Source: Pocillopora damicornis (Eukaryota). Taken from it: a stretch of 64,000 nucleotides of DNA. Below, piece by piece: positions 1 through 64,000 of this stretch (positions within the stretch are counted from its first letter, which is position 1; each line of letters begins with the position of its first letter). The notes below the pieces were generated by a model. The model was given only the letters and a program-made list of their open reading frames with translations. It was not told the DNA's origin and did not search any database. Location of the stretch: positions 248,001-312,000 of the forward strand of contig NW_020846500.1 in the NCBI RefSeq assembly GCF_003704095.1, in the 5' to 3' direction. The position numbers were made by a program, and so were the translations under genes.

Positions 1-351
1 AAATAGCAGGTAGAGAAACTTTAGTATCTTGTTGGGACTTGGTGGTTAGTGTTCCACAATATACCTCTCGTGTTCTTATTTTATAGTTATGAAGCTATAC
101 CCAAGCAAATATTCTACACCGACAACGTCGTTCAAACTGACATCGGCCTGTCTCATCAAAAAAATTATTATCAGGAGTGAAATATGTGCTTATTAACTGA
201 GTGGGAGAGTCGGACAGAAAAATATTTGGCTCGAGGTCATGACGTTAAGACCGAGCGCAGCGAAGTCCGTTACCCCATGAACAAGAGCCAAATATCTTAG
301 TGTCCGGCCGACCAAACTTAGTCGGTAAGCATTTCATGATATGGTGTCAAA

Positions 352-910
352 TTAAGGAGGCTCCAAAGGGTTTTTTGACCGTGTGAGATCTAGGTGCGAA
401 CATAGTGCGGGCTTTGAAAGTGTCAACATGCAAAACAAACATGGCGGCTCGATGTCATCGCACATCGTTAGCTGAAGAAGTGTTTTAAAACAGTTTAACA
501 CGATACAGTTTTTTAGGTGATGGTATCTAGGGTTTCCAGTAACTGCACCCGTAATATTTATAGACCATCTACGCCCGAAAAATACTTCAACCGAAAAGAT
601 TGCCAAAATGCGACAGATTCGAAAGTTTACGCATGCTCAGATACAGATCTCGGCGAAGTTCTATTCCATTACGTAATATTTTGCCACAAAGAAAATAGGG
701 ATCTATCGGGCAAGATTTCTCGAGTTTTCTTCCATGGAATTTCCTAACATTTACTGGAACGTTTAACATATTTGTGCCCTTCCTCAATAAAAAAAATGAT
801 AAAATAATAAAAACAGCTCACAGGACCAAATTTAAGATGGAGCAAGAAAACACAAGATTGCAAATAGCGAGGAAGCTTTCCTTTCAACCCCGATTTTTGG
901 GAGCTTTTAA
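352..910. mobile_element. Non-autonomous TTAA-target DNA transposon (Kolobok-like)
   Basis: TTAA at 352-355 and 907-910, imperfect TIRs GGAGGCTCCAAA / TTTGGGAGCTT. Absent from the paralogous position (~4700-4740) of the duplicate. Confidence 0.55.
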
Positions 911-1479
911 ATAAATCTCTCAAAATTTTCACAACATTTTGACAGATTTCACCGAAGCAAATTGAGGAAAATCAAAGGCAAAGCCAAATTATTACTTGCG
1001 AGCGCCTCCCCTCATGGAGCCTTAGCTTAAAAGCGAAAAAATTTTGATAATATTTATTACAGCAAACGATAGTTCGAGCCTTGCTCATCGCCTTTTGATG
1101 GCTTTTAGTGACCTTGAAAAGCCAAAACATAAAATTTTCTAGAAAAAAATTACGTTGACGCGCGCGACAACATTGAGAAAAAACCCTTTAGAGCCTACTT
1201 ATGTAAGACGCGATAGATCAGTGCACGTGCGACAACCACAAAAAAATTATATAACAATAGTTCTCCTTTATTTTTTTGAAGTCAAAATAACGAAGGCGAA
1301 AGAGTCTTATGATACTAATTGTTATGTAATATGCTTCTAACGTCTGAAAACGTGAGTAACGTCTGGTTTCAATTTGCATCTGATTGGTCGAGAGCTTTGC
1401 GCTCATGATGTAAACCAATCATATTCCGGATTATTCCCGACATATAGTCCAAAACTGCACCTGCTCTGTATCCGAGCGT

Positions 1480-2931
1480 ATGCAGTCGTTGACCACAGTG
1501 ACCATGAAACCAACTCGAGAGCGCCTCTTTCCACCGTTATACAATAATGTCGAAAAAAGGCAGGAGTTTCAAACAAACTCGCGCCCCCCTCGTTCAGGAT
1601 TCAAAGGCGATACTTTCGCTGCCAGCAGCCATTGTGCAACACATGCAGCAGTTAATGAACAAAAAAACCGTGCAGATCTTGTAGAAGGAAATAGAGATTT
1701 ACAATTGCACTTGGTACCGAACCAACGTTTCTCCCGAAGGCATGGGTCGCTAATCTCAGATTGTTCTCACCGCAGAGAACAAAAGTTCCTATGTGACCAG
1801 AAAGGAGGTAAGGTGCATTTTTATCGTACTAAAAGAATGCTTGTTATCTTCGAGAGTAACGAATTGCAGAGTTCTTTGCACGATATTGACAGCGGTGAAC
1901 TTTGCTTCCCATTGCATAATCTGCCAGATGCTAAAATCAGGGCAGGCAACTTTTAGGCCACTGAATTTTACGGCAATGAGGGCAAAACTACTTCACCACA
2001 AAGATATTCCACCAAAGGCAGATAAAGATTTTCTGTTATTCGCGACACCAAACCGACGCTCCCCCTAACCGCAACTATAAAAAACTTCGCATTTTCATAA
2101 ACAAATGGAAAGAAATATGTACTGTGTTCACAAATGTAATATAGCACAATTTTCACGTCATCAAACAATCCCGTTGCCCTTACAGAGACCGAAGATTTGG
2201 ACAATTATTTACACCATGCTGACTGCCATGAAAATTACTTATGGTTACCTCATTGGCATGACTCGGCTGGAATAAGAACAAGTAATTCTGAAGCTACCAA
2301 TCCTTCTAAACCAATTTGCAAAGAAATAAAACATCTGCAAATGAACGAGAGAAGAGTGGGCCGCTACCATATTTGGCCGGTGAAAGCAATGACTGCTCAG
2401 CGATACTGTTCCTGTCTTCAAGAGTGCTATCAACTCGTTCCCGAGTTGCAAACAAACATGCGAGTCGGACAGCAGACACAAACAGGCCGGCCGACAAAAA
2501 GAGGGCAGGGTTCTACCGTCGGTGCCGCAACGCCTATTCCCTCTGCACAGAAGTATACCCTAAACACAGCTTCTCCTGCCAATGCCAACACTTCACGGTG
2601 GATCAGCAACCAAATGATCCCTTCGCCAGGATGCTCACGACAGAGCCTTCAACATTATGAAGCAGACATGCCAAGGAACAGGGAATGGAGCAGCTGTGCC
2701 GCCACTTTTAGACTGCCTCCGATACAGAACAGCACCAGAGGCAGGTCATTCCACCCTAGCCAGTGCGAAACTAAACAGCGTCGTCACGGTCAACATATTC
2801 AAGCTACGCTCCTTGAGGAAATGGGAGAAGTAAGAGACCACCCAAGGAGCAGAAGAAATGGTAGGTGCCTAGAAAGTGACACTTCTCGTCAAAACCTGAT
2901 ATTTTGTAGAGTGTTGCATAAGCGTTTCTAG
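1480..2931 (+). CDS. Orphan gene, duplicate copy 1 (either a two-exon gene or a pseudogene)
   Basis: ORFs 1480-1956 and 2197-2931 are in the same frame and closely paralogous to 5227-6870. Disruptions are confined to ~1954-2185, which is bracketed by phase-compatible donors (G|GTAAGG 1807/8 or G|GTGAAC 1894/5) and acceptor TTACAG| 2185. AATAAA at 2994. No recognisable domain. Confidence 0.5.
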
Positions 2932-3712
2932 GCTCGTCAGAATCAGAATCGAACTTCACTATGATAGATGTGTAAAGTGTACAAAAACTATTGAATAAAT
3001 TATTACGCCATAAAAATACCATTTTACCATATTAGGGCCTGGAACGCGCAAAATATACCATCGAATGACGTCTTAGAGTAGTAAAAAGTAGAGGCAGCGG
3101 TGAGAAGAGTTGGAGGGATTGAACCTTCCGAAGGCTTTTCTTTTTAAGCAACGAACCTTTAAGAATTAAATGTCAGGCCATTTCATTGTTCATTATTACA
3201 CTTTCTCATGGTTTCATTTTGGTTCTTTCTCGTCTTTCGTGCACGCATGATGTGATCAGAACAATCCTCAGTCATGAAACCACAGAATGCTTGTACATTT
3301 GCCTTGCTCCAATGAGGTTCCAAATAAGATGATGCAACTCGCAAGATATCCGCCTGTAGCCTGGGTTAAACCATCGAATATTCATGTCTACCGTCAATTA
3401 AATACTGTTATCATAACCAGTTAGCTGTTTGTATTGTATTTATAGTTGGTACCTAGTTTAGTTAAATAAATAGTAATTGTTGTTTTCTGTTAGTGCAATG
3501 AGCAACGTTTTTTCTGTAACAAAATATGGTCGTTGTTAGAGACGTTGGCCCAACAGGTAACAGTTAAACTGTAGTAAGAGTAAAAGTGAATAAAGTATAT
3601 AACACTGTTTTATCAAATATATCTAAGCGTTTTATTTGCTTTGAACATAGCACTAAGAGGATGTCTAACTACGACTGACTAACTTAGTTTTTAATGCCAG
3701 AGTAAAATAGCA

Positions 3713-4235
3713 TAGTCTAGCGGTTATCGACCAAAATTGTTCAAATTAATGATAAAAGCATGAAACTTTGGCAACTAAAGTAACGGAAGAGAATGTCAAA
3801 TCAACCAAAGACATAAGCTTCATGTTTCTATGGCAAAAAAGTTTTATCAATCGTGATTCAGAAAATAACATTAACAGGTACATTTTAACGTTTAACCACA
3901 GAGCACCCAAACATTATGATAAATATTATAGAGGATAGTCAGGTAATGGCGTAAGATGAATACAAATGGACAGAAAATGACTCGGTTGTTATGTTTGAAG
4001 GCTTTTGTCGCAAATTTCCCCAAGCAATCTTGTTAAAGAGGTTTTTTTATTCTTAGCCTCGTTTTCATGTTAGCGAATTTCTGACATGCGTGGTTCTCGT
4101 CACCAAAAGTTAATTTGGATTGGCCCTACATCAGAAAATGTTAGTCTTCGGGTCATAAGTTTTGTGGCAAAGTTTCATGCTTTTATCATTAATTTGAACA
4201 ATTCAGTGTTTTTTTGGTCGATAACAGCTGGATTA
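3713..4235. mobile_element. MITE with ~55-bp TIRs and 3-bp TSD (Academ-like termini)
   Basis: TAGTCTAGCGGTTATCGACCAAAA..TTGTTCAAATTAATGATAAAAGCATGAAACTTTG is mirrored at ~4168-4235. GCA lies on both flanks (3710-3712, 4236-4238). Confidence 0.75.
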
Positions 4236-5226
4236 GCAGGCTTGTCTAATCACGAAACCAATAATATGCAAGATGAATGACTTTTGTTGGCTGGTGAGCG
4301 GTATGGATTTAGAATGCAGGACCAAAATGAGTACACCTTTCATTCAGAGAAACTTTGGTGTCTCTTCGGGATTTAGTTCCTACATTAGAATTACCTCTCA
4401 GTTTATTCTTATTATAATGCTGATTAAGCAATACTCAAGCAATCAATTTTCATTCTAAACACCGTCAAATAGCAACCGTATCCAAACTAAATTACAATTT
4501 CGCATCAATCTGTTTAATCAAAGAAAATTATCATCGGAAGTCGAAATACGTACTTATTGACTGAGCGGGAGGTTCGGATTGGAAAAATTTGGCTGGAGAT
4601 GTCGCACGCACAAAGCAGCGAGGTCTGCTTTCATGGATGAAAGGAACGATTTTCTTGTCGGCTCGACCAAACTCAGTCATTAATTAAGCATTTTAAGATA
4701 TGATCAGCTAGTCTTTAAAATTTAAAATTTTCTTTGAGAGATTTCACACAAGCGAATTAAGGAAAATCAAAGGCAAAGTCAAGTTATCTTTGGCGAGCGC
4801 CTCCCCTAGTAGAGCCTTACCTAAATACTATCATTTTGATAGTATTTATTACAGCAAACGATAGTCCGAACCTTGCTTATTGCCTTTTTGATGGCTTTAA
4901 GTGACCTTCGAAAGCTAAAACATAAAAATTTTTTAGAAAAACATTACACTGGCGCGCGCGCCAACTTTGAGTAAAATGCCTATAGAGCCTACTTAAGTAG
5001 GACGCGACAGATTAGTGCACACGGGACAACCACAAAAAAAGATAACATAATGTTCTCCTTTATTTTTTTTCAAGTTAGATAATCGGAATAGTCTTATGAT
5101 AATGATTGTTATGTAATATGCCTCATACGTCTGAGAACGTGAGTAACAACTGAGAACGTGAGTAACGTCTGGTTACAATTTGCATCTGATTGGTCGAGAG
5201 CTTTGTGATCATGACGATGTAAACCA

Positions 5227-6870
5227 ATGATATCCCGAATCATTTTCGACATACAGTCCAAATTTGCATGTGTCAAGATTCAAAAGTGGTATTTCTTTGT
5301 ATCCGATTGTATGTGGTCGTTCACTACACTGACCATGAACCCACTTCTAGAGCGCCTCTTCCCACCGTTATGCAATAATGTCGAAAAAAGGCAGGAGTTT
5401 CAAACAAACTCGCACTCCCCTCGTTCAGGATTCAAAGGCGATACTTTCGCTTCCAGCAGCCATTGTGCAACACATGCAGCAGTTAATGAACAAAAAAACC
5501 GTGCAGAATTTCTAGAAGGACACAGAGATTTGCAATTGTACTTGGTAACGAACCAGCGTTTTTCCCGACGGCATGGGTCGCCAATCTCAGATTATTCTCA
5601 CCGCAGAGAACAAAAGTTCCGGAGTGGCCAGAAAAGAGATAAGGTGCATTTTTATCATACTAAAAGAATGCTTGTTATCTTCGAGAGTAACGAATTGCAG
5701 AGTTCTGCGCACGATATTGACTGCGGTAAACGTTGCTTCCTATAGCATAATCTGCTAGACGCTAAAATCAGGGCCGGCAATTTTCGGACTGCTGAATTTC
5801 ATAGAATGACTTGTGAAGAAATAAGCCACAATCAAAGGAGGGAAAAATAACTCCGCAAAGATATTCCATCAAAGGCAGATAAAGATTTTTGTGTTAAACG
5901 CGACACCAAACCGACGCTTCCCCTAACCGCACATATCAAAAACTTCGCATTTTCATAAACAAATGGCAAGGAATATATGAACTGTGTTCACAAATGAAAT
6001 AAAGCACAATTTTTACGTCATCAAACAATTCCGTTGCCCTTTACAGAGACCGAAGATTTGGACAATTATTTACACCATGCTGACTACCCTGGAAAGTAGT
6101 TATCGTTTACTCATTGGCATGACTCGACCGGAATAAGGACAAGTAATTCTAAAGCTACCAACCCTTCTAAAACAAATTGCGAAGAAATAAAAAAATTGAA
6201 CGAGAGAAGATTGTGTCGTAACGACATTTCGTCGGTGAAAGCAATGACTGATCAAGAATACTGTTCCTGTCTACAAGGATGCTATCGACCAGCTCCCGAG
6301 TTGCAAACAGATATGCGAAACTTCCTTCCATGCTGTCAGTTTCAAGCAAGAAACAGAGGAAGGATCCGAAAATGCCAAGGTGGAAGATCGTTCATACACG
6401 GACAGCAGACACAAACAGGCCTGCCGACACAAAGAGGGCAGTGGTCTACCGTCGGTGCTGCAACGCTTATTCCCTCTCCACAGAAGTATACCCTAAACAC
6501 AGCTTCCTGTGCCAATGCCAACACTTCTCGGTGGATCAGCAACCAAATGATCCCTTCGCCAGGATGCTCACGACAGAGCCTTCAACATTATGAAGCAGAA
6601 CTGCCAAGGAGCAGGGAATGGAACAACTGTGCTGCCACTTTTAGACTGCCTCCTATACAGAACAGCACCAAAGGCAGGTCATTCCACCCTAGCCACTGCG
6701 AAACTAGTCAGCATCGCCACGGCCAACATATTCCTGCCACGCTCCCTGAGGAAATGGGAGAAGTAAGATACTCTGACCACCCAAGGAGAAGAAGAAATGG
6801 TAGATGCCTAGAAAGCGACACTTCTCGTCGAAACCTGATATTTTATAGAGTGTTACATAAACGTTTCTAA
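5227..6870 (+). pseudogene. Orphan gene, duplicate copy 2 with five in-frame stops
   Basis: One uninterrupted reading frame from 5227 to 6870 with stops at 5743 (TAG), 5848 (TAA), 5956 (TAA), 5995 (TGA) and 6097 (TAG). Same C-terminus as copy 1 (RRNGRCLESDTSRRNLIFYRVLHKRF). AATAAA at 6942. Confidence 0.6.
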
Positions 6871-7754
6871 GCACGTCAGAATCAGAATCGAACTTTAATT
6901 ATGATAAATGTACAAAGTGTACAAAAACTATCATTACTATTAATAAAATTATTACTACAAAAAAATACCATTTTGCCATAAAGGGCCTGAAACGTGCAAA
7001 ATATGCCACGGAATGACATCTTAAAAGAGGGAAAATTACAGACAGCAATGAGAAAAATTGGTGGCACTGAACGACCCAAAGGCTTCGCTTCATAAACAAC
7101 GAACCTTTAGGAATTTCAGGTTATTCAATTGTTCATTATTACACTTTCTCGTGGTTTCATTTGTGTTGTTTTTTGTCTTTCGTGCACGCCTTATGTAATC
7201 GATACGAACCTCAGACACGAAACTATAGAATTCTCGTATATTTTCCTTGCCCCAATGGTGTTCCAAATAAGGTTATGCAACTCGCAAGATATTCGCCCGT
7301 AGCCTAGGTTAAACCATCGTATATGTATTTATTTATGTTCACCGTAAAAGAAAGATACTCTTGTCATAACCAGTTAGCTGTTTGTATTGTATTTAAAGTT
7401 GGTATTTGGTTTAGTTAAATAAATAGTAATTGTAGCCTTCTGTTAGTGCAAGGAACAAAGTTTTTTATGTTAAAAAGCATGATTGTTGTTAGAAACGTTA
7501 GCCAAACAGGTAACAGTGAAACTTTTCTGAAGAATAAAGAAGAATAAAGTATATAACACTGTTTAAAAAAAATTAATCGTCCTTGCTCTTGTACGACAAC
7601 GAATCCGTTTTAAATTTTTTTTTAGCTGATTCTTCTAAATTATCTTACGTTAATGAAATCCTTTACTCCTATTGTCACTAGGAGCCCACTCTAGGGTTCA
7701 GTGATTGAAAAGAAGTGCTATAGTAAACGGTGTGGAGGCTTTGGCAGATCGTGT

Positions 7755-7787
7755 GACCCGACCCGACCCGACCCGACCCGACCCGAC
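7755..7787. repeat. (GACCC)6 microsatellite upstream of GOLGA2
   Basis: Directly visible. Confidence 0.9.
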
Positions 7788-8196
7788 TCAGATCTCCTCA
7801 CATTAGATCCTCGTGCACCAAGCTACTGAGATCTCGTTAGTAAGTTAAGCTAGTGCGTATACAAAGTACATATCAGACGTACGTTCTACATTTTATGGAA
7901 GGTCAGCTATGTGGAAAGACTAGAAAGCGTCACGTGTGTGTTAAAAAAATGAGTGTTTTCCTTTTGTTTTTTACTTTGAAGCTATTTTGGTAATTTTTTT
8001 TGTTGTTTTTTTGTTCCTTCTAACAACCTTTTCGGTAACTTCACGATTGACAGTTTTCTTAAAAAGCTGGGATACTACGCGACGATCCTTGGTTATCTAA
8101 TGGTATAATTCAAAGCCCGCGCAGCATGATGGGTCTGTGTTGTGAAGCGAGGCAACTAAGCTTAAATGTATGTGGCAAAATGTCGTGAACTTGTAA

Positions 8197-9581
8197 ATGG
8201 CTGATAGTGGTCGGGAAGAAAAGCTGGCCGCGGCCAGGAAAAAGGTACAACATTATCGCAATTGTTTTTATCGGGGAAAAACTACATTTTAATTCATGGT
8301 CGTGAGGTTTGATTTCTCTCTTATGCCTTGTAGCTCAAGAAATTTCAACAAAAACGGACTCCTTCCTCGAGTCCGCTGGTAAAGGATGTGAAACATAGTG
8401 TAGATTGCTCGTCGAATTATTCACCGAGTTCATCAGAATCCGGAGGGAACTTGTCAACAGCAAACGAAAATGTTAGTATAAATCTTTCGTGTGTGTCTTT
8501 TTCTTCTTCGCACACACAGATCCTTTTAGATCGGTAGGCTCTATAGTTACTAAGAGTGTGTTTTAAAAAGTGTTTGGGTTTTGTAGCGTTAATGTGGAAG
8601 TTTGTCCTTCAGTTTAGAAGATATTCACGCTCACTCAGTCAGTTACTATCCTCTGACTAATTATTTGTAGTTTACTTTTTAAGTTATCTGAATTTATGCC
8701 TTCTTGTTTTCCAATCTTGCTCGTTTTCCTTGGGCCAGGTACACGAAAGCAAAGCTTGTTTCATTCAGACATTGTTTATATACAGTCTCAGCTGATACCA
8801 CTTAGGGGCGATTTGGCGTTCTCTGGTTGGTTTATGATTTAGCTGCTCGAATTTTCGGCAAAAAGTGGTCTGCCCTCACCCAAATTGAATATATTTGGGT
8901 TCCTTTTCGTTTGAACAAAATTTCTGAACAGAACTACAGGTTAGCTGATTTCTAAGTGAACGTACTTTTGTAAATACTTTAGTTTTAAATTTATTACCCT
9001 AGTGATCTTGCTTACTGAATGAATAGCTTAATTGAGCTATTTAAATTTGAATTTCAGTGTTTGTTGTAAATTGTCTGAAAATTAGTCATTTTTCATAGTA
9101 AAATAAATGTACAGCCATGCACTAACCATAAAAATCTGCATTGACCAGCAATCCACGGGTGGATATTGCCAAATTTTCATTCACAATATCATATCAGTAA
9201 AATTGTTTTCAAGTATCTGAAGTATCATAACTAGTTATAATCTGCCAGAAGCTAAATAAGAGCATAGCAATTCATACCTCCCACAGGTAATTATCTGACA
9301 TATACATTTTGATCTAAAGGGATTTACCCCTTTTTGCATGGTAGTTGTTTGTAAATGTTGTCCATTTGAACCTTAAAGTAATCTTAGGTAATTTAGTGTT
9401 AACAACTGAGTTGAAAACATAAATTGGCCACCACAAAGGGTAAAAAAGCTGACGTTTTAAATCACTCTGACGAAGGGTTAACACTTGAAACATCAGCTTT
9501 TTTATTCTTGGTGGCCAATTTAAATTTTCAACTCAGTTGTTAACACTAAATTACCTGACCTAAAGTAAATTACCCCACTAA

Positions 9582-9616
<35 letters not shown>

Positions 9617-12600
9617 ATAAAGTAATCCTAGTTACTTGAAAAGATCTGCAGTTTAGTTGTTAAATTCCAATGATGAGACCAATGGAAACATCCATGAGGG
9701 TACCGTATTTATTCAATTAAAAGTGCAGTGTTTATTGAAGGGTGGCATTTATATGAGGGAGGCATTTATTTAAAATCCAATTTATTTCTTACAAACAAAA
9801 ACAATAGTATGGTAACTGACCATTTTAATTTTAAAAAACAGAAACATGTCTCAGTGCTTGTCTAAAAAATCTTTTTTTATATCATTTTCAATTTCACAAT
9901 CTGCATGTTAATACGTGAAGGTAATAAAAGTGAATAAAGATCTAATGTCAGGTATGCTTTCTCAACATCACAACTGGTACATTCAAAAGGATTTGTGTCT
10001 GGTTCACCTAAAATTTCCAACGGTGATCGAAGCATTGATTGCTGTGTGCATTTTGAGTCTATTATTCAAGGGCAGCATTTATTTAATATTTCTGCCCTAA
10101 AATGAGGTGTTTATTTGAGGTGGGCACTTAATCAAATAAATATGGTATACTATTATTAGTTGATCCAGTACCAGATTCTCTGAACTAATATAATCAGAAA
10201 TGTATGGTGGGCAGTCAGGATAATTACTAATTAGATCTTGGAAGTTCAAAAAAAATATAAATTGCTGAGGAATTTCACTTAAACATTATGTGTAAATACA
10301 CTGTTGTTATCACCTTTCCACCAGAGCATGGGGGTGGACGGAGGAGGAGGTTTACAAGATAATTTTGGTTGTATGAACTGAGATCATAATCATGTAAATT
10401 GGCCACTGTAAAGAGTTTCTAATACCGATGTTCGAGTATCAGCCCTTCGTCAGCACTCTGACAAGGGGTACTAACCATCAAAATATCAGCTTTAGAAAAT
10501 CCAAAGTGTTTCTAGGTGACTTTGATTTAACTTCATGTAAAATTAGAAAAGTGTTGTAATTTATTTCAGCTTGCACATGTCATGTTATTTATATGTATCT
10601 CTCCATATCATCAATTCACCTGTATTACCACACTGAAACTTAACTATTTACACAGATGAAATGATTCATTTGTTGTCTTTCAGTGGTGAATAAAAGGGTA
10701 ACCACACATGAAATAGGCATAGCTTTGTTGTACACATATATTATGTTTGGTACAGTCTATATAAGTTAAATGAACCACTGAGTCTTTTTGCAAACATTTG
10801 TAAGGAATATTGTTGAAAAAGTGTACTTACTCATATTTGTTCTGTTTTGTTTTTTTCAAAGGTAAATCATCTCAACCCACCATTATTACCTGTAAATGGG
10901 TATGTAAAGTGTAATTATAATGAAGTTTGTGGATGTGGCTGCAAAGTAGACTGTTTTATTTCAAGTTTTGTAGCTAATGCACTCATACATCGTAATTATG
11001 CCAACTCACCCAGTTAAGATTGTCTTCAGTGTAGAAGCAGTAGTCTCCCAGTTACAGAATGAATTGGTCTTTCAGAGATTTGCTAAATCTCTTACCTAAA
11101 AGTAAGCTGTGATGATTTTTTTTTTATAAAGAGAGAAAACTGGTTTTAATGTTACAGTATCATCATGAAGAGCAATTGGATTTTCTATTGAAAGTTTTAT
11201 TTTTGTGGATTCTTTTTCCAAGGGTATCACATCATACTATCAATACAGTGCTGAACAGGAAATTCAAACATCAATATTGTATCTGTTTCAGGTTTTATAC
11301 ATTTTGTTACTGACAGAGGAATCTTCATAAAAAGAGACATTTTCATCAATTTAATGGCAACTTGATCCTTCAGTTGAGGCTCCCCCCTAACAATTTAATT
11401 TAAAGAAGGGATGACATTTAGTCATTTTGGATGGGGTTCATGATCCAAAATCATCTATCCTGACCTCAGATTTCAGATCTCAATTGGTTTTCATAAAAAT
11501 TTTTTTGTCTACTGATAGACTTACCAACATCTTGGAAGAGTGTTAAGCAAGAAAGCCAGAGATCGTTGATTAACTATTTGTTTTGTATTCACAGAACACA
11601 TCTTTCAGAGGAGCTCAGCAATCAACCACAAGTTAGTTCATCTTTATTACTCATAAAAATTTTTGATATGATTAAATGCATCTAGACAAACAGACAGTAG
11701 GTAAAATGTTAACCTTTCTTAAATTCCCAGAAGTGACCAACATGAAACTTTTCAAAATTTTAATCATTACCCAGTACAGAAGTAAGGAGAAAAGACATTA
11801 TTACTGATCAGGATTTGCCTGCTCTCTTTAAGGAATTGGTTGGTGGAGCTGTTGATCATCCTCTTCCATCTGGTTCAAATGACAGGTATGTGGAAAAAGC
11901 CTTTTTCTCAAATTAACTTTCCATAAAAGTTAATTTGTGAGCATTTGTGTATTTTACATGTATTTGTCTCCTATAATTGTCTCCCTGGTGTACTGTTTTT
12001 GAAACGTATTAGTCCACAGTCCCAAAAAAAAAAGGACAAAGATCAAGATGGTGGTTTTTTTTATCACAAACTTCAACCTCATGTACAATGGAAATACGGA
12101 AAACTGTCACATGACCTGGGATATGAGAAAACCTAAGCAGAAAGATCTAACAGTTTTAGTCCCTTGTTTCCAAATGCTGTTGTGTAGGAGGTAGTTAGAA
12201 GAAAAAAAGAAAGAAAGAAAAAATACTCCCTTTAAACCCTAGTTAAAAGTGAAACAAGCACAAAGAGAAAGTATTACATGTATGCTTAACCTGGCCAAGA
12301 GATGGCATCATTTGCCCTGCACCCTTCTGCTCTTAAAACTCCAGTTTTTATGTACACTCATGCCACGAGCTTCTCACGGTGGCAGCAGATGTTTTTGGGG
12401 AATTGCACTTTCTTACTGAAAACATGAAAGAGTTTTTCCTTCCATAACTTTATCCTTGTAATACTGTGGGATTTCTGATAGTCACCAATAAACTATAGTG
12501 GTAATCTTTTATTTTGCAGAGAATATTCAACCACTGAAAAAATAAAACAACTCGTAAGTACTAACATGTACCTACATGTGTGTACAATGTCTTCAAATTA

Positions 12601-15600
12601 AGCTGCAAATATAATTTGTTTTACCAATAGAGTACGTGATTTAGCTCTGCAAAATGAAATGCTAATGTCTTTGAAATTTTATGATTTGTTTCTCAGTGTT
12701 CACAAATAAATGGGCTTACAGTCAGCCAGGTGAGGAAAATTGACTTCTGATTTAGTGATACTACTGTGCAAAGTAGTAACTAGTGCATGTATACTACAGT
12801 TTTTTTTTGTAGAATGCAAAGATTTTGCCATTGCCATGGTAACTAGTAAAACTTTGCCAACAAAAATTTACACAAATTACTAAAAAAGTAGGCAATTTGC
12901 TGATCTGATTGGACTTAGTATGGAAAATTTGATTGGTCAAGAGCAGAGTATTTTAATTAATTAGTATACAAAAGCATGTGAAGTTGACATATAATTCAAT
13001 ATTTGCAGCAGATATGCATTTGTCATTTGGTTTCTTCAAGATAATTTGAATGATCAAACCCCATGTCTTTGTCATCTGCCAAAGCTGAAGACTGAGGCAG
13101 ATAACTCAGACCCAGTTTTGCTATTACTCATGATATCATGCCTAACCTCATGCAACAGTTGCTTATTATAAGTGATGTAGAATTCTAAAAGCTTTGAACT
13201 GCAAATAATTATATAGGGCTTGGTAACTTTATTGAAACTATTCACTAGAAAGAAATACTTGGAATATCATTCTATGGTTGCAATATCCAAACATTACTGT
13301 ACAGGTATTACTCAGTGTGTATGGTTGTAACTTAAAGTGATATATTTTCATGAACTGTGATGTTCTCTTGGTAGGATCACTATATCAATGGTGAAGATCC
13401 ACTTTTTCATGAAATCAAGTCTCTTGAGGTGTGTGAGTCTGCTTCTATTTGAAAAATGTTTTGAACTGTGTAGCTCTTGCAGTTCAGCAATACATGTACT
13501 TTTTTTTGTCAAGTGGAGGGAATTTTCAGCAATTCTGCTTGTGTTATTTTAAATTTTCATGCTCATACTTTTATCAAAAAGTCAATTTCACCCAAATGCA
13601 ATTATTAAGTTGATTTGACTTTTGTTTTGTTTCATTCTTATTGTTTCTATTCCTATCACAATCATTACTCACGAATACTGTATTTGTGAATTTCTCTTAC
13701 TGGTGTTGTAGAATCATGTCGCAAGCAGTCATGTTGTATATCAATTTGTCACAAGTTGATAGGTTTTGTTTGTTCAGGACATTATTGATTTTAACTTAAT
13801 TTAATGGTTTTGCATCATCATCAAATAACCTGTATATATATGTGTGATTTTTCCGACACATGTTGTTTAGTTGATTTGCAAGTTAAGAGTTGTAAGTATC
13901 TGCAATTCAATTAAGGGATAGTTTATTCAATCAGTACACTATTGTCCAGTTTATAAAAGGTGCGATATTTGAGGGTAGGTTTTGCTGTTTGATGAACAGA
14001 CTTTATATACTTCTTAGTACCATTCATTTTTTTTTCTACATGGGTGACTTCAACCCCATACTAGCTTAAAACTTATAAAGTCAATGTGTGTACTGTGGTT
14101 CTTCATGTTCAGGTGTACTGTATTAATTAGAAATTTTTCTCTTACTGGTCAACAAGTTTTTGAAATAGGTAGTTACTTTATCTTTGTACTGTAGGATAAT
14201 GATGATTAAAATTTCAAAAGCAACCTACTTTTAGTTCAAAGGAAAGTTGTTTACATGTATTGCAACACCTCTTTCTCTTGTGATTTTCAGAGTAGAAACC
14301 ATGAGCTTGAAGATAGAGTACAGTCTTATAAGAGATCCAATGAACAACTAAACAGTCAAGTTAACGAACAGGTAACTTGTACATATTAAAATATCTGTTG
14401 AGATGCAGCAATTGAAGAAATTGCACCATGAAAAATTTGTAATGATTTTATTCAAAAGTGAGCTACAAGTCTCGTTGAAATGGTTCAAATTGTACTGTAC
14501 ATAAAAGTGTTAGAGTAAACAAGTAGTTCAGCATTCCTTAAACATTTCTAGGGTTTTATTTGTTTCGTTTGATTTACTCTTACATTTGTTTTTCCCTTTC
14601 ATATTGTTTTATTTTTTATATCCTTATTGTATTGCAGAGAAGACAAATAATACAGTTTCAGGAACAGATAAAACGAGTAAGAGTATCAAAAATTAAATTT
14701 TTAAAGTTAATGATATAATACCTGTGGATATATGTGCAGTTATACATAAACTATTTGATTACTGAGTGGCCATGATCTGTGTGCTTGATGTACAATACTA
14801 AATTTATAGTTAAATGCAATGATGGATAAGGTAATCAGTGTGTATAACAAAGCAAAGCATGATTCTTTGCCTTCTATTTCTTTTCTTCTGGGATGTATTA
14901 CTTTTGGATTTACTGATTTACATGTACACGCTGTATCCTGCTCTTACACATGTACTGCAACAACCTTTTCCAGAAATTGTTTTCGCAGCCAGCCATATGC
15001 ATGAACAAATGGTAACTGGATAGGTTTAAATTTATTTCTGATCAAGATAGGTACTTTTGTTATTGCTTTGATAAATCAAAGTAGTCTATAGTATTGAAAC
15101 AAGTGGTCATGGAAAATGCCGACCATCTGTGTCTCTGGAGAACACTGCTTAAATTAAAAAAAAAAAAAAAAAAAGAAAACTGTGAATTTCATGTACTTGT
15201 AGCTGTTAAAAATTTTAGGCATGATCCATATCAACTTTCCTTTAGGAAAGAACAGAGTTGGCAAACAAACAGCTTTTGGAACAGAGGTCACTGAAAGAAC
15301 AGCTTGAGGTGAGAATTGAAGAAATACATGTATATGACTATCATTTTAACATGTAAAATAAATAAATATTAAAAAAAACTGAAGAAATCTATAAACTATT
15401 TTTAATTATTGCTGTGAAATATTGTGCATGAAGATGTTTCTCTTAGCAACAGATATGGCCATTGAAATATGCTCCTGATAAGAGGTATCAAAGCCAGATG
15501 TAGATGGTCATTAGCCTTTGCTTCTATCTGTAAAATTAATAGCTTCTACATGTCTATGCCTGATCATTATAAGCAATTATGGAAGAGATATAGTGTATGT

Positions 15601-18600
15601 TGGTTTCTGAATCCGTTCTTATATTTTGTCAACCTCTGTTATTGTCATATCCTCTTAAACGTTGAAATTTCAAAGTACAACCTACTGAAGTGATTATCAG
15701 AGGATTGCTTTTGGATGAAAATCCTTCAATGTGTAGATTCTGTTTTGAATTTGTTGATTAGTAAATAGTTTGTGATCATTTTTTTGTTGTTGTATTTTTG
15801 TACAGTATTTTTAAAGCTGTGCTCTTGTTTTCATCCAGGTTCATATTCAGACGATAGGTATTCTAGTGGGAGAGAAACAAGAGCTTCAGAGCTCTGTGTC
15901 ACAACTGCAGAGGAAATATGAAATCAAACAAAGTAGGTTGCTTGTGATTACACTGAATAGAGATGATAATTGTAAACTTGAATGTAACTTAGGCCTGTGC
16001 CACAGGACTTGATGCTGTATTTTCAAATGCACATGCATAATTTCCAGCTTTGTGCACTTTGCTCCCAATGATTGTTCACTTTCAAGATGGTGAAAGGTGA
16101 TTAGAAATTATTTTGCATATTGTGGAGGGATCTCCAGGTTTGGTTTGTTAAATAAATTGGTTATGTAGAGTGACATGCATACTAAGTGTATGTGTCTATA
16201 GTAAAACGCAGCATGTTCTGTTTGGATCCAATGATGACTTTCAATTCACTGACAGCTGCATGTTAGGAACGCACTTAAGTATACATAAAGTTGTCATTCT
16301 TGTGGTTCTTCTCTTCTGCCTTATCTTTAACTCACTGTCCAAACTTCTTGTTTTTCTTTCCTATTTTTTATTTTTCTGCCTTGCTAAGTGTGTCATCTGG
16401 TGGTGTGGATGATGGTAGTCCTTAACCCTTTCACTTCCAAGATCTCATCAGTAATTCTCCTTAAAGTCTGCTATACAGTTATTTTATTGTTGCTTCAGAG
16501 ATTTGGCATTGGATCAACCAATAATCTCCTAATTGATATTTTTCTTTATTCTCATCACTCTTCTACTTGATATTGTATTGATGTTGTAAGGAGAAATTCT
16601 GTCCACTCATGGGAGTTAAGGGTGAAAAGACTATTGAAAGTGAACAAGACCATTTATTTTTTTTACAATCTCAGTGGAGATCATTGTCAGAGTTAAGGAA
16701 GTAATTGTCTGGCATTCAAATGCAGCAACCAATCACCACCAGCACATGCTGCCCAAGTCTTGCAGTCAGTAACATAAATGATTATTGAACTGTTAGTTTG
16801 TTTGACTTGGGATAGCACCATGTTTCAACTGCTATACTGCTAGTCATAGTCAGTGTAGGAATTCATAGATTTTGGGTCACTATTTACGTGACACGCTGTC
16901 ATTGGTTTGTTTCCAATTGTCATCATCATCCTAACATGTTCCAATGAGCTGATTTTGTTCCCTCATAACATCATGGCCAAACTAACAAACTCAATTTTGA
17001 CAAAACCAATTTTATAGCAGTTGAGATACCAGAAATCTTCATTATAATCTGAATTAGTTTGCAATACATGGAGTACTGTCACAGGAAACAAAATTTTAAG
17101 GACTACCATTACATTACTGGATAATTAGCATAATCAGGCTGTAAATTCAACTGTTTCTCCTTGGCTTAGAACATTTACTTCATTTGATTTTTGATTTTCT
17201 ACTGTTGATTCAATCAAAGCCTTTTTTCTTCATTCCATGTCAGGTGAAAACACAGAACTAACAAGCAGGTTACAAACTGTTCGACAAAAAGCAGCTGAGC
17301 TTGAGAAAAATCTAGCAAATATCACTGCAACCTGTGAAAAGTATGAAGATGTAAGTTTATCCACTTTAAAATGTATCAGTTTTTTGTTTTATCCTTCAAT
17401 ATAACCATATAGCCAGATTAATTATGTTTCTGATACACTGTACTCTGCAACCTAACCAAGCCTTGTTTGCAATAGTTCATTGTATGACCTAAACAGTCCT
17501 GATGCACTTTTATTGAAGGATAAAAGTTCATTGTATGACCTAAACAGTCCTGATGCACTTTTATTGAAGGACATCTCAGAAAGACCTTAGTATAAAGGAC
17601 TTATGCAATGTGGTAGACTGGTCCAGAAATAGTTACATGCTGCAGATTGCAGCTCATTGGAATGCAAGTTGTGCACTGATATGAAATCTTGAATGATTGT
17701 TGGTTTGTGGGTGAGAATGGGGTCATATTATTGGATCTTTGAAGAAAAAAACAGGGAAATTACTTGTAACTAGCTCAACCATTGTAGGATGGGAAACATG
17801 CAAGAAGAAAGGAAGAAAAAGAAAGAAAAGCACTCATATGTTAACATTTGCAACTTTGCAAAATTTGTTATGGCTCCACCAAAGTATTCCTGTAATCAAG
17901 CAATCATATTTTCTAACAGGATGTGAAGCAACTTCGGCAAGAAAGAGATAAATATCAGACAGCTAATTACACGCAAAAGTAAGTTTCCCTATGACTAATT
18001 TGTACGTGGAGGTTTGTTATGCATGATGTTACTTCACAGTCCTACTAAAAAGATAGACATGATTCCATAGATGTTGGTTTTCCATGCGTAGCATCTGCAT
18101 AACAGGGTAGTATGATGTTCCAGAAAATACTGTTAGGCTTGATATTATATTTTAATGTAACACTCACCTCCAGAAAACTTCTTTAAATAAACTACAGATA
18201 ATTTAGATAATTTTTCTTTGAGTTTCATGTCTACATAATGATATAATCATATTATTTACTTTTCCACATATTGAAAAAATGTAAGCCTCTTTACTTCTTA
18301 TATTCTCCTTTTCCTATCCTTGTGATTGCTGAATTATTTTATGAAACCCCACCTTAGACTTGTGTTATTTTTTTTTTTTTTGCACTTTGCAATTTTCTCT
18401 TTCTTGGGGTGTTTGAATATTTTTATGAACTGCACTGATTTATGGACTTCCACTAATTTATTGTTTGTATGCTCTGGGGTGTTTCTGGTTTCAGTCAAGA
18501 AAAGGAAGAACTTTTACAACAAAATGCTGAGCTTAGAGTGAAGTTAGAATCCAAGGTTTGTCCCAAGGCAGCATTGTGAACTACAGTAATAAACCCATTC

Positions 18601-21600
18601 AACTTGACACATCGCTACATTACACACTATAACAGATCATAGAGTAAAAATATTTTGTCACTTAAAACTTGAACAACAACTCTCAGTCCCGCAAGTTTCA
18701 AGTTTAAAGAGGCTCAAAACTGTGAGAGGAGCAAACAAATCAAAGTTTAGCTCTTCTATCATATGTTCAGGAATTTTCTCTTTGATGTTACAAGTGCATT
18801 TACTTAAAAGATTGCAACTTTTAAAGTCTTTTATTGGAACACATTATGTCTTGCTGATCCAGACACTTACATTCATTTACATGTTTGTTTCTCTGTAGAC
18901 TCCTAGACATGTTCTCGTGATTTCGATATCAGTTCTCTTTGCTGTTTTTCATACTTTATCACTGTTGCTCTGAAAATTTTACATGAAAGGACTATTCCAT
19001 AGTTCACATTTTCTTTCATCCTATCACCTTTCTGTTCAAAATTGTATTGATATTATAAAGAGAAATTATGTGTAATTTATTGAATGCTCCTGAGAGTGAA
19101 AAAGTAAACCCCTTCACTCCCAAGATTGACCAAACAAGGGAATGACTAATGAGGAGCTTCTCTTTACATTATCAATACCTTTCAAGCAGAAAGGTGTTGA
19201 GAAGAAAGAAAAAGATCAGTTAGGAATATTTTTAGGCTTAATTTCCTCCACAATTTCCTCCACAATTTCCTCCACGATTTCCTCCACGATTTCCTCCACA
19301 ATTTCCTCCACAATTTCCTCCACAATTTCCTCCACAATTTCCTCCACAATTTCCTCCACAATTTCCTCCACAATTTCCTCCACAATTTCCTCCAGTGTCC
19401 AGTATTTACTCGAAGGGAGGAGCACAGGCTCATATTCCCAAACAGTGACTGGTAATCAAGCCTGGGATATTGTTTGATTTAGCAAAAGCAAAATTTATGA
19501 AAAATAGATGACAGACAGTGCTGGGAATGAACATTTATTACATCCATTTTGAAATCACTGGTGATCCTTGTTATCTGCTTGGCTCTCATTGGTTTTTTGC
19601 AAACCGCACCATTTTTTTGCTATAAATTGCATTTTTTTCCTGGTCAACTAGGAAGCTTCACTGAGATGGAACAACCAATTGCTTGTTTAAAGACACCAAT
19701 GAAACTGCAGGAAAATGAAAAACAACTTTGCTTTCAAATTTCTACAAATCAGCTCACTACTGGATCAACAAAATATTTGTATAGACTAGGAAATCCAGTA
19801 TCTGAGCCACTGAATTTTGTGATGAAATAAACTAGTAATTGAACTTTGAGCCATGCGATTTTGGTCTCAAATCATACTTGTGATTTCAAATCAAACTCAT
19901 GCTGCGCACTTGTTTGATTTTTAAATAACGCATATCATTTTGGGCTAAATTGTACTCCACTCAATTACATTATTAATCTTAGGTTTGAAAGGGTTAATAA
20001 GGCTAGCAAAATAAAAACTCTTTGGTAAATGAGGTATTCATTATTTTGTTTTAATCTCAACCTTCTAGGTTTCTGAGTGTGAAGATTTGAGCAAGACTGA
20101 ATCAGAATTATCATTTAAGTTGAAACAGGCTCAACTTGTGGTTCAGCAGGTTTGTCCTCTCAATTTCTCACATTGATTAATTTTTTCACTCCAAGATGGC
20201 AATATCATTTCTCCTAACTGTCTGCCTGGCATTCCTTATCCTTCTGACCCTCAAGAGTGACCAGCATCTAATTTCTCCTTACAATATCTCCCTAGAATCG
20301 CACATCAAAGTTATGAGAATAAAGGAAATGATCATGAACTAAAGAAACTCTTGATTGCAAGACAATTTCTCCTTGTCAGTACTATTGGAAATGTATAAAG
20401 AACAGTATGAAGAATATGCATACTGATTTTAAGGACCTGAGGATTGATATTTTAGCTCTGAGAATTTGGTGTGAATTCTGTTACTCCCATGATGTCACTA
20501 GTACTTCTCCTCACTATCTGCCAAACAATTCCCCAGGTGTCAGTTTGGAGAATTAGGTATTGGATCAAGTAATAATTTCCTAATTTGTATTCTTCTTAAT
20601 TCTCATCATATTATATTGTAAGAGGAAATTCTGTCTTGGTTACTCATGGGAGTTGAAAGGTCAATCTTTTCATTGTACACTCTGAAGTTAGTTCATTCTA
20701 CTCGAAAACTTTTACATTAGCTACCAATGTAATTTTGTTTTTCAATACAGTATATATAAATTTTTTTTCTTTTTTAAACTGCCATTTGCTAGAGGGGGTG
20801 ACCGATCATTTAACTTTGCCTTTGTCCCTTTTGTAAAGCTTTCAGGAGAGCCAAACTCTTCAGCAAGCCACCAGTTAATTGAGCAATTACAAAGCGAGAA
20901 AACCGAACTTGTGAGTAGATTAGAACAGGTAAGCTGCACTGTATATTAGTTCATTTTCAGTTGGTCGAATAAAGGAATAGTACAAACTAGATAATATTTT
21001 GATGCTTAAAATCACTACTTCTGCAAAATATTAAGATGTAGGATACCATCAACAGCAAAAAAAAATTGTGGTATTTACTGTACTGGAACCAAGAAAAATT
21101 GTTGTGGGCCAGATATGGGGATGTTATTCTGACTATTGTATATTTTTTCCCTTGTCATCAAAGGTTAATAGTACTGTACAAAGAATTGCAACAGATAAAG
21201 GAGAACTCCTACAACAGCACGCAGAAGAAGTAGACCAGTATGAGAGAAAGTTAAGAGCCTTGACAGATGAGGTCAGTTTAGTTGCTTTGAAAACATTTAC
21301 TTCACTCTTTATTTACTCCTAAATTTCGAAGAAGTACTTTTATAGCAGACGTATTTACATGTAGGTTCTGGAGAGAGCATTTTCTAACCTAATGACGATT
21401 TTATCGGGAATTTGCATCACGTTACCGCTCAAGAGTAAGTTAACATAACCACGAAACTTGATCCTCCTAAACGTCGCGGATCAAGGCCCAAGTCGAGTTT
21501 CGAGACGTTCGAGTCGAGTGTCCGGATGCTCATGACGAGTTTCGAGACACTCGAAAAGAGGAAACAAAGGAATTTTCGCGTGATTAATTTTTCACTGGAC

Positions 21601-24600
21601 TTGAAGCTTCTTACCTTTAGTCGTATTCACGGGATGAAAATCCTAACAGCGTGCATCGTTGCCGGTCCGGCGAAACTTTTCCCGAACAAGTTGTGATAGT
21701 TTTGACAATAAACTCGTAAATTCTTATTTTTACTCTTCGTGGTCTCGCCTAATTATTGTTAATATTTTGCCGCGTCGAAGAGCATCGCTGCCACTCGGCC
21801 ATGTCAGAAATTTCCTTTATTAACAAATCTCCCGTTTTTTCTCACTGCGCTCTTTGTTTGGTATTGGAAACTCTTGTCACCCTTTTAACCAGGCAGATGC
21901 AAAACCTTCCCCATCCAGACTTGCTTTTCTTACTTTCTCGGTTTGCTGCCGTAGATACAACTTTGCTTTCAATAATATTGGCTACGTGTGAATTTTAACT
22001 CTGTTTTGATTGGCTCTTGTAATTGTTTTGGTTTTAGTTTCCCAGTATTCAATCGTAAATTTATCGAAAGCTTATTACCTAAAAGTAATAACTCTAATAA
22101 TTTCAAGGCTGCACACTTTTCACGAATCAACGTTAAAGGGAAATGATTCCTTCAAAAAGGGTGGCCCTCGTCTTCCTTTAATTTTGTGTGATCTAGTGTT
22201 ATTAACGCCGCGGTCAAACGTCTGCGCATATACGAACGTTGTAATGACTAGGTGGCGCGCTTTCAGGCCGTCAGAATCAAGTTGTCTTGCACGAGTTACA
22301 AACAACTACACAAGCCAGTAAGTCACGGTGTTTTCAAAGCTTATAACCTTTTTGCCAAAGCCCAAAACAGACTTTTAAATCAACAGGATACCCGTACTTG
22401 AATAAGCTTTGTTTTTGAAAAGTTTCGAGTTTTCCTTTTCCCTGCTTTTATTTCCTTTTACAGATATCGATGAAAATTTCAATTTACTTTCGCTTATTTA
22501 GCGAGACAGCGGTTATTTCTTACGTTTCCTTAGAAATTTGGCGCGGGAAATTTTGGGCGCGCGGGCGCCCAAAATTATGTACATGATCAATGTTTGACCG
22601 CTGTGTTGCTCTGCCTCAGCAGACACTGCAAGTGAACCGCAGACTGACAAATGCAGGCGCTACTCCATTGTCTTCCCAGACAGACGGATGCTAACAAGTA
22701 TGAACATGCGCATAGCTTATGATAACTTTGCTTTTTTTATTTTTATTTTGAAGGTGGAGTCACATGACAGGGAAAAGAGGTTTTTGATTGCGAAGGAGAG
22801 TGAACTTCAAGATGCAGTGCAGAGTTTACAGAAGGAATTGGGTCAGTACGAGTGCAGTGGGTGAAGTTCATTTACCTACATGTACACCGTTATTTTGAAA
22901 GAATTTCAAATCACATTCGTTGACAGTTCGTCCCTTAACGAATACTTCAAAAATTCTATTGTGTTCACAATTCAGTTTTAAACTTACGTTCATGCGCTCC
23001 CTCTTCTTGTTATACGCAGCTGATCTGCGAGACAAGGAAGCAAGTCAGCAAGTAGAATCAACACAGCTTGCTGCAGCAGAGATTGAGAGATTAGCGGAGG
23101 ATAAACAGAGGCTGGCTGAACACTTACAGCAAGAGGTACATGCATTGCCTCACTTTTTTAACCCAGTTTTTTTTTCTTTTTTGTGCCATAGCAATTCCCT
23201 GATATTTTCTCATTATTCAGACTCATTAATGTTTCCGTTTTGACATGCATCAACCTCACTAGGCGATACCCATTTCCAAGTCAAAACCATTTGTGTAATA
23301 CCGCTGTTTCAAATGACTCATTTGTTACATTAACTTACACAGACCAACAGAATAAACTGACCTTGTCGAGAGATTGAAGCTGACTACTCACAACCGAACT
23401 TCGCTGTTTAAGTCTTACAGTCTTACAACCAATAACAGAACAGCAAAACTGACTAATCAGTTTCAACGAATCAGACTTCAAACAAATGAGTGACAACAAC
23501 TTATTACTTGATCCTGGTAATGATTCCTGCTCAGGTTGGAGAAATGCCACTTTGTCAGTCACAGTCTTTTCTAAGGGTTACGCCCACCCTAATAATCACT
23601 CCATGCGATCGATGACCAGTGTTTTCTTTTTCCATACAAATGTATGAATCTTCCACACTGTCTTATCGTCCTTACGTGCTGTTTTCATCAGATCTTTTAG
23701 CACATTATTACAAAGGTTTTTTTTAGATGCATGCATTTCTATGTCTCTTTATAGGGTAAAGAAAATTTAAGACTCGTAAGGTAAGTGTTGTAATGCAATG
23801 TACCATCGTGCTGTATTTAAATGTCTCTGTGCATGAAGAGAACTTCAGGTCTTGACAGTGCATGCAATTCCTAACGGGAAGTAGCCTGGGGACTAGTCAT
23901 CTTGCGAGGGTCCGAGGAACTTTTTTTTTTTGAAGGGGGAGGGAGGGTGACCACATGGTTTTCAGGGGGGGTCAAAAGGATACTGTCATTTTACTCATAG
24001 AAGACATCTTGTTGCCACTGCGCTCCTCAACAGCAGTCGATCTTTCAAGTTCTATACGCATCACTGAAATGAGTTTTTCGCTTCCGTCTAACACGTTGCG
24101 GAAAGGAAACATGTTCTGTGACTTTTAGGGTTCAACAGATCATACTTCGGAGTTGTTGGTGGCTCTCGGTCTTGAAGTTTGTCGGTCGTGGAAAAAGGCG
24201 CATTGAACATTGTTGATTTATTTATGCCTTCCTTAGGGAGCAGGAGAAATATCTACTGAGAATACAGGAGCTAGAGACAGCCGTAGCCCGCCTGGGTGAG
24301 GAGTCTATTGATAAAGCTACTCTCCTGGACAGTGTTCAGAGTGACAAGGAGACTATCAGCAGGTCAGAAAACCTCATTTTTTTATTTCCCCTTTCACTCC
24401 CAAGATTTCCTTTCTGTCTGCCATACAATTCTCATGATGTTAGTTCGGAGAATTTGGCATCGGATCAACTTATAATCCCCTAATTGATATTTCTCTGCAT
24501 TCTTAGCACTTGTCTGCTTGAAATTCATTTTGTTAGTTTCTCAGCAAGAGAATAAGTGGCAGTAAATGGTCTAAAAAGCGGGCACTCGACACCAGCTAAA

Positions 24601-27600
24601 CTATGTGAGAAAATCCAGTTTGAAATTGTTGATATTTACATCAGTACCTATGACTAATGATTAAGTTTATGAACCCCCTCCCTATTTAGGTCTAAATGCC
24701 TTGAGTGTCAAGTTCAAAATCGCGTTTTCTCGGATAATTAATTATTATTCACCACTTTTACCACAAATTTCATGCTGCAGCTATTTGTTCGTGTTCTTTA
24801 CAGGGCTTTGAAACAGAATAAAGATTTAAAGACCAAGACGGAAGAATTGGAAGAGAGATTTATAAAAATGGTATGTATTTGTATAATGCTTAAAGTCATT
24901 AAATAGTTCTTTTAACCTTTGGTTTCCTCATACCTTCTTAAATATGAACTAAATCCCCCATTCGTTTCGCTTTTTTCTACTTTTGTCACTCCATGACAGC
25001 TTTTTCTACTAAATATATGCCGCCTGTCATGAGGATGTGATCATTTTTTCAAGCGGTAGTCTTTGCACAGCCTTTTTGCCTTTTGTCTCCCCTTTAACCC
25101 TTTAACTCCCATGAGTGACCAAGACTGAATTTCTCCTTACAATATCAATACAATATGAAGCAGACAAGTGATGAGAATGTAGAAAAATATCAATTAGGGG
25201 ATTGTAAGTTGATCCATATACCAAATTCTCCAAACTTACATCAGAAGAACTGTGTGACAGACAGTAAAGAGTCTTGGGAGGTAAAGGGTTGCTTGGTAAT
25301 CAAGTACACCAGAGCGCGCTGAGCATAAGCTGAAAAAGCATAAAGGCGAACAGACTTGAACCTGAACTTGTATAAACTTGTTGGTTGACAGAGTCAAGAA
25401 AACATGGAGCTCACAACACGTTTGGAAACTGAGCAACATATGGCTAAGGAACTCGCAACAAAACTGAGCGATATGGGAGTTGAACTGGAAGAGTCCAAAC
25501 AAATGGTGGGTGTCGTTAGGATCCAGTAGTAAGGGAAGGAAAGAGAATTAGCGAGACTATAGAGCTCTTTTTGTTTTGTGAGGCGAATGAACCGCTGTTT
25601 ACACAAGACGCGGCCTGAATGAGACGCGAATGTTAATATATGTAAATGGTATATTTTGACTTGTACAAGCTGCTGTTACAATCAATGTTTCAGTACATGA
25701 GGAGATCTGTCCTTGGTAGACACTAGCGATATTGTGTGCATGTACTGAAAATGTTCAGAACACTATTAGAACAAATTATAGCCAGGAAAAAACATTATCT
25801 TTTATAAAAAAAACTTGAGATTCGCCTACTTCACAAATCGCTTATTGATTCTTCTGTTGTATGTAGCTCCTTGTGAGGAATTCTGAGGTTCAATCACTTA
25901 CAGAAGAACTGCAAACTGCTAACAACAACCTTAGAGAAGAGGTTAGTGAGTCTGCTCCATTGCATTGGCCATCTTTTTTAATGGTACAGCTCATCCGCCA
26001 TTTCGTCTTCCTTAACAGGTAATCAAAGGAGAGAGTGTGATATCTTCACTCCGAGATGAACTTGATGTATCGTCACAAACGTTCCTTGATCAGGTTTGTA
26101 ACGCTTTGCCACAATTCAAGAGTAACCTACCTATGTGAAAATTATCTTCAAGACTTCGACTACTGCCGCTGCCATTTTGAATCCTGCTTAGCAGCTTAGC
26201 AACCTGGCCCTTGTGACGTATTTTATGGCTGATTCCGCCTTTTTTCCATCTTTGGCGATCTACTTGAACAACGAGGAGCTACAACATATGCATTCTTGAC
26301 ACAGATAATTAGTTTTCGCGATAAACAGACAGCAGCTATTTGTGAATTGCACATCGTGGCTCCCACCTTTAAAATTGTCGAACATCGTGTGTGTGTTAAC
26401 AAACCCTACTATTATGGAATCGTTTTTCTATGAATTTGGACACGTTCTGTGTTGCTAGAAATCGTTTCGTCAAACCTTTTAAAAGTACATTAAAGATTTA
26501 CTAAAGATCTTCGTAGCCAGGCTAAGCCACGTACTGTTTGATACAAATTCTCGTGGTTTTTTTTCCTTGGACTTACGGTCTAAGGGGGAAGCAATGAGGA
26601 AGAATTCGTTCCGGAACGTACTCTACGGAATTCCAACACGATTGTTGAGAGCTTATCTTATTTTCTTTCTCAAGATGACTCACCACTTCATTTAACTGAA
26701 CCTAATCAGTAACGGGAGTTTGTTGGTACAATCACAGCGATGATGAAAAATCTTTAAAAATATTGACCTTGATTACAAGATTATACGCTATCCTGAGCTG
26801 TGGTAATTTCTGTCAACTCCTGTGTTGTGTATTGCCGTTCCCCTCGGTTACACTTCCTCATGACGATGTGAGGCGGTCCCTTCTAGCAGAACTAACTTGA
26901 TTTGATTTGGCTCGAGCCATTTCAAATACTTGACTTAAATCGCGTTCAAAGCAGAAGTTGGTGCTCAGTGAATTATGTCATGTCATACCCATATGATTGC
27001 CCCTTAAATGTTTACATTAATATTCACAGATCAAGCAGAAGGACTTTGAAATTTCCGCTATTCGTGGAGAAATCGATAGATCATCAGAGCCACTCAGAGA
27101 ACAGGTAACTCTCTTTTACTATAATATTCCTCTCTCTCGTTGATCAGGTGAAATATTCTCATAACCCACACGGTTCAAGGTATAGGAATACTAAGAAAAG
27201 GAATAACTTGTAACTCCAGCTCGCAGCGGTAAAGGAGAAATAGTTTCGTTTGATGTGTGGAGCATTATAACAACGTTTGTTGCAAAATACTTAATTGACG
27301 TTCTCCTTCTCAGTAACTTTATTTGGTACCTGAGTTTAAAAAGGATATAACATCTAGAGTGTGGTTTATCAGTGAGAAAATAATATTAGGGGTAACAAAG
27401 AATTGTTCCTTCTTGCTTGTAGCTGGCCAAGAAAGAGTTTGAATTGGCCACTCTTAAGGAGGAGCTAAGCCAATCAGAGGCGAGGCTGACTGAACAGGTA
27501 CGTCGTGTTACAGCACATTTTATGCCTCAAGGCATCTGAAATTAGTAACGCACTTAAAAAATAAATAAAAACCCAGTTTGCCTAGCCTATTGTTCAGGCG

Positions 27601-30600
27601 TCTTGTTAGGGAGAGTAAACGTTACAAGTTCGCGATCGTTTATTCGACCGGCCACGTTCGATTCAGAGTTAGAGTAAACGGTGGGGGAAGGGAAGGGCGA
27701 GAAGATTTCTACTGCCCCACCTCCTCCCCTCTCCTTCCTTTTTAGTGTTGATTACCTCTTTCATCACCCTGCCTCCCGTTGGTGTAAAAATCAAAGAAGG
27801 CAGCTATAATTTTCATCAAGAAAATACTGAGCAACTCGCTCGCCAAAATTACGCTTGCTCAGCAGGCTACAGTTTGCATTGTATTAGGGTTTATGATAGA
27901 AAAGTGAACTTTCCGAAAATTGTCTACGGCAGTTCATCTAGTTTGATCAACTTATAGTCGACAGTTCGACATAAAATCTGGTACCATCATCATATCTCTT
28001 TTATCTTGAAACTCACCGGTTTGTGTTTTCACTTCTAGTTCGTCTTGAATGAGGACAGTCAGACGTTCAGGAATGAGGCTGAACTTACTAACAGTTTACG
28101 ACAAGAACTGCAGTTAGCCCAGGTAACAGATCCACATAATGCTCTCGTTAATAAGCTTCTAAAACCAAGTGACTCAATAATATACTACCTTCAAGATCCG
28201 TGGAACGACCATGGACAATACTTTTCTACCAAATTCGGTGAATGGTTTTTAAATTTTCGTCCAGTTTTGAGTTTGTATTGTTTATCCAGAGCAAAGGAAA
28301 GAAGTTGGATTGCACTGGTTAGTGTTCACACTGGCGTTCGGAAAGCTGTTGAAGACAAGAAATTGGTCATTCGGTATTGCCCGTGTTGTCGGCTGCTTAT
28401 GACACCGTGGATCATACGCTTTCGTTTCTACTAGTTCAGGATTATATCGAACGCTTTTTTACTGACTTATAATGTTATAGAGGGAATGGCACCGAGCGGG
28501 AAGGGAAGGTCAAGGGGTTTCCTGCAGTGGACGAGTATTGCATCCAGAGGGAGTAGCTTTGCTCTTAGTCTTTCTATGCTCATAAAACCGTGCAAATTAG
28601 CTCCGGAAGCTCTGCGAGTAAGTCTCTTATAGAGACTTTGCACTAAGATGATGATTACCTCCGTTTCCGTTTAGGAATCGATCAGGATATTAGCAACCGA
28701 AAATTCTCAGCTGAAAGCAATGTTATCCAGTATAGAGAACCACAGTAGCATGGAACCGTCACCAGGCGAGAGTAAGTTTACTTATAAATAAAGGGGGTAA
28801 TTTTCTAAAGAAACTGTGGTGCTGCGTCGGCGGGAGAGTATAACAGGGTAATTTCGTGTTATCAACTGAGTTGAAAACGTTAATTGGCCACCGTAAAGAG
28901 TTTAAAGGCTGACGTTTCGAGCGTTAGCCCTTCGTCAGAGATAAGTTTGCTTATAACTTGGTATTGCGTCAAAAGCAATACCAATAACAGGAATGGCAAC
29001 AAGATTGCCAGTGATGATGATGGTGTTAGTCGAGGAGTGAGTTACTTAGATTAGAAGAAGTTTTCAGTTCTTCAAGTCCTGGCAAATCGCACGGATTATT
29101 AGCCTGTAACGCTCAGAAGATATCAACATGTAATTTCTCCTTACTGTATCAGTTTATCATCCACCAAGCAGGTGGTAAGAATAGACAAACTTATCAGTGT
29201 AAGGGTGTTTTCTTGTATCGACGTTAAATTCTCCTTACTGATTTACCAGGAAATATGCAATACCCAGAAGGGAGAATTAGAAAAAAGATATTGGTAATTA
29301 ATGGAGTTACACTAATATATACTCAGGTTCAGATGACTCAGATGACCCAGCTGTGACTCACGCAGGTCACGTGTACAACGGAGATGCCGCCTTTAACATC
29401 AAGAAGCTTCCCCCTGAGGAGACCTCGATACAAGCCACGAAGAATACTTTGGAGGAGTCATCTCCATACATGAACGGAGACGTGAGCGAAGGAGAGAGCC
29501 CTCTGGACACGGACTCCAGTGAGGATATGAATATGGCACCTCACAACAGCTCCCCGCCCCCTCCCCCACCATCCAAATACACCAGCAGAGAAGACATGGT
29601 GAGGATAAGGTGTAGTTTAAAGTGGACGAGTGAATGGGGAAGTAATATGCAAGCGCCCACCCCCCGATTTGTTAATGAAATATTGAGTAGAGAGTAACGG
29701 GGTTAGTTCAGCAAACTCTCCTGTGATTCTCTCCCCACCCCTCTCCTCTCCTCTCTTTCCCCTCTCCTCTCCCCTCCTCCTCTATAATCTATTTGTGAAA
29801 CCACTCAATTGACGTGGCTGTGAATTTGTCTTAATTACATCTTGCCCCTATTACAGCACCTAGGCAATAGTATTAGAGGGTCAATACCTTAGGTTGTGAC
29901 AGAGGAGGGCAGCATTCTCACCAATTCCCACCATGGCAACCAAGCTACTGCCTGGCAACATAAAACTGCTGTGTGGAATAAATACTCAGCCAAAAAGAGG
30001 GAGGGAAGGAAACAAAGCAAATAAGCAAATTGTGCGAAATCATATGGCATTGCCTCTGTAGACCTCCCAGCAAGCCCTTCCTCCTTCCCCCCCCCCCCCA
30101 TTCCTTCCAACCTCCAACCTCGCATTGGTGAGACCGCTGTATTGACTCGGTTTTCACCTCTTTTAGGTTGATTCATTGTCTGCGTCCATCCGACAACTTG
30201 AGATGGAGCGAGACCAGCTGGCTGATATTTTACATCGAACGCAAGATCAGCAGGAAGACGACATCATGAGATTACAAAAACACTTGGAACTACAGCTCAA
30301 ACAGCAGCTCCAACAACAATATAGACAGGTACGTGAGGTTTTACCCACGAGCTTTCTTCCTTTCGTAGCGTATTTCTTTGCGCGAGTCGGTGGAAATCAG
30401 TGAACAAAGATATTCCGGTGTCGCGTGTTGCTCACAGAGTCTGCGCCGACAGACTCTACGCCATCTGTGTTGGGTAATTGTTGGGAGATTTTGATAAGAA
30501 GTTGTACGTTAGTTACGTCTGGAGAGTAACTGGTTAAGCTAAAACTTCCGTTTCTATTTCCTTCATTTTGAATTGTTATCTGAATGCCTAGGTTTTATGA

Positions 30601-33562
30601 AGGGATTTTCCAACAAAATTCTTACCACGCATAATCTTAGAATCTCAAACGCTCCTTTTCTCGAAGGCGTTCTTGACCTACTAACCCAAACTGATGTGAC
30701 CCAAGAAAAAGCCGCTTGAAATAGTATATCTAGAATGCCGTAATTATGTAGTTTAGTCATCATGCGTGACCGATATTGATCATCCCATAGCGTGACAATC
30801 ACCTTATTTCTTGCAAGGTTTAGCGTGGCATTTCGGTACCTAGAGTGAACCAGCATGACGTAAAATTAAGTCTAAAATTATTTCTAAGTGCACACTGGAA
30901 AATTAATTTTTTGCTTGTTGTGTGACGAATCTTCTCATGTGACAGGTGCAAGAGCAGTTTCAGCAACAACTTCATGAGCAGCAGCAGAAGATTCAACTGC
31001 TGCAGGCTGTAGTTGAAAAACAGAAGGATCAGATCGAGAGGAAGGAAGAGCCAGAGCTACCCAACGTTCCACTCGATCAGCTCAGTGATAAAGATATGTC
31101 ACACGAAGCAATTAAGATGGCTTTCAGCAAATTGCAGGTAATGTGCCGATAAAATTATAAAGCTGATCGATACTCAAAGTGGAAAGACAAAAGAATTAAA
31201 AACGATTTAAACCTAGACGATGAATGAAGATGTTTTATCAGAAGTCATGGGAACTCAGACTTTTCCGTTGTTGAAAATTAGCAGATCCCAATTGTTACTT
31301 TTTCTTTATTACTGTTCCTGTTGCTTGTAAGACAACAACGAAATTTATTTTGTTTAAAGCATCCGCCACCTCGGAAGGAAACTGCGCTAAGAAGTTTCTA
31401 TCGCTTGATGACAACAGCCCAATTTTTCTGCTGTACTGTCGACTTTTTCATCATCCTCCCGAAGACTTTAAAGAGAAAAAAAAAAACAAAAATTAATCCT
31501 CCCTACTGCGGCATTTTCCTCCAATTTTAGTGAATATCCCTTTGTTTATTGTCCATGTCGTTGGTGACTATTTATTCCAGGCGCGGTTCATGAAATTAAT
31601 GAATGAAAAAGCGTCCCTCATAGAGAGAATTCAGGAACTTGAACATGTCACCATACAACTGTCCCACGAAACAGAGACTATCGGTGAGTACCTCCTATGA
31701 GTTCATTGAGAGAAGGGCCGGATGAAGAAGCTCTTGTGAATTTACTTTCTCTGGTGACGTTGGAGTGTTTTGATTATGATTATTGTTATTTGGTTTTGTG
31801 ATACAACGGCAGACAGGGTGGTGAGGATGGAAGTTGCGCTTTTGTGTTGAAGCCCGAGTACTTGTAAGATTTCTATTTTACAGTGACAAGGCTGTGTACA
31901 ATCTCAGGGGAATGCAATTGCTCAGCAAAATTCGTCCCAACCCATTGCCCATAATACTGCCCGTAGCTCTTAATTTTTCTCACCACGATGCAAAATACCA
32001 CAAACTTAGCCGGTGAATGTGAAGAGCTAGCGCCCACTCCACCCTTTCTGTTCTATCGCGGTTTGCTTGTGCTTACTGTGGAACAATTTTAGTAAAGATG
32101 CAGCACTTTTTGCGCCAATTAAATGCAGAGCTTAAACGAGTCGAGAAAACGTCAACGTCTTAGGTCGTCATGTTTACGTGCAGTTTTCCCACTGACTCAG
32201 TGGAGTATAAACCTTGATGTTGTGATGACTTTAATTTTGACTTTACATTCCAAACTTCAACTAATACCTGACATGTTTCTTGGCTTTAATGTATGTAGGG
32301 GAGTACATCACTCTTTATCAAACCCAGAGGAATGCTCTGAAGTCTTACTACAAAGATCGAGAGAAAATCATTGCTCAGTTGTCAAGCGAAAAGGCCAACA
32401 TGCAGGTCTGTGGCATATAAATAATGTTTCTAAGTTCTGAACTCGTACTGATATCATTTCATAGGCAGGCTCTTTTATTTTCATCAGCTGAATGGTTGAA
32501 ACTACAGTATTGTGAAAACAGCTGAGAAATAGTTTATTCATCTATCCCGCTGACTCTAAATATAAGATGCGTCCTTTTACTGGAGGCATGTTCTCTGCTT
32601 AGACATAGAAATCTTAAAATAAAAAGAAGCAGGGAAAATAAAACTTTTGCCTTAAGAGGTTGAATTTATTTCCTCTCGCCGACAGAACGGGAAATTCATC
32701 CAACTTGTCAAGAGCTTTCGGGTGACGTCAGGGTGAACCTTATACCATCCTAAAGACATCTTTCCACATTTTCCACAATTTTGATCTTATAAAAAATGTC
32801 AATCATTTGCGAGTTGGACGAAGAGAAATCCTGCGCCTCCTGTGAGGGTCCAGGATGTAAATTTTTTATAGAGTGTGCAGATTTTCTTTGTCCTACATCC
32901 TTGAGAACTGTTATCAAAACATTCTTCTTCAGTCAACGGATGAGCTTCAGAGTGTACGATCTTTCTTGCTCTAATTCCAATCTTGTCACTGCCTGCCCCC
33001 CCCCCCTCCGGCCCCTTAGCACGGGTGACTTGAAGTTCTTAACAGTGCCTGCAAATTTCAGGGAAACTCTCCCTCAAACATTTTTCATCTGCTATCTCTT
33101 GTTGGATTTCAGGATAAGATGAACCAACTGCAAGAATTGGTCAAACGTATGCTGGAGGAAAGAAAAGAACTCAGAATTCAGCAACATCAGTTACAAAACG
33201 TTATAAACAGTCGGATGGTGGCGCACGAACATGAAGCTGTCATTTCTGGTACTCAACATGACGACGACGTTGTAGTACCGCGAGCGGAATTAAGCTTAGA
33301 AAGCGAAACGAACAGTCAAAGCTGGGACGACACTGATGTGTCGAAAAGTTCAAGCGTGGATGAGACAGAAAACGAACTTAATCTACTTCAAAATGAGGTG
33401 GAGTTAGATCAAAATGATGGAACTGCTCGTCAAATTCTACAGATTTTAGAACAGTTAGGACCTACAGAAGACGGTGCTCATAAAGGCGGGATGTCTCCTG
33501 ACCTACAGAGTAGAGAATTCTTACCGTGTCGATCTTGCGGAGGACGCGTCCTTAGATTATAG
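8197..33562 (+). CDS. GOLGA2: Golgin subfamily A member 2 (GM130), 36 coding exons, ~1180 aa
   Basis: Hand-spliced GT-AG exons with consistent phases: 8197-8244, 8334-8471, 10862-10899, 11595-11631, 11812-11885, 12520-12553, 12697-12729, 13375-13428, 14291-14371, 14638-14676, 15246-15308, 15839-15932, 17244-17350, 17920-17978, 18495-18555, 20069-20149, 20839-20928, 21164-21271, 22754-22841, 23020-23135, 23755-23780, 24237-24362, 24804-24870, 25392-25505, 25867-25941, 26019-26093, 27030-27104, 27423-27497, 28039-28122, 28675-28771, 29327-29598, 30167-30328, 30946-31137, 31581-31683, 32299-32405, 33113-33562 (3543 nt). GM130 hallmark motifs: N-terminal [123 protein letters not shown]. Confidence 0.93.
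9388..9617 (+). mobile_element. Hammerhead-bearing Penelope-derived short element, copy A (palindromic, 14-bp TSD)
   Basis: ~46-bp inverted arms 9388-9433/9510-9555, degenerate HHR CTCTGACGAAGGGTTAACACTTGAAACATCAGC at ~9465-9497, family tail ACGCAGCACCACAGTTTCTTTAGAAACTTACCCC. Flanked by TAAAGTAATCTTAG (9374-9387) and TAAAGTAATCCTAG (9618-9631). Confidence 0.8.
9701..10147. mobile_element. Tc1/mariner-pogo-like MITE
   Basis: TA-CCGTATTTATTC..AATAAATATGG-TA termini with internal GGCATTTATT subterminal repeats. Confidence 0.65.
10394..10498. mobile_element. Same family, copy B (degenerate, back-to-back HHR remnants)
   Basis: GTAAATTGGCCACTGTAAAGAGTTT..AGCCCTTCGTCAG followed by CTCTGACAAGGG..ATCAGCTTTAGAAA. 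Confidence 0.6.
16422..16623. mobile_element. piggyBac-like MITE, same family
   Basis: TTAACCCTTTCACTTCCAAGATCTC..CATGGGAGTTAAGGGT. Confidence 0.65.
17474..17571. repeat. 51-bp tandem duplication
   Basis: AGTTCATTGTATGACCTAAACAGTCCTGATGCACTTTTATTGAAGGA twice. Confidence 0.9.
19241..19394. repeat. 12-bp minisatellite (ATTTCCTCCACA)~12.8 in GOLGA2 intron
   Basis: Directly visible; two units have G at the last position. Confidence 0.95.
25094..25290. mobile_element. piggyBac-like MITE, same family
   Basis: TTAACCCTTTAACTCCCATGAGTGACCAAGA..TCTTGGGAGGTAAAGGGTT. Confidence 0.7.
27583..27869. mobile_element. TAGCCT..AGGCTA-terminated MITE
   Basis: Short inverted termini TAGCCTATTGTTCAGGCGT / ACGCTTGCTCAGCAGGCTA. 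Confidence 0.45.
28788..28941 (-). mobile_element. Same family, copy C (single arm, 15-bp TSD)
   Basis: GGGGTAATTTTCTAAAGAAACTGTGGTGCTGCGTCGG..CCCTTCGTCAGAG flanked by TAAGTTTACTTATAA (28773-28787) and TAAGTTTGCTTATAA (28942-28956). Confidence 0.85.
28908..28940 (-). ncRNA. Minimal type I hammerhead ribozyme motif (Penelope-type), intact core, antisense in GOLGA2 intron
   Basis: Reverse complement reads CU CUGACGA A GGGC-UAAC-GCUC GAAAC GUC AGC. Confidence 0.78.
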
Positions 33563-33673
33563 TCTTAAAACAGAAATATTTTTAGCTCACATCATAAATA
33601 ATGGCTACAACAAGTAGGAACTGAGGTCGTGAGTAGACTGCGGAATATGTCAGGCCAACATAGGTAGGATATA

Positions 33674-33955
33674 CAGGGTTTGCACGGATCATGAACGTCT
33701 GGAAGGTCGTGGAATTTCTTAGAATCATGTTCCAAACCTGGAAATTCTTGAAATTTGAGTGTGGGTCATGAAAAGTTAACGAAAATGACTAAAAAAGGAA
33801 TTTTTGCGATTGTTAAGGAAAAATGCATTCTTTACATGAACGTCTTCGCGATGTTCTGGAGCCAACTTCTCGATCGTAGGACATGGAAAAGGTTCGGGAA
33901 ACAGTCCCTGGGAAAGTCATGAAATTTTATGATTCCTTAAGAATACGAGCCACGA
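33674..33955. mobile_element. hAT-like MITE remnant in GOLGA2 3' UTR (relative at ~43505-43775)
   Basis: CAGGGTTTGCAC start, internal GGAAAGTCATGGAA-like repeats, GAATACGAGCCACG end. Confidence 0.4.
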
Positions 33956-35107
33956 TAAAGTGAACCTGAGTAGAGGGTAGAAAACTAAGAACGGTTTCAA
34001 AGCTGTAATCTCTGGCTTATGAGATCTAATAACAGCCTCCGCAGATCACAATTAGTCATTATCGCATTTACCATCCGCGGCACAGTGCATCGTATTCAGA
34101 ACACTATTTTCTTAAATCTGATATGCACGATCTTCACAGGAAATATCGATATTGGACAAATTTTCTATTCATTGATGAATTCCACCTTTGTCTTAACACA
34201 GCCGCAAGTTCTTTCACCTAATTTTGACTTTTCGAGAGCTGCAACAGGGTATTGTCGTAAATATGACTTGTCGAACATAATCGAGAAGCACTCTCTTATC
34301 CGATAAACCACTTAAAATTGTACAAGAATGCAAAGTTGAAAAATTCCATATAAATTCAACCAGATTTAGCAGTAGAAGTAAAATTTATTTATTGGGGAAT
34401 TCGTTTGATCATTAAAGCTCGCGTTTTACGTATAAGTAAATTCGTCAATACCGTTCATAAGCATGGGGTCCACGACGACGAGTCGGCGGTGAATAGCAGT
34501 AGAATCTTAAGATCATCGGCTCAAATTTCTTAGATAATTGAGATAATTGAATATATTCATATTTATTCCATACTTTGAACCTTGCTGTCAGTCCTGGTTG
34601 AAAAGGCGCCAGACAATGCCAGAGTGATCGCAAGAAATCAAGGCTAATTTCTTGTTTGTTTCTACTCAAAACAATACCTCAGTAAGCACTAGACAGAAAT
34701 TGCATGCAGTACGAACTGTGCATGTTTTATACACTGGTAAACGCGTTATCTGGATCGCGAATTTTGGGTGAGGTATTCGACAGAAGCTGGACAAGACACG
34801 CAAGAATTATGAATTTATTTTTTGAGTTAGCATTCATCCAAAACATTTGAGCCTGTTTGAGGAGCATGGAGTAACGATATGCAGTGTTTGTTCTCAGTTA
34901 ACAGTGTTCCCTTGATGACCAGATCTTTCTTTCCTAAATAGATTATCAAGGTACGAATTTTTTTATACTGTAAAAGAAAGCAGGTCACTCGGGGGCATGT
35001 TCACTGTATTCCATTGGAAAACAATACGTATCTCTAAGATGTTCTTAAATCATGAATCAATTTAGCCTGGTGGTTAAAAAATTAAATTATAATTTTATGG
35101 AGAACCA

Positions 35108-35113
35108 AATAAA
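35108..35113 (+). terminator. Probable GOLGA2 poly(A) signal
   Basis: AATAAA followed by a GT/T-rich tract, ~1.5 kb after the stop and before the SUCO upstream region. Confidence 0.5.
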
Positions 35114-35359
35114 GTAGTTTTAAACTTGTTCCATTTGTTCTGTTTTGAAGTGCTTTTTGGTTGTTTCACTTCCTTTTTTACGCATTTAGTTTACAATTAT
35201 CGAAAACTCGTTCACAATTATATAAAAATACACAGTTTTCCGTATAGATCTACGATAGAAATTAATTCTTGGTTAGCGATCTAATTTTATTCTTAAGCGC
35301 TCCCATAAATGACTTATCTCCTTCACAGCAGTTGTTTAGTTTCGTCTCGCTACGCTCTC

Positions 35360-35610
35360 TCTTCCCCACCAATACGCACCGATTGAAGCAGCCATTGGTG
35401 AGAGAGAGCGTGCGTTGCGTAACGACGTCAAACAACGGCTTGCCAAGGTAGAAGACGGGCTCTAAAAGACCTCACGCTAAGGGAGATGTCAAGGCATTTT
35501 GTGTGTGCTTGCGTACTTTGAATCAATTCAATGAACGAAGGAACGTTTGTTAGATCTTGATCACTTTCAAAAGGCGCCATATTCACCAATTAGCTCGAGA
35601 AAAGGTAAAA
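35360..35610 (+). promoter_or_regulatory. Probable SUCO promoter / non-coding first exon
   Basis: CpG-rich patch with CCAAT/ATTGG boxes, GACGTCA CRE-like site, and donor AAG|GTAAAA near 35604. Confidence 0.35.
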
Positions 35611-36742
35611 ATTGCGAATGGAAAAACAAGTTACTACTTTTAACTTTGTTTTCATTATCATTCATTACGAATGTGATTGGATTCTAGAGCCTCTCCGTGT
35701 ATATAGTAAGGGTGTCTCGAAAACTAAGACCCTTGAACCCAAGGCCTCGTGAACTGAGGCCTCGGAAACTTATCGATGAGCTGTCTTTGACTCTGACGCT
35801 TAAAACCAACTGATCCTAACAAGGAGAGCTGACCTCAAGTACATTCCAGTTCACTAATACGCTAGGTTTTCAAGGAATTAGTTTTTGTGGTCTTAGGTCT
35901 TGGTTCTCGAGACACTCAGATAAGGCGGAGCATCGAAACAAAACAACAGTTGAAATGCATTGCTTTATATTTCCTGCACTTCTTCAAACTTTTTAAATTC
36001 TTTTTCGTTTCCCCCGATACCAAGCCTTTTTCAATCATACGTTCATTTTTTATTCTAGGTCTTTATTTCATAATTATAATTTTTTTTCTCGTTCAGTTTT
36101 ACCTTGTCGAGGCATTTACTCCATCACTTCACAGTCACCTGTCGATGTCCTGATCTGTTTGATCAATTTTGCTTCTCCTACTTTTTTCCCTATAAGTATC
36201 AAGTTTTATTTTTTATGATTTGCGTTCTTCAGATTCAGTTCCTCGATTTCTGAGATCAACGTAATGTAATCTTCCTGTTCCCTTCTTGCTTATTCCTCAT
36301 AACCGCATTATGAAACTTCATTCGCCGCATTTTGTTAACCAAACGTGCTTCGTATCACAGAAAACTCTTTGAATAATGAAGTTTAACTTGATAAAGTAGA
36401 GAGGTCCAAAATAAATGCAGGAATCATAATCTATTCTTTCCTCATTCACCAACAGGAATTTTCAGGTTTTCCGTCTGTTTGTTTGGCTACGGTTATTTGC
36501 ATGTCTGTGTGCCTTTTGTTTGTCATGGTTCAGCGGTTTCTGCGTGACACTTGATGTTAACCAGTCTGACCGGTCCACAACAACACGTCACCATCATGGA
36601 GCCTGCTTCTGTCGCAAGACCCAGATTTTGTAGTAGGATGACTAATCACATTGCCCGCATCCTTTCCTTCTACAATTATTTTTCAATATTTTGCAAAATT
36701 TCAGGGATGTGTTGACAAAGGCTATCGCGCTTCCGTTTTGCT

Positions 36743-39700
36743 ATGAATTGTTTTCCAGATTTATTTATTTCGCTTTTATTCCTCAGTCTTATCAGGCGGT
36801 GAGTAGTCTTGTAGCTTGTGTAAATTACACGTTGTTTGAGAAAGAGGACTTTGACTCGACCGTTGCCTCTGATTTATTTCGCAGACTTCAAGCCCCGAGT
36901 GGGAGCGAGAGAGCGTCAAGTATTCCTGTACAACTAAAACTGGAATTATCACTTTCATCCAAATTGGAACTTTCCAAAATAGTAAGTATTTGTGTGTTGC
37001 TTGGAGCGACTGTGAAACAATGTCGCTCTAATTAAGGCCCACATTTGACTGTTAACCTCTAGCTTGTGATATATTAGGGCGTTGAATTGATCGATTTACA
37101 AGATTTAAAAGTACTATAGAACATTCTTTGCGTGTGACTTTCAAAAAGAGAAGGATAATCTTTCTCCTAGAAAAGTTAGCAAGCCAGTTACACATTTTAG
37201 TTTTGTCTCCGTGACAGGTGATAGTAGTACGTTTGTGTTTTGATTTAGTTCCTGTTTGATGGATCGTTGAATGTTCTGAGTTTCGTTTTATTTCAATGAC
37301 TCCTAAATTAATGTACGAGGAAAGAAAATTTTTGCGAGGTTTGGGTAGTCGTTAGTAAAGTACGTCTTCCTTACGATGTGAGTTCTCAAAACTCGACACA
37401 CAAGCTATTTACATATATCTTCTCTTCATTTGTTTTCATTCATTATTCCCAAAACTTTCGGAAGATCTTAAAGCAGAGAAAACTATACTCTTATGACCTG
37501 CTACTCAACCGAATTCTAAATAATTTTTATATTTCCTTCTATAATCATATTTGCCGTAGTATGATATTGCATTTTAGGTTTTATAACGTATATAATGTTT
37601 TTAAGTTTTAATTTCGCAAGACCATTTTGAAAGATCACCACATGTGAAGAGTCACCTAAGTAACTTATGTGTAAGAAAGCTATGAGGTCTTGATACACCT
37701 GCCTCAAATGTAATATTCTTAAATTGCAAATTTTTGGATCAGCTCTCATGTTAAAATTGTTGGTAGAGAGCAAATGGTCAAAAATGACATACAAAATACA
37801 TGTAGGAACATGGGGTAAAATAGACAATCTTTGTGCGAGAATCCTACTTTAAAAAATACTTTCTAGAGGCCTGCTTAGAGAGTAGACATCTAGAAATTGT
37901 CTGTGGGTGCTCTGCTGGAATATTTCTGGCTTCTTCATTTACGGAAACAAAATGTTGCCTAGAATATACATGTACACATATCTTGCATGTCTCCTTTTGC
38001 TGCTGTTGTTTAACCTTATCACATGAGATATTTTCACTTCAAGACCAAACAATGACCGTAGAGGAGACTAGTACAGCATTAGAATGACTTAACAACTTGA
38101 CAACCAAGACCACAATTTTTTCAGCATCATCCACCCACTTAAAACTTTAAGAGAACCTTGCTCCAGCTTAATTAAACACAGCTGACAGTTGAGATGAATG
38201 GACAACTGTATACGAAGTTTGTTGTAGCTCAAATTTTACCTTGGTTTAAAGTTTTTTACTGGAAACAAAGGAATCTTTAAGTCCCAAGAAATTAGTCTTT
38301 TATTTGATTTTTTATTTGCCTCAGATAATTCATCCACCTAGTCTGACTGGGCTGGATGGCTTAACTTGATAATCTTTAACCTGAATCTCCATAGAATGAA
38401 TGAAAAAAGTTTAAAGAATCTTTCTAACTCAAAACTTTCATTAGTACTCGTCCTTGTTGGCATAGTCATAGAACATTCTTGAAAAACTCAAATAATTTTT
38501 GCTGTCTCGAAATTTAATACTCAAAGACATCTCCCTCCCTTCTGTTTTCACTCTCTCTATGCTGAATTCTTAAACACTCAATATGGCTCAAGTTTTTAGC
38601 ATAAGTATTATGAAATCAAGAATGGGGAGAATTTTTTGAGGATGTCACAGTCTACGCACATGTTCATGGATATTTATCTCAAGTTTAATTCATACAAAAA
38701 AGGAAGATTGGTCTCAAAAAATAGACTCAATGCATTTGGCAGTACATGTATATAAAATGAAGGACAAATCTAGAAAGGAGATACCAATATTTTGAAAAAA
38801 GTTTACTTTAAACTTGATATTGTCAAAATTTTTAATATCCTGTGGCTTTTCACCATATGCAAGTTTGTTTGTTTACCAACTAATGGAGTTTTTCCTAAGT
38901 GTTTGCTTATTTTGTCAAACCTGTTTTGTTATTCTCACCCACATGAACTAAACCTGATTTGAATAATTTACTCTAAATGGTTTTGACATGTGCTCACACC
39001 TGTTACCTGTTCAAGTGTCAATACTTTTAGCACTTGTTTGCCTGGAAAAAAGAGAATCCAAAATATTTTAACAAAAGGGTATGAATTTTGGCCTGATTAC
39101 CTGATATTTCTGACAAATTAATCGAAACAATTTGCACATTTTTGTGTCAGATTCTAGATTTTTACATTTCTAAGAGTCTTTTTGACCCTGAAGAAATTTA
39201 GTGTTAAAATACAGTTGGATAAAACTGAAAATTGCTTGATATGTATCTTCTTCTCATCAAGTGGCTCTTGATTCCTTAAAGCTTAATACATTATAGATAG
39301 ATCACTTTTTTACTTTTACTATTGCAACTAAAATTATACTTATGATACAAATGGCATGTTAACAGAGAAAGAAGCAGCAACAAAAATTTAAGGGCATCTC
39401 TTTAGGTATAGATGTACCTGTACTTTAGCAGTGGGCACTAAACTGCATCACCACAGTTGTGACTCGGTTCTTGACAATATTAGCTCTAAATTTTCAGATA
39501 AATATTGGAAGAAGTTCAAGATGTTATTTTTTTGTTACTATCTTCTGGGAGTAAAGAGGTACACCACATCATAGTTTTTCATTATGTTTATCTTCGATTA
39601 CCTTTCTTTCAGGATGATGTTAAACAGTCTGAATCATCCAAGGATACACCAGTTCTACTGCAACAATCATCATCAGCTTTGCCTTCTTCCTCGTTACACC

Positions 39701-42700
39701 TCGAAGAGCTTCTTACTCCAAAGGTGGCTCCTGCCACTCCAAGCTATGATACAGAGTCTACTGCAACCACAATCATTGGTAGTACCATTGCATTTAATCC
39801 ACAGGCAAATGGTCATGTGTCATCATCTGTGATCCTTATTCCTCCCAGTAATTCTGGTCAGGTTCAGGCATCAGACTCCATGGTTGGTGTTAAGGAAAGA
39901 AGTCAGTTTGAGCCTTTCCCTACAAAAGAACCAGAAGTTTTGATATCAGTTCTGGACACTGCGTGAGTTGATTTTACTATATATTTTGCGCCCTACATAA
40001 AACAGTTTTTTCTTCTTTTTCTGCTACTTGATAAGGCTGAAATAAAAATGATTTCATCAGCATTGTGCAGTATTGTCTTTTGTTCTTCTTTAGACAGTGT
40101 TGTAGAACTGTATATTAATACATTAAGATGCATGTGTGTGGCTGTTTAGAAACTAGATACCTTTAAACTGTTAGAGAAGCCTTAATAGTGAGGTCATTGT
40201 GCTTACCTTTATAAAATGGACTGTTCTCTAAAATGGACACTTTGCTCTGTCTTTTCAGTGTTCAAGACAGCAGCAAAGTTAAACTCTTTTCTGAATTTCT
40301 TATTGAACCTGAGGTAGTAAGGTCATAGTAGCCAATTTTTTTTGCAGATTGTTTTCTTTTGGGAATTTATTTTGGGAGATTTAGGACAATCCATTCTAGC
40401 TTACAAACTAGACTACAAAATCTCTACGCCAGATGGTTAAATTAATAGTTTTTGACTCAGGCAATTTTGCAATTTTGTAGCCCTCCAACTCCAATCAGTA
40501 ACACGCCAGTTCCCACTCCACCTACTCCAGCTGCAGTTGCAAAGGAAGATGAGGACAGCATTACAGCTGATTTAAACCAGGCAGAGGAAGAAAATAAACC
40601 AAAGGAAGATGAGATGCCATCATTTGATGAATTCAAAAGGAGAGTTTTGCAAGAAGAAGAAGAAAAGAGCAAACAACAGACTGCCCAGAATGCTAGTGGA
40701 ACTGCACACAAACCCAAACCCAAAAAGGTAAAGGAGAGAAAACAGAGCAACTATGCATCTGTGGATTGTGGTGCCAAGATTCTGGATCACAATAAGGAGG
40801 CTTCTAATGCTGACAGTGTTTTAGTGGAGAACAAAGACTTGTATATGTTAAATCCATGCAGTGCTAAAGTGTGGTTTGTTGTTGAGCTTTGCGATGTAGC
40901 TCATGTTAAGAGCATTCAGATTGCAAACTTTGAACTGTTCTCTTCAACGCCAGAAAGCTTTCGGGTTTACGTCAGCACAAGGTATCCAACAAGAGAATGG
41001 ACAATGCTTGGAACCTTTGAGGCTCGCGAAGAACGATCAATACAAACATTTCCTTTAGATGAACCAATTTATGCCAAGTACCTTAAGGTAAAGTGTGTAC
41101 TATTTACATTTATATTATGTGTACCATTTATATTATATTATATTAAGTATTAAGTGATGACACATATGAATCAAACCAGACTCAGTAGACAAAAAAGTTA
41201 CTAGAAGTCCAACAGTCACTTTATCCAAATGTTAATGATTGCCTCACTTTCAAGCACAGATTGAAATGTTGAGTCACTTTGTTTCAGAGCATTGGTCGGC
41301 AATGAAAGAAGTTGCTGGTAGCACAACAGTCACTTTATCCAAGTTGTAATGATTTCTTCACCTGTACAGGTTGAGATGTTGAGTCACTTTGGTTCAGAAC
41401 ACTATTGTCCACTTAGTCTTCTGCGTGTTCATGGCAGTAGCATGATGGAAGAGCTTGAAGATCATGAGATTGGGGGACAAGATGACACTGAGAACTCAGA
41501 GAGTGAACAAGATATTCCAGTCTTGCCTCCTGAACCCGGGTCAAAGGCTCAAGATGAACCCAAAGAGCCAAACTTCCTTGAGCGCGCTGCTGATACTGTT
41601 ATGAATATTGTCAAGAAAATTGCTGGAAAGGAGGATGAAAATAGAAATGGTAGTGAAAAAGGAGAGCAGTATGATCATCCCTTAGAATCTGTTACCAGTG
41701 GTGGGACAGCTTCCAGTGAGATTGAATCCAAATATAAACATAAAATTGTTACTCTTGTTGGTCATGAAGAACTTGAAGAAAACCAAGTGGAAAACAAGAC
41801 TAATAATGGCAGCAATACTCTGGTAAAAGAACATCATGAAGACAAGAGGACTTCTCATACACAAGAACAAAAACCCATATCTCTTAACAGTAGCAGTCAA
41901 AAGACCTCACTGTGCGAGGATACGGAAAGTGATTCTAAATCAAAAACAACGTGTCCAGCTTTGACTCCTTGTCAGTCGTTTGCCCAAGTGATTGGCCAAT
42001 ATTGTTTAGGATGTTTCATGGGACAGTTGTTGTTCTCCAAGAGTGGATATCAGAAGTCTACATTCCTAGTGAATGCTGTAAAGGATAAAAGAACTAATCT
42101 AAGTCCCATTCAGAAATCAAAATCTGGTGAGAAAGATGATGATTCCTCTGAAAGTCAACAAGAAGGAGAACAAGGAGAATGGGACAAACTGGTGATACAG
42201 GACAACAGCAAAGAAAAGAAATCTGTGAGTGAAAGTATCATGCAGCAGAATGCCCCATCTGAAGAAAAAAGTCCACAATTATCTGTCAACATTCCCAGCT
42301 CATCCCCCGGCAATTTGGATGGAAAAAGTGGAGTTACTGTTTCTAGTCTGTTAAATGTTGAAGATACTGTCTCTGTCTCCTCCAAAATTGTAAAACCTAG
42401 TTACTCAGGGAGCCCTTTGGATGTGAAAGGTGAAATATCCGACATCAAAACACCTTCATTGGGGAAAATTTCAGTTGTTTCCGAAGCACCTTTGAATTCT
42501 GTGCAGTCATCATCTTCTTCCTCTGTGACACTTCAAAGTTTAGAGTTACCTGTCATTAAAGAACCCAAAGGCAGTAACAGTCTAGAACCAGTAGATGGTA
42601 ATAATGTACAGGAACCAACCACTCATGGAAGTTTGTCATCAGTTAGTCTGTCATCTACCCATGACAGGGAGCCTACCTTGTTAGTACAGAAGAATAGGTT

Positions 42701-45700
42701 TAAAGAAGTCCCAGAATCTTCTCAGTCAGATGTGAACCCTTTTCTTAAAGCTAAAGAGAAGAAGGAGCCTGATACACCAGATGAATTAAGGGGAAATAAA
42801 GACAATGAAGTCAGTGCAACACCAACAGAATGTAAATCTCTAAATTCTCTACACACTGTGCCATTTTCATCTCCAGATATTGATGTCTTGGAGACAAAAC
42901 TCACTGATAAAGAAGGGCGAGAAGGAACTGCTCAGCTGCCTGAAGAAACTCAGGCTGAGAAAGACAACCTTTTACCAAATGAGAAAGGTGAATCAAAAGA
43001 TAAAGAAGGGCAGGTGACTGATTTTTCAAACAAGATTGTAGAACCTGAAGAGTCAGGAGAGAAAGGGATTCTTCCTAACATGGAAAGCCAGGATAGAGTT
43101 GGTATTGGTGAAAGCACATTATCAATTACAGTGGGGGAGTCCCAAAGTGTCAGTCCAACAGCTCAGCCTGGTGCTGGGTCTATAACTGACCCTGGTGACC
43201 AGTCTGAGTCTGTTCTTCCATTGCCAGCTCCCCCCGTAGCTAGTGCAAGTAGCCATGAATTTATTGCTGCAGCTTCATCAGACACCAATCTGGATGCCAC
43301 CATGCTTAGTAAAACACAACACCAAGCATTAGGCTCATCAGCTGGTGTGGCATCAGCAGTTGGTTCTGGAGTACATAAGGAGTCGATTTTTGTGCGACTT
43401 AGCAACAAGATCAAGGCCTTAGAGCAGAACCTCAACATGAGCACTCTTTACATGGAACAGCTAAATCAGAGGTGAGTCTATCATGCAAGGAAGTATTGAG
43501 GGAACAGGGTTGGTATTGGTCTTAAAAATGTAGGTTGTTTTTTTTCAGTTTTGGAGAGGTTTTGTCATGCATAGACTGAAGAGTCCTGGAAGGTGCTGGC
43601 AAGTCTCAGAGAGAGTTAGTTCTTGTTGGAAAGCCCTATAGGGAAAAACAAAGACTAACATCTGGAGTTGGTGTTAAGCTATGATATCATTACATTTTAG
43701 AGTCATGAAATAAATATATTAGAGTCTTGGAAAAGTCCTTGAAGACATTTTCATAAAAGATGTTCAAACTTTTGGGAATGAGGTTGAGAGGTTGTGAGTT
43801 GTGGAAAAACTTGTGAACTACNNNNNNNNNNNNNNNNNNNNNNNNNNNTGTGCAGTGAGGAAATTTGGATTGTGTGTTTGGTCTTTGATGTGTATTGTTT
43901 TTTTCATTTCATATCTTTTAAGTAGTGTTCATTGTTCCTTAATAGAAAACATTTCAGAATGAAATAAACACAGCACAGTTAAAATGTCATCTTGATGTCA
44001 ATTTTAATTTAAAAAAAAAACATATATATGAAATAAGGATTTGTTAAATAGTTGTATGGGAATGAAGTAGTAACCATGCATAAACAGTTCTACATATAGG
44101 GTGTTTAAAACAGCAGAGTCAACTAAAATTACCTGTGCTGTTTATACACCAAGTGCATGTAGTTGAGTAGTACTGTTGCCCAGTACTGTCCAATAATTGT
44201 TTACAACATCTCAAAGACCAGACAGTCTAACTTTCCCGGAAACTTTCTCTCAGGAGTGAGAAGTGTGTAGCATATACTAAAACTTTTACTTGAATCACTT
44301 GTGAGGATATCAACATCGTTGTTAGATTATGCTGGTATGTTTCCACTAACTTTACATGCTAAATATGAGGTGGATTAGCTGCAAATAGTGGGTTGACTTA
44401 AAAATATAAGTACACTGTATGCAGTGTAAATTAAACTGTCAAGTATTTAAGCCTTGGAAGGTAACATTTTCTTTTTTTTCTATTGAGTTACTCTGTTTTA
44501 TTCACAAGCCTTTTTTCTGAACACAGGTACCGGAAATCACTGGATGATCTTCAAAAAAGCTCGGACAAAAAAGTTGCCTTGTTGACAAATGCCACAAAGA
44601 AAGCAGAAACTGTGGTATGTATACTTATGAAAATTATGAGTTGATTTTTAAATTCTGGGAAATGGTGTGCCCTATTGCTTAGCACACTTCAAAATTTAGG
44701 ATACAAGATACATTTCTTTCATGATTTTCTCTCCCCCCAGTAATATAAATCTTCTAAGACATTTTGGTGTGTAGTATCGCTGAGTATTTTATGAGTTGTG
44801 CCTATAGGGAGAGTAAAATACAACAAAGAGTAAAAATAACAAGCACTACTACACACCAAAATGTCTAATAAGTTGTTTATTATCCAACTGCTTTTTTTTC
44901 TGCTAAGTGATTATGCTCATTTTTTATATGTTGGGAAAAACAAAGTGGATAGAGAAGCATAGCAAACACAACCGACTGTTTAAACATATTTTTTTTTACA
45001 GTACAATATCGCAGGATATCTGTACTCTACTGGCGCAATATTTTTTACTCTACTTTGTGCAGTTGGATACTACTGTATATACATGTAACTGTCATGAAAG
45101 TTGGACAAAATGTCTACCTGCAATGGACTATTTTTCCACCCTAAGGGGGGGATGTCAAAACAGTTCTAGTCACCTTATCCTTCACAAACTGTAGTAATGG
45201 GCCACTGTGTGTGCCACTGGATGGAGAGCAGCCTCAACCATTTTTCATGTGATAAAAAGAAGAAACTGTGGTCTGTCTACAGATGAAAATTATCAGTTAA
45301 ATTTTCCAGTTGTACATGTATGGGTAACATTTGTTTTTGGAGGGGAGGGGGGACTTTACTGCTCTGGTTTAACCAACAGTCCAGCACATATCTGTGTATT
45401 TTAAGGTTGTTTAATGCTATAGTTCATGCATCACTTTGTTGATTAACCCTTTAACTCCCAAGATCTGATTATTAATTTTCCCCTCCACATTTTGTTACAC
45501 AATTCCTGGCGAATAAGTTAGGGAATTTGGTATTAAATCAAGACATCAACTTCAACCTGATAAGTTTGGGTATTCTCTTTTTCCCTTTGCTTGATAATGT
45601 ACGGATATTATAGAGAGAAGTTTCATGTTAATCACTTCCAGGAGTTAAAGGGTTAAGTAAATTTTACTTACAGATTAACAACCAAAAGGAACAAATTGCC

Positions 45701-47550
45701 AAACTGCAGTCTGAGCTTGGAAATCTTACCAGTATGATGGTGGAAATGAAGGCTCGCATGGATCCTCTAAACAAGGAAGTTATGGAGAGGCATGTGATTG
45801 GTCTGTGTATAGAGATTGCTTTGATCTTGTTCTTGTTTTTGGTGTTTACTAAGAGGAACAACAATAATAACAACAACAACATTCCTGAGGCCCGAGGGGA
45901 GTCTGGCCACTTCGTGAATGGCAAGGGCCCCCCTAGGTTTGCAATCGAAGAGGATCATAACAAGACCAGTACAATCCACACAACAGGCAAGTTAGATGTA
46001 CATTATAGATGTATTTGATACTGAAGAATACGCAGTTTACAATTACAGGGGCATAGACTTAATCAATCTTTATTTTGTACCAAATTAAACATAAGAATCT
46101 CACCCTTTGGAATAATTGTTGTGTGGTGCCATCCTTCTTGTGAATCAAACTAGATAAAAGTACGAAGATGGGTTGTAAAACTTATCTGGCACATTCATGA
46201 TTGGTTGTTCTTCGTCAATTGACTGATAGGAATTTTTTTTGTTTTTAAGCAGGAGTGGGGGGGACTGTAGAGCCTTGGATAAAAATATTATAACCAAGTA
46301 CAGTAGGAACTCATTTAAATGAAGCTTAGATAAAACATCCTCTCTGGTGTAAGGAAAGGGGCTTTACCACAACAAAACCTTTGGAAGATTATGCACTGTA
46401 CCTCCACTGAATAGATTGGAGTTTCTTGGTATATTGGATTTGTTTAGTGACATTTGTTTGCCTATGAAAAAACAGGTTTTATATTAAGAGTTCATTAGAA
46501 TGTTTAGATAACTTTTTGATCATTTTTTATTTTTTTAGCCTGTCTCAGTGGAAGAGAGCAGCTCCTTCGTAGTTTTGGAAAGCCCTCAGAACCGGAGTCT
46601 GTCGGTTCTAGTAACATTGCAGATAGTCATGAGAACAAACTAAACAAGGTCAGATAAAACTCATATCGTCCGTGGGGAGAAATTCCAAAGTTTGCCACAA
46701 AATGCACATTAACCCATCAGTTGCTACATCACAGCTAATGCATCTTGAAAAATTTACCTCCAATTTTTTGATTTTTTTTTTTATTATTTTCTGTCTGTCT
46801 TGATCTTTTTCTTCATTGATCATTCCAGTTCATTCAAAGTGTTTTTTTGTTTTTTTGATTGTTTGGTTGTTTGGTTGTTTGGTTTTATTTTATTTTACCA
46901 TACTTGTATTTGTGGTCTTTCTGTTATTCAGGTGCAGATAATTTTTGACGCTAGAGCAATTACTCAAACGCGAAGTCAAGATGATTTATGCAAATTAGTA
47001 TTGAGGTTTTAGGTATTAAACCGAGGGAAAAATTTTGTCCTTTCAGGCAGAACCGTTCAATTCTAATGACAGTAAGAAGAGACGTAACCGCAAACGCAAA
47101 GTATCCAGTCTCGAGCCTCCCTCAGACAGTACTTCTTGTGCTGACACGCCTAGTCCTGGTAGTTTTCTCAGTCGAACCGCTGGCTTACTCTTCTCGAGTG
47201 CTCGTGGACTCTTTGGTAGTTTTCACAATCCATGGAAATTGAAGAAACCATCGACTGTGCATAGCGATCCTATCCTCTCTACAAGATCGGGAGACAGCCT
47301 GGTTCGTGAAACGGAAAGACTGAGGCATCCTGTGCTATTAAGAGCTAGGAGTTTAGACTCAGTTCCAGAGGAGACACCTTCACAAAGACTTGCACCTCCG
47401 CCCACACCACCCCCTCTCTCACCAGAGTTTGGGGTCGTGTTTAAGCGCCCCCCTGATTGTTACTACTCCAAGAAGACCGGTGTTAGGAACATAACCCCTG
47501 GCCCGATAAAATGTGGAAAATATGGCGTCTTAGATTCCCAGATGGCGTAA
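36743..47550 (+). CDS. SUCO: SUN domain-containing ossification factor (SUCO/Slp1 family, mid-SUN ER membrane protein), ~1408 aa
   Basis: Exons 36743-36798 and 36885-36981 (signal-peptide-like [19 protein letters not shown]; less certain), then 39613-39962, 40481-41087, 41370-43471, 44527-44614, 45674-45986, 46539-46648, 47047-47550. SUN domain [65 protein letters not shown]. Also [45 protein letters not shown] and TM helix [19 protein letters not shown]. Confidence 0.92.
43822..43848. other. Assembly gap (N run) in SUCO intron
   Basis: 27 Ns. Confidence 0.99.
44752..44872. repeat. Intronic palindromic repeat
   Basis: AGACATTTTGGTGTGTAGTA ... TACTACACACCAAAATGTCT inverted pair. Confidence 0.6.
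45443..45656. mobile_element. piggyBac-like MITE (TTAA TSD, CCCTTTAACTCC TIR)
   Basis: TTAA CCCTTTAACTCCCAAGATCT...GGAGTTAAAGGG TTAA. Related decayed copies at ~16422-16623, 20245-20661, 24388-24530, 25094-25290, 29100-29310 and 55594-55876. Confidence 0.8.
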
Positions 47551-48282
47551 CTTGGGCCCCTCGAAGACCACACCCATTCTTCAATTTATTTCGGCAGCAC
47601 GTTTCACTGGCGAAGTTGAGGAATGTGATTGGTTTTCGAGGGATTTCCGACAGAGAGAAATGAAGAAAAGGAGGAAAATGTCATGGGGTGACCCTTCTTG
47701 AGCAGCCTTAGAAATTTTACTCAACTTGGAATGAAGGAATCGATTATCGGGAGCTGAAGCTTAAAAGAACTTTCTCTTATCAGCCTTAAAAGGTGGATAG
47801 AAATCTTAAATTTTTGCTGAAATGCGTATAAGGCTTGGTAGACTAGCTACCAATTGAGTAAAATTGTATTCAGTGGGCCATTTTCATAGACCAAAGAACT
47901 CAGTAATATTGAGGAGTTCGTTTAGACCAAATATATCTCTAAAATGCTGCGTGTAAATGTTCTTTCTAGGAAAGCAGTATTCAAATGGTAAAGTCTTTTT
48001 TTGCAGCAAAATGAATTTGTATAGGTAAACCAAAATGTGTCATAGGTAATACAAAAAGGAAATTTCGCAATTGGTATCAAGAAGTAATATATATTTTCAT
48101 ATTTAAGACAGAATTGGTACAAGTTAAGATAATATTAAATTAGTAGGAAAAATAAAAGAGGCTCATGGTTTCATTTGGATTTGTGTTGGTGTGTAGTCGA
48201 GTTTGCATTCCTAACAGGTTTGATTCCTAACAGTTTTGATTCCTTGTGCTTCTACTCATGAAAATTGGATTTGAACCCTGTT

Positions 48283-48864
48283 TTAACTTTTGGTTTTAGA
48301 AGTACTTTGTTCTGCTTCGTAATTGTGATGTAAATTTTCGGTGAAGTGTTGCACTGTCTTCATCATACATAGACTTATAAATGTAAAATGTAGATGTCCA
48401 ACGTTTATCATAACACTGGCTTGTAATTGTGCTTCTATCCTTCGCCGAAAGACTCCTTCAGACGATGAAATGCAAATAGCGAAAAATGAAGTATGGGAAA
48501 AGGTCGTTCCTTCTAACAACCACTTTTCTAAAATGCCTTCCTCGATGATGCCTTCCTCGATGATGCCTTCCTCGATGATGCCTTCCTCGAAAAGTGTCTA
48601 TCCGTTGACATTTTTAAGTTCAAGTCTAAACTTGACTCTTCTCGTGGCGAATTGTTTAAAATCCGTCCTAAGGAGCAGTTTTGAAATGAACTTAAAATCA
48701 CACGGACTTATGGCCTCTGCACGAAAGCCAAATGATTGGTTTAAACTCAAAACATCTGTAAATTTTAGCTGTTTTGAGGTACAAGGTGTTTCGCCATCTG
48801 ACATCTGGAAATATTGGTCCGCAGTTCGTTCAAACATGAAACCATTTCCACGCTGACTCTGCAT
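48283..48864 (-). pseudogene. Possible decayed orphan ORF (193 codons, one internal TAG)
   Basis: ORFs 48598-48864 and 48283-48519 are in one frame, separated only by TAG at 48598-48600. Contains the 15-bp repeat encoding (EEGII)n. Confidence 0.3.
48533..48590. repeat. 15-bp tandem repeat (ATGCCTTCCTCGATG)~4
   Basis: Directly visible. Confidence 0.9.
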
Positions 48865-49075
48865 TAGATCTTAGAACACCTGATGTGCTAGAAAAAAAAA
48901 CCTGTCTTTGCTGTGTTTACATTCATTGAGGTTATGGTTTTAGACAAAACCTTTCAGTTTTTCTTTTTGTCTAATAAAGTCATAAACATGTCTTTAATAC
49001 TTTTTTGTGTAGCAAAGAAAGACTCGGTCCGACTTTTTCGGATGCCGAACGTAAAGATTATAGACTCAGATGTGG

Positions 49076-49864
49076 TCACATATTGATATCTTGGTTCCTG
49101 CTTTCCCATGCTTGGAATCTTACAGGTTTGGCTCTGAGATATCGGCAATATTTCAGCTGGTCCATAACGTTCACAGAGGGATCAGTGAAGGGGACTGTCT
49201 TGGACGAGTGCTTGCGATGAAACTTAGGAACGCAGCCATCTCGTATTGGTGGAAGAATCATAGATTGTATGGTTTGATTCTCTGGTAACAAATGCCAAAG
49301 TTTTTTCGTCACTTCATCGGGTGAGCTTCGCGCACTGTTAACGATACGTGTACCAGCTTCGTCCCTGTTTCCAAATGGTTCACTTCGTCTCCGTAGCCAT
49401 AACATGTCAAAATACTCTTGTGAGTTTAAAGGTGGCTTTTTGAGGAATTCTTTCACTTTTTGTGTCAGTTCTTTGTCTTGATTGTGGTACAAAGAAGGGA
49501 TGTATCTTCGCTTTAAGTTCGGTAAACCCGAACTATATGCGTTTCGTGTCAACTTGGAATTTTTCACCGTCGATGCAGCGGATGACAGATGTTCGTTTCT
49601 ATATTGAAGATTGTAAACTGGCGATGAATTTTGTTTGTTCTCGGGTAACCGCTGGTAATCGGCCATATTTGGTTCAGAAAAACTCTCTACACCGGTCCTT
49701 GGTTTTTGATTCATCAAACATTTTAAAAGTAAAATCAGGGCGGTTTTCAACTTTTGTTCCGATGTAGTAAAACAGGCCAAGTGCAAATACCATTTAAAAA
49801 CGTCGGGCTTCGCCGCATAGGATAAACATATCGGTTTCCTTGCGAACGAAAGAGCCTTACTCAT
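49076..49864 (-). CDS. Intronless orphan protein (~195-262 aa depending on start), C-terminal LKYCRYLR motif
   Basis: Long ORF in AT-rich DNA with candidate ATGs at 49864, 49714 and 49666. Hydrophilic and basic, with ILPPIR and DQLKYCRYLR motifs. Possible ATTAAA signal near 48995. Confidence 0.65.
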   Translation of the reverse strand: MSKALSFARKPICLSYAAKPDVFKWYLHLACFTTSEQKLKTALILLLKCLMNQKPRTGVESFSEPNMADYQRLPENKQNSSPVYNLQYRNEHLSSAASTVKNSKLTRNAYSSGLPNLKRRYIPSLYHNQDKELTQKVKEFLKKPPLNSQEYFDMLWLRRRSEPFGNRDEAGTRIVNSARSSPDEVTKKLWHLLPENQTIQSMILPPIRDGCVPKFHRKHSSKTVPFTDPSVNVMDQLKYCRYLRAKPVRFQAWESRNQDINM

Positions 49865-50880
49865 GAATAAATAAGTCAATTCCTAAGCTTGGCCTGAATG
49901 ATTTTAGCCTTAGGCGACTTCATTGGCTTATGGATTCGTAGCAGGAGTCCGTTCAAGGAGAATTCATACGTAATTTAACATATTCTTGACCTTATGTAAA
50001 ACACAAAATGTATATTTAACTCCCCACCGGTTAAATCTATAGTTTCGAATCGAAGTTTGAATACAAGGGAACTAGGTTATTGTTTATAAGTTTGATACTC
50101 GCGATGTTTTGAAATGTGTTCCCGAACTACGCCGGATAAGTAGGAAAAGCGTTCAGATAAGAGAATATTCTTATTTTAATAGTGTCTCGTAAAATATTCC
50201 ATTCAGCTAGCAGGATGTTTACACGTACACTAAATTTGCTCTGCGTGATACGAAACAAAAAAAGTTGAAAAAGACGACCGCATGGAATCTTCCAGCCTAC
50301 TAGTTTCTCAATATTTGGCTTCAATTGCCAATGTATTTGTAACAATAATTGTTATACTCTTCCAGTTATAGGAAAACTTAACACTGGTTGGGTAATTTGA
50401 GCAAACTGAATGATATACGTTTAGCCACCACATTCGAAATGATATATTCCTTTTAAAAGGTACATTCACCCACAGTTATCAGGATACGTCGATTAACACC
50501 TACCGCTAGACCCGTTACAGCCAGAGTATGAAAATGAAAACATTTATTGCCTAAACATTTCAGCGTGCAAATATTTTTGTTCACTAAATTGCTTCAAAAA
50601 GTTGAAGAAGTATATTTCTTTGTTCCATATCTTTTTTTGATGCTTTTCTGGCACGCAAGGAAAAATGTCGTTTGACACAAAAGTCACATAAAACCCACAA
50701 ACTCCCACAGCAAATGGAGAAAAATTGTTGACATTTAGATAAACGGCCGTAGTTATGATAAAAGCCGAGTACTTGACAGCTTAGGAAAGGTAAAAGACAT
50801 CATAATCAGGGACGGGGAGGAAATAAGCAAGTCGGTGATGGGAATGTCAAGGAGGCCAGATCAAACATGGGAAACGATTA

Positions 50881-51105
50881 ACAGGGTAATTTAGTATTAT
50901 CAACTGAGTTGACAACGTAAATCGGCCACCGTAAAGAGTTTATTCACCATTTGCTCTGACGAAGGGCTGACGCTCGAAACGTCAGCTTTCAAACTCTTTA
51001 CGTTGGCCAATTTACGTCATCAATTCAGCTGATAATACTAAATTACCCTGTAATACTCTCCCACCGACGCAGCACCACAGTTTTTTTAGAAACTATACCC
51101 CCTCT
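50881..51105 (+). mobile_element. Same family, copy D (palindromic, intact HHR)
   Basis: ~60-bp inverted arms 50881-50941/50991-51051 enclosing the HHR, followed by the family tail. Confidence 0.85.
50953..50986 (+). ncRNA. Minimal type I hammerhead ribozyme motif (Penelope-type), intact core
   Basis: GCU CUGACGA A GGGC-UGAC-GCUC GAAAC GUC AGC: CUGANGA and GAAA cores, 4-bp stem II, palindromic ACGU stem III, GUC cleavage triplet, stem I GCU/AGC. Confidence 0.8.
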
Positions 51106-51922
51106 ATTCTTTGGGAGAACTATTAGTCGATTTTTCTGAAAAAAGAGAAAGCTTTAGCCGCCGTGACTAGCGCGGTAGGGCACAAAGCAAACAGGAAGGA
51201 ATAGAAAGAGTTCGAGGCGGTATTGTAACAGTTACCTTTCGCCCTTGCTTTAGTTTTTCCACTTCCTCCCCTTTGAGCGCTGACCGCTGAGGCCTAAAAA
51301 AACGTTAAACATTTTCGAATTCCCCGACAGTCCGACAGTCAAACTTCTTTTACTTGGACAAAGGATTCCCCTGACCAGTTGGTTCGCTTACTCACCAAAA
51401 TTTTTTATTCCAGCCATGGAAAGACCTGAAGACGAGGAGTAGGAAAAATAGATTTCACGTGTGTAACGATGCACGTGGGAAGGTTGAAGGACACGAGAGA
51501 AGCTTGCGAGTTGTTTGAGGAAAATGTACTTTTTTAAGGAAGCTGCAGACAAAAATTGAAGGTCAAAACACTCAAGATTTAGTAGAGTTATAACCTATTG
51601 GAAGAGTCTTAGCTCAATAAAAGTCCGAGATTCAAAGGGTTTTGATTCTTCGTTCTACGTGCATCAAGTTGTTTTGTGCTGTTTAATCAAAAATTTTGCG
51701 AAAAATTTATTGTTTTTTCGATTATATAATTCTAGTGGTTAAATGGTAAATGAAAATGGAGAATTGAATGGGTACGAAAACAGAGCAAGTATGATGAAAA
51801 CGTTAAACAGAACACATAAGTTCCCTCCAACTGCAACCTTATCAGCTTAAAACGTCACAAACAGAAACAGCCTGAGCTGAATTTTACCACAGTCCGATCG
51901 GACAAAAAGATATCTATAAAAT

Positions 51923-52027
51923 TAAAATACGAACGGTCCCTGCTTTTGGGCGAAGTCCGTTGCACGATTAAAAAGAATTATGTCGGCGGGCCGCGCCAGT
52001 AGGAGTAAGCGTGCCTCGCCCCCAATG

Positions 52028-52064
<37 letters not shown>

Positions 52065-52112
52065 CACTCGCTCGACGGACTTTGCCGGAAGTGAGGGACT
52101 GCCCGTAGTCTA
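51923..52112. mobile_element. Short MITE with ~38-bp imperfect TIRs and internal poly-T
   Basis: Left TAAAATACGAACGGTCCCTGCTTTTGGGCGAAGTCCGT vs reverse complement of right end TAGACTACGGGCAGTCCCTCACTTCCGGCAAAGTCCGT. T-run at ~52028-52064. Confidence 0.6.
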
Positions 52113-53075
52113 GAATAATTTGCATACCAATGATTATTATTAGTCCGACTTCGCTTTGAGGAAGCGATATATCGCCAGGCGATAACAGTATACCGGAAGT
52201 AACACGGTTTAAAATTTTATCTGACTGTAGTTACTGAGTTGTGGTAGACAAAGCTTGGCTATGTTTAGCTGGTTGTGTTCGGATTTCTCAAAGCAGTGCC
52301 AGGGGCAAAAGCTTCCTTCAGATCCATTTGCAGAATTAGCGTCAAACAACAATGTAGCACCAGTTCTTTCAAGCTAGTAAAAATGAGAATATTTTTTAAA
52401 TTATTTTGCGCTTGTTTTAGAAAATAATTGATAGACATCTTCTTGAGCTGGAATCAAGCTCCTTCATTTCAACTCAGCGACAAAATCTTCAAATTATGAC
52501 GCCGCCTGTCCGTCAAACTGCATGTTTACAATTTCAATAATCGCTCCAGGTAGATGATGAATTTTTAGTGAATGTTTCAACAGTACGAAGAGGAAAACAG
52601 ATCATCTTCTTTCCTTCTACATCGTAAACGAACCGCAAATTCGAACTGAGTCTAAGAGCATACTACCTAATTTTTAGCATTGATTCTTGTGGTTTGAGGC
52701 TGAAAGCATGCGTAACTCTCGCGTATCTGAAGGAGCTAAAATCCAATTATCATTAATATTTAATAGCAGTTTGCAGTGAAATATTCGCCTTCTTAGCTGG
52801 TGGCAAACACTCCTGTTAGCCTTTTCTTTGTGAAGACTGTGAAGCTGGTATACACAGAATATTGTCTTCATATGCAAACTATATTTTCCAAGTCATAAGC
52901 GGGTTAAATTCAGAAGAAGAAAAAAAAGGAAATTGGCTCTGTGTCTTCTTGTTTCTAATAAACCAAAAACATTTTAGGGTGCTAGTAGCTTATTCCATTT
53001 TGCTGCGAATTTCAATGCCAACAGCTACATCCATTAATCCATCATTTAACAGGTGAATTAAAAAGCAGATTTTAA

Positions 53076-54053
53076 TCAAGTGTTTTCTGAACTTTCTGCT
53101 CTTCCCAGAGCAGTTTCAGGCTTGACATACTTTCGTAATTTATTAAAAGTTGAGTCCAGGTTTTGTTCCACGCGTCGCAAATTATCCTCTAGCCTCTCCT
53201 GTTGCCGTCGAGCAAACCACTGAAAGTTTATTTCTTCTTTTTCTGTTGTGGGGGTTAATTCATAAAGTAAAGACCAGCTCGAAGTCCTTGGGATAGGAAA
53301 AGGCTCTTTAAAATTCCAAGACTTACTTCCATAATTTTTATTTCTGTCAAGAGAGCAGCTTGTGTTGGTTCTTTTGCTTTCAACGTTCCTTTTTTGCGTA
53401 TAATCTAATTCGGTGAGGCTGGTGCAACGACGAGGTTGCATGTCATACACGGTTAAATAATCGTCGTCATTCGAAAATATGTCGAAGGCACTCGAGCTTG
53501 GTGATACAACGTTTCTTCGCCTTTCGTGTGCTTTTTTCCTTATTTCGGTCTTTTTCCGATGATATTGCGAAGGCGCCGACGGCGATGAGGGGGTGGATTG
53601 TTCAGGTTCTGTAGTATCAACAACAATCGAGATGTTTATCGTTTCCTTTTCCGCTTCTTCCCTGTCACAAACTTCAGCTGCTTCTTCGGAATATTGTCGT
53701 CGTGTCCTCGATGAAAAAATACTCTTATTTCCCTGGACATATCTAGGGATTTTACTCGGCTTGGATTTATCAACTTCCCTACAAGTCTTGTAAACGGTAG
53801 GCAACCGGCTTTTTAAATTTTCATTCACCTTCTCCCGGCACGCGACTTTAGTATCTTCTCCATTTCCAATACGATGGTGACGTCTTAAATTCAGTAGCTC
53901 CTCTTGATCAAATAAACTAGGTGTATCTTTACCGGCTGGTACTACACTACCGTCTGTAATTTCAGTTGTGGCAGATGAATGTTTCAACCGCTGCAGAATC
54001 TTTTTCTTTTGAGCTCGAAGATTTGCTTCTCTCTCAATGGCCGTTGTGGTCAT
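53076..54053 (-). CDS. Intronless orphan protein (~325 aa), disordered with C-terminal coiled coil
   Basis: 978-nt ATG ORF. Ser/Thr/Lys/Arg-rich, SKIP motif, helical C-terminus FARRQQERLEDNLRRVEQNLDSTFNKLRKYV. Confidence 0.72.
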   Translation of the reverse strand: MTTTAIEREANLRAQKKKILQRLKHSSATTEITDGSVVPAGKDTPSLFDQEELLNLRRHHRIGNGEDTKVACREKVNENLKSRLPTVYKTCREVDKSKPSKIPRYVQGNKSIFSSRTRRQYSEEAAEVCDREEAEKETINISIVVDTTEPEQSTPSSPSAPSQYHRKKTEIRKKAHERRRNVVSPSSSAFDIFSNDDDYLTVYDMQPRRCTSLTELDYTQKRNVESKRTNTSCSLDRNKNYGSKSWNFKEPFPIPRTSSWSLLYELTPTTEKEEINFQWFARRQQERLEDNLRRVEQNLDSTFNKLRKYVKPETALGRAESSENT

Positions 54054-55593
54054 TTCCTGAGAATTTTGCTTTTGCGGTGACAAAACTGGGTCTGTATCCT
54101 CTTAGAACTGACTTGTTAATTTTAATTTTCATCTGGAGAGGATGAGTGACAGGTCTTTGATCGTATTGTCAAGTATGGAAATGGGTGCTTCGAAAAACAC
54201 CATACATGCGTCAGAATACAGAACAAATATGCCATCCATGCTGATATTAAATATATAAACTTTTCATTCATACATCAAAAGCTCTAGATAATTCTAAGCC
54301 CCAAACAGATAAGGCAAAGATAAATTAAAGAATATAAATTTATTTACAATGAACTCATCAAAAATTCGGATATTTATTCCTGGACGTGACAAAAGGCAAT
54401 ATCAAGGAATTTTGCTTCCTTCAAAGCTGTTAACTGCTATACGGCTTCCTTTATTAAAGCTTTTAACTTGTTCGGGCAACCGCAACAATCCGCGAATTGA
54501 TTGAAGCAACCGCGAATTTCCGAATACAATTAACTGTGTTACGTTTAATTTTTAATTTGCTTCAAATGAAAGACGGTTGGAAACAAATTCAAATTTTGTT
54601 AAAATGCAATTTAAATTCGAAAGTAAAGATAAACCGCAACAGTATGTCCGAGTTTCCATGGAAATGCAGTGAATTATGAATTCTGATAAAACTAACAAAG
54701 CAAAGCGCACGTTTGTAATGTCTCGTTACTGAAAACATTATTCTTTTACTCGAATACCCGAGGAAAAAAAACACTCATTAGGATACGTAGTTATGCTCCA
54801 GAAACGTTTGTTCTTTATCTAACCCGTTTTTGGCCTTTCAAACAGCATAGGGCAATTGAAAGCTGTTTCTCGCATATTCCGTTACTTTTCTGAATGACGC
54901 AGTTAGGCAGCATTTGTGTCAGTTGGTAACGTCACAACTAAATACCTGCTTCCACGCGATCCCGTCAGCGCCTATGCTAAGGGCTATGATATTTTTGCTT
55001 TTGAGACGAACTATGACTGCAATGTGCTAAAGTTAAGGCGAGAGTCTGACAAAGCTTCCATCGGTCTTGACGTTGTGCAAAATCAAGAAAAAAATGATGG
55101 GACATCGCTTACTCTTCTTCCCCTATTTTCTCTTGGCAAAGCACGTTCTTTCCGTCTGTAAAAGGGAAAAAAGTTGCTTTTTGAATCTACAAGCTTATTT
55201 ATAGAAATCGGTGAACTGAAAGGATGATGCAATTTTCAAACACTGAATAGAATTTTTGAATAGAAAATGAGTTCAGCACATTATTGACAAGTCTTTACAA
55301 AAAGCTAAAAGGAGTCTTTTCCCACGTATCTTAACAAGAAAAAATGAGATACTGATTAATTTTTTTGTTCTCTTTTTGGGTAATTGCTGCCTTTTTAATT
55401 CTTTCAATTTTTCCTTCTTTCATTTCTCGGCTTTTAGACGAAAAAGCGAAGAAGAAAGCGTCGGCAAAGTTTAAATTTTCACAGTGAATTTTGAGTAAAA
55501 ACCAGTCAATGCAGATGAAATATAATTCCAGTAATCCAATTTACCTGTTTCAACGGGTCGCTGATCTGCAACGAGTATTGTTATCAACGAAGC

Positions 55594-55876
55594 AACCCAT
55601 GAGTGACCAAGACAGAATTTCTCCTCACAATATCAATACAATATCAAGCAGACAAGTGATGAGAAAAGAGAAAAATATCAATTACAATTCTCCTTTCTGT
55701 CTGCCATACAATTCTCAAGGCACTACTTCAGAGAATTTTGTATTTTATCAACCGATAATCCACTAACTTATGTTTTTAGTTATTCCCTTCAATGGACTTC
55801 ACTTGTCAGCTTGATTTTGTGTTGATGTTGTAAGGAGAAATTCTCTCTTGGTCATTCACGGGAGATAAAGAGTTAA
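55594..55876. mobile_element. Composite piggyBac-like MITE, same family
   Basis: CCCATGAGTGACCAAGACAGAATTTCTCCT..AGGAGAAATTCTCTCTTGGTCATTCACGGGAGATAAAGAGTTAA. Confidence 0.6.
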
Positions 55877-58204
55877 GCAAGGCATCTAAGGCAAACAGTG
55901 AGCTTCTCAGGATAATTCTCAAATCAGCCCTGAAGAGAAATAGCTAAGAATCTCTTGCTCACAGCCACAAAAATAATCCCGTTTTTATACGCAAACAACA
56001 GAAAGCAGACAATGAGAATTCCACCTTTTACCTTTGGCCGTTGGCTATAAATATGATGCTTATCTTTTCTACTATCACTCCAGCACAATTATTTGACGTG
56101 AGACTTATACGGCTGCGTAGTGATAAAAAGGTCAGCGAATGAAGGAAAATTATCTTCATTGGAAAAATTTCCATACAACAATGAAGTTAATCTGTCTACA
56201 CGACATCGGGGTTTTAGAAGGTTTAACACATAAAAATTTTAAGTTCAACGGATACTTTCACTTAATCTTCAATGCTTGACATAATATAGCTCATGAAACA
56301 AAAGATGATGGCTTGGCTGAACAGTTAAATATCTTAATCCCGAAAATAATCTTCTATTCAATAGACATGGTATTACCTTCCTAATTACGGCATATAAACA
56401 TTAAAAGCCAGGAATAAAAAGATTATTTTTAAAGGTGTTTTGTACATTTGTCACTTTTTATTAGTTCAAAACTTATTCCCGAATTAAGCGAAGAGCCTTC
56501 GTTTAATTTGCACGTTGCTTTCGACTCCGTCATGAGTTGACCTGAAAAGACTGTTGTAAGAAAACCGATAGTGAAATCAAAAGTGGGACGTTTTTGTATT
56601 TCACTTGTTTTTTTTTTTTAGCAAAAAGGCACTTTTCATTTCTCGGATTATCTTCCAAGGGGATTAATTAACACGACTCGTCGTCTCGAGAAACTTGTTA
56701 AGTCCATTGCGCGCACGAAACGTGCACGAATCCTGGTTAATCTCCGGTTGGTTTGTAAATCTCCGGCTAGGTGGAATACGTCCCGGGTGGGTGCTGTTTA
56801 ATCTCACGGGTAACCTATAACATAGGGAAACGCCGATGGGAAGTACTCCTGCAAAACGATATGTTTTACTCTTTGCCTTTCTTTGTAAAATCGCACGGAC
56901 AGGTTATTGTTTTTGGGCGAGTGCGGGCAGGGGCTAGCCTCGCACGCAGTTCCCCCGGTCCGCATCTGGCCAATATCTCCTTATTTTTCGCTTTTTATCC
57001 TTGATGGGCCATTCGCTTTTTTTCCGTCCAGCGTTGAATGCGTTTCCTGATATTGGGTCGGTCGGTCGGATTGAAAAAGGAAACCTAAAAAAAAAAAATA
57101 CACAGGAATTCTCTGGATAGGAAGCCTGGTACCCCAGCATTATTGCTGTGGAGCCCGGAGACATAACCCAGAATCGATAAGGCGGGAACGTTGGTTGATG
57201 TTATTGTAAAATTAGGACAACGTGGGAGAAGGATCAACCACCGAAACTCCTATGCGACATACCAGCATCCCTCACTTTCCAGTAACTGCTTGAAAAGGAA
57301 GTCCTGGATATATCAAACATTGCGGCGTTAAAAAGTAAGTATTTACGTACTTGGATTGACAAAACGCACAATATACTATAAAAAAATGTTCCAGTTTTTG
57401 TTCCTGTTTTTCTCTATGCTGTTACTATGCTCGTCCTTCAGATTAAAAGAATCATTTAAAGTGAAAAATAGTTAAACAACGTCGTTATTTTTTTTTATTT
57501 TTTTTTTTTTGAAAATGCCAAAAATTTGGGTCGGTCAGACGACAATAAACGGTGAAAAAAAAGAGGATCGCCATATTCACGTAACAAATTCTGCTTGATC
57601 AACAGCCACCTTGTAATATGCTTTTGCGGGTGACAAAGGAATTATACGTGAAGCGTGACTAAGGCCAAAATCAATATATGAAGCGTGAATTTTACAGAAG
57701 GCAAGCGCGATTCTCAAATTCATGAACCAGCGTGAGGCGTGACATACCTCCTGAAATATACGAGACCCGTGAAGTTTTTCTTTCAGTTCGTGAAAGCCTT
57801 AATATTTTCCCGAAACTTATATTCAAGAACAGAGATTTGGATTTCCCCTCCCTTTTTGTTACCCTCCCTTTTATGCCTTTTCAAGAATTTTCTTCAGTGA
57901 ATTTTCCAACTAATCAAAATCAACAGATTCTTTGCCCTTACATCACGAGGCTTTCAGTTTTTCCTCAAAGTATGGGCATGGTAGTCACTTTCATCAGCTA
58001 ATCACGTGCAAGAATTTTCGTGACGTATTACAAACTTTTCGCCATTTCACCTTGCGTTTGGTGCAATATTTTTTTAAGGAATGATGTGAAATCTCTGATT
58101 TTCTTTAATGATGAAGTGTTTTAAGCTTAGCCGCTTCTTCGAAGGTTCATGTTATTAGCGGGATGCCGTGTTTGTTATTCTGAAGAAAGCTTGGAACGAA
58201 TACG

Positions 58205-58333
58205 GCGGTGCTGGGTTGGTGTGGGGTGTAACAAGGTAATTTGGTTTTATCAACTGAGTTGATAATGAAAACTGGCCACCAAAGAGAGTTTGCAAAGCTG
58301 ACATTTTGAGCGATAGCCTTTTGTCAGAGCAAT
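58205..58333 (-). mobile_element. Same family, copy E (degenerate HHR)
   Basis: GGTAATTTGGTTTTATCAACTGAGTTG..GGCCACC..AGCTGACATTTTGAGCGATAGCCTTTTGTCAGAGC. Confidence 0.7.
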
Positions 58334-59270
58334 TAGAAGAATCATGAGTTTTGTGGGGTTTATTTACAGAAAGATGGAATTTCTCCATAGGTGGGAACTA
58401 GAAATGATTAGGCCGGTAACTGGAAGTTATTTTCAAATTCTAGCAAACTTTTTCAAATTAAACCCACCTGAATGTTTGCAAAATTGAAGTCCGGCAATGG
58501 AATGAACACATTTGACTGTTTAAAAATGTTAATGTTTTGCTGGCTTGAGAGAAGAAAAGTCTTCTGCTAACACAGTATGTTCAAAACCAAGCTTCTGTGA
58601 ATATTATCCTCTCTAGCTTAAACCTCACAACTCTTTCAGACCCGACAACAGTGGAAAGAGCATTGGAGCAGCCAGTTTTATTTACTTCAACTATAGACTA
58701 CGAAAACTTTACGCTTAATTTGGCTGTGGTATATTTTTTTTTACTGATATATCTTTTAAACTAATTACAAAACGAATGGGATGATAACTAGCCTACAAAT
58801 TGAAAATGATAACAAATAGATTGCAGATTTTCTTTTTTTTGTCAAAGCGGACTATCAAAAGAAGAAATAATAAGACGAAAGGCGAAAGACGGGATGAAGA
58901 AATTGTGTTGTGAACGAAAAACCGTTGTTGGAAGTTATATTCCTGCTTTTAGCTGCGGCTAGTTATGCGTTTGTTATTTTTCACCTGTCCTGAATTTAAC
59001 CCTAAAACGTAACCCAGCCTGCAGAGTTATTAGGTAGAACGCGACAAGATCTCACGCCCTTGCAATGCAACGATTCTACCATCAACGTTTTAAAAAGAAT
59101 TCGTGCGTGCACCTGCCATACTTCGCAGACTGGTCCAGAACCAAAGCCCCCCGCCATTATGGCAATTTCAAATCAAGATCTTCGGCGAGCTATTTACAAT
59201 TACCAGATTCGGTTACATTAATGGTTTGCAATTTAAAAAGCGTGCTTCTACCAATTAGTCAGAACCCAAT

Positions 59271-60167
59271 TTAAGACGAGAGATTCTTTGGGTTGGGTTC
59301 TTTTTCATTCTCATCACATATTCTTGACACAGCATCTCGTGTTCCTAAAAGCGGTAACCGAAAGGAACCCATTCTTGAGTTCTTATCTTCTAACAGCGGT
59401 AGTACAGGAGGTCTGAATGACTTGAAAGGTTCAATGAAGCCGGGGACAGCCAGTCTGTTCGGCGGTTCTGGCGCAGATAATGCCGATATATGAAGATGAC
59501 CAGATTCCAGACGAGCAGCTGATTCTATCTTAGGAAGTTTTAAACTCGCTTTATCATTGAACTCATCTTCCGCCTGAGATAAGACTAGGGCTGGGACATC
59601 AAACTCCTTCTTCCTCCCTGAAAATTCTCCGACAGAATACTGTCCAATCTCTGTCGAAGGACAGTTACTGTATTTACCTTCTACCAGAGGCGGTAAAGCT
59701 GATGTCCTTGTTGGCTTTGACTTCTTCTCCTCACTCTGCTGATTTTTAAACTTTGTCTGTGAAAGTAAATTGTTCCTCTCCTCAATTGTACCATTCATTG
59801 TTGCACTATATTCCGTTTCATAGTTCAAGCACCCTGCGGTGGACGAAAATGAGCCCAAACTTTCGATTACGTAACTCTTTTCCCCATTCATGTCGTTGCT
59901 AATGACAGGAAAACTTAGTTGTCGTTTCGGGCGCAAAGGTAATGCAACTTCGCTGAAGAACTCAAGACAACGTTCTTCCCAGGCCGTCAGTTTATGGAAC
60001 TGATACAATTTTTGATCGAAATTATCAGCCAAGTCTCCGAATGCCTCGAAGTTTCTGTCTTCGCTGTTTGTTGCGCCATCGTTTTCCCATTGTGTATCAA
60101 ACACTAATGGTTCTGCGATGGAATTCTTGTTCACAACCAAGTGCTTACCAATATCTCTCTTCTCCAT
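59271..60167 (-). CDS. Intronless orphan protein (~298 aa) with repeated LPx[L/I] motifs
   Basis: 897-nt ATG ORF with LPPL, LPKI and LPLL (x2). A short same-frame uORF lies at 60230-60189. Confidence 0.72.
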   Translation of the reverse strand: MEKRDIGKHLVVNKNSIAEPLVFDTQWENDGATNSEDRNFEAFGDLADNFDQKLYQFHKLTAWEERCLEFFSEVALPLRPKRQLSFPVISNDMNGEKSYVIESLGSFSSTAGCLNYETEYSATMNGTIEERNNLLSQTKFKNQQSEEKKSKPTRTSALPPLVEGKYSNCPSTEIGQYSVGEFSGRKKEFDVPALVLSQAEDEFNDKASLKLPKIESAARLESGHLHISALSAPEPPNRLAVPGFIEPFKSFRPPVLPLLEDKNSRMGSFRLPLLGTRDAVSRICDENEKEPNPKNLSS

Positions 60168-63100
60168 AAACACGCAAAACAGTATGTCTCATTCTTTGAA
60201 AAACTTAGTGGCGCTTGTGGCTGACAACATAACGAAAGCAGTCACAAAACTAAATCACGGTAGTATCAGAAAGTATCGTCTTATTCTCTTGTAGGCGCAA
60301 TATATCTGCAACGGTAACCAGCATTTAGTAGTGCCCGCGTATCCTGATAATCCTGTAGTGCGGTCAGTTTAAGGACACAAATTATCACTGACGCAACTTT
60401 GACGGTGTCTACAGATGTTACAACATTTCGCCATCCTACACTAAAAACCCCAGAAAACGTTTTAGAGATAAATGCTTTGGGAACTCCTCCAGAGTGTTGG
60501 TTCAAACAAACGCTTATCAGCTCATTGCATATTATTTATTACTTTGTCGGTCCGATATCTAGACATATCAAGCACGGTTGAGACCAAAATAAATGTGATG
60601 TTGATACCACAACGCTCAATATCCTGCTTGTCAACCTTCGTCCGCACATTGACAAATTCATATTCCAGCAAAGGAGCTTTTGATGTTAATTATCATAGCA
60701 AAAATATTTTATTTGTTCTCATTATATGGCCGCTTAGGCACAATGGTGATTTGAGAACGATTTCAAGTTCAACCTGAATTATTTATCAGTTCTAGTCGTA
60801 CATTTTTTGTTTTCTAACTAATTTCCCGTCTTGATTCGTCCCATGCGTCAAAAGGAGTTGCGTTTCCCCTCATTAAATCTATTTTTTACATGAATCCTTT
60901 TGTTATTTTCAGCCAGTGTTTTGAGCATGTACCAAATCATGTCGAAGTATTAAGGCTGCTTCAGAAGTTTACTTTTCCTTTATCAACTATTTCCTATCTT
61001 TTACGGAATAATGAGTAATTCTTATCTGCGTTTTCTTTCCTCTTTTTAGCTCTCCTCTTTTAAGAGGTTGGTAATTTAATTTCAAAAGATACTTGGGATT
61101 CTCTCCTGGATTTCTCTCCCTGTTATGAATTCAGTTGCGGAGCTTTGGAAAACTATCTCGCTCTTTTATCACAAAAACATTAGTGAAATTCAGACTTCAT
61201 CGGAAAAGATGGTTAATAACCCCCTACCTTCCCCGCCCCCTCACAAAAAAAATTCAACGACAAACATCACGAACAGTCTTCTATATCTGTGCCCGGAAAT
61301 TCTGAGAAATTTGTCCGAAAATTTATCAAAAAAAGTTCTTGTTATCTCTGAAATCCCTTTTAAGTATGTTTTATTCTTGTTTTGAAGATAAATCGATTCT
61401 TCATCACTTAAGCCAAATTTTTCTTCGTGGGAGAATAAGATAGAAAAACGATTTTCTATACTTGTAAAAATACTGTAAAAATAAGAAAATCACAGACAAG
61501 TTTCAAAACAACATATTCCTAATTTGTCAATAGTTTATTCATATCTGGGAAAGTTCTAAATATTCCCAAAAGTATCCAGATATTTGTGAAAAAGTGTGAA
61601 AGAAAGTTCCAAATGATTTACCCCACATTAAAGGTGGAACCAAAAACGGTGTCAATTTGCAGGAAAGGTTAGGGGCTCTGCAGAGACCTAAGTCCTATAT
61701 CTAACCACAGTTCCCCCACGAGAACCCCCACGGGACCCTTTTTCACCGACTGTTTGATAGTTCAATACTACTACTGTTTTTTCCTGTGTTCCCTAAAAGT
61801 CGTGTTCAATGAAATACAATTTACATTTATTCTCAATATCTATAATGTATTGACTTTTCCGATGGCAAAATTACTGCTTCCTATAGCCATGATGTCAGCT
61901 CTATATTACTGTAACTCAAACACTAGAGGGTGGGTAACCCCAGTTTTTTTATTGCTTAATATTAAGCAGATTAAGGTTCATCTTCTAGAAAATGTTTTTA
62001 CTGAAGACCCTAAAGTTGTGCTGAACTGTAGGTACAGATCAAAATGAAAGAAAAACAACTTTATATTTGAATATCTGAAAAAGTGCATCCGATTGTTATG
62101 AGATCATACGTTACCATATGGCATAATTTAAAACTTGCTAACTTATCAATAATGGTAATAGGACAGAGTCGAGTCCAATTTGGTCTGTAATCAGACGAGT
62201 GATTTCAATCATTGTCAATCACGAGTATGATTGAACAGACGCTAAGTCCTGTAACCAATCAATCATAACCATTACAATTTCGGAAAAAAAACAGATACAT
62301 TTATTTGAGAAAATATCTCCCGTAGAGGCATTGTCTAAAGTAAAAAATCCCTCCATTTTGGAAATTCCCCGATTTTTTTGTCAATTCTGTGATTGGTGGA
62401 TTTTACTGAGTGGACCTATTGCAATTGGCTGCCTTTACCGTCTGATTGCAGGTGTCCGATTACAGCCAACTGTGCGATTACACTGTCTCACAATAACTCT
62501 ACAAAATAATTAGGGAAATACAAAGCAGCTAATGCATCAATCACATTTGAGGACATTGAAATGGTTATGATACGAGCAATTTTCAACTGTGTCGAAAGTA
62601 ATCGGATATTGCGTTGGTTTTACTTTTCTCCGCTCTGTGGTTGGTCCAGAGAATTCATGCCACTTTTTTTCAACCAATCAGATCCATGTTTAAAACCAAT
62701 CATGACTTAGTCGTTCGCGCTTTAGAAAGTTTGGCTACTCACACTTTGAGATTTAAGTGGCTGTTTAGAGTATTTCCTTTCTCCTGATTGGCCAATGGGA
62801 TTATTTTGGTTTTGGTTTTACGTCACTCAATCGAAAAGCACACCTATTATTGTAATTTTTTAACGAAGCAGTTCTGCTTTAATCTAATGTACTCTATAGT
62901 CTGCCAACATGGATATGATCCACTTTATATGGGTTTTACCGTGAATTTAGAGCTTCTTAGAGACATGACTTCAGTGTTCAGCCAGAGTCTTGTTTGCTGG
63001 GTTTTTTCTAGTCTTCTAAAACCGCCTCATCCACTCGCCATGCATTTCGACTTGATATCAGGATTGTTCTCACTGGTAAAGCTTTCAACGGCTGAGAGAT

Positions 63101-63262
63101 CTTCAAAATAAACACCGGTCATACCAAGGTGAACTGTCTGTTCTCATTATCAGTGAGGTCGCTCTGTCAAGAAAATGCATCAATTAACAACAATTACTTG
63201 TTCCATTTTAACACTAGCGTAGAGAAGTATCTTCCTCTCTGTTGTTTGTAGATTTTTGAAAT

Positions 63263-63486
63263 GGGAAATTTGGTTTTATCAACTGGGTTGGTAATTTGGC
63301 CACCGTAAAGAGTTCTAAAGCAGACGCTTTGAGTATTAGCCCTACTCAGACAAACGGCTAACGTTTTGGAAACTCGTTCGCTAATTTACATTATCAAGTG
63401 AACTGTTAACTCAGTTGATAAAACCGAATTATCTTATCATACCCCCAGCGACGCAGCATCACAGTTTCTTAAAAACTTACCCCTTT
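63263..63486 (+). mobile_element. Same family, copy F (palindromic, degenerate)
   Basis: Arms GGTTTTATCAACTG / CAGTTGATAAAACC and tail CGACGCAGCATCACAGTTTCTTAAAAACTTACCCC. Confidence 0.7.
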
Positions 63487-64000
63487 TTAATATGTGAAGC
63501 TATGCAGAGTATGTCACTCGAAACATTTTCAAAGGAACGACTCAAGTTGGTGCGGAGCAAGTAAACTTTTATATGTTTTGTTTGTTCTAGGTTTGGTTTT
63601 TTTGTTTTTTCTTTCCGTTTATTTTTTCTTACACCTCTTTCACATTAAACTCCTGGGTGCTCTCGCAAAACCTCGTCATTCGAGGTTTTGTTGAAATGTT
63701 TTGACAGGTTCTCTTCTTCGAATCAGTTCAGATTAGCATGTTGCGATTTAATGCGGCAATCTCATCATTGCAAGTGTTCGTTGGCTGTACGATTGTAGTC
63801 TAAATATGTTATTCGTTTTCTTTTCTTTTTTATGTAAAGAAACGAAGTAAAAGAAACCTTCCAAAGTGTCATTTGTTTGAAAAAGTGCATATCAACAGTT
63901 CATAATACATTTTTGCTTGTAAAGATTTTATTGTTAAATCCTTTAACATATGTCTATCGCGTACAATTCTTCTTCGTTCATTCATCCAAAGTTAATCTTT

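What the first reader, a model, noticed from the sequence alone, without database searches (positions are those of the whole stretch)
9374..63486. Dispersed ribozyme-bearing retro-repeat: six copies of a ~150-230 bp Penelope-type hammerhead element
Seen: six related elements (A 9388, B 10394, C 28788, D 50881, E 58205, F 63263) share a GGTAATTT..CAACTGAGTTG..TGGCCACC arm. Most have the fixed 3' tail ACGCAGCACCACAGTTTCTTTAGAAAC..CCCC and the core CUGACGA-A-GGGC(loop)GCUC-GAAAC-GUC. Known: minimal type I hammerheads with a palindromic stem III are carried in the pseudo-LTRs of Penelope-like retroelements and are thought to cleave as dimers. Inference: this is an ORF-less, SINE/retrozyme-like family mobilised in trans by a Penelope RT, at about one copy per 10 kb here.
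Basis: partly seen in the sequence, partly recalled or inferred. Interest (0 to 1): 0.8.

Follow-up and report, generated by a model that had tools for sequence, protein, structure and literature searches.

The report
Truncated Penelope retrotransposon ends with hammerhead
The six repeats are real, but they are short dead-end insertions of the 3' end of a common Penelope-like retrotransposon of this coral genome, carrying that family's usual minimal hammerhead motif: an ordinary example of something described since 2014.

Summary
Observation confirmed. Six related copies lie at the stated places, and the family is far beyond chance: the 31-nt hammerhead has 2,174 genome matches at up to 2 mismatches, against 0 for the reversed pattern.

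Interpretation partly right. The last ~155 bp (hammerhead, arm and one-sided tail) are the 3' end of a Penelope-like element (PLE) family.

The motif meets every sequence criterion of the metazoan PLE minimal hammerhead:
- CUGANGA and GAAA boxes;
- an extra nucleotide after A9;
- a G10.1-C11.1 pair;
- a palindromic ACGU helix III.

Five other PLE families here keep the same design with covarying helices. Only copies C and D keep an intact core.

The copies do not look like a self-propagating SINE, and they are not retrozymes:
- there are no tandem arrays;
- the "hairpin" is a head-to-head fold-back of two truncated ends, flanked by one 8-16 bp target duplication;
- its inner junction differed in all 32 fold-backs examined;
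- solo ends (C) and longer truncations (E) also occur.

These are the known complex PLE insertion structures. Cleavage remains untested, because the RNA data are contigs only. The scan reached the same reading before on other DNA of this genome.

The parts
9387..9617 (+). Copy A. Fold-back insertion: inverted arm 9386-9457, direct end plus tail 9460-9616, degenerate hammerhead 9467-9494. About 18% diverged from the family profile, yet the arms are near-identical.
   Evidence: (hairpin -98.9 kcal/mol, z -19.6)
9374..9386 (.). Target-site duplication of A (TAAAGTAATCTTA). Its partner lies at 9618-9630 (TAAAGTAATCCTA).
10339..10470 (-). Copy B. Old and decayed. I read it as a direct end preceded by a short inverted piece that covers only the reverse-complemented hammerhead. 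No recognisable tail; the core is dead (GAAC).
   Evidence: read by eye from the printed sequence
28788..28941 (-). Copy C. Solo 3' end (hammerhead, arm and tail) starting about 3 nt before CTGACGA. The hammerhead at 28911-28938 matches the commonest genomic form exactly.
   Evidence: 6.8% diverged
28773..28787 (.). Target-site duplication of C, 15 bp with one mismatch. Its partner lies at 28942-28956.
50879..50939 (+). Copy D, inverted arm: the reverse complement of positions +37 to +96 of the end. Seven filler nucleotides follow at 50940-50946.
50947..51052 (+). Copy D, direct end. Helix I 5' strand GCU at 50953-50955, core and helices II/III at 50956-50983, predicted cleavage between 50983 and 50984, helix I 3' strand AGC at 50984-50986, then the arm.
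51053..51105 (+). Copy D, one-sided tail, ending in ...ACCCCC. It contains a possible stem-loop AGUUU(U/C)-UUUA-GAAACU.
   Evidence: RNA-library contigs diverge just after CCCCCTTTATTCA
58209..58397 (-). Copy E. A 5'-truncated PLE 3' end that reaches about 70 nt into the element's 3'UTR, including the decayed TATA-like box. Core dead, tail decayed.
63264..63487 (+). Copy F. Decayed fold-back of the 'flop' kind: the inverted arm is complete through the reverse-complemented hammerhead (63264-63350), and the direct end is internally rearranged, with tail at 63408-63487.

Best explanation
[quoted passage not shown] Each fragment is the element's last ~155 bp: a minimal type I hammerhead, a ~65-nt arm and a ~55-nt tail found at one end only.

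They were inserted by target-primed reverse transcription with extreme 5' truncation. Three forms occur: solo ends (C), longer truncations (E), and head-to-head fold-backs in which a tail-less inverted copy of the same end lies directly upstream (A and D clearly; B and F as I read their decayed sequence). The fold-back is made during each insertion, not inherited from a hairpin master. Its mechanism is inferred to be cDNA snap-back or a second priming event. That is why the copies look like 60-90 bp hairpins with the ribozyme at the tip.

The hammerhead is the standard metazoan PLE min-HHR. By analogy with tested relatives it would cleave after GUC only weakly, as a dimer through its palindromic ACGU helix III. 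In a fold-back transcript it would be locked inside the long duplex.

Shown here: shared terminus with the PLE, copy numbers, target duplications, junction diversity and the ribozyme sequence signature. Inferred: how the fold-back forms, dimeric cleavage, and that the short copies are dead on arrival.
For: - Shared terminus. Eight GIY-YIG loci carry the unit (query 67/73 to 223) 250-400 bp downstream of the endonuclease on the same strand. Their alignment shows ORF end, ~120-nt 3'UTR, hammerhead, arm and tail.
- PLE identity. RVT_1 and GIY-YIG lie in one 432-aa frame. A CX4CxxC linker precedes the endonuclease.
- Known PLE insertion structures are present: an upstream direct unit without tail (L072), inverted units (L071, L073, L053) and ends that lack the tail (L043, L052). 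These match Craig et al. 2021 (PMC8557442).
- Counts: hammerhead 2,174, tail 2,038, 3'UTR-hammerhead junction 314, endonuclease fragments at least 151 scored of 955 candidates.
- Target duplications of 11 nt or more in 15 of 24 fold-backs, against 0 of 78 mismatched controls.
- Junctions. In 28 of 32 fold-backs one arm reaches -9 to +3. The other arm ends anywhere from +1 to +53. All junctions differ, and some hold filler nucleotides.
- Arms. They differ at 0.118 per site and share few non-consensus variants, 0.011 per site.
- Ribozyme signature. It is met, and it is shared with five other PLE families here whose helices I and II covary. The criteria are from Cervera and de la Pena 2014 (PMC4209133).
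Against: - No intact full-length element with this terminus was retrieved.
- Short ends outnumber ends attached to 3'UTR about 6 to 1, and their 5' ends pile up 5-9 nt before the core. Random truncation alone does not explain this.
- 97 copies share the tightest junction. That could mean a hairpin master rather than a recurrent geometry.
- No Rfam hammerhead model matches. The control shows that those models also miss the other PLE min-HHRs.
- Cleavage was not tested.
Confidence: 0.8

Rival explanations
1. This is a true non-autonomous (SINE-like) lineage. ORF-less hairpin or solo units are themselves transcribed and are repeatedly copied in trans by the PLE RT/EN, which recognises the shared arm and tail. 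This is what the first reader proposed.
For: The units are ORF-less and outnumber 3'UTR-attached ends about 6 to 1. They have a discrete 5' end at -5 to -9. One target duplication flanks the whole fold-back. 97 copies share one junction. Hundreds to thousands of contigs from RNA libraries cover exactly the element.
Against: Every junction differs in the sample of 32. The consensus of the two arms is a perfect palindrome with no inherited arm-specific differences, which I checked by eye only. The short copies lack the TATAAA that lies 31 nt upstream of their start in the PLE 3'UTR. They grade into longer head-to-head PLE truncations. Contigs cannot show autonomous transcription.
Confidence: 0.17
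2. This is a miniature inverted-repeat DNA transposon (MITE) whose terminal inverted repeats happen to contain a hammerhead-like string.
For: Long inverted arms and flanking direct duplications.
Against: The tail lies outside the inverted repeat at one end only. The duplications vary from 8 to 16 bp. Solo 5'-truncated copies with target duplications exist (C, L020). The same sequence is the 3' end of an RT/GIY-YIG element.
Confidence: 0.01
3. The hammerhead-like core is a conserved protein- or primer-binding site of the PLE end and has no catalytic role. Its resemblance to a ribozyme is structural mimicry or a relic.
For: There is no Rfam match. The solo unit does not fold better than shuffles (z -0.57), and its minimum-energy fold pairs CUGACG with CGUCAG instead. 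Published PLE min-HHRs cleave poorly in vitro even as dimers (PMC4209133). Naiad PLEs thrive without canonical hammerhead motifs (PMC8557442).
Against: Six PLE families in this genome keep both catalytic boxes, G10.1-C11.1 and a palindromic helix III, while helices I and II covary completely. Relatives do cleave as dimers, according to Lunse et al. 2016 as cited in PMC6765202.
Confidence: 0.1

Closest known systems
Minimal hammerheads (min-HHR) in the pseudo-LTRs of metazoan Penelope-like elements (Cervera and de la Pena 2014, PMC4209133)
   Same: Type I topology. CUGANGA and GAAA boxes. An unpaired nucleotide between A9 and G10.1. A G10.1-C11.1 pair. A palindromic 15.2-16.2 (ACGU). A short open helix I. 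Location at the PLE terminus. Thousands of mostly single copies per genome, plus close pairs on opposite strands. Cnidarians were already listed as carriers.
   Different: This is a specific family of this coral. Helix II is GGGC/GCUC with a G-U pair, N7 is C, and helix I is only 3 bp. Activity is untested here.
Complex tandem or inverted insertions of EN+ PLEs with a one-sided tail (Craig et al. 2021, PMC8557442; Evgen'ev and Arkhipova 2005)
   Same: Heavy 5' truncation. An upstream partial direct copy (pLTR). An inverted 5'-truncated copy abutting the 5' end. An extension ('tail') present at one end only.
   Different: The tail here is ~55 bp rather than 30-40 bp. Most insertions are cut down to the last ~155 bp, so the inverted pair becomes a ~220-bp hairpin. 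The canonical (RT then EN) domain order and the CX4CxxC linker resemble Neptune/Nematis. The clade was not determined.
Metazoan non-LTR retrozymes (Cervera and de la Pena 2020, PMC7229834; Li et al. 2026 preprint 10.64898/2026.07.22.740005)
   Same: ORF-less, hammerhead-bearing, derived from or related to PLE pLTRs, and abundant in coral genomes. A. millepora has more than 6,000 type I hammerhead motifs, most of them minimal PLE-type.
   Different: Retrozymes are 150-450 bp tandem arrays with canonical hammerheads (closed helix I, loop-loop contacts) and are expressed as circular RNAs. These copies are dispersed singles or inverted pairs with a minimal hammerhead and a tail.
Schistosome SINE-like elements with hammerheads (Sm-alpha / Sj-alpha)
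   Same: Short, dispersed, high-copy retroposons that carry a type I hammerhead.
   Different: Those have their own pol III-type head and canonical active ribozymes. No internal promoter or separate lineage was found here.

Membership tests
Metazoan PLE minimal type I hammerhead | Catalytic boxes CUGANGA ... GAAA, with cleavage-site triplet NUH | tested here: met
   CUGACGA ... GAAA ... GUC is intact in C, D and L057. It is mutated in A, B, E and F.
Metazoan PLE minimal type I hammerhead | Unpaired nucleotide between A9 and G10.1 | tested here: met
   An extra A precedes GGGC. The criterion is from PMC4209133.
Metazoan PLE minimal type I hammerhead | G10.1-C11.1 closing pair of helix II | tested here: met
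   GGGC/GCUC forms G-C, G-U, G-C, C-G. The G10.1-C11.1 pair is invariant in six PLE families of this genome.
Metazoan PLE minimal type I hammerhead | Minimal helix III with palindromic 15.2-16.2, able to pair between two copies | tested here: met
   A-CG-U (ACGU). Other families here have AGCU, ACGCGU and AUAU.
Metazoan PLE minimal type I hammerhead | Lies in the terminal repeat or 3' end of an RT/GIY-YIG element | tested here: met
Metazoan PLE minimal type I hammerhead | Self-cleavage (as a dimer) | not testable with these tools
   Only assembled contigs of RNA libraries were available, so no RNA ends can be read.
Rfam hammerhead families (clan CL00010) | Match to a curated covariance model | tested here: not met
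   There was no hit at gathering score, nor at E up to 10 on D. In the control, the other PLE min-HHRs here are also missed, and only L031 gives 25 bits against a threshold of 52. The failure therefore says little.
EN+ Penelope-like element (canonical order) | RT followed by a C-terminal GIY-YIG endonuclease in one ORF | tested here: met
   L068:4356-5651 has RVT_1 at residues 18-151 and GIY-YIG at 380-419.
EN+ Penelope-like element (canonical order) | pLTR, inverted 5'-truncated copies and a one-sided tail | tested here: met
   L072, L071, L073, L053, L043 and L052.
EN+ Penelope-like element (canonical order) | An intact full-length autonomous copy with this terminus | tested here: inconclusive
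SINE-like non-autonomous lineage | Copies descend from ORF-less master copies (shared internal structure, own promoter) | tested here: inconclusive
   No two of 32 fold-backs share a junction. However, 97 genomic copies share the tightest junction. No promoter was identified inside the unit.
Metazoan non-LTR retrozyme | Head-to-tail tandem repeats of 150-450 bp | tested here: not met
   TRF finds no such array in the window. The copies are dispersed or inverted.
Metazoan non-LTR retrozyme | Canonical type I hammerhead with closed helix I and loop 1-loop 2 contacts | tested here: not met
   Helix I is open and 3 bp long (GCU/AGC).
Metazoan non-LTR retrozyme | Circular RNA | not testable with these tools
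   Contigs only.
MITE | Symmetric terminal inverted repeats, a fixed-length target duplication and no polarity | tested here: not met
   One-sided tail, duplications of 8-16 bp, and solo 5'-truncated copies.

The most novel reading that the evidence does not exclude
The sharp 5' limit of the short copies lies 5-9 nt before the hammerhead core. It sits 31 nt downstream of a conserved TATAAA and on a CCAATCG initiator-like sequence in the PLE 3'UTR. This limit may mark a transcription start. If so, every PLE 3' end would emit a short 'pLTR RNA' (hammerhead, arm and tail) that becomes the preferred template of the element's RT. The inverted arm would then arise when the cDNA reaches this RNA 5' end and copies back on itself, or when a second RNA is primed. 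That would explain the variable junctions and the two loop orientations. It would give a concrete, testable model for how PLEs build their puzzling inverted and tandem ends.
Probability: 0.25. Interest if true: 0.5.

Novelty: new member of a known kind. Interest (0 to 1): 0.22.

Why it matters
Mainly it closes the question. The apparent 'ribozyme-bearing retro-repeat' is the ordinary debris of a Penelope-like element, so it should be masked as such in annotation of this coral genome rather than treated as a new RNA gene or a retrozyme.

A modest extra value is that the family is large. It has about 2,000 ends, 538 of them with an identical 31-nt hammerhead. Its fold-back insertions are short enough to read end to end. 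That makes it a convenient natural data set for working out how PLE reverse transcription creates inverted and tandem termini, and for testing whether minimal hammerheads cleave in vivo.

Tried and rejected
- Rfam at gathering score on the whole window, and at E up to 10 on D, gave no hammerhead. A control on seven other PLE loci shows the models miss this class, so the negative result was discounted.
- I looked for an intact full-length element in 14 stretches of 6.5-8 kb. All were truncated or broken. I did not try to obtain flanking letters by other routes, and I used only counts and coordinates of short ungapped patterns afterwards.
- RNA evidence. Only Logan contigs were on offer. They show that family members sit in RNA libraries and that coverage stops at the element's ends. 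They show nothing about starts, strands, cleavage or circles.
- I looked for a DNA-level trace of cleavage, meaning arms that begin at +28. The inner arm ends are scattered from +1 to +53 with no pile-up there.
- The solo unit RNA has no significant fold (z -0.57), so no claim is made for a structured monomer.
- The MITE reading and the retrozyme reading were rejected (see the membership tests).
- A majority-rule profile of the 161-nt non-coding end was computed only as a yardstick for divergence. No consensus of the coding element was built, and none is given here.
Full report
**1. Observation**

BLAST of D against the window recovers all six copies at the stated places, and their sequences show the shared arm.
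- The tail is present in A, C, D and F.
- The tail is decayed in E and absent from B.
- The core is exact in C and differs from the common form by one loop base in D.
- A, B, E and F have disabling changes.

A and D fold into very stable hairpins. A gives -98.9 kcal/mol (z -19.6) and D gives -61.7 kcal/mol (z -9.4).

The family is huge in the window's genome, which is 234 Mb in 4,393 contigs. RNA runs label the organism as coral.

| Pattern | Matches | Reversed control |
|---|---|---|
| 31-nt hammerhead, exact | 538 | 0 |
| 31-nt hammerhead, up to 2 mismatches | 2,174 | 0 |
| 31-nt tail, up to 2 mismatches | 2,038 | 0 |

The assembly gap at 43822-43848 lies in unrelated sequence and touches no copy. 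I did not fill it.

**2. What the unit is**

A Pfam GIY-YIG search of the genome gave 30 loci. Eight of them carry the repeat's last ~155 bp 250-400 bp downstream of the endonuclease, on the same strand.

Their alignment reads, in order:
- the ORF end (...GINERFSFN*);
- a ~120-nt 3'UTR;
- AATCGCT-CTGACGA...GTC^AGC;
- the arm, ending ...CCCTGTTA;
- the tail.

Two of these ends (L043, L052) lack the tail.

An endonuclease peptide of this family has at least 955 candidate places in the genome. One 432-aa frame holds RVT_1 followed by GIY-YIG, which is the canonical PLE domain order. A CX4CxxC linker precedes the endonuclease.

Longer stretches show the known PLE insertion architectures:
- an upstream direct unit without tail (L072);
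- inverted units abutting a truncated body (L071, L073);
- a head-to-head pair (L053).

Craig et al. 2021 describe exactly these features: heavy 5' truncation, partial tandems that form pLTRs, an inverted 5'-truncated copy at the 5' end, and a tail at one end only (PMC8557442).

**3. The hammerhead**

Cervera and de la Pena 2014 (PMC4209133) define the metazoan PLE min-HHR by five features:
- the two catalytic boxes;
- a conserved G10.1-C11.1 pair;
- a palindromic 15.2-16.2;
- location in the pLTR.

All five hold here. The motif reads CUGACGA-A-GGGC/UAAC/GCUC-GAA-ACGU-C.

Five further PLE families in this genome have a motif of the same design in the same place, downstream of the endonuclease.
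- Helix II covaries completely: GGCC/GGCC, GCCGU/ACGGC, GGC/GCC, GACUAUC/GAUAGUC, GUCCG/CGGAC.
- Helix I covaries: CCUC/GGAG, GGCCC/GGGUC, UGACU/AGUCA, and GCU/AGC here.
- Helix III is palindromic in four of the five (AGCU, ACGCGU, ACGU, AUAU). In L031 it is ACAGU, a near-palindrome.

Rfam finds none of them at threshold, so its silence is uninformative.

The solo unit has no significant fold of its own, and its minimum-energy structure pairs CUGACG with CGUCAG. This fits a motif that is inactive as a monomer. Dimeric cleavage is known for relatives (Lunse et al. 2016, cited in PMC6765202). In vitro rates are low. Nothing here tests activity.

**4. Are the short copies a SINE-like lineage?**

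Retroposition is clear.
- 15 of 24 fold-backs carry a target duplication of 11 nt or more, against 0 of 78 mismatched controls.
- A has 13 bp and C has 15 bp.
- Solo 5'-truncated ends with duplications exist (C, L020).

The fold-backs, however, do not look copied from a master. I placed 32 fold-backs on the PLE 3' end, with the C of CTGACGA as position 0.
- In 28 of them one arm reaches -9 to +3, and never further.
- The other arm's inner end is scattered from +1 to +53.
- The direct arm is the complete one in 23, the inverted arm in 5 ('flop'), and both arms are cut in 4.
- Every junction is different, and some hold filler bases.

Coordinates of exact hammerheads and exact tails give the same picture. 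Of 35 loci, 20 have the exact motif only on the tail's strand, 10 on both strands, and 5 only on the opposite strand.

The two arms differ at 0.118 per site but share almost no private variants, 0.011 per site. By eye, the consensus of the arms is a perfect palindrome. This is what is expected if both arms are made from one template at insertion and then decay.

By eye, two sequence variants of the short copies each match a variant of the PLE 3' ends. Inverted pairs also exist at greater lengths.

Points in favour of a semi-independent class:
- only 314 of about 2,174 hammerheads are preceded by PLE 3'UTR;
- the 5' ends pile up just before the core;
- 97 copies share the tightest junction, CCCTTCGTCA(A/T)TCGCTCTGACGAAGGG.

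The window has no tandem array, and helix I is open.

**5. A possible reason for the sharp 5' end (inference)**

In 10 of 15 PLE 3' ends, a TATAAA lies 38 nt before the C of CTGACGA. That is 31 nt before the A of AATCGCT, where the short copies begin. The other five carry variants of the box or an indel at that place.

The start sits in CCAATCG, which fits the initiator pattern YYANWYY at 6 of 7 positions (my own knowledge of that consensus). PLE pLTRs are reported to hold the promoter (PMC6765202).

A short RNA starting there and ending in the tail would explain the abundance of ~155-bp ends. A copy-back at its 5' end would explain the fold-backs. This is untested.

**6. RNA data**

Four RNA-library runs from three studies contain 610-1,963 contigs each that lie on 50879-51096 at 90% likeness or better. 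The flanks have depth 0-7.

These are assembled contigs from many family members, and DNA carry-over cannot be excluded. No starts, ends or strands can be read. They confirm the element's 3' limit (...CCCCCTTTATTCA) and the variability of the junction.

**7. Prior knowledge and verdict**

- Thousands of mostly single PLE min-HHRs, and close pairs on opposite strands, were reported in 2014, including in cnidarians.
- The coral A. millepora has more than 6,000 type I hammerhead motifs, most of the minimal PLE type (PMC7229834).
- A 2026 preprint derives animal retrozymes from PLE pLTRs.
- Earlier follow-ups of this scan reached the same reading on other DNA of this genome.

My tests agree with them independently. 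This is a real, well-supported, ordinary feature: a new family member of a known kind.

Noticed in passing
window 50983 / 51060 (RNA-library contigs of runs X1 and X3): A contig form joins the base right at the predicted cleavage site (C of GUC, 50983) through 12 other letters (CACCGAACCCAC) to the start of the tail (51060). Its depth is 768 in X1 and 370 in X3. It could be a related repeat variant that lacks the arm, or a processed and rejoined RNA. The shorter side is only 23 nt.
   Followed up: no
L031 1096-1124 (-), L032 1263-1291 (-), L035 1240-1267 (-), L051 1349-1383 (-), L055 1105-1139 (-): At least five other Penelope-like families in this genome each carry their own minimal hammerhead downstream of the GIY-YIG domain. 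Their helices covary, and an extra nucleotide follows A9 in four of the five.
   Followed up: partly
L031 1014-1084 and 2934-3006; L035 1105-1175: (TG/TA)n microsatellites flank two of those other PLE copies. They scored as false mir-297 hits. This recalls the microsatellite insertion bias reported for some PLE clades.
   Followed up: no
G000 C54:59277 and 59513; C3:249 and 2057; L016 1501 and 1934: A few places hold two direct copies of the unit a few hundred bp to about 1.8 kb apart (236 bp in C54). These could be partial tandems or pLTR pairs.
   Followed up: no
window 51072-51087 and the same place in other copies: The tail contains a potential 6-bp stem-loop, AGUUUC-UUUA-GAAACU, just before ...UACCCCC. 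It may be a recognition element for the RT. No compensatory changes were seen.
   Followed up: partly
3' ends of fold-back copies: The distance from ...ACCCCC to the downstream target duplication varies from 0 to 16 nt, covering parts of TTTATTCA. The element's 3' end is therefore ragged.
   Followed up: no
window 19240-19394; 17474-17571; 52029-52064: Three unrelated simple repeats: a 12-bp unit AATTTCCTCCAC repeated 12.9 times, a 51-bp unit repeated 1.9 times, and a run of 36 T.
   Followed up: no
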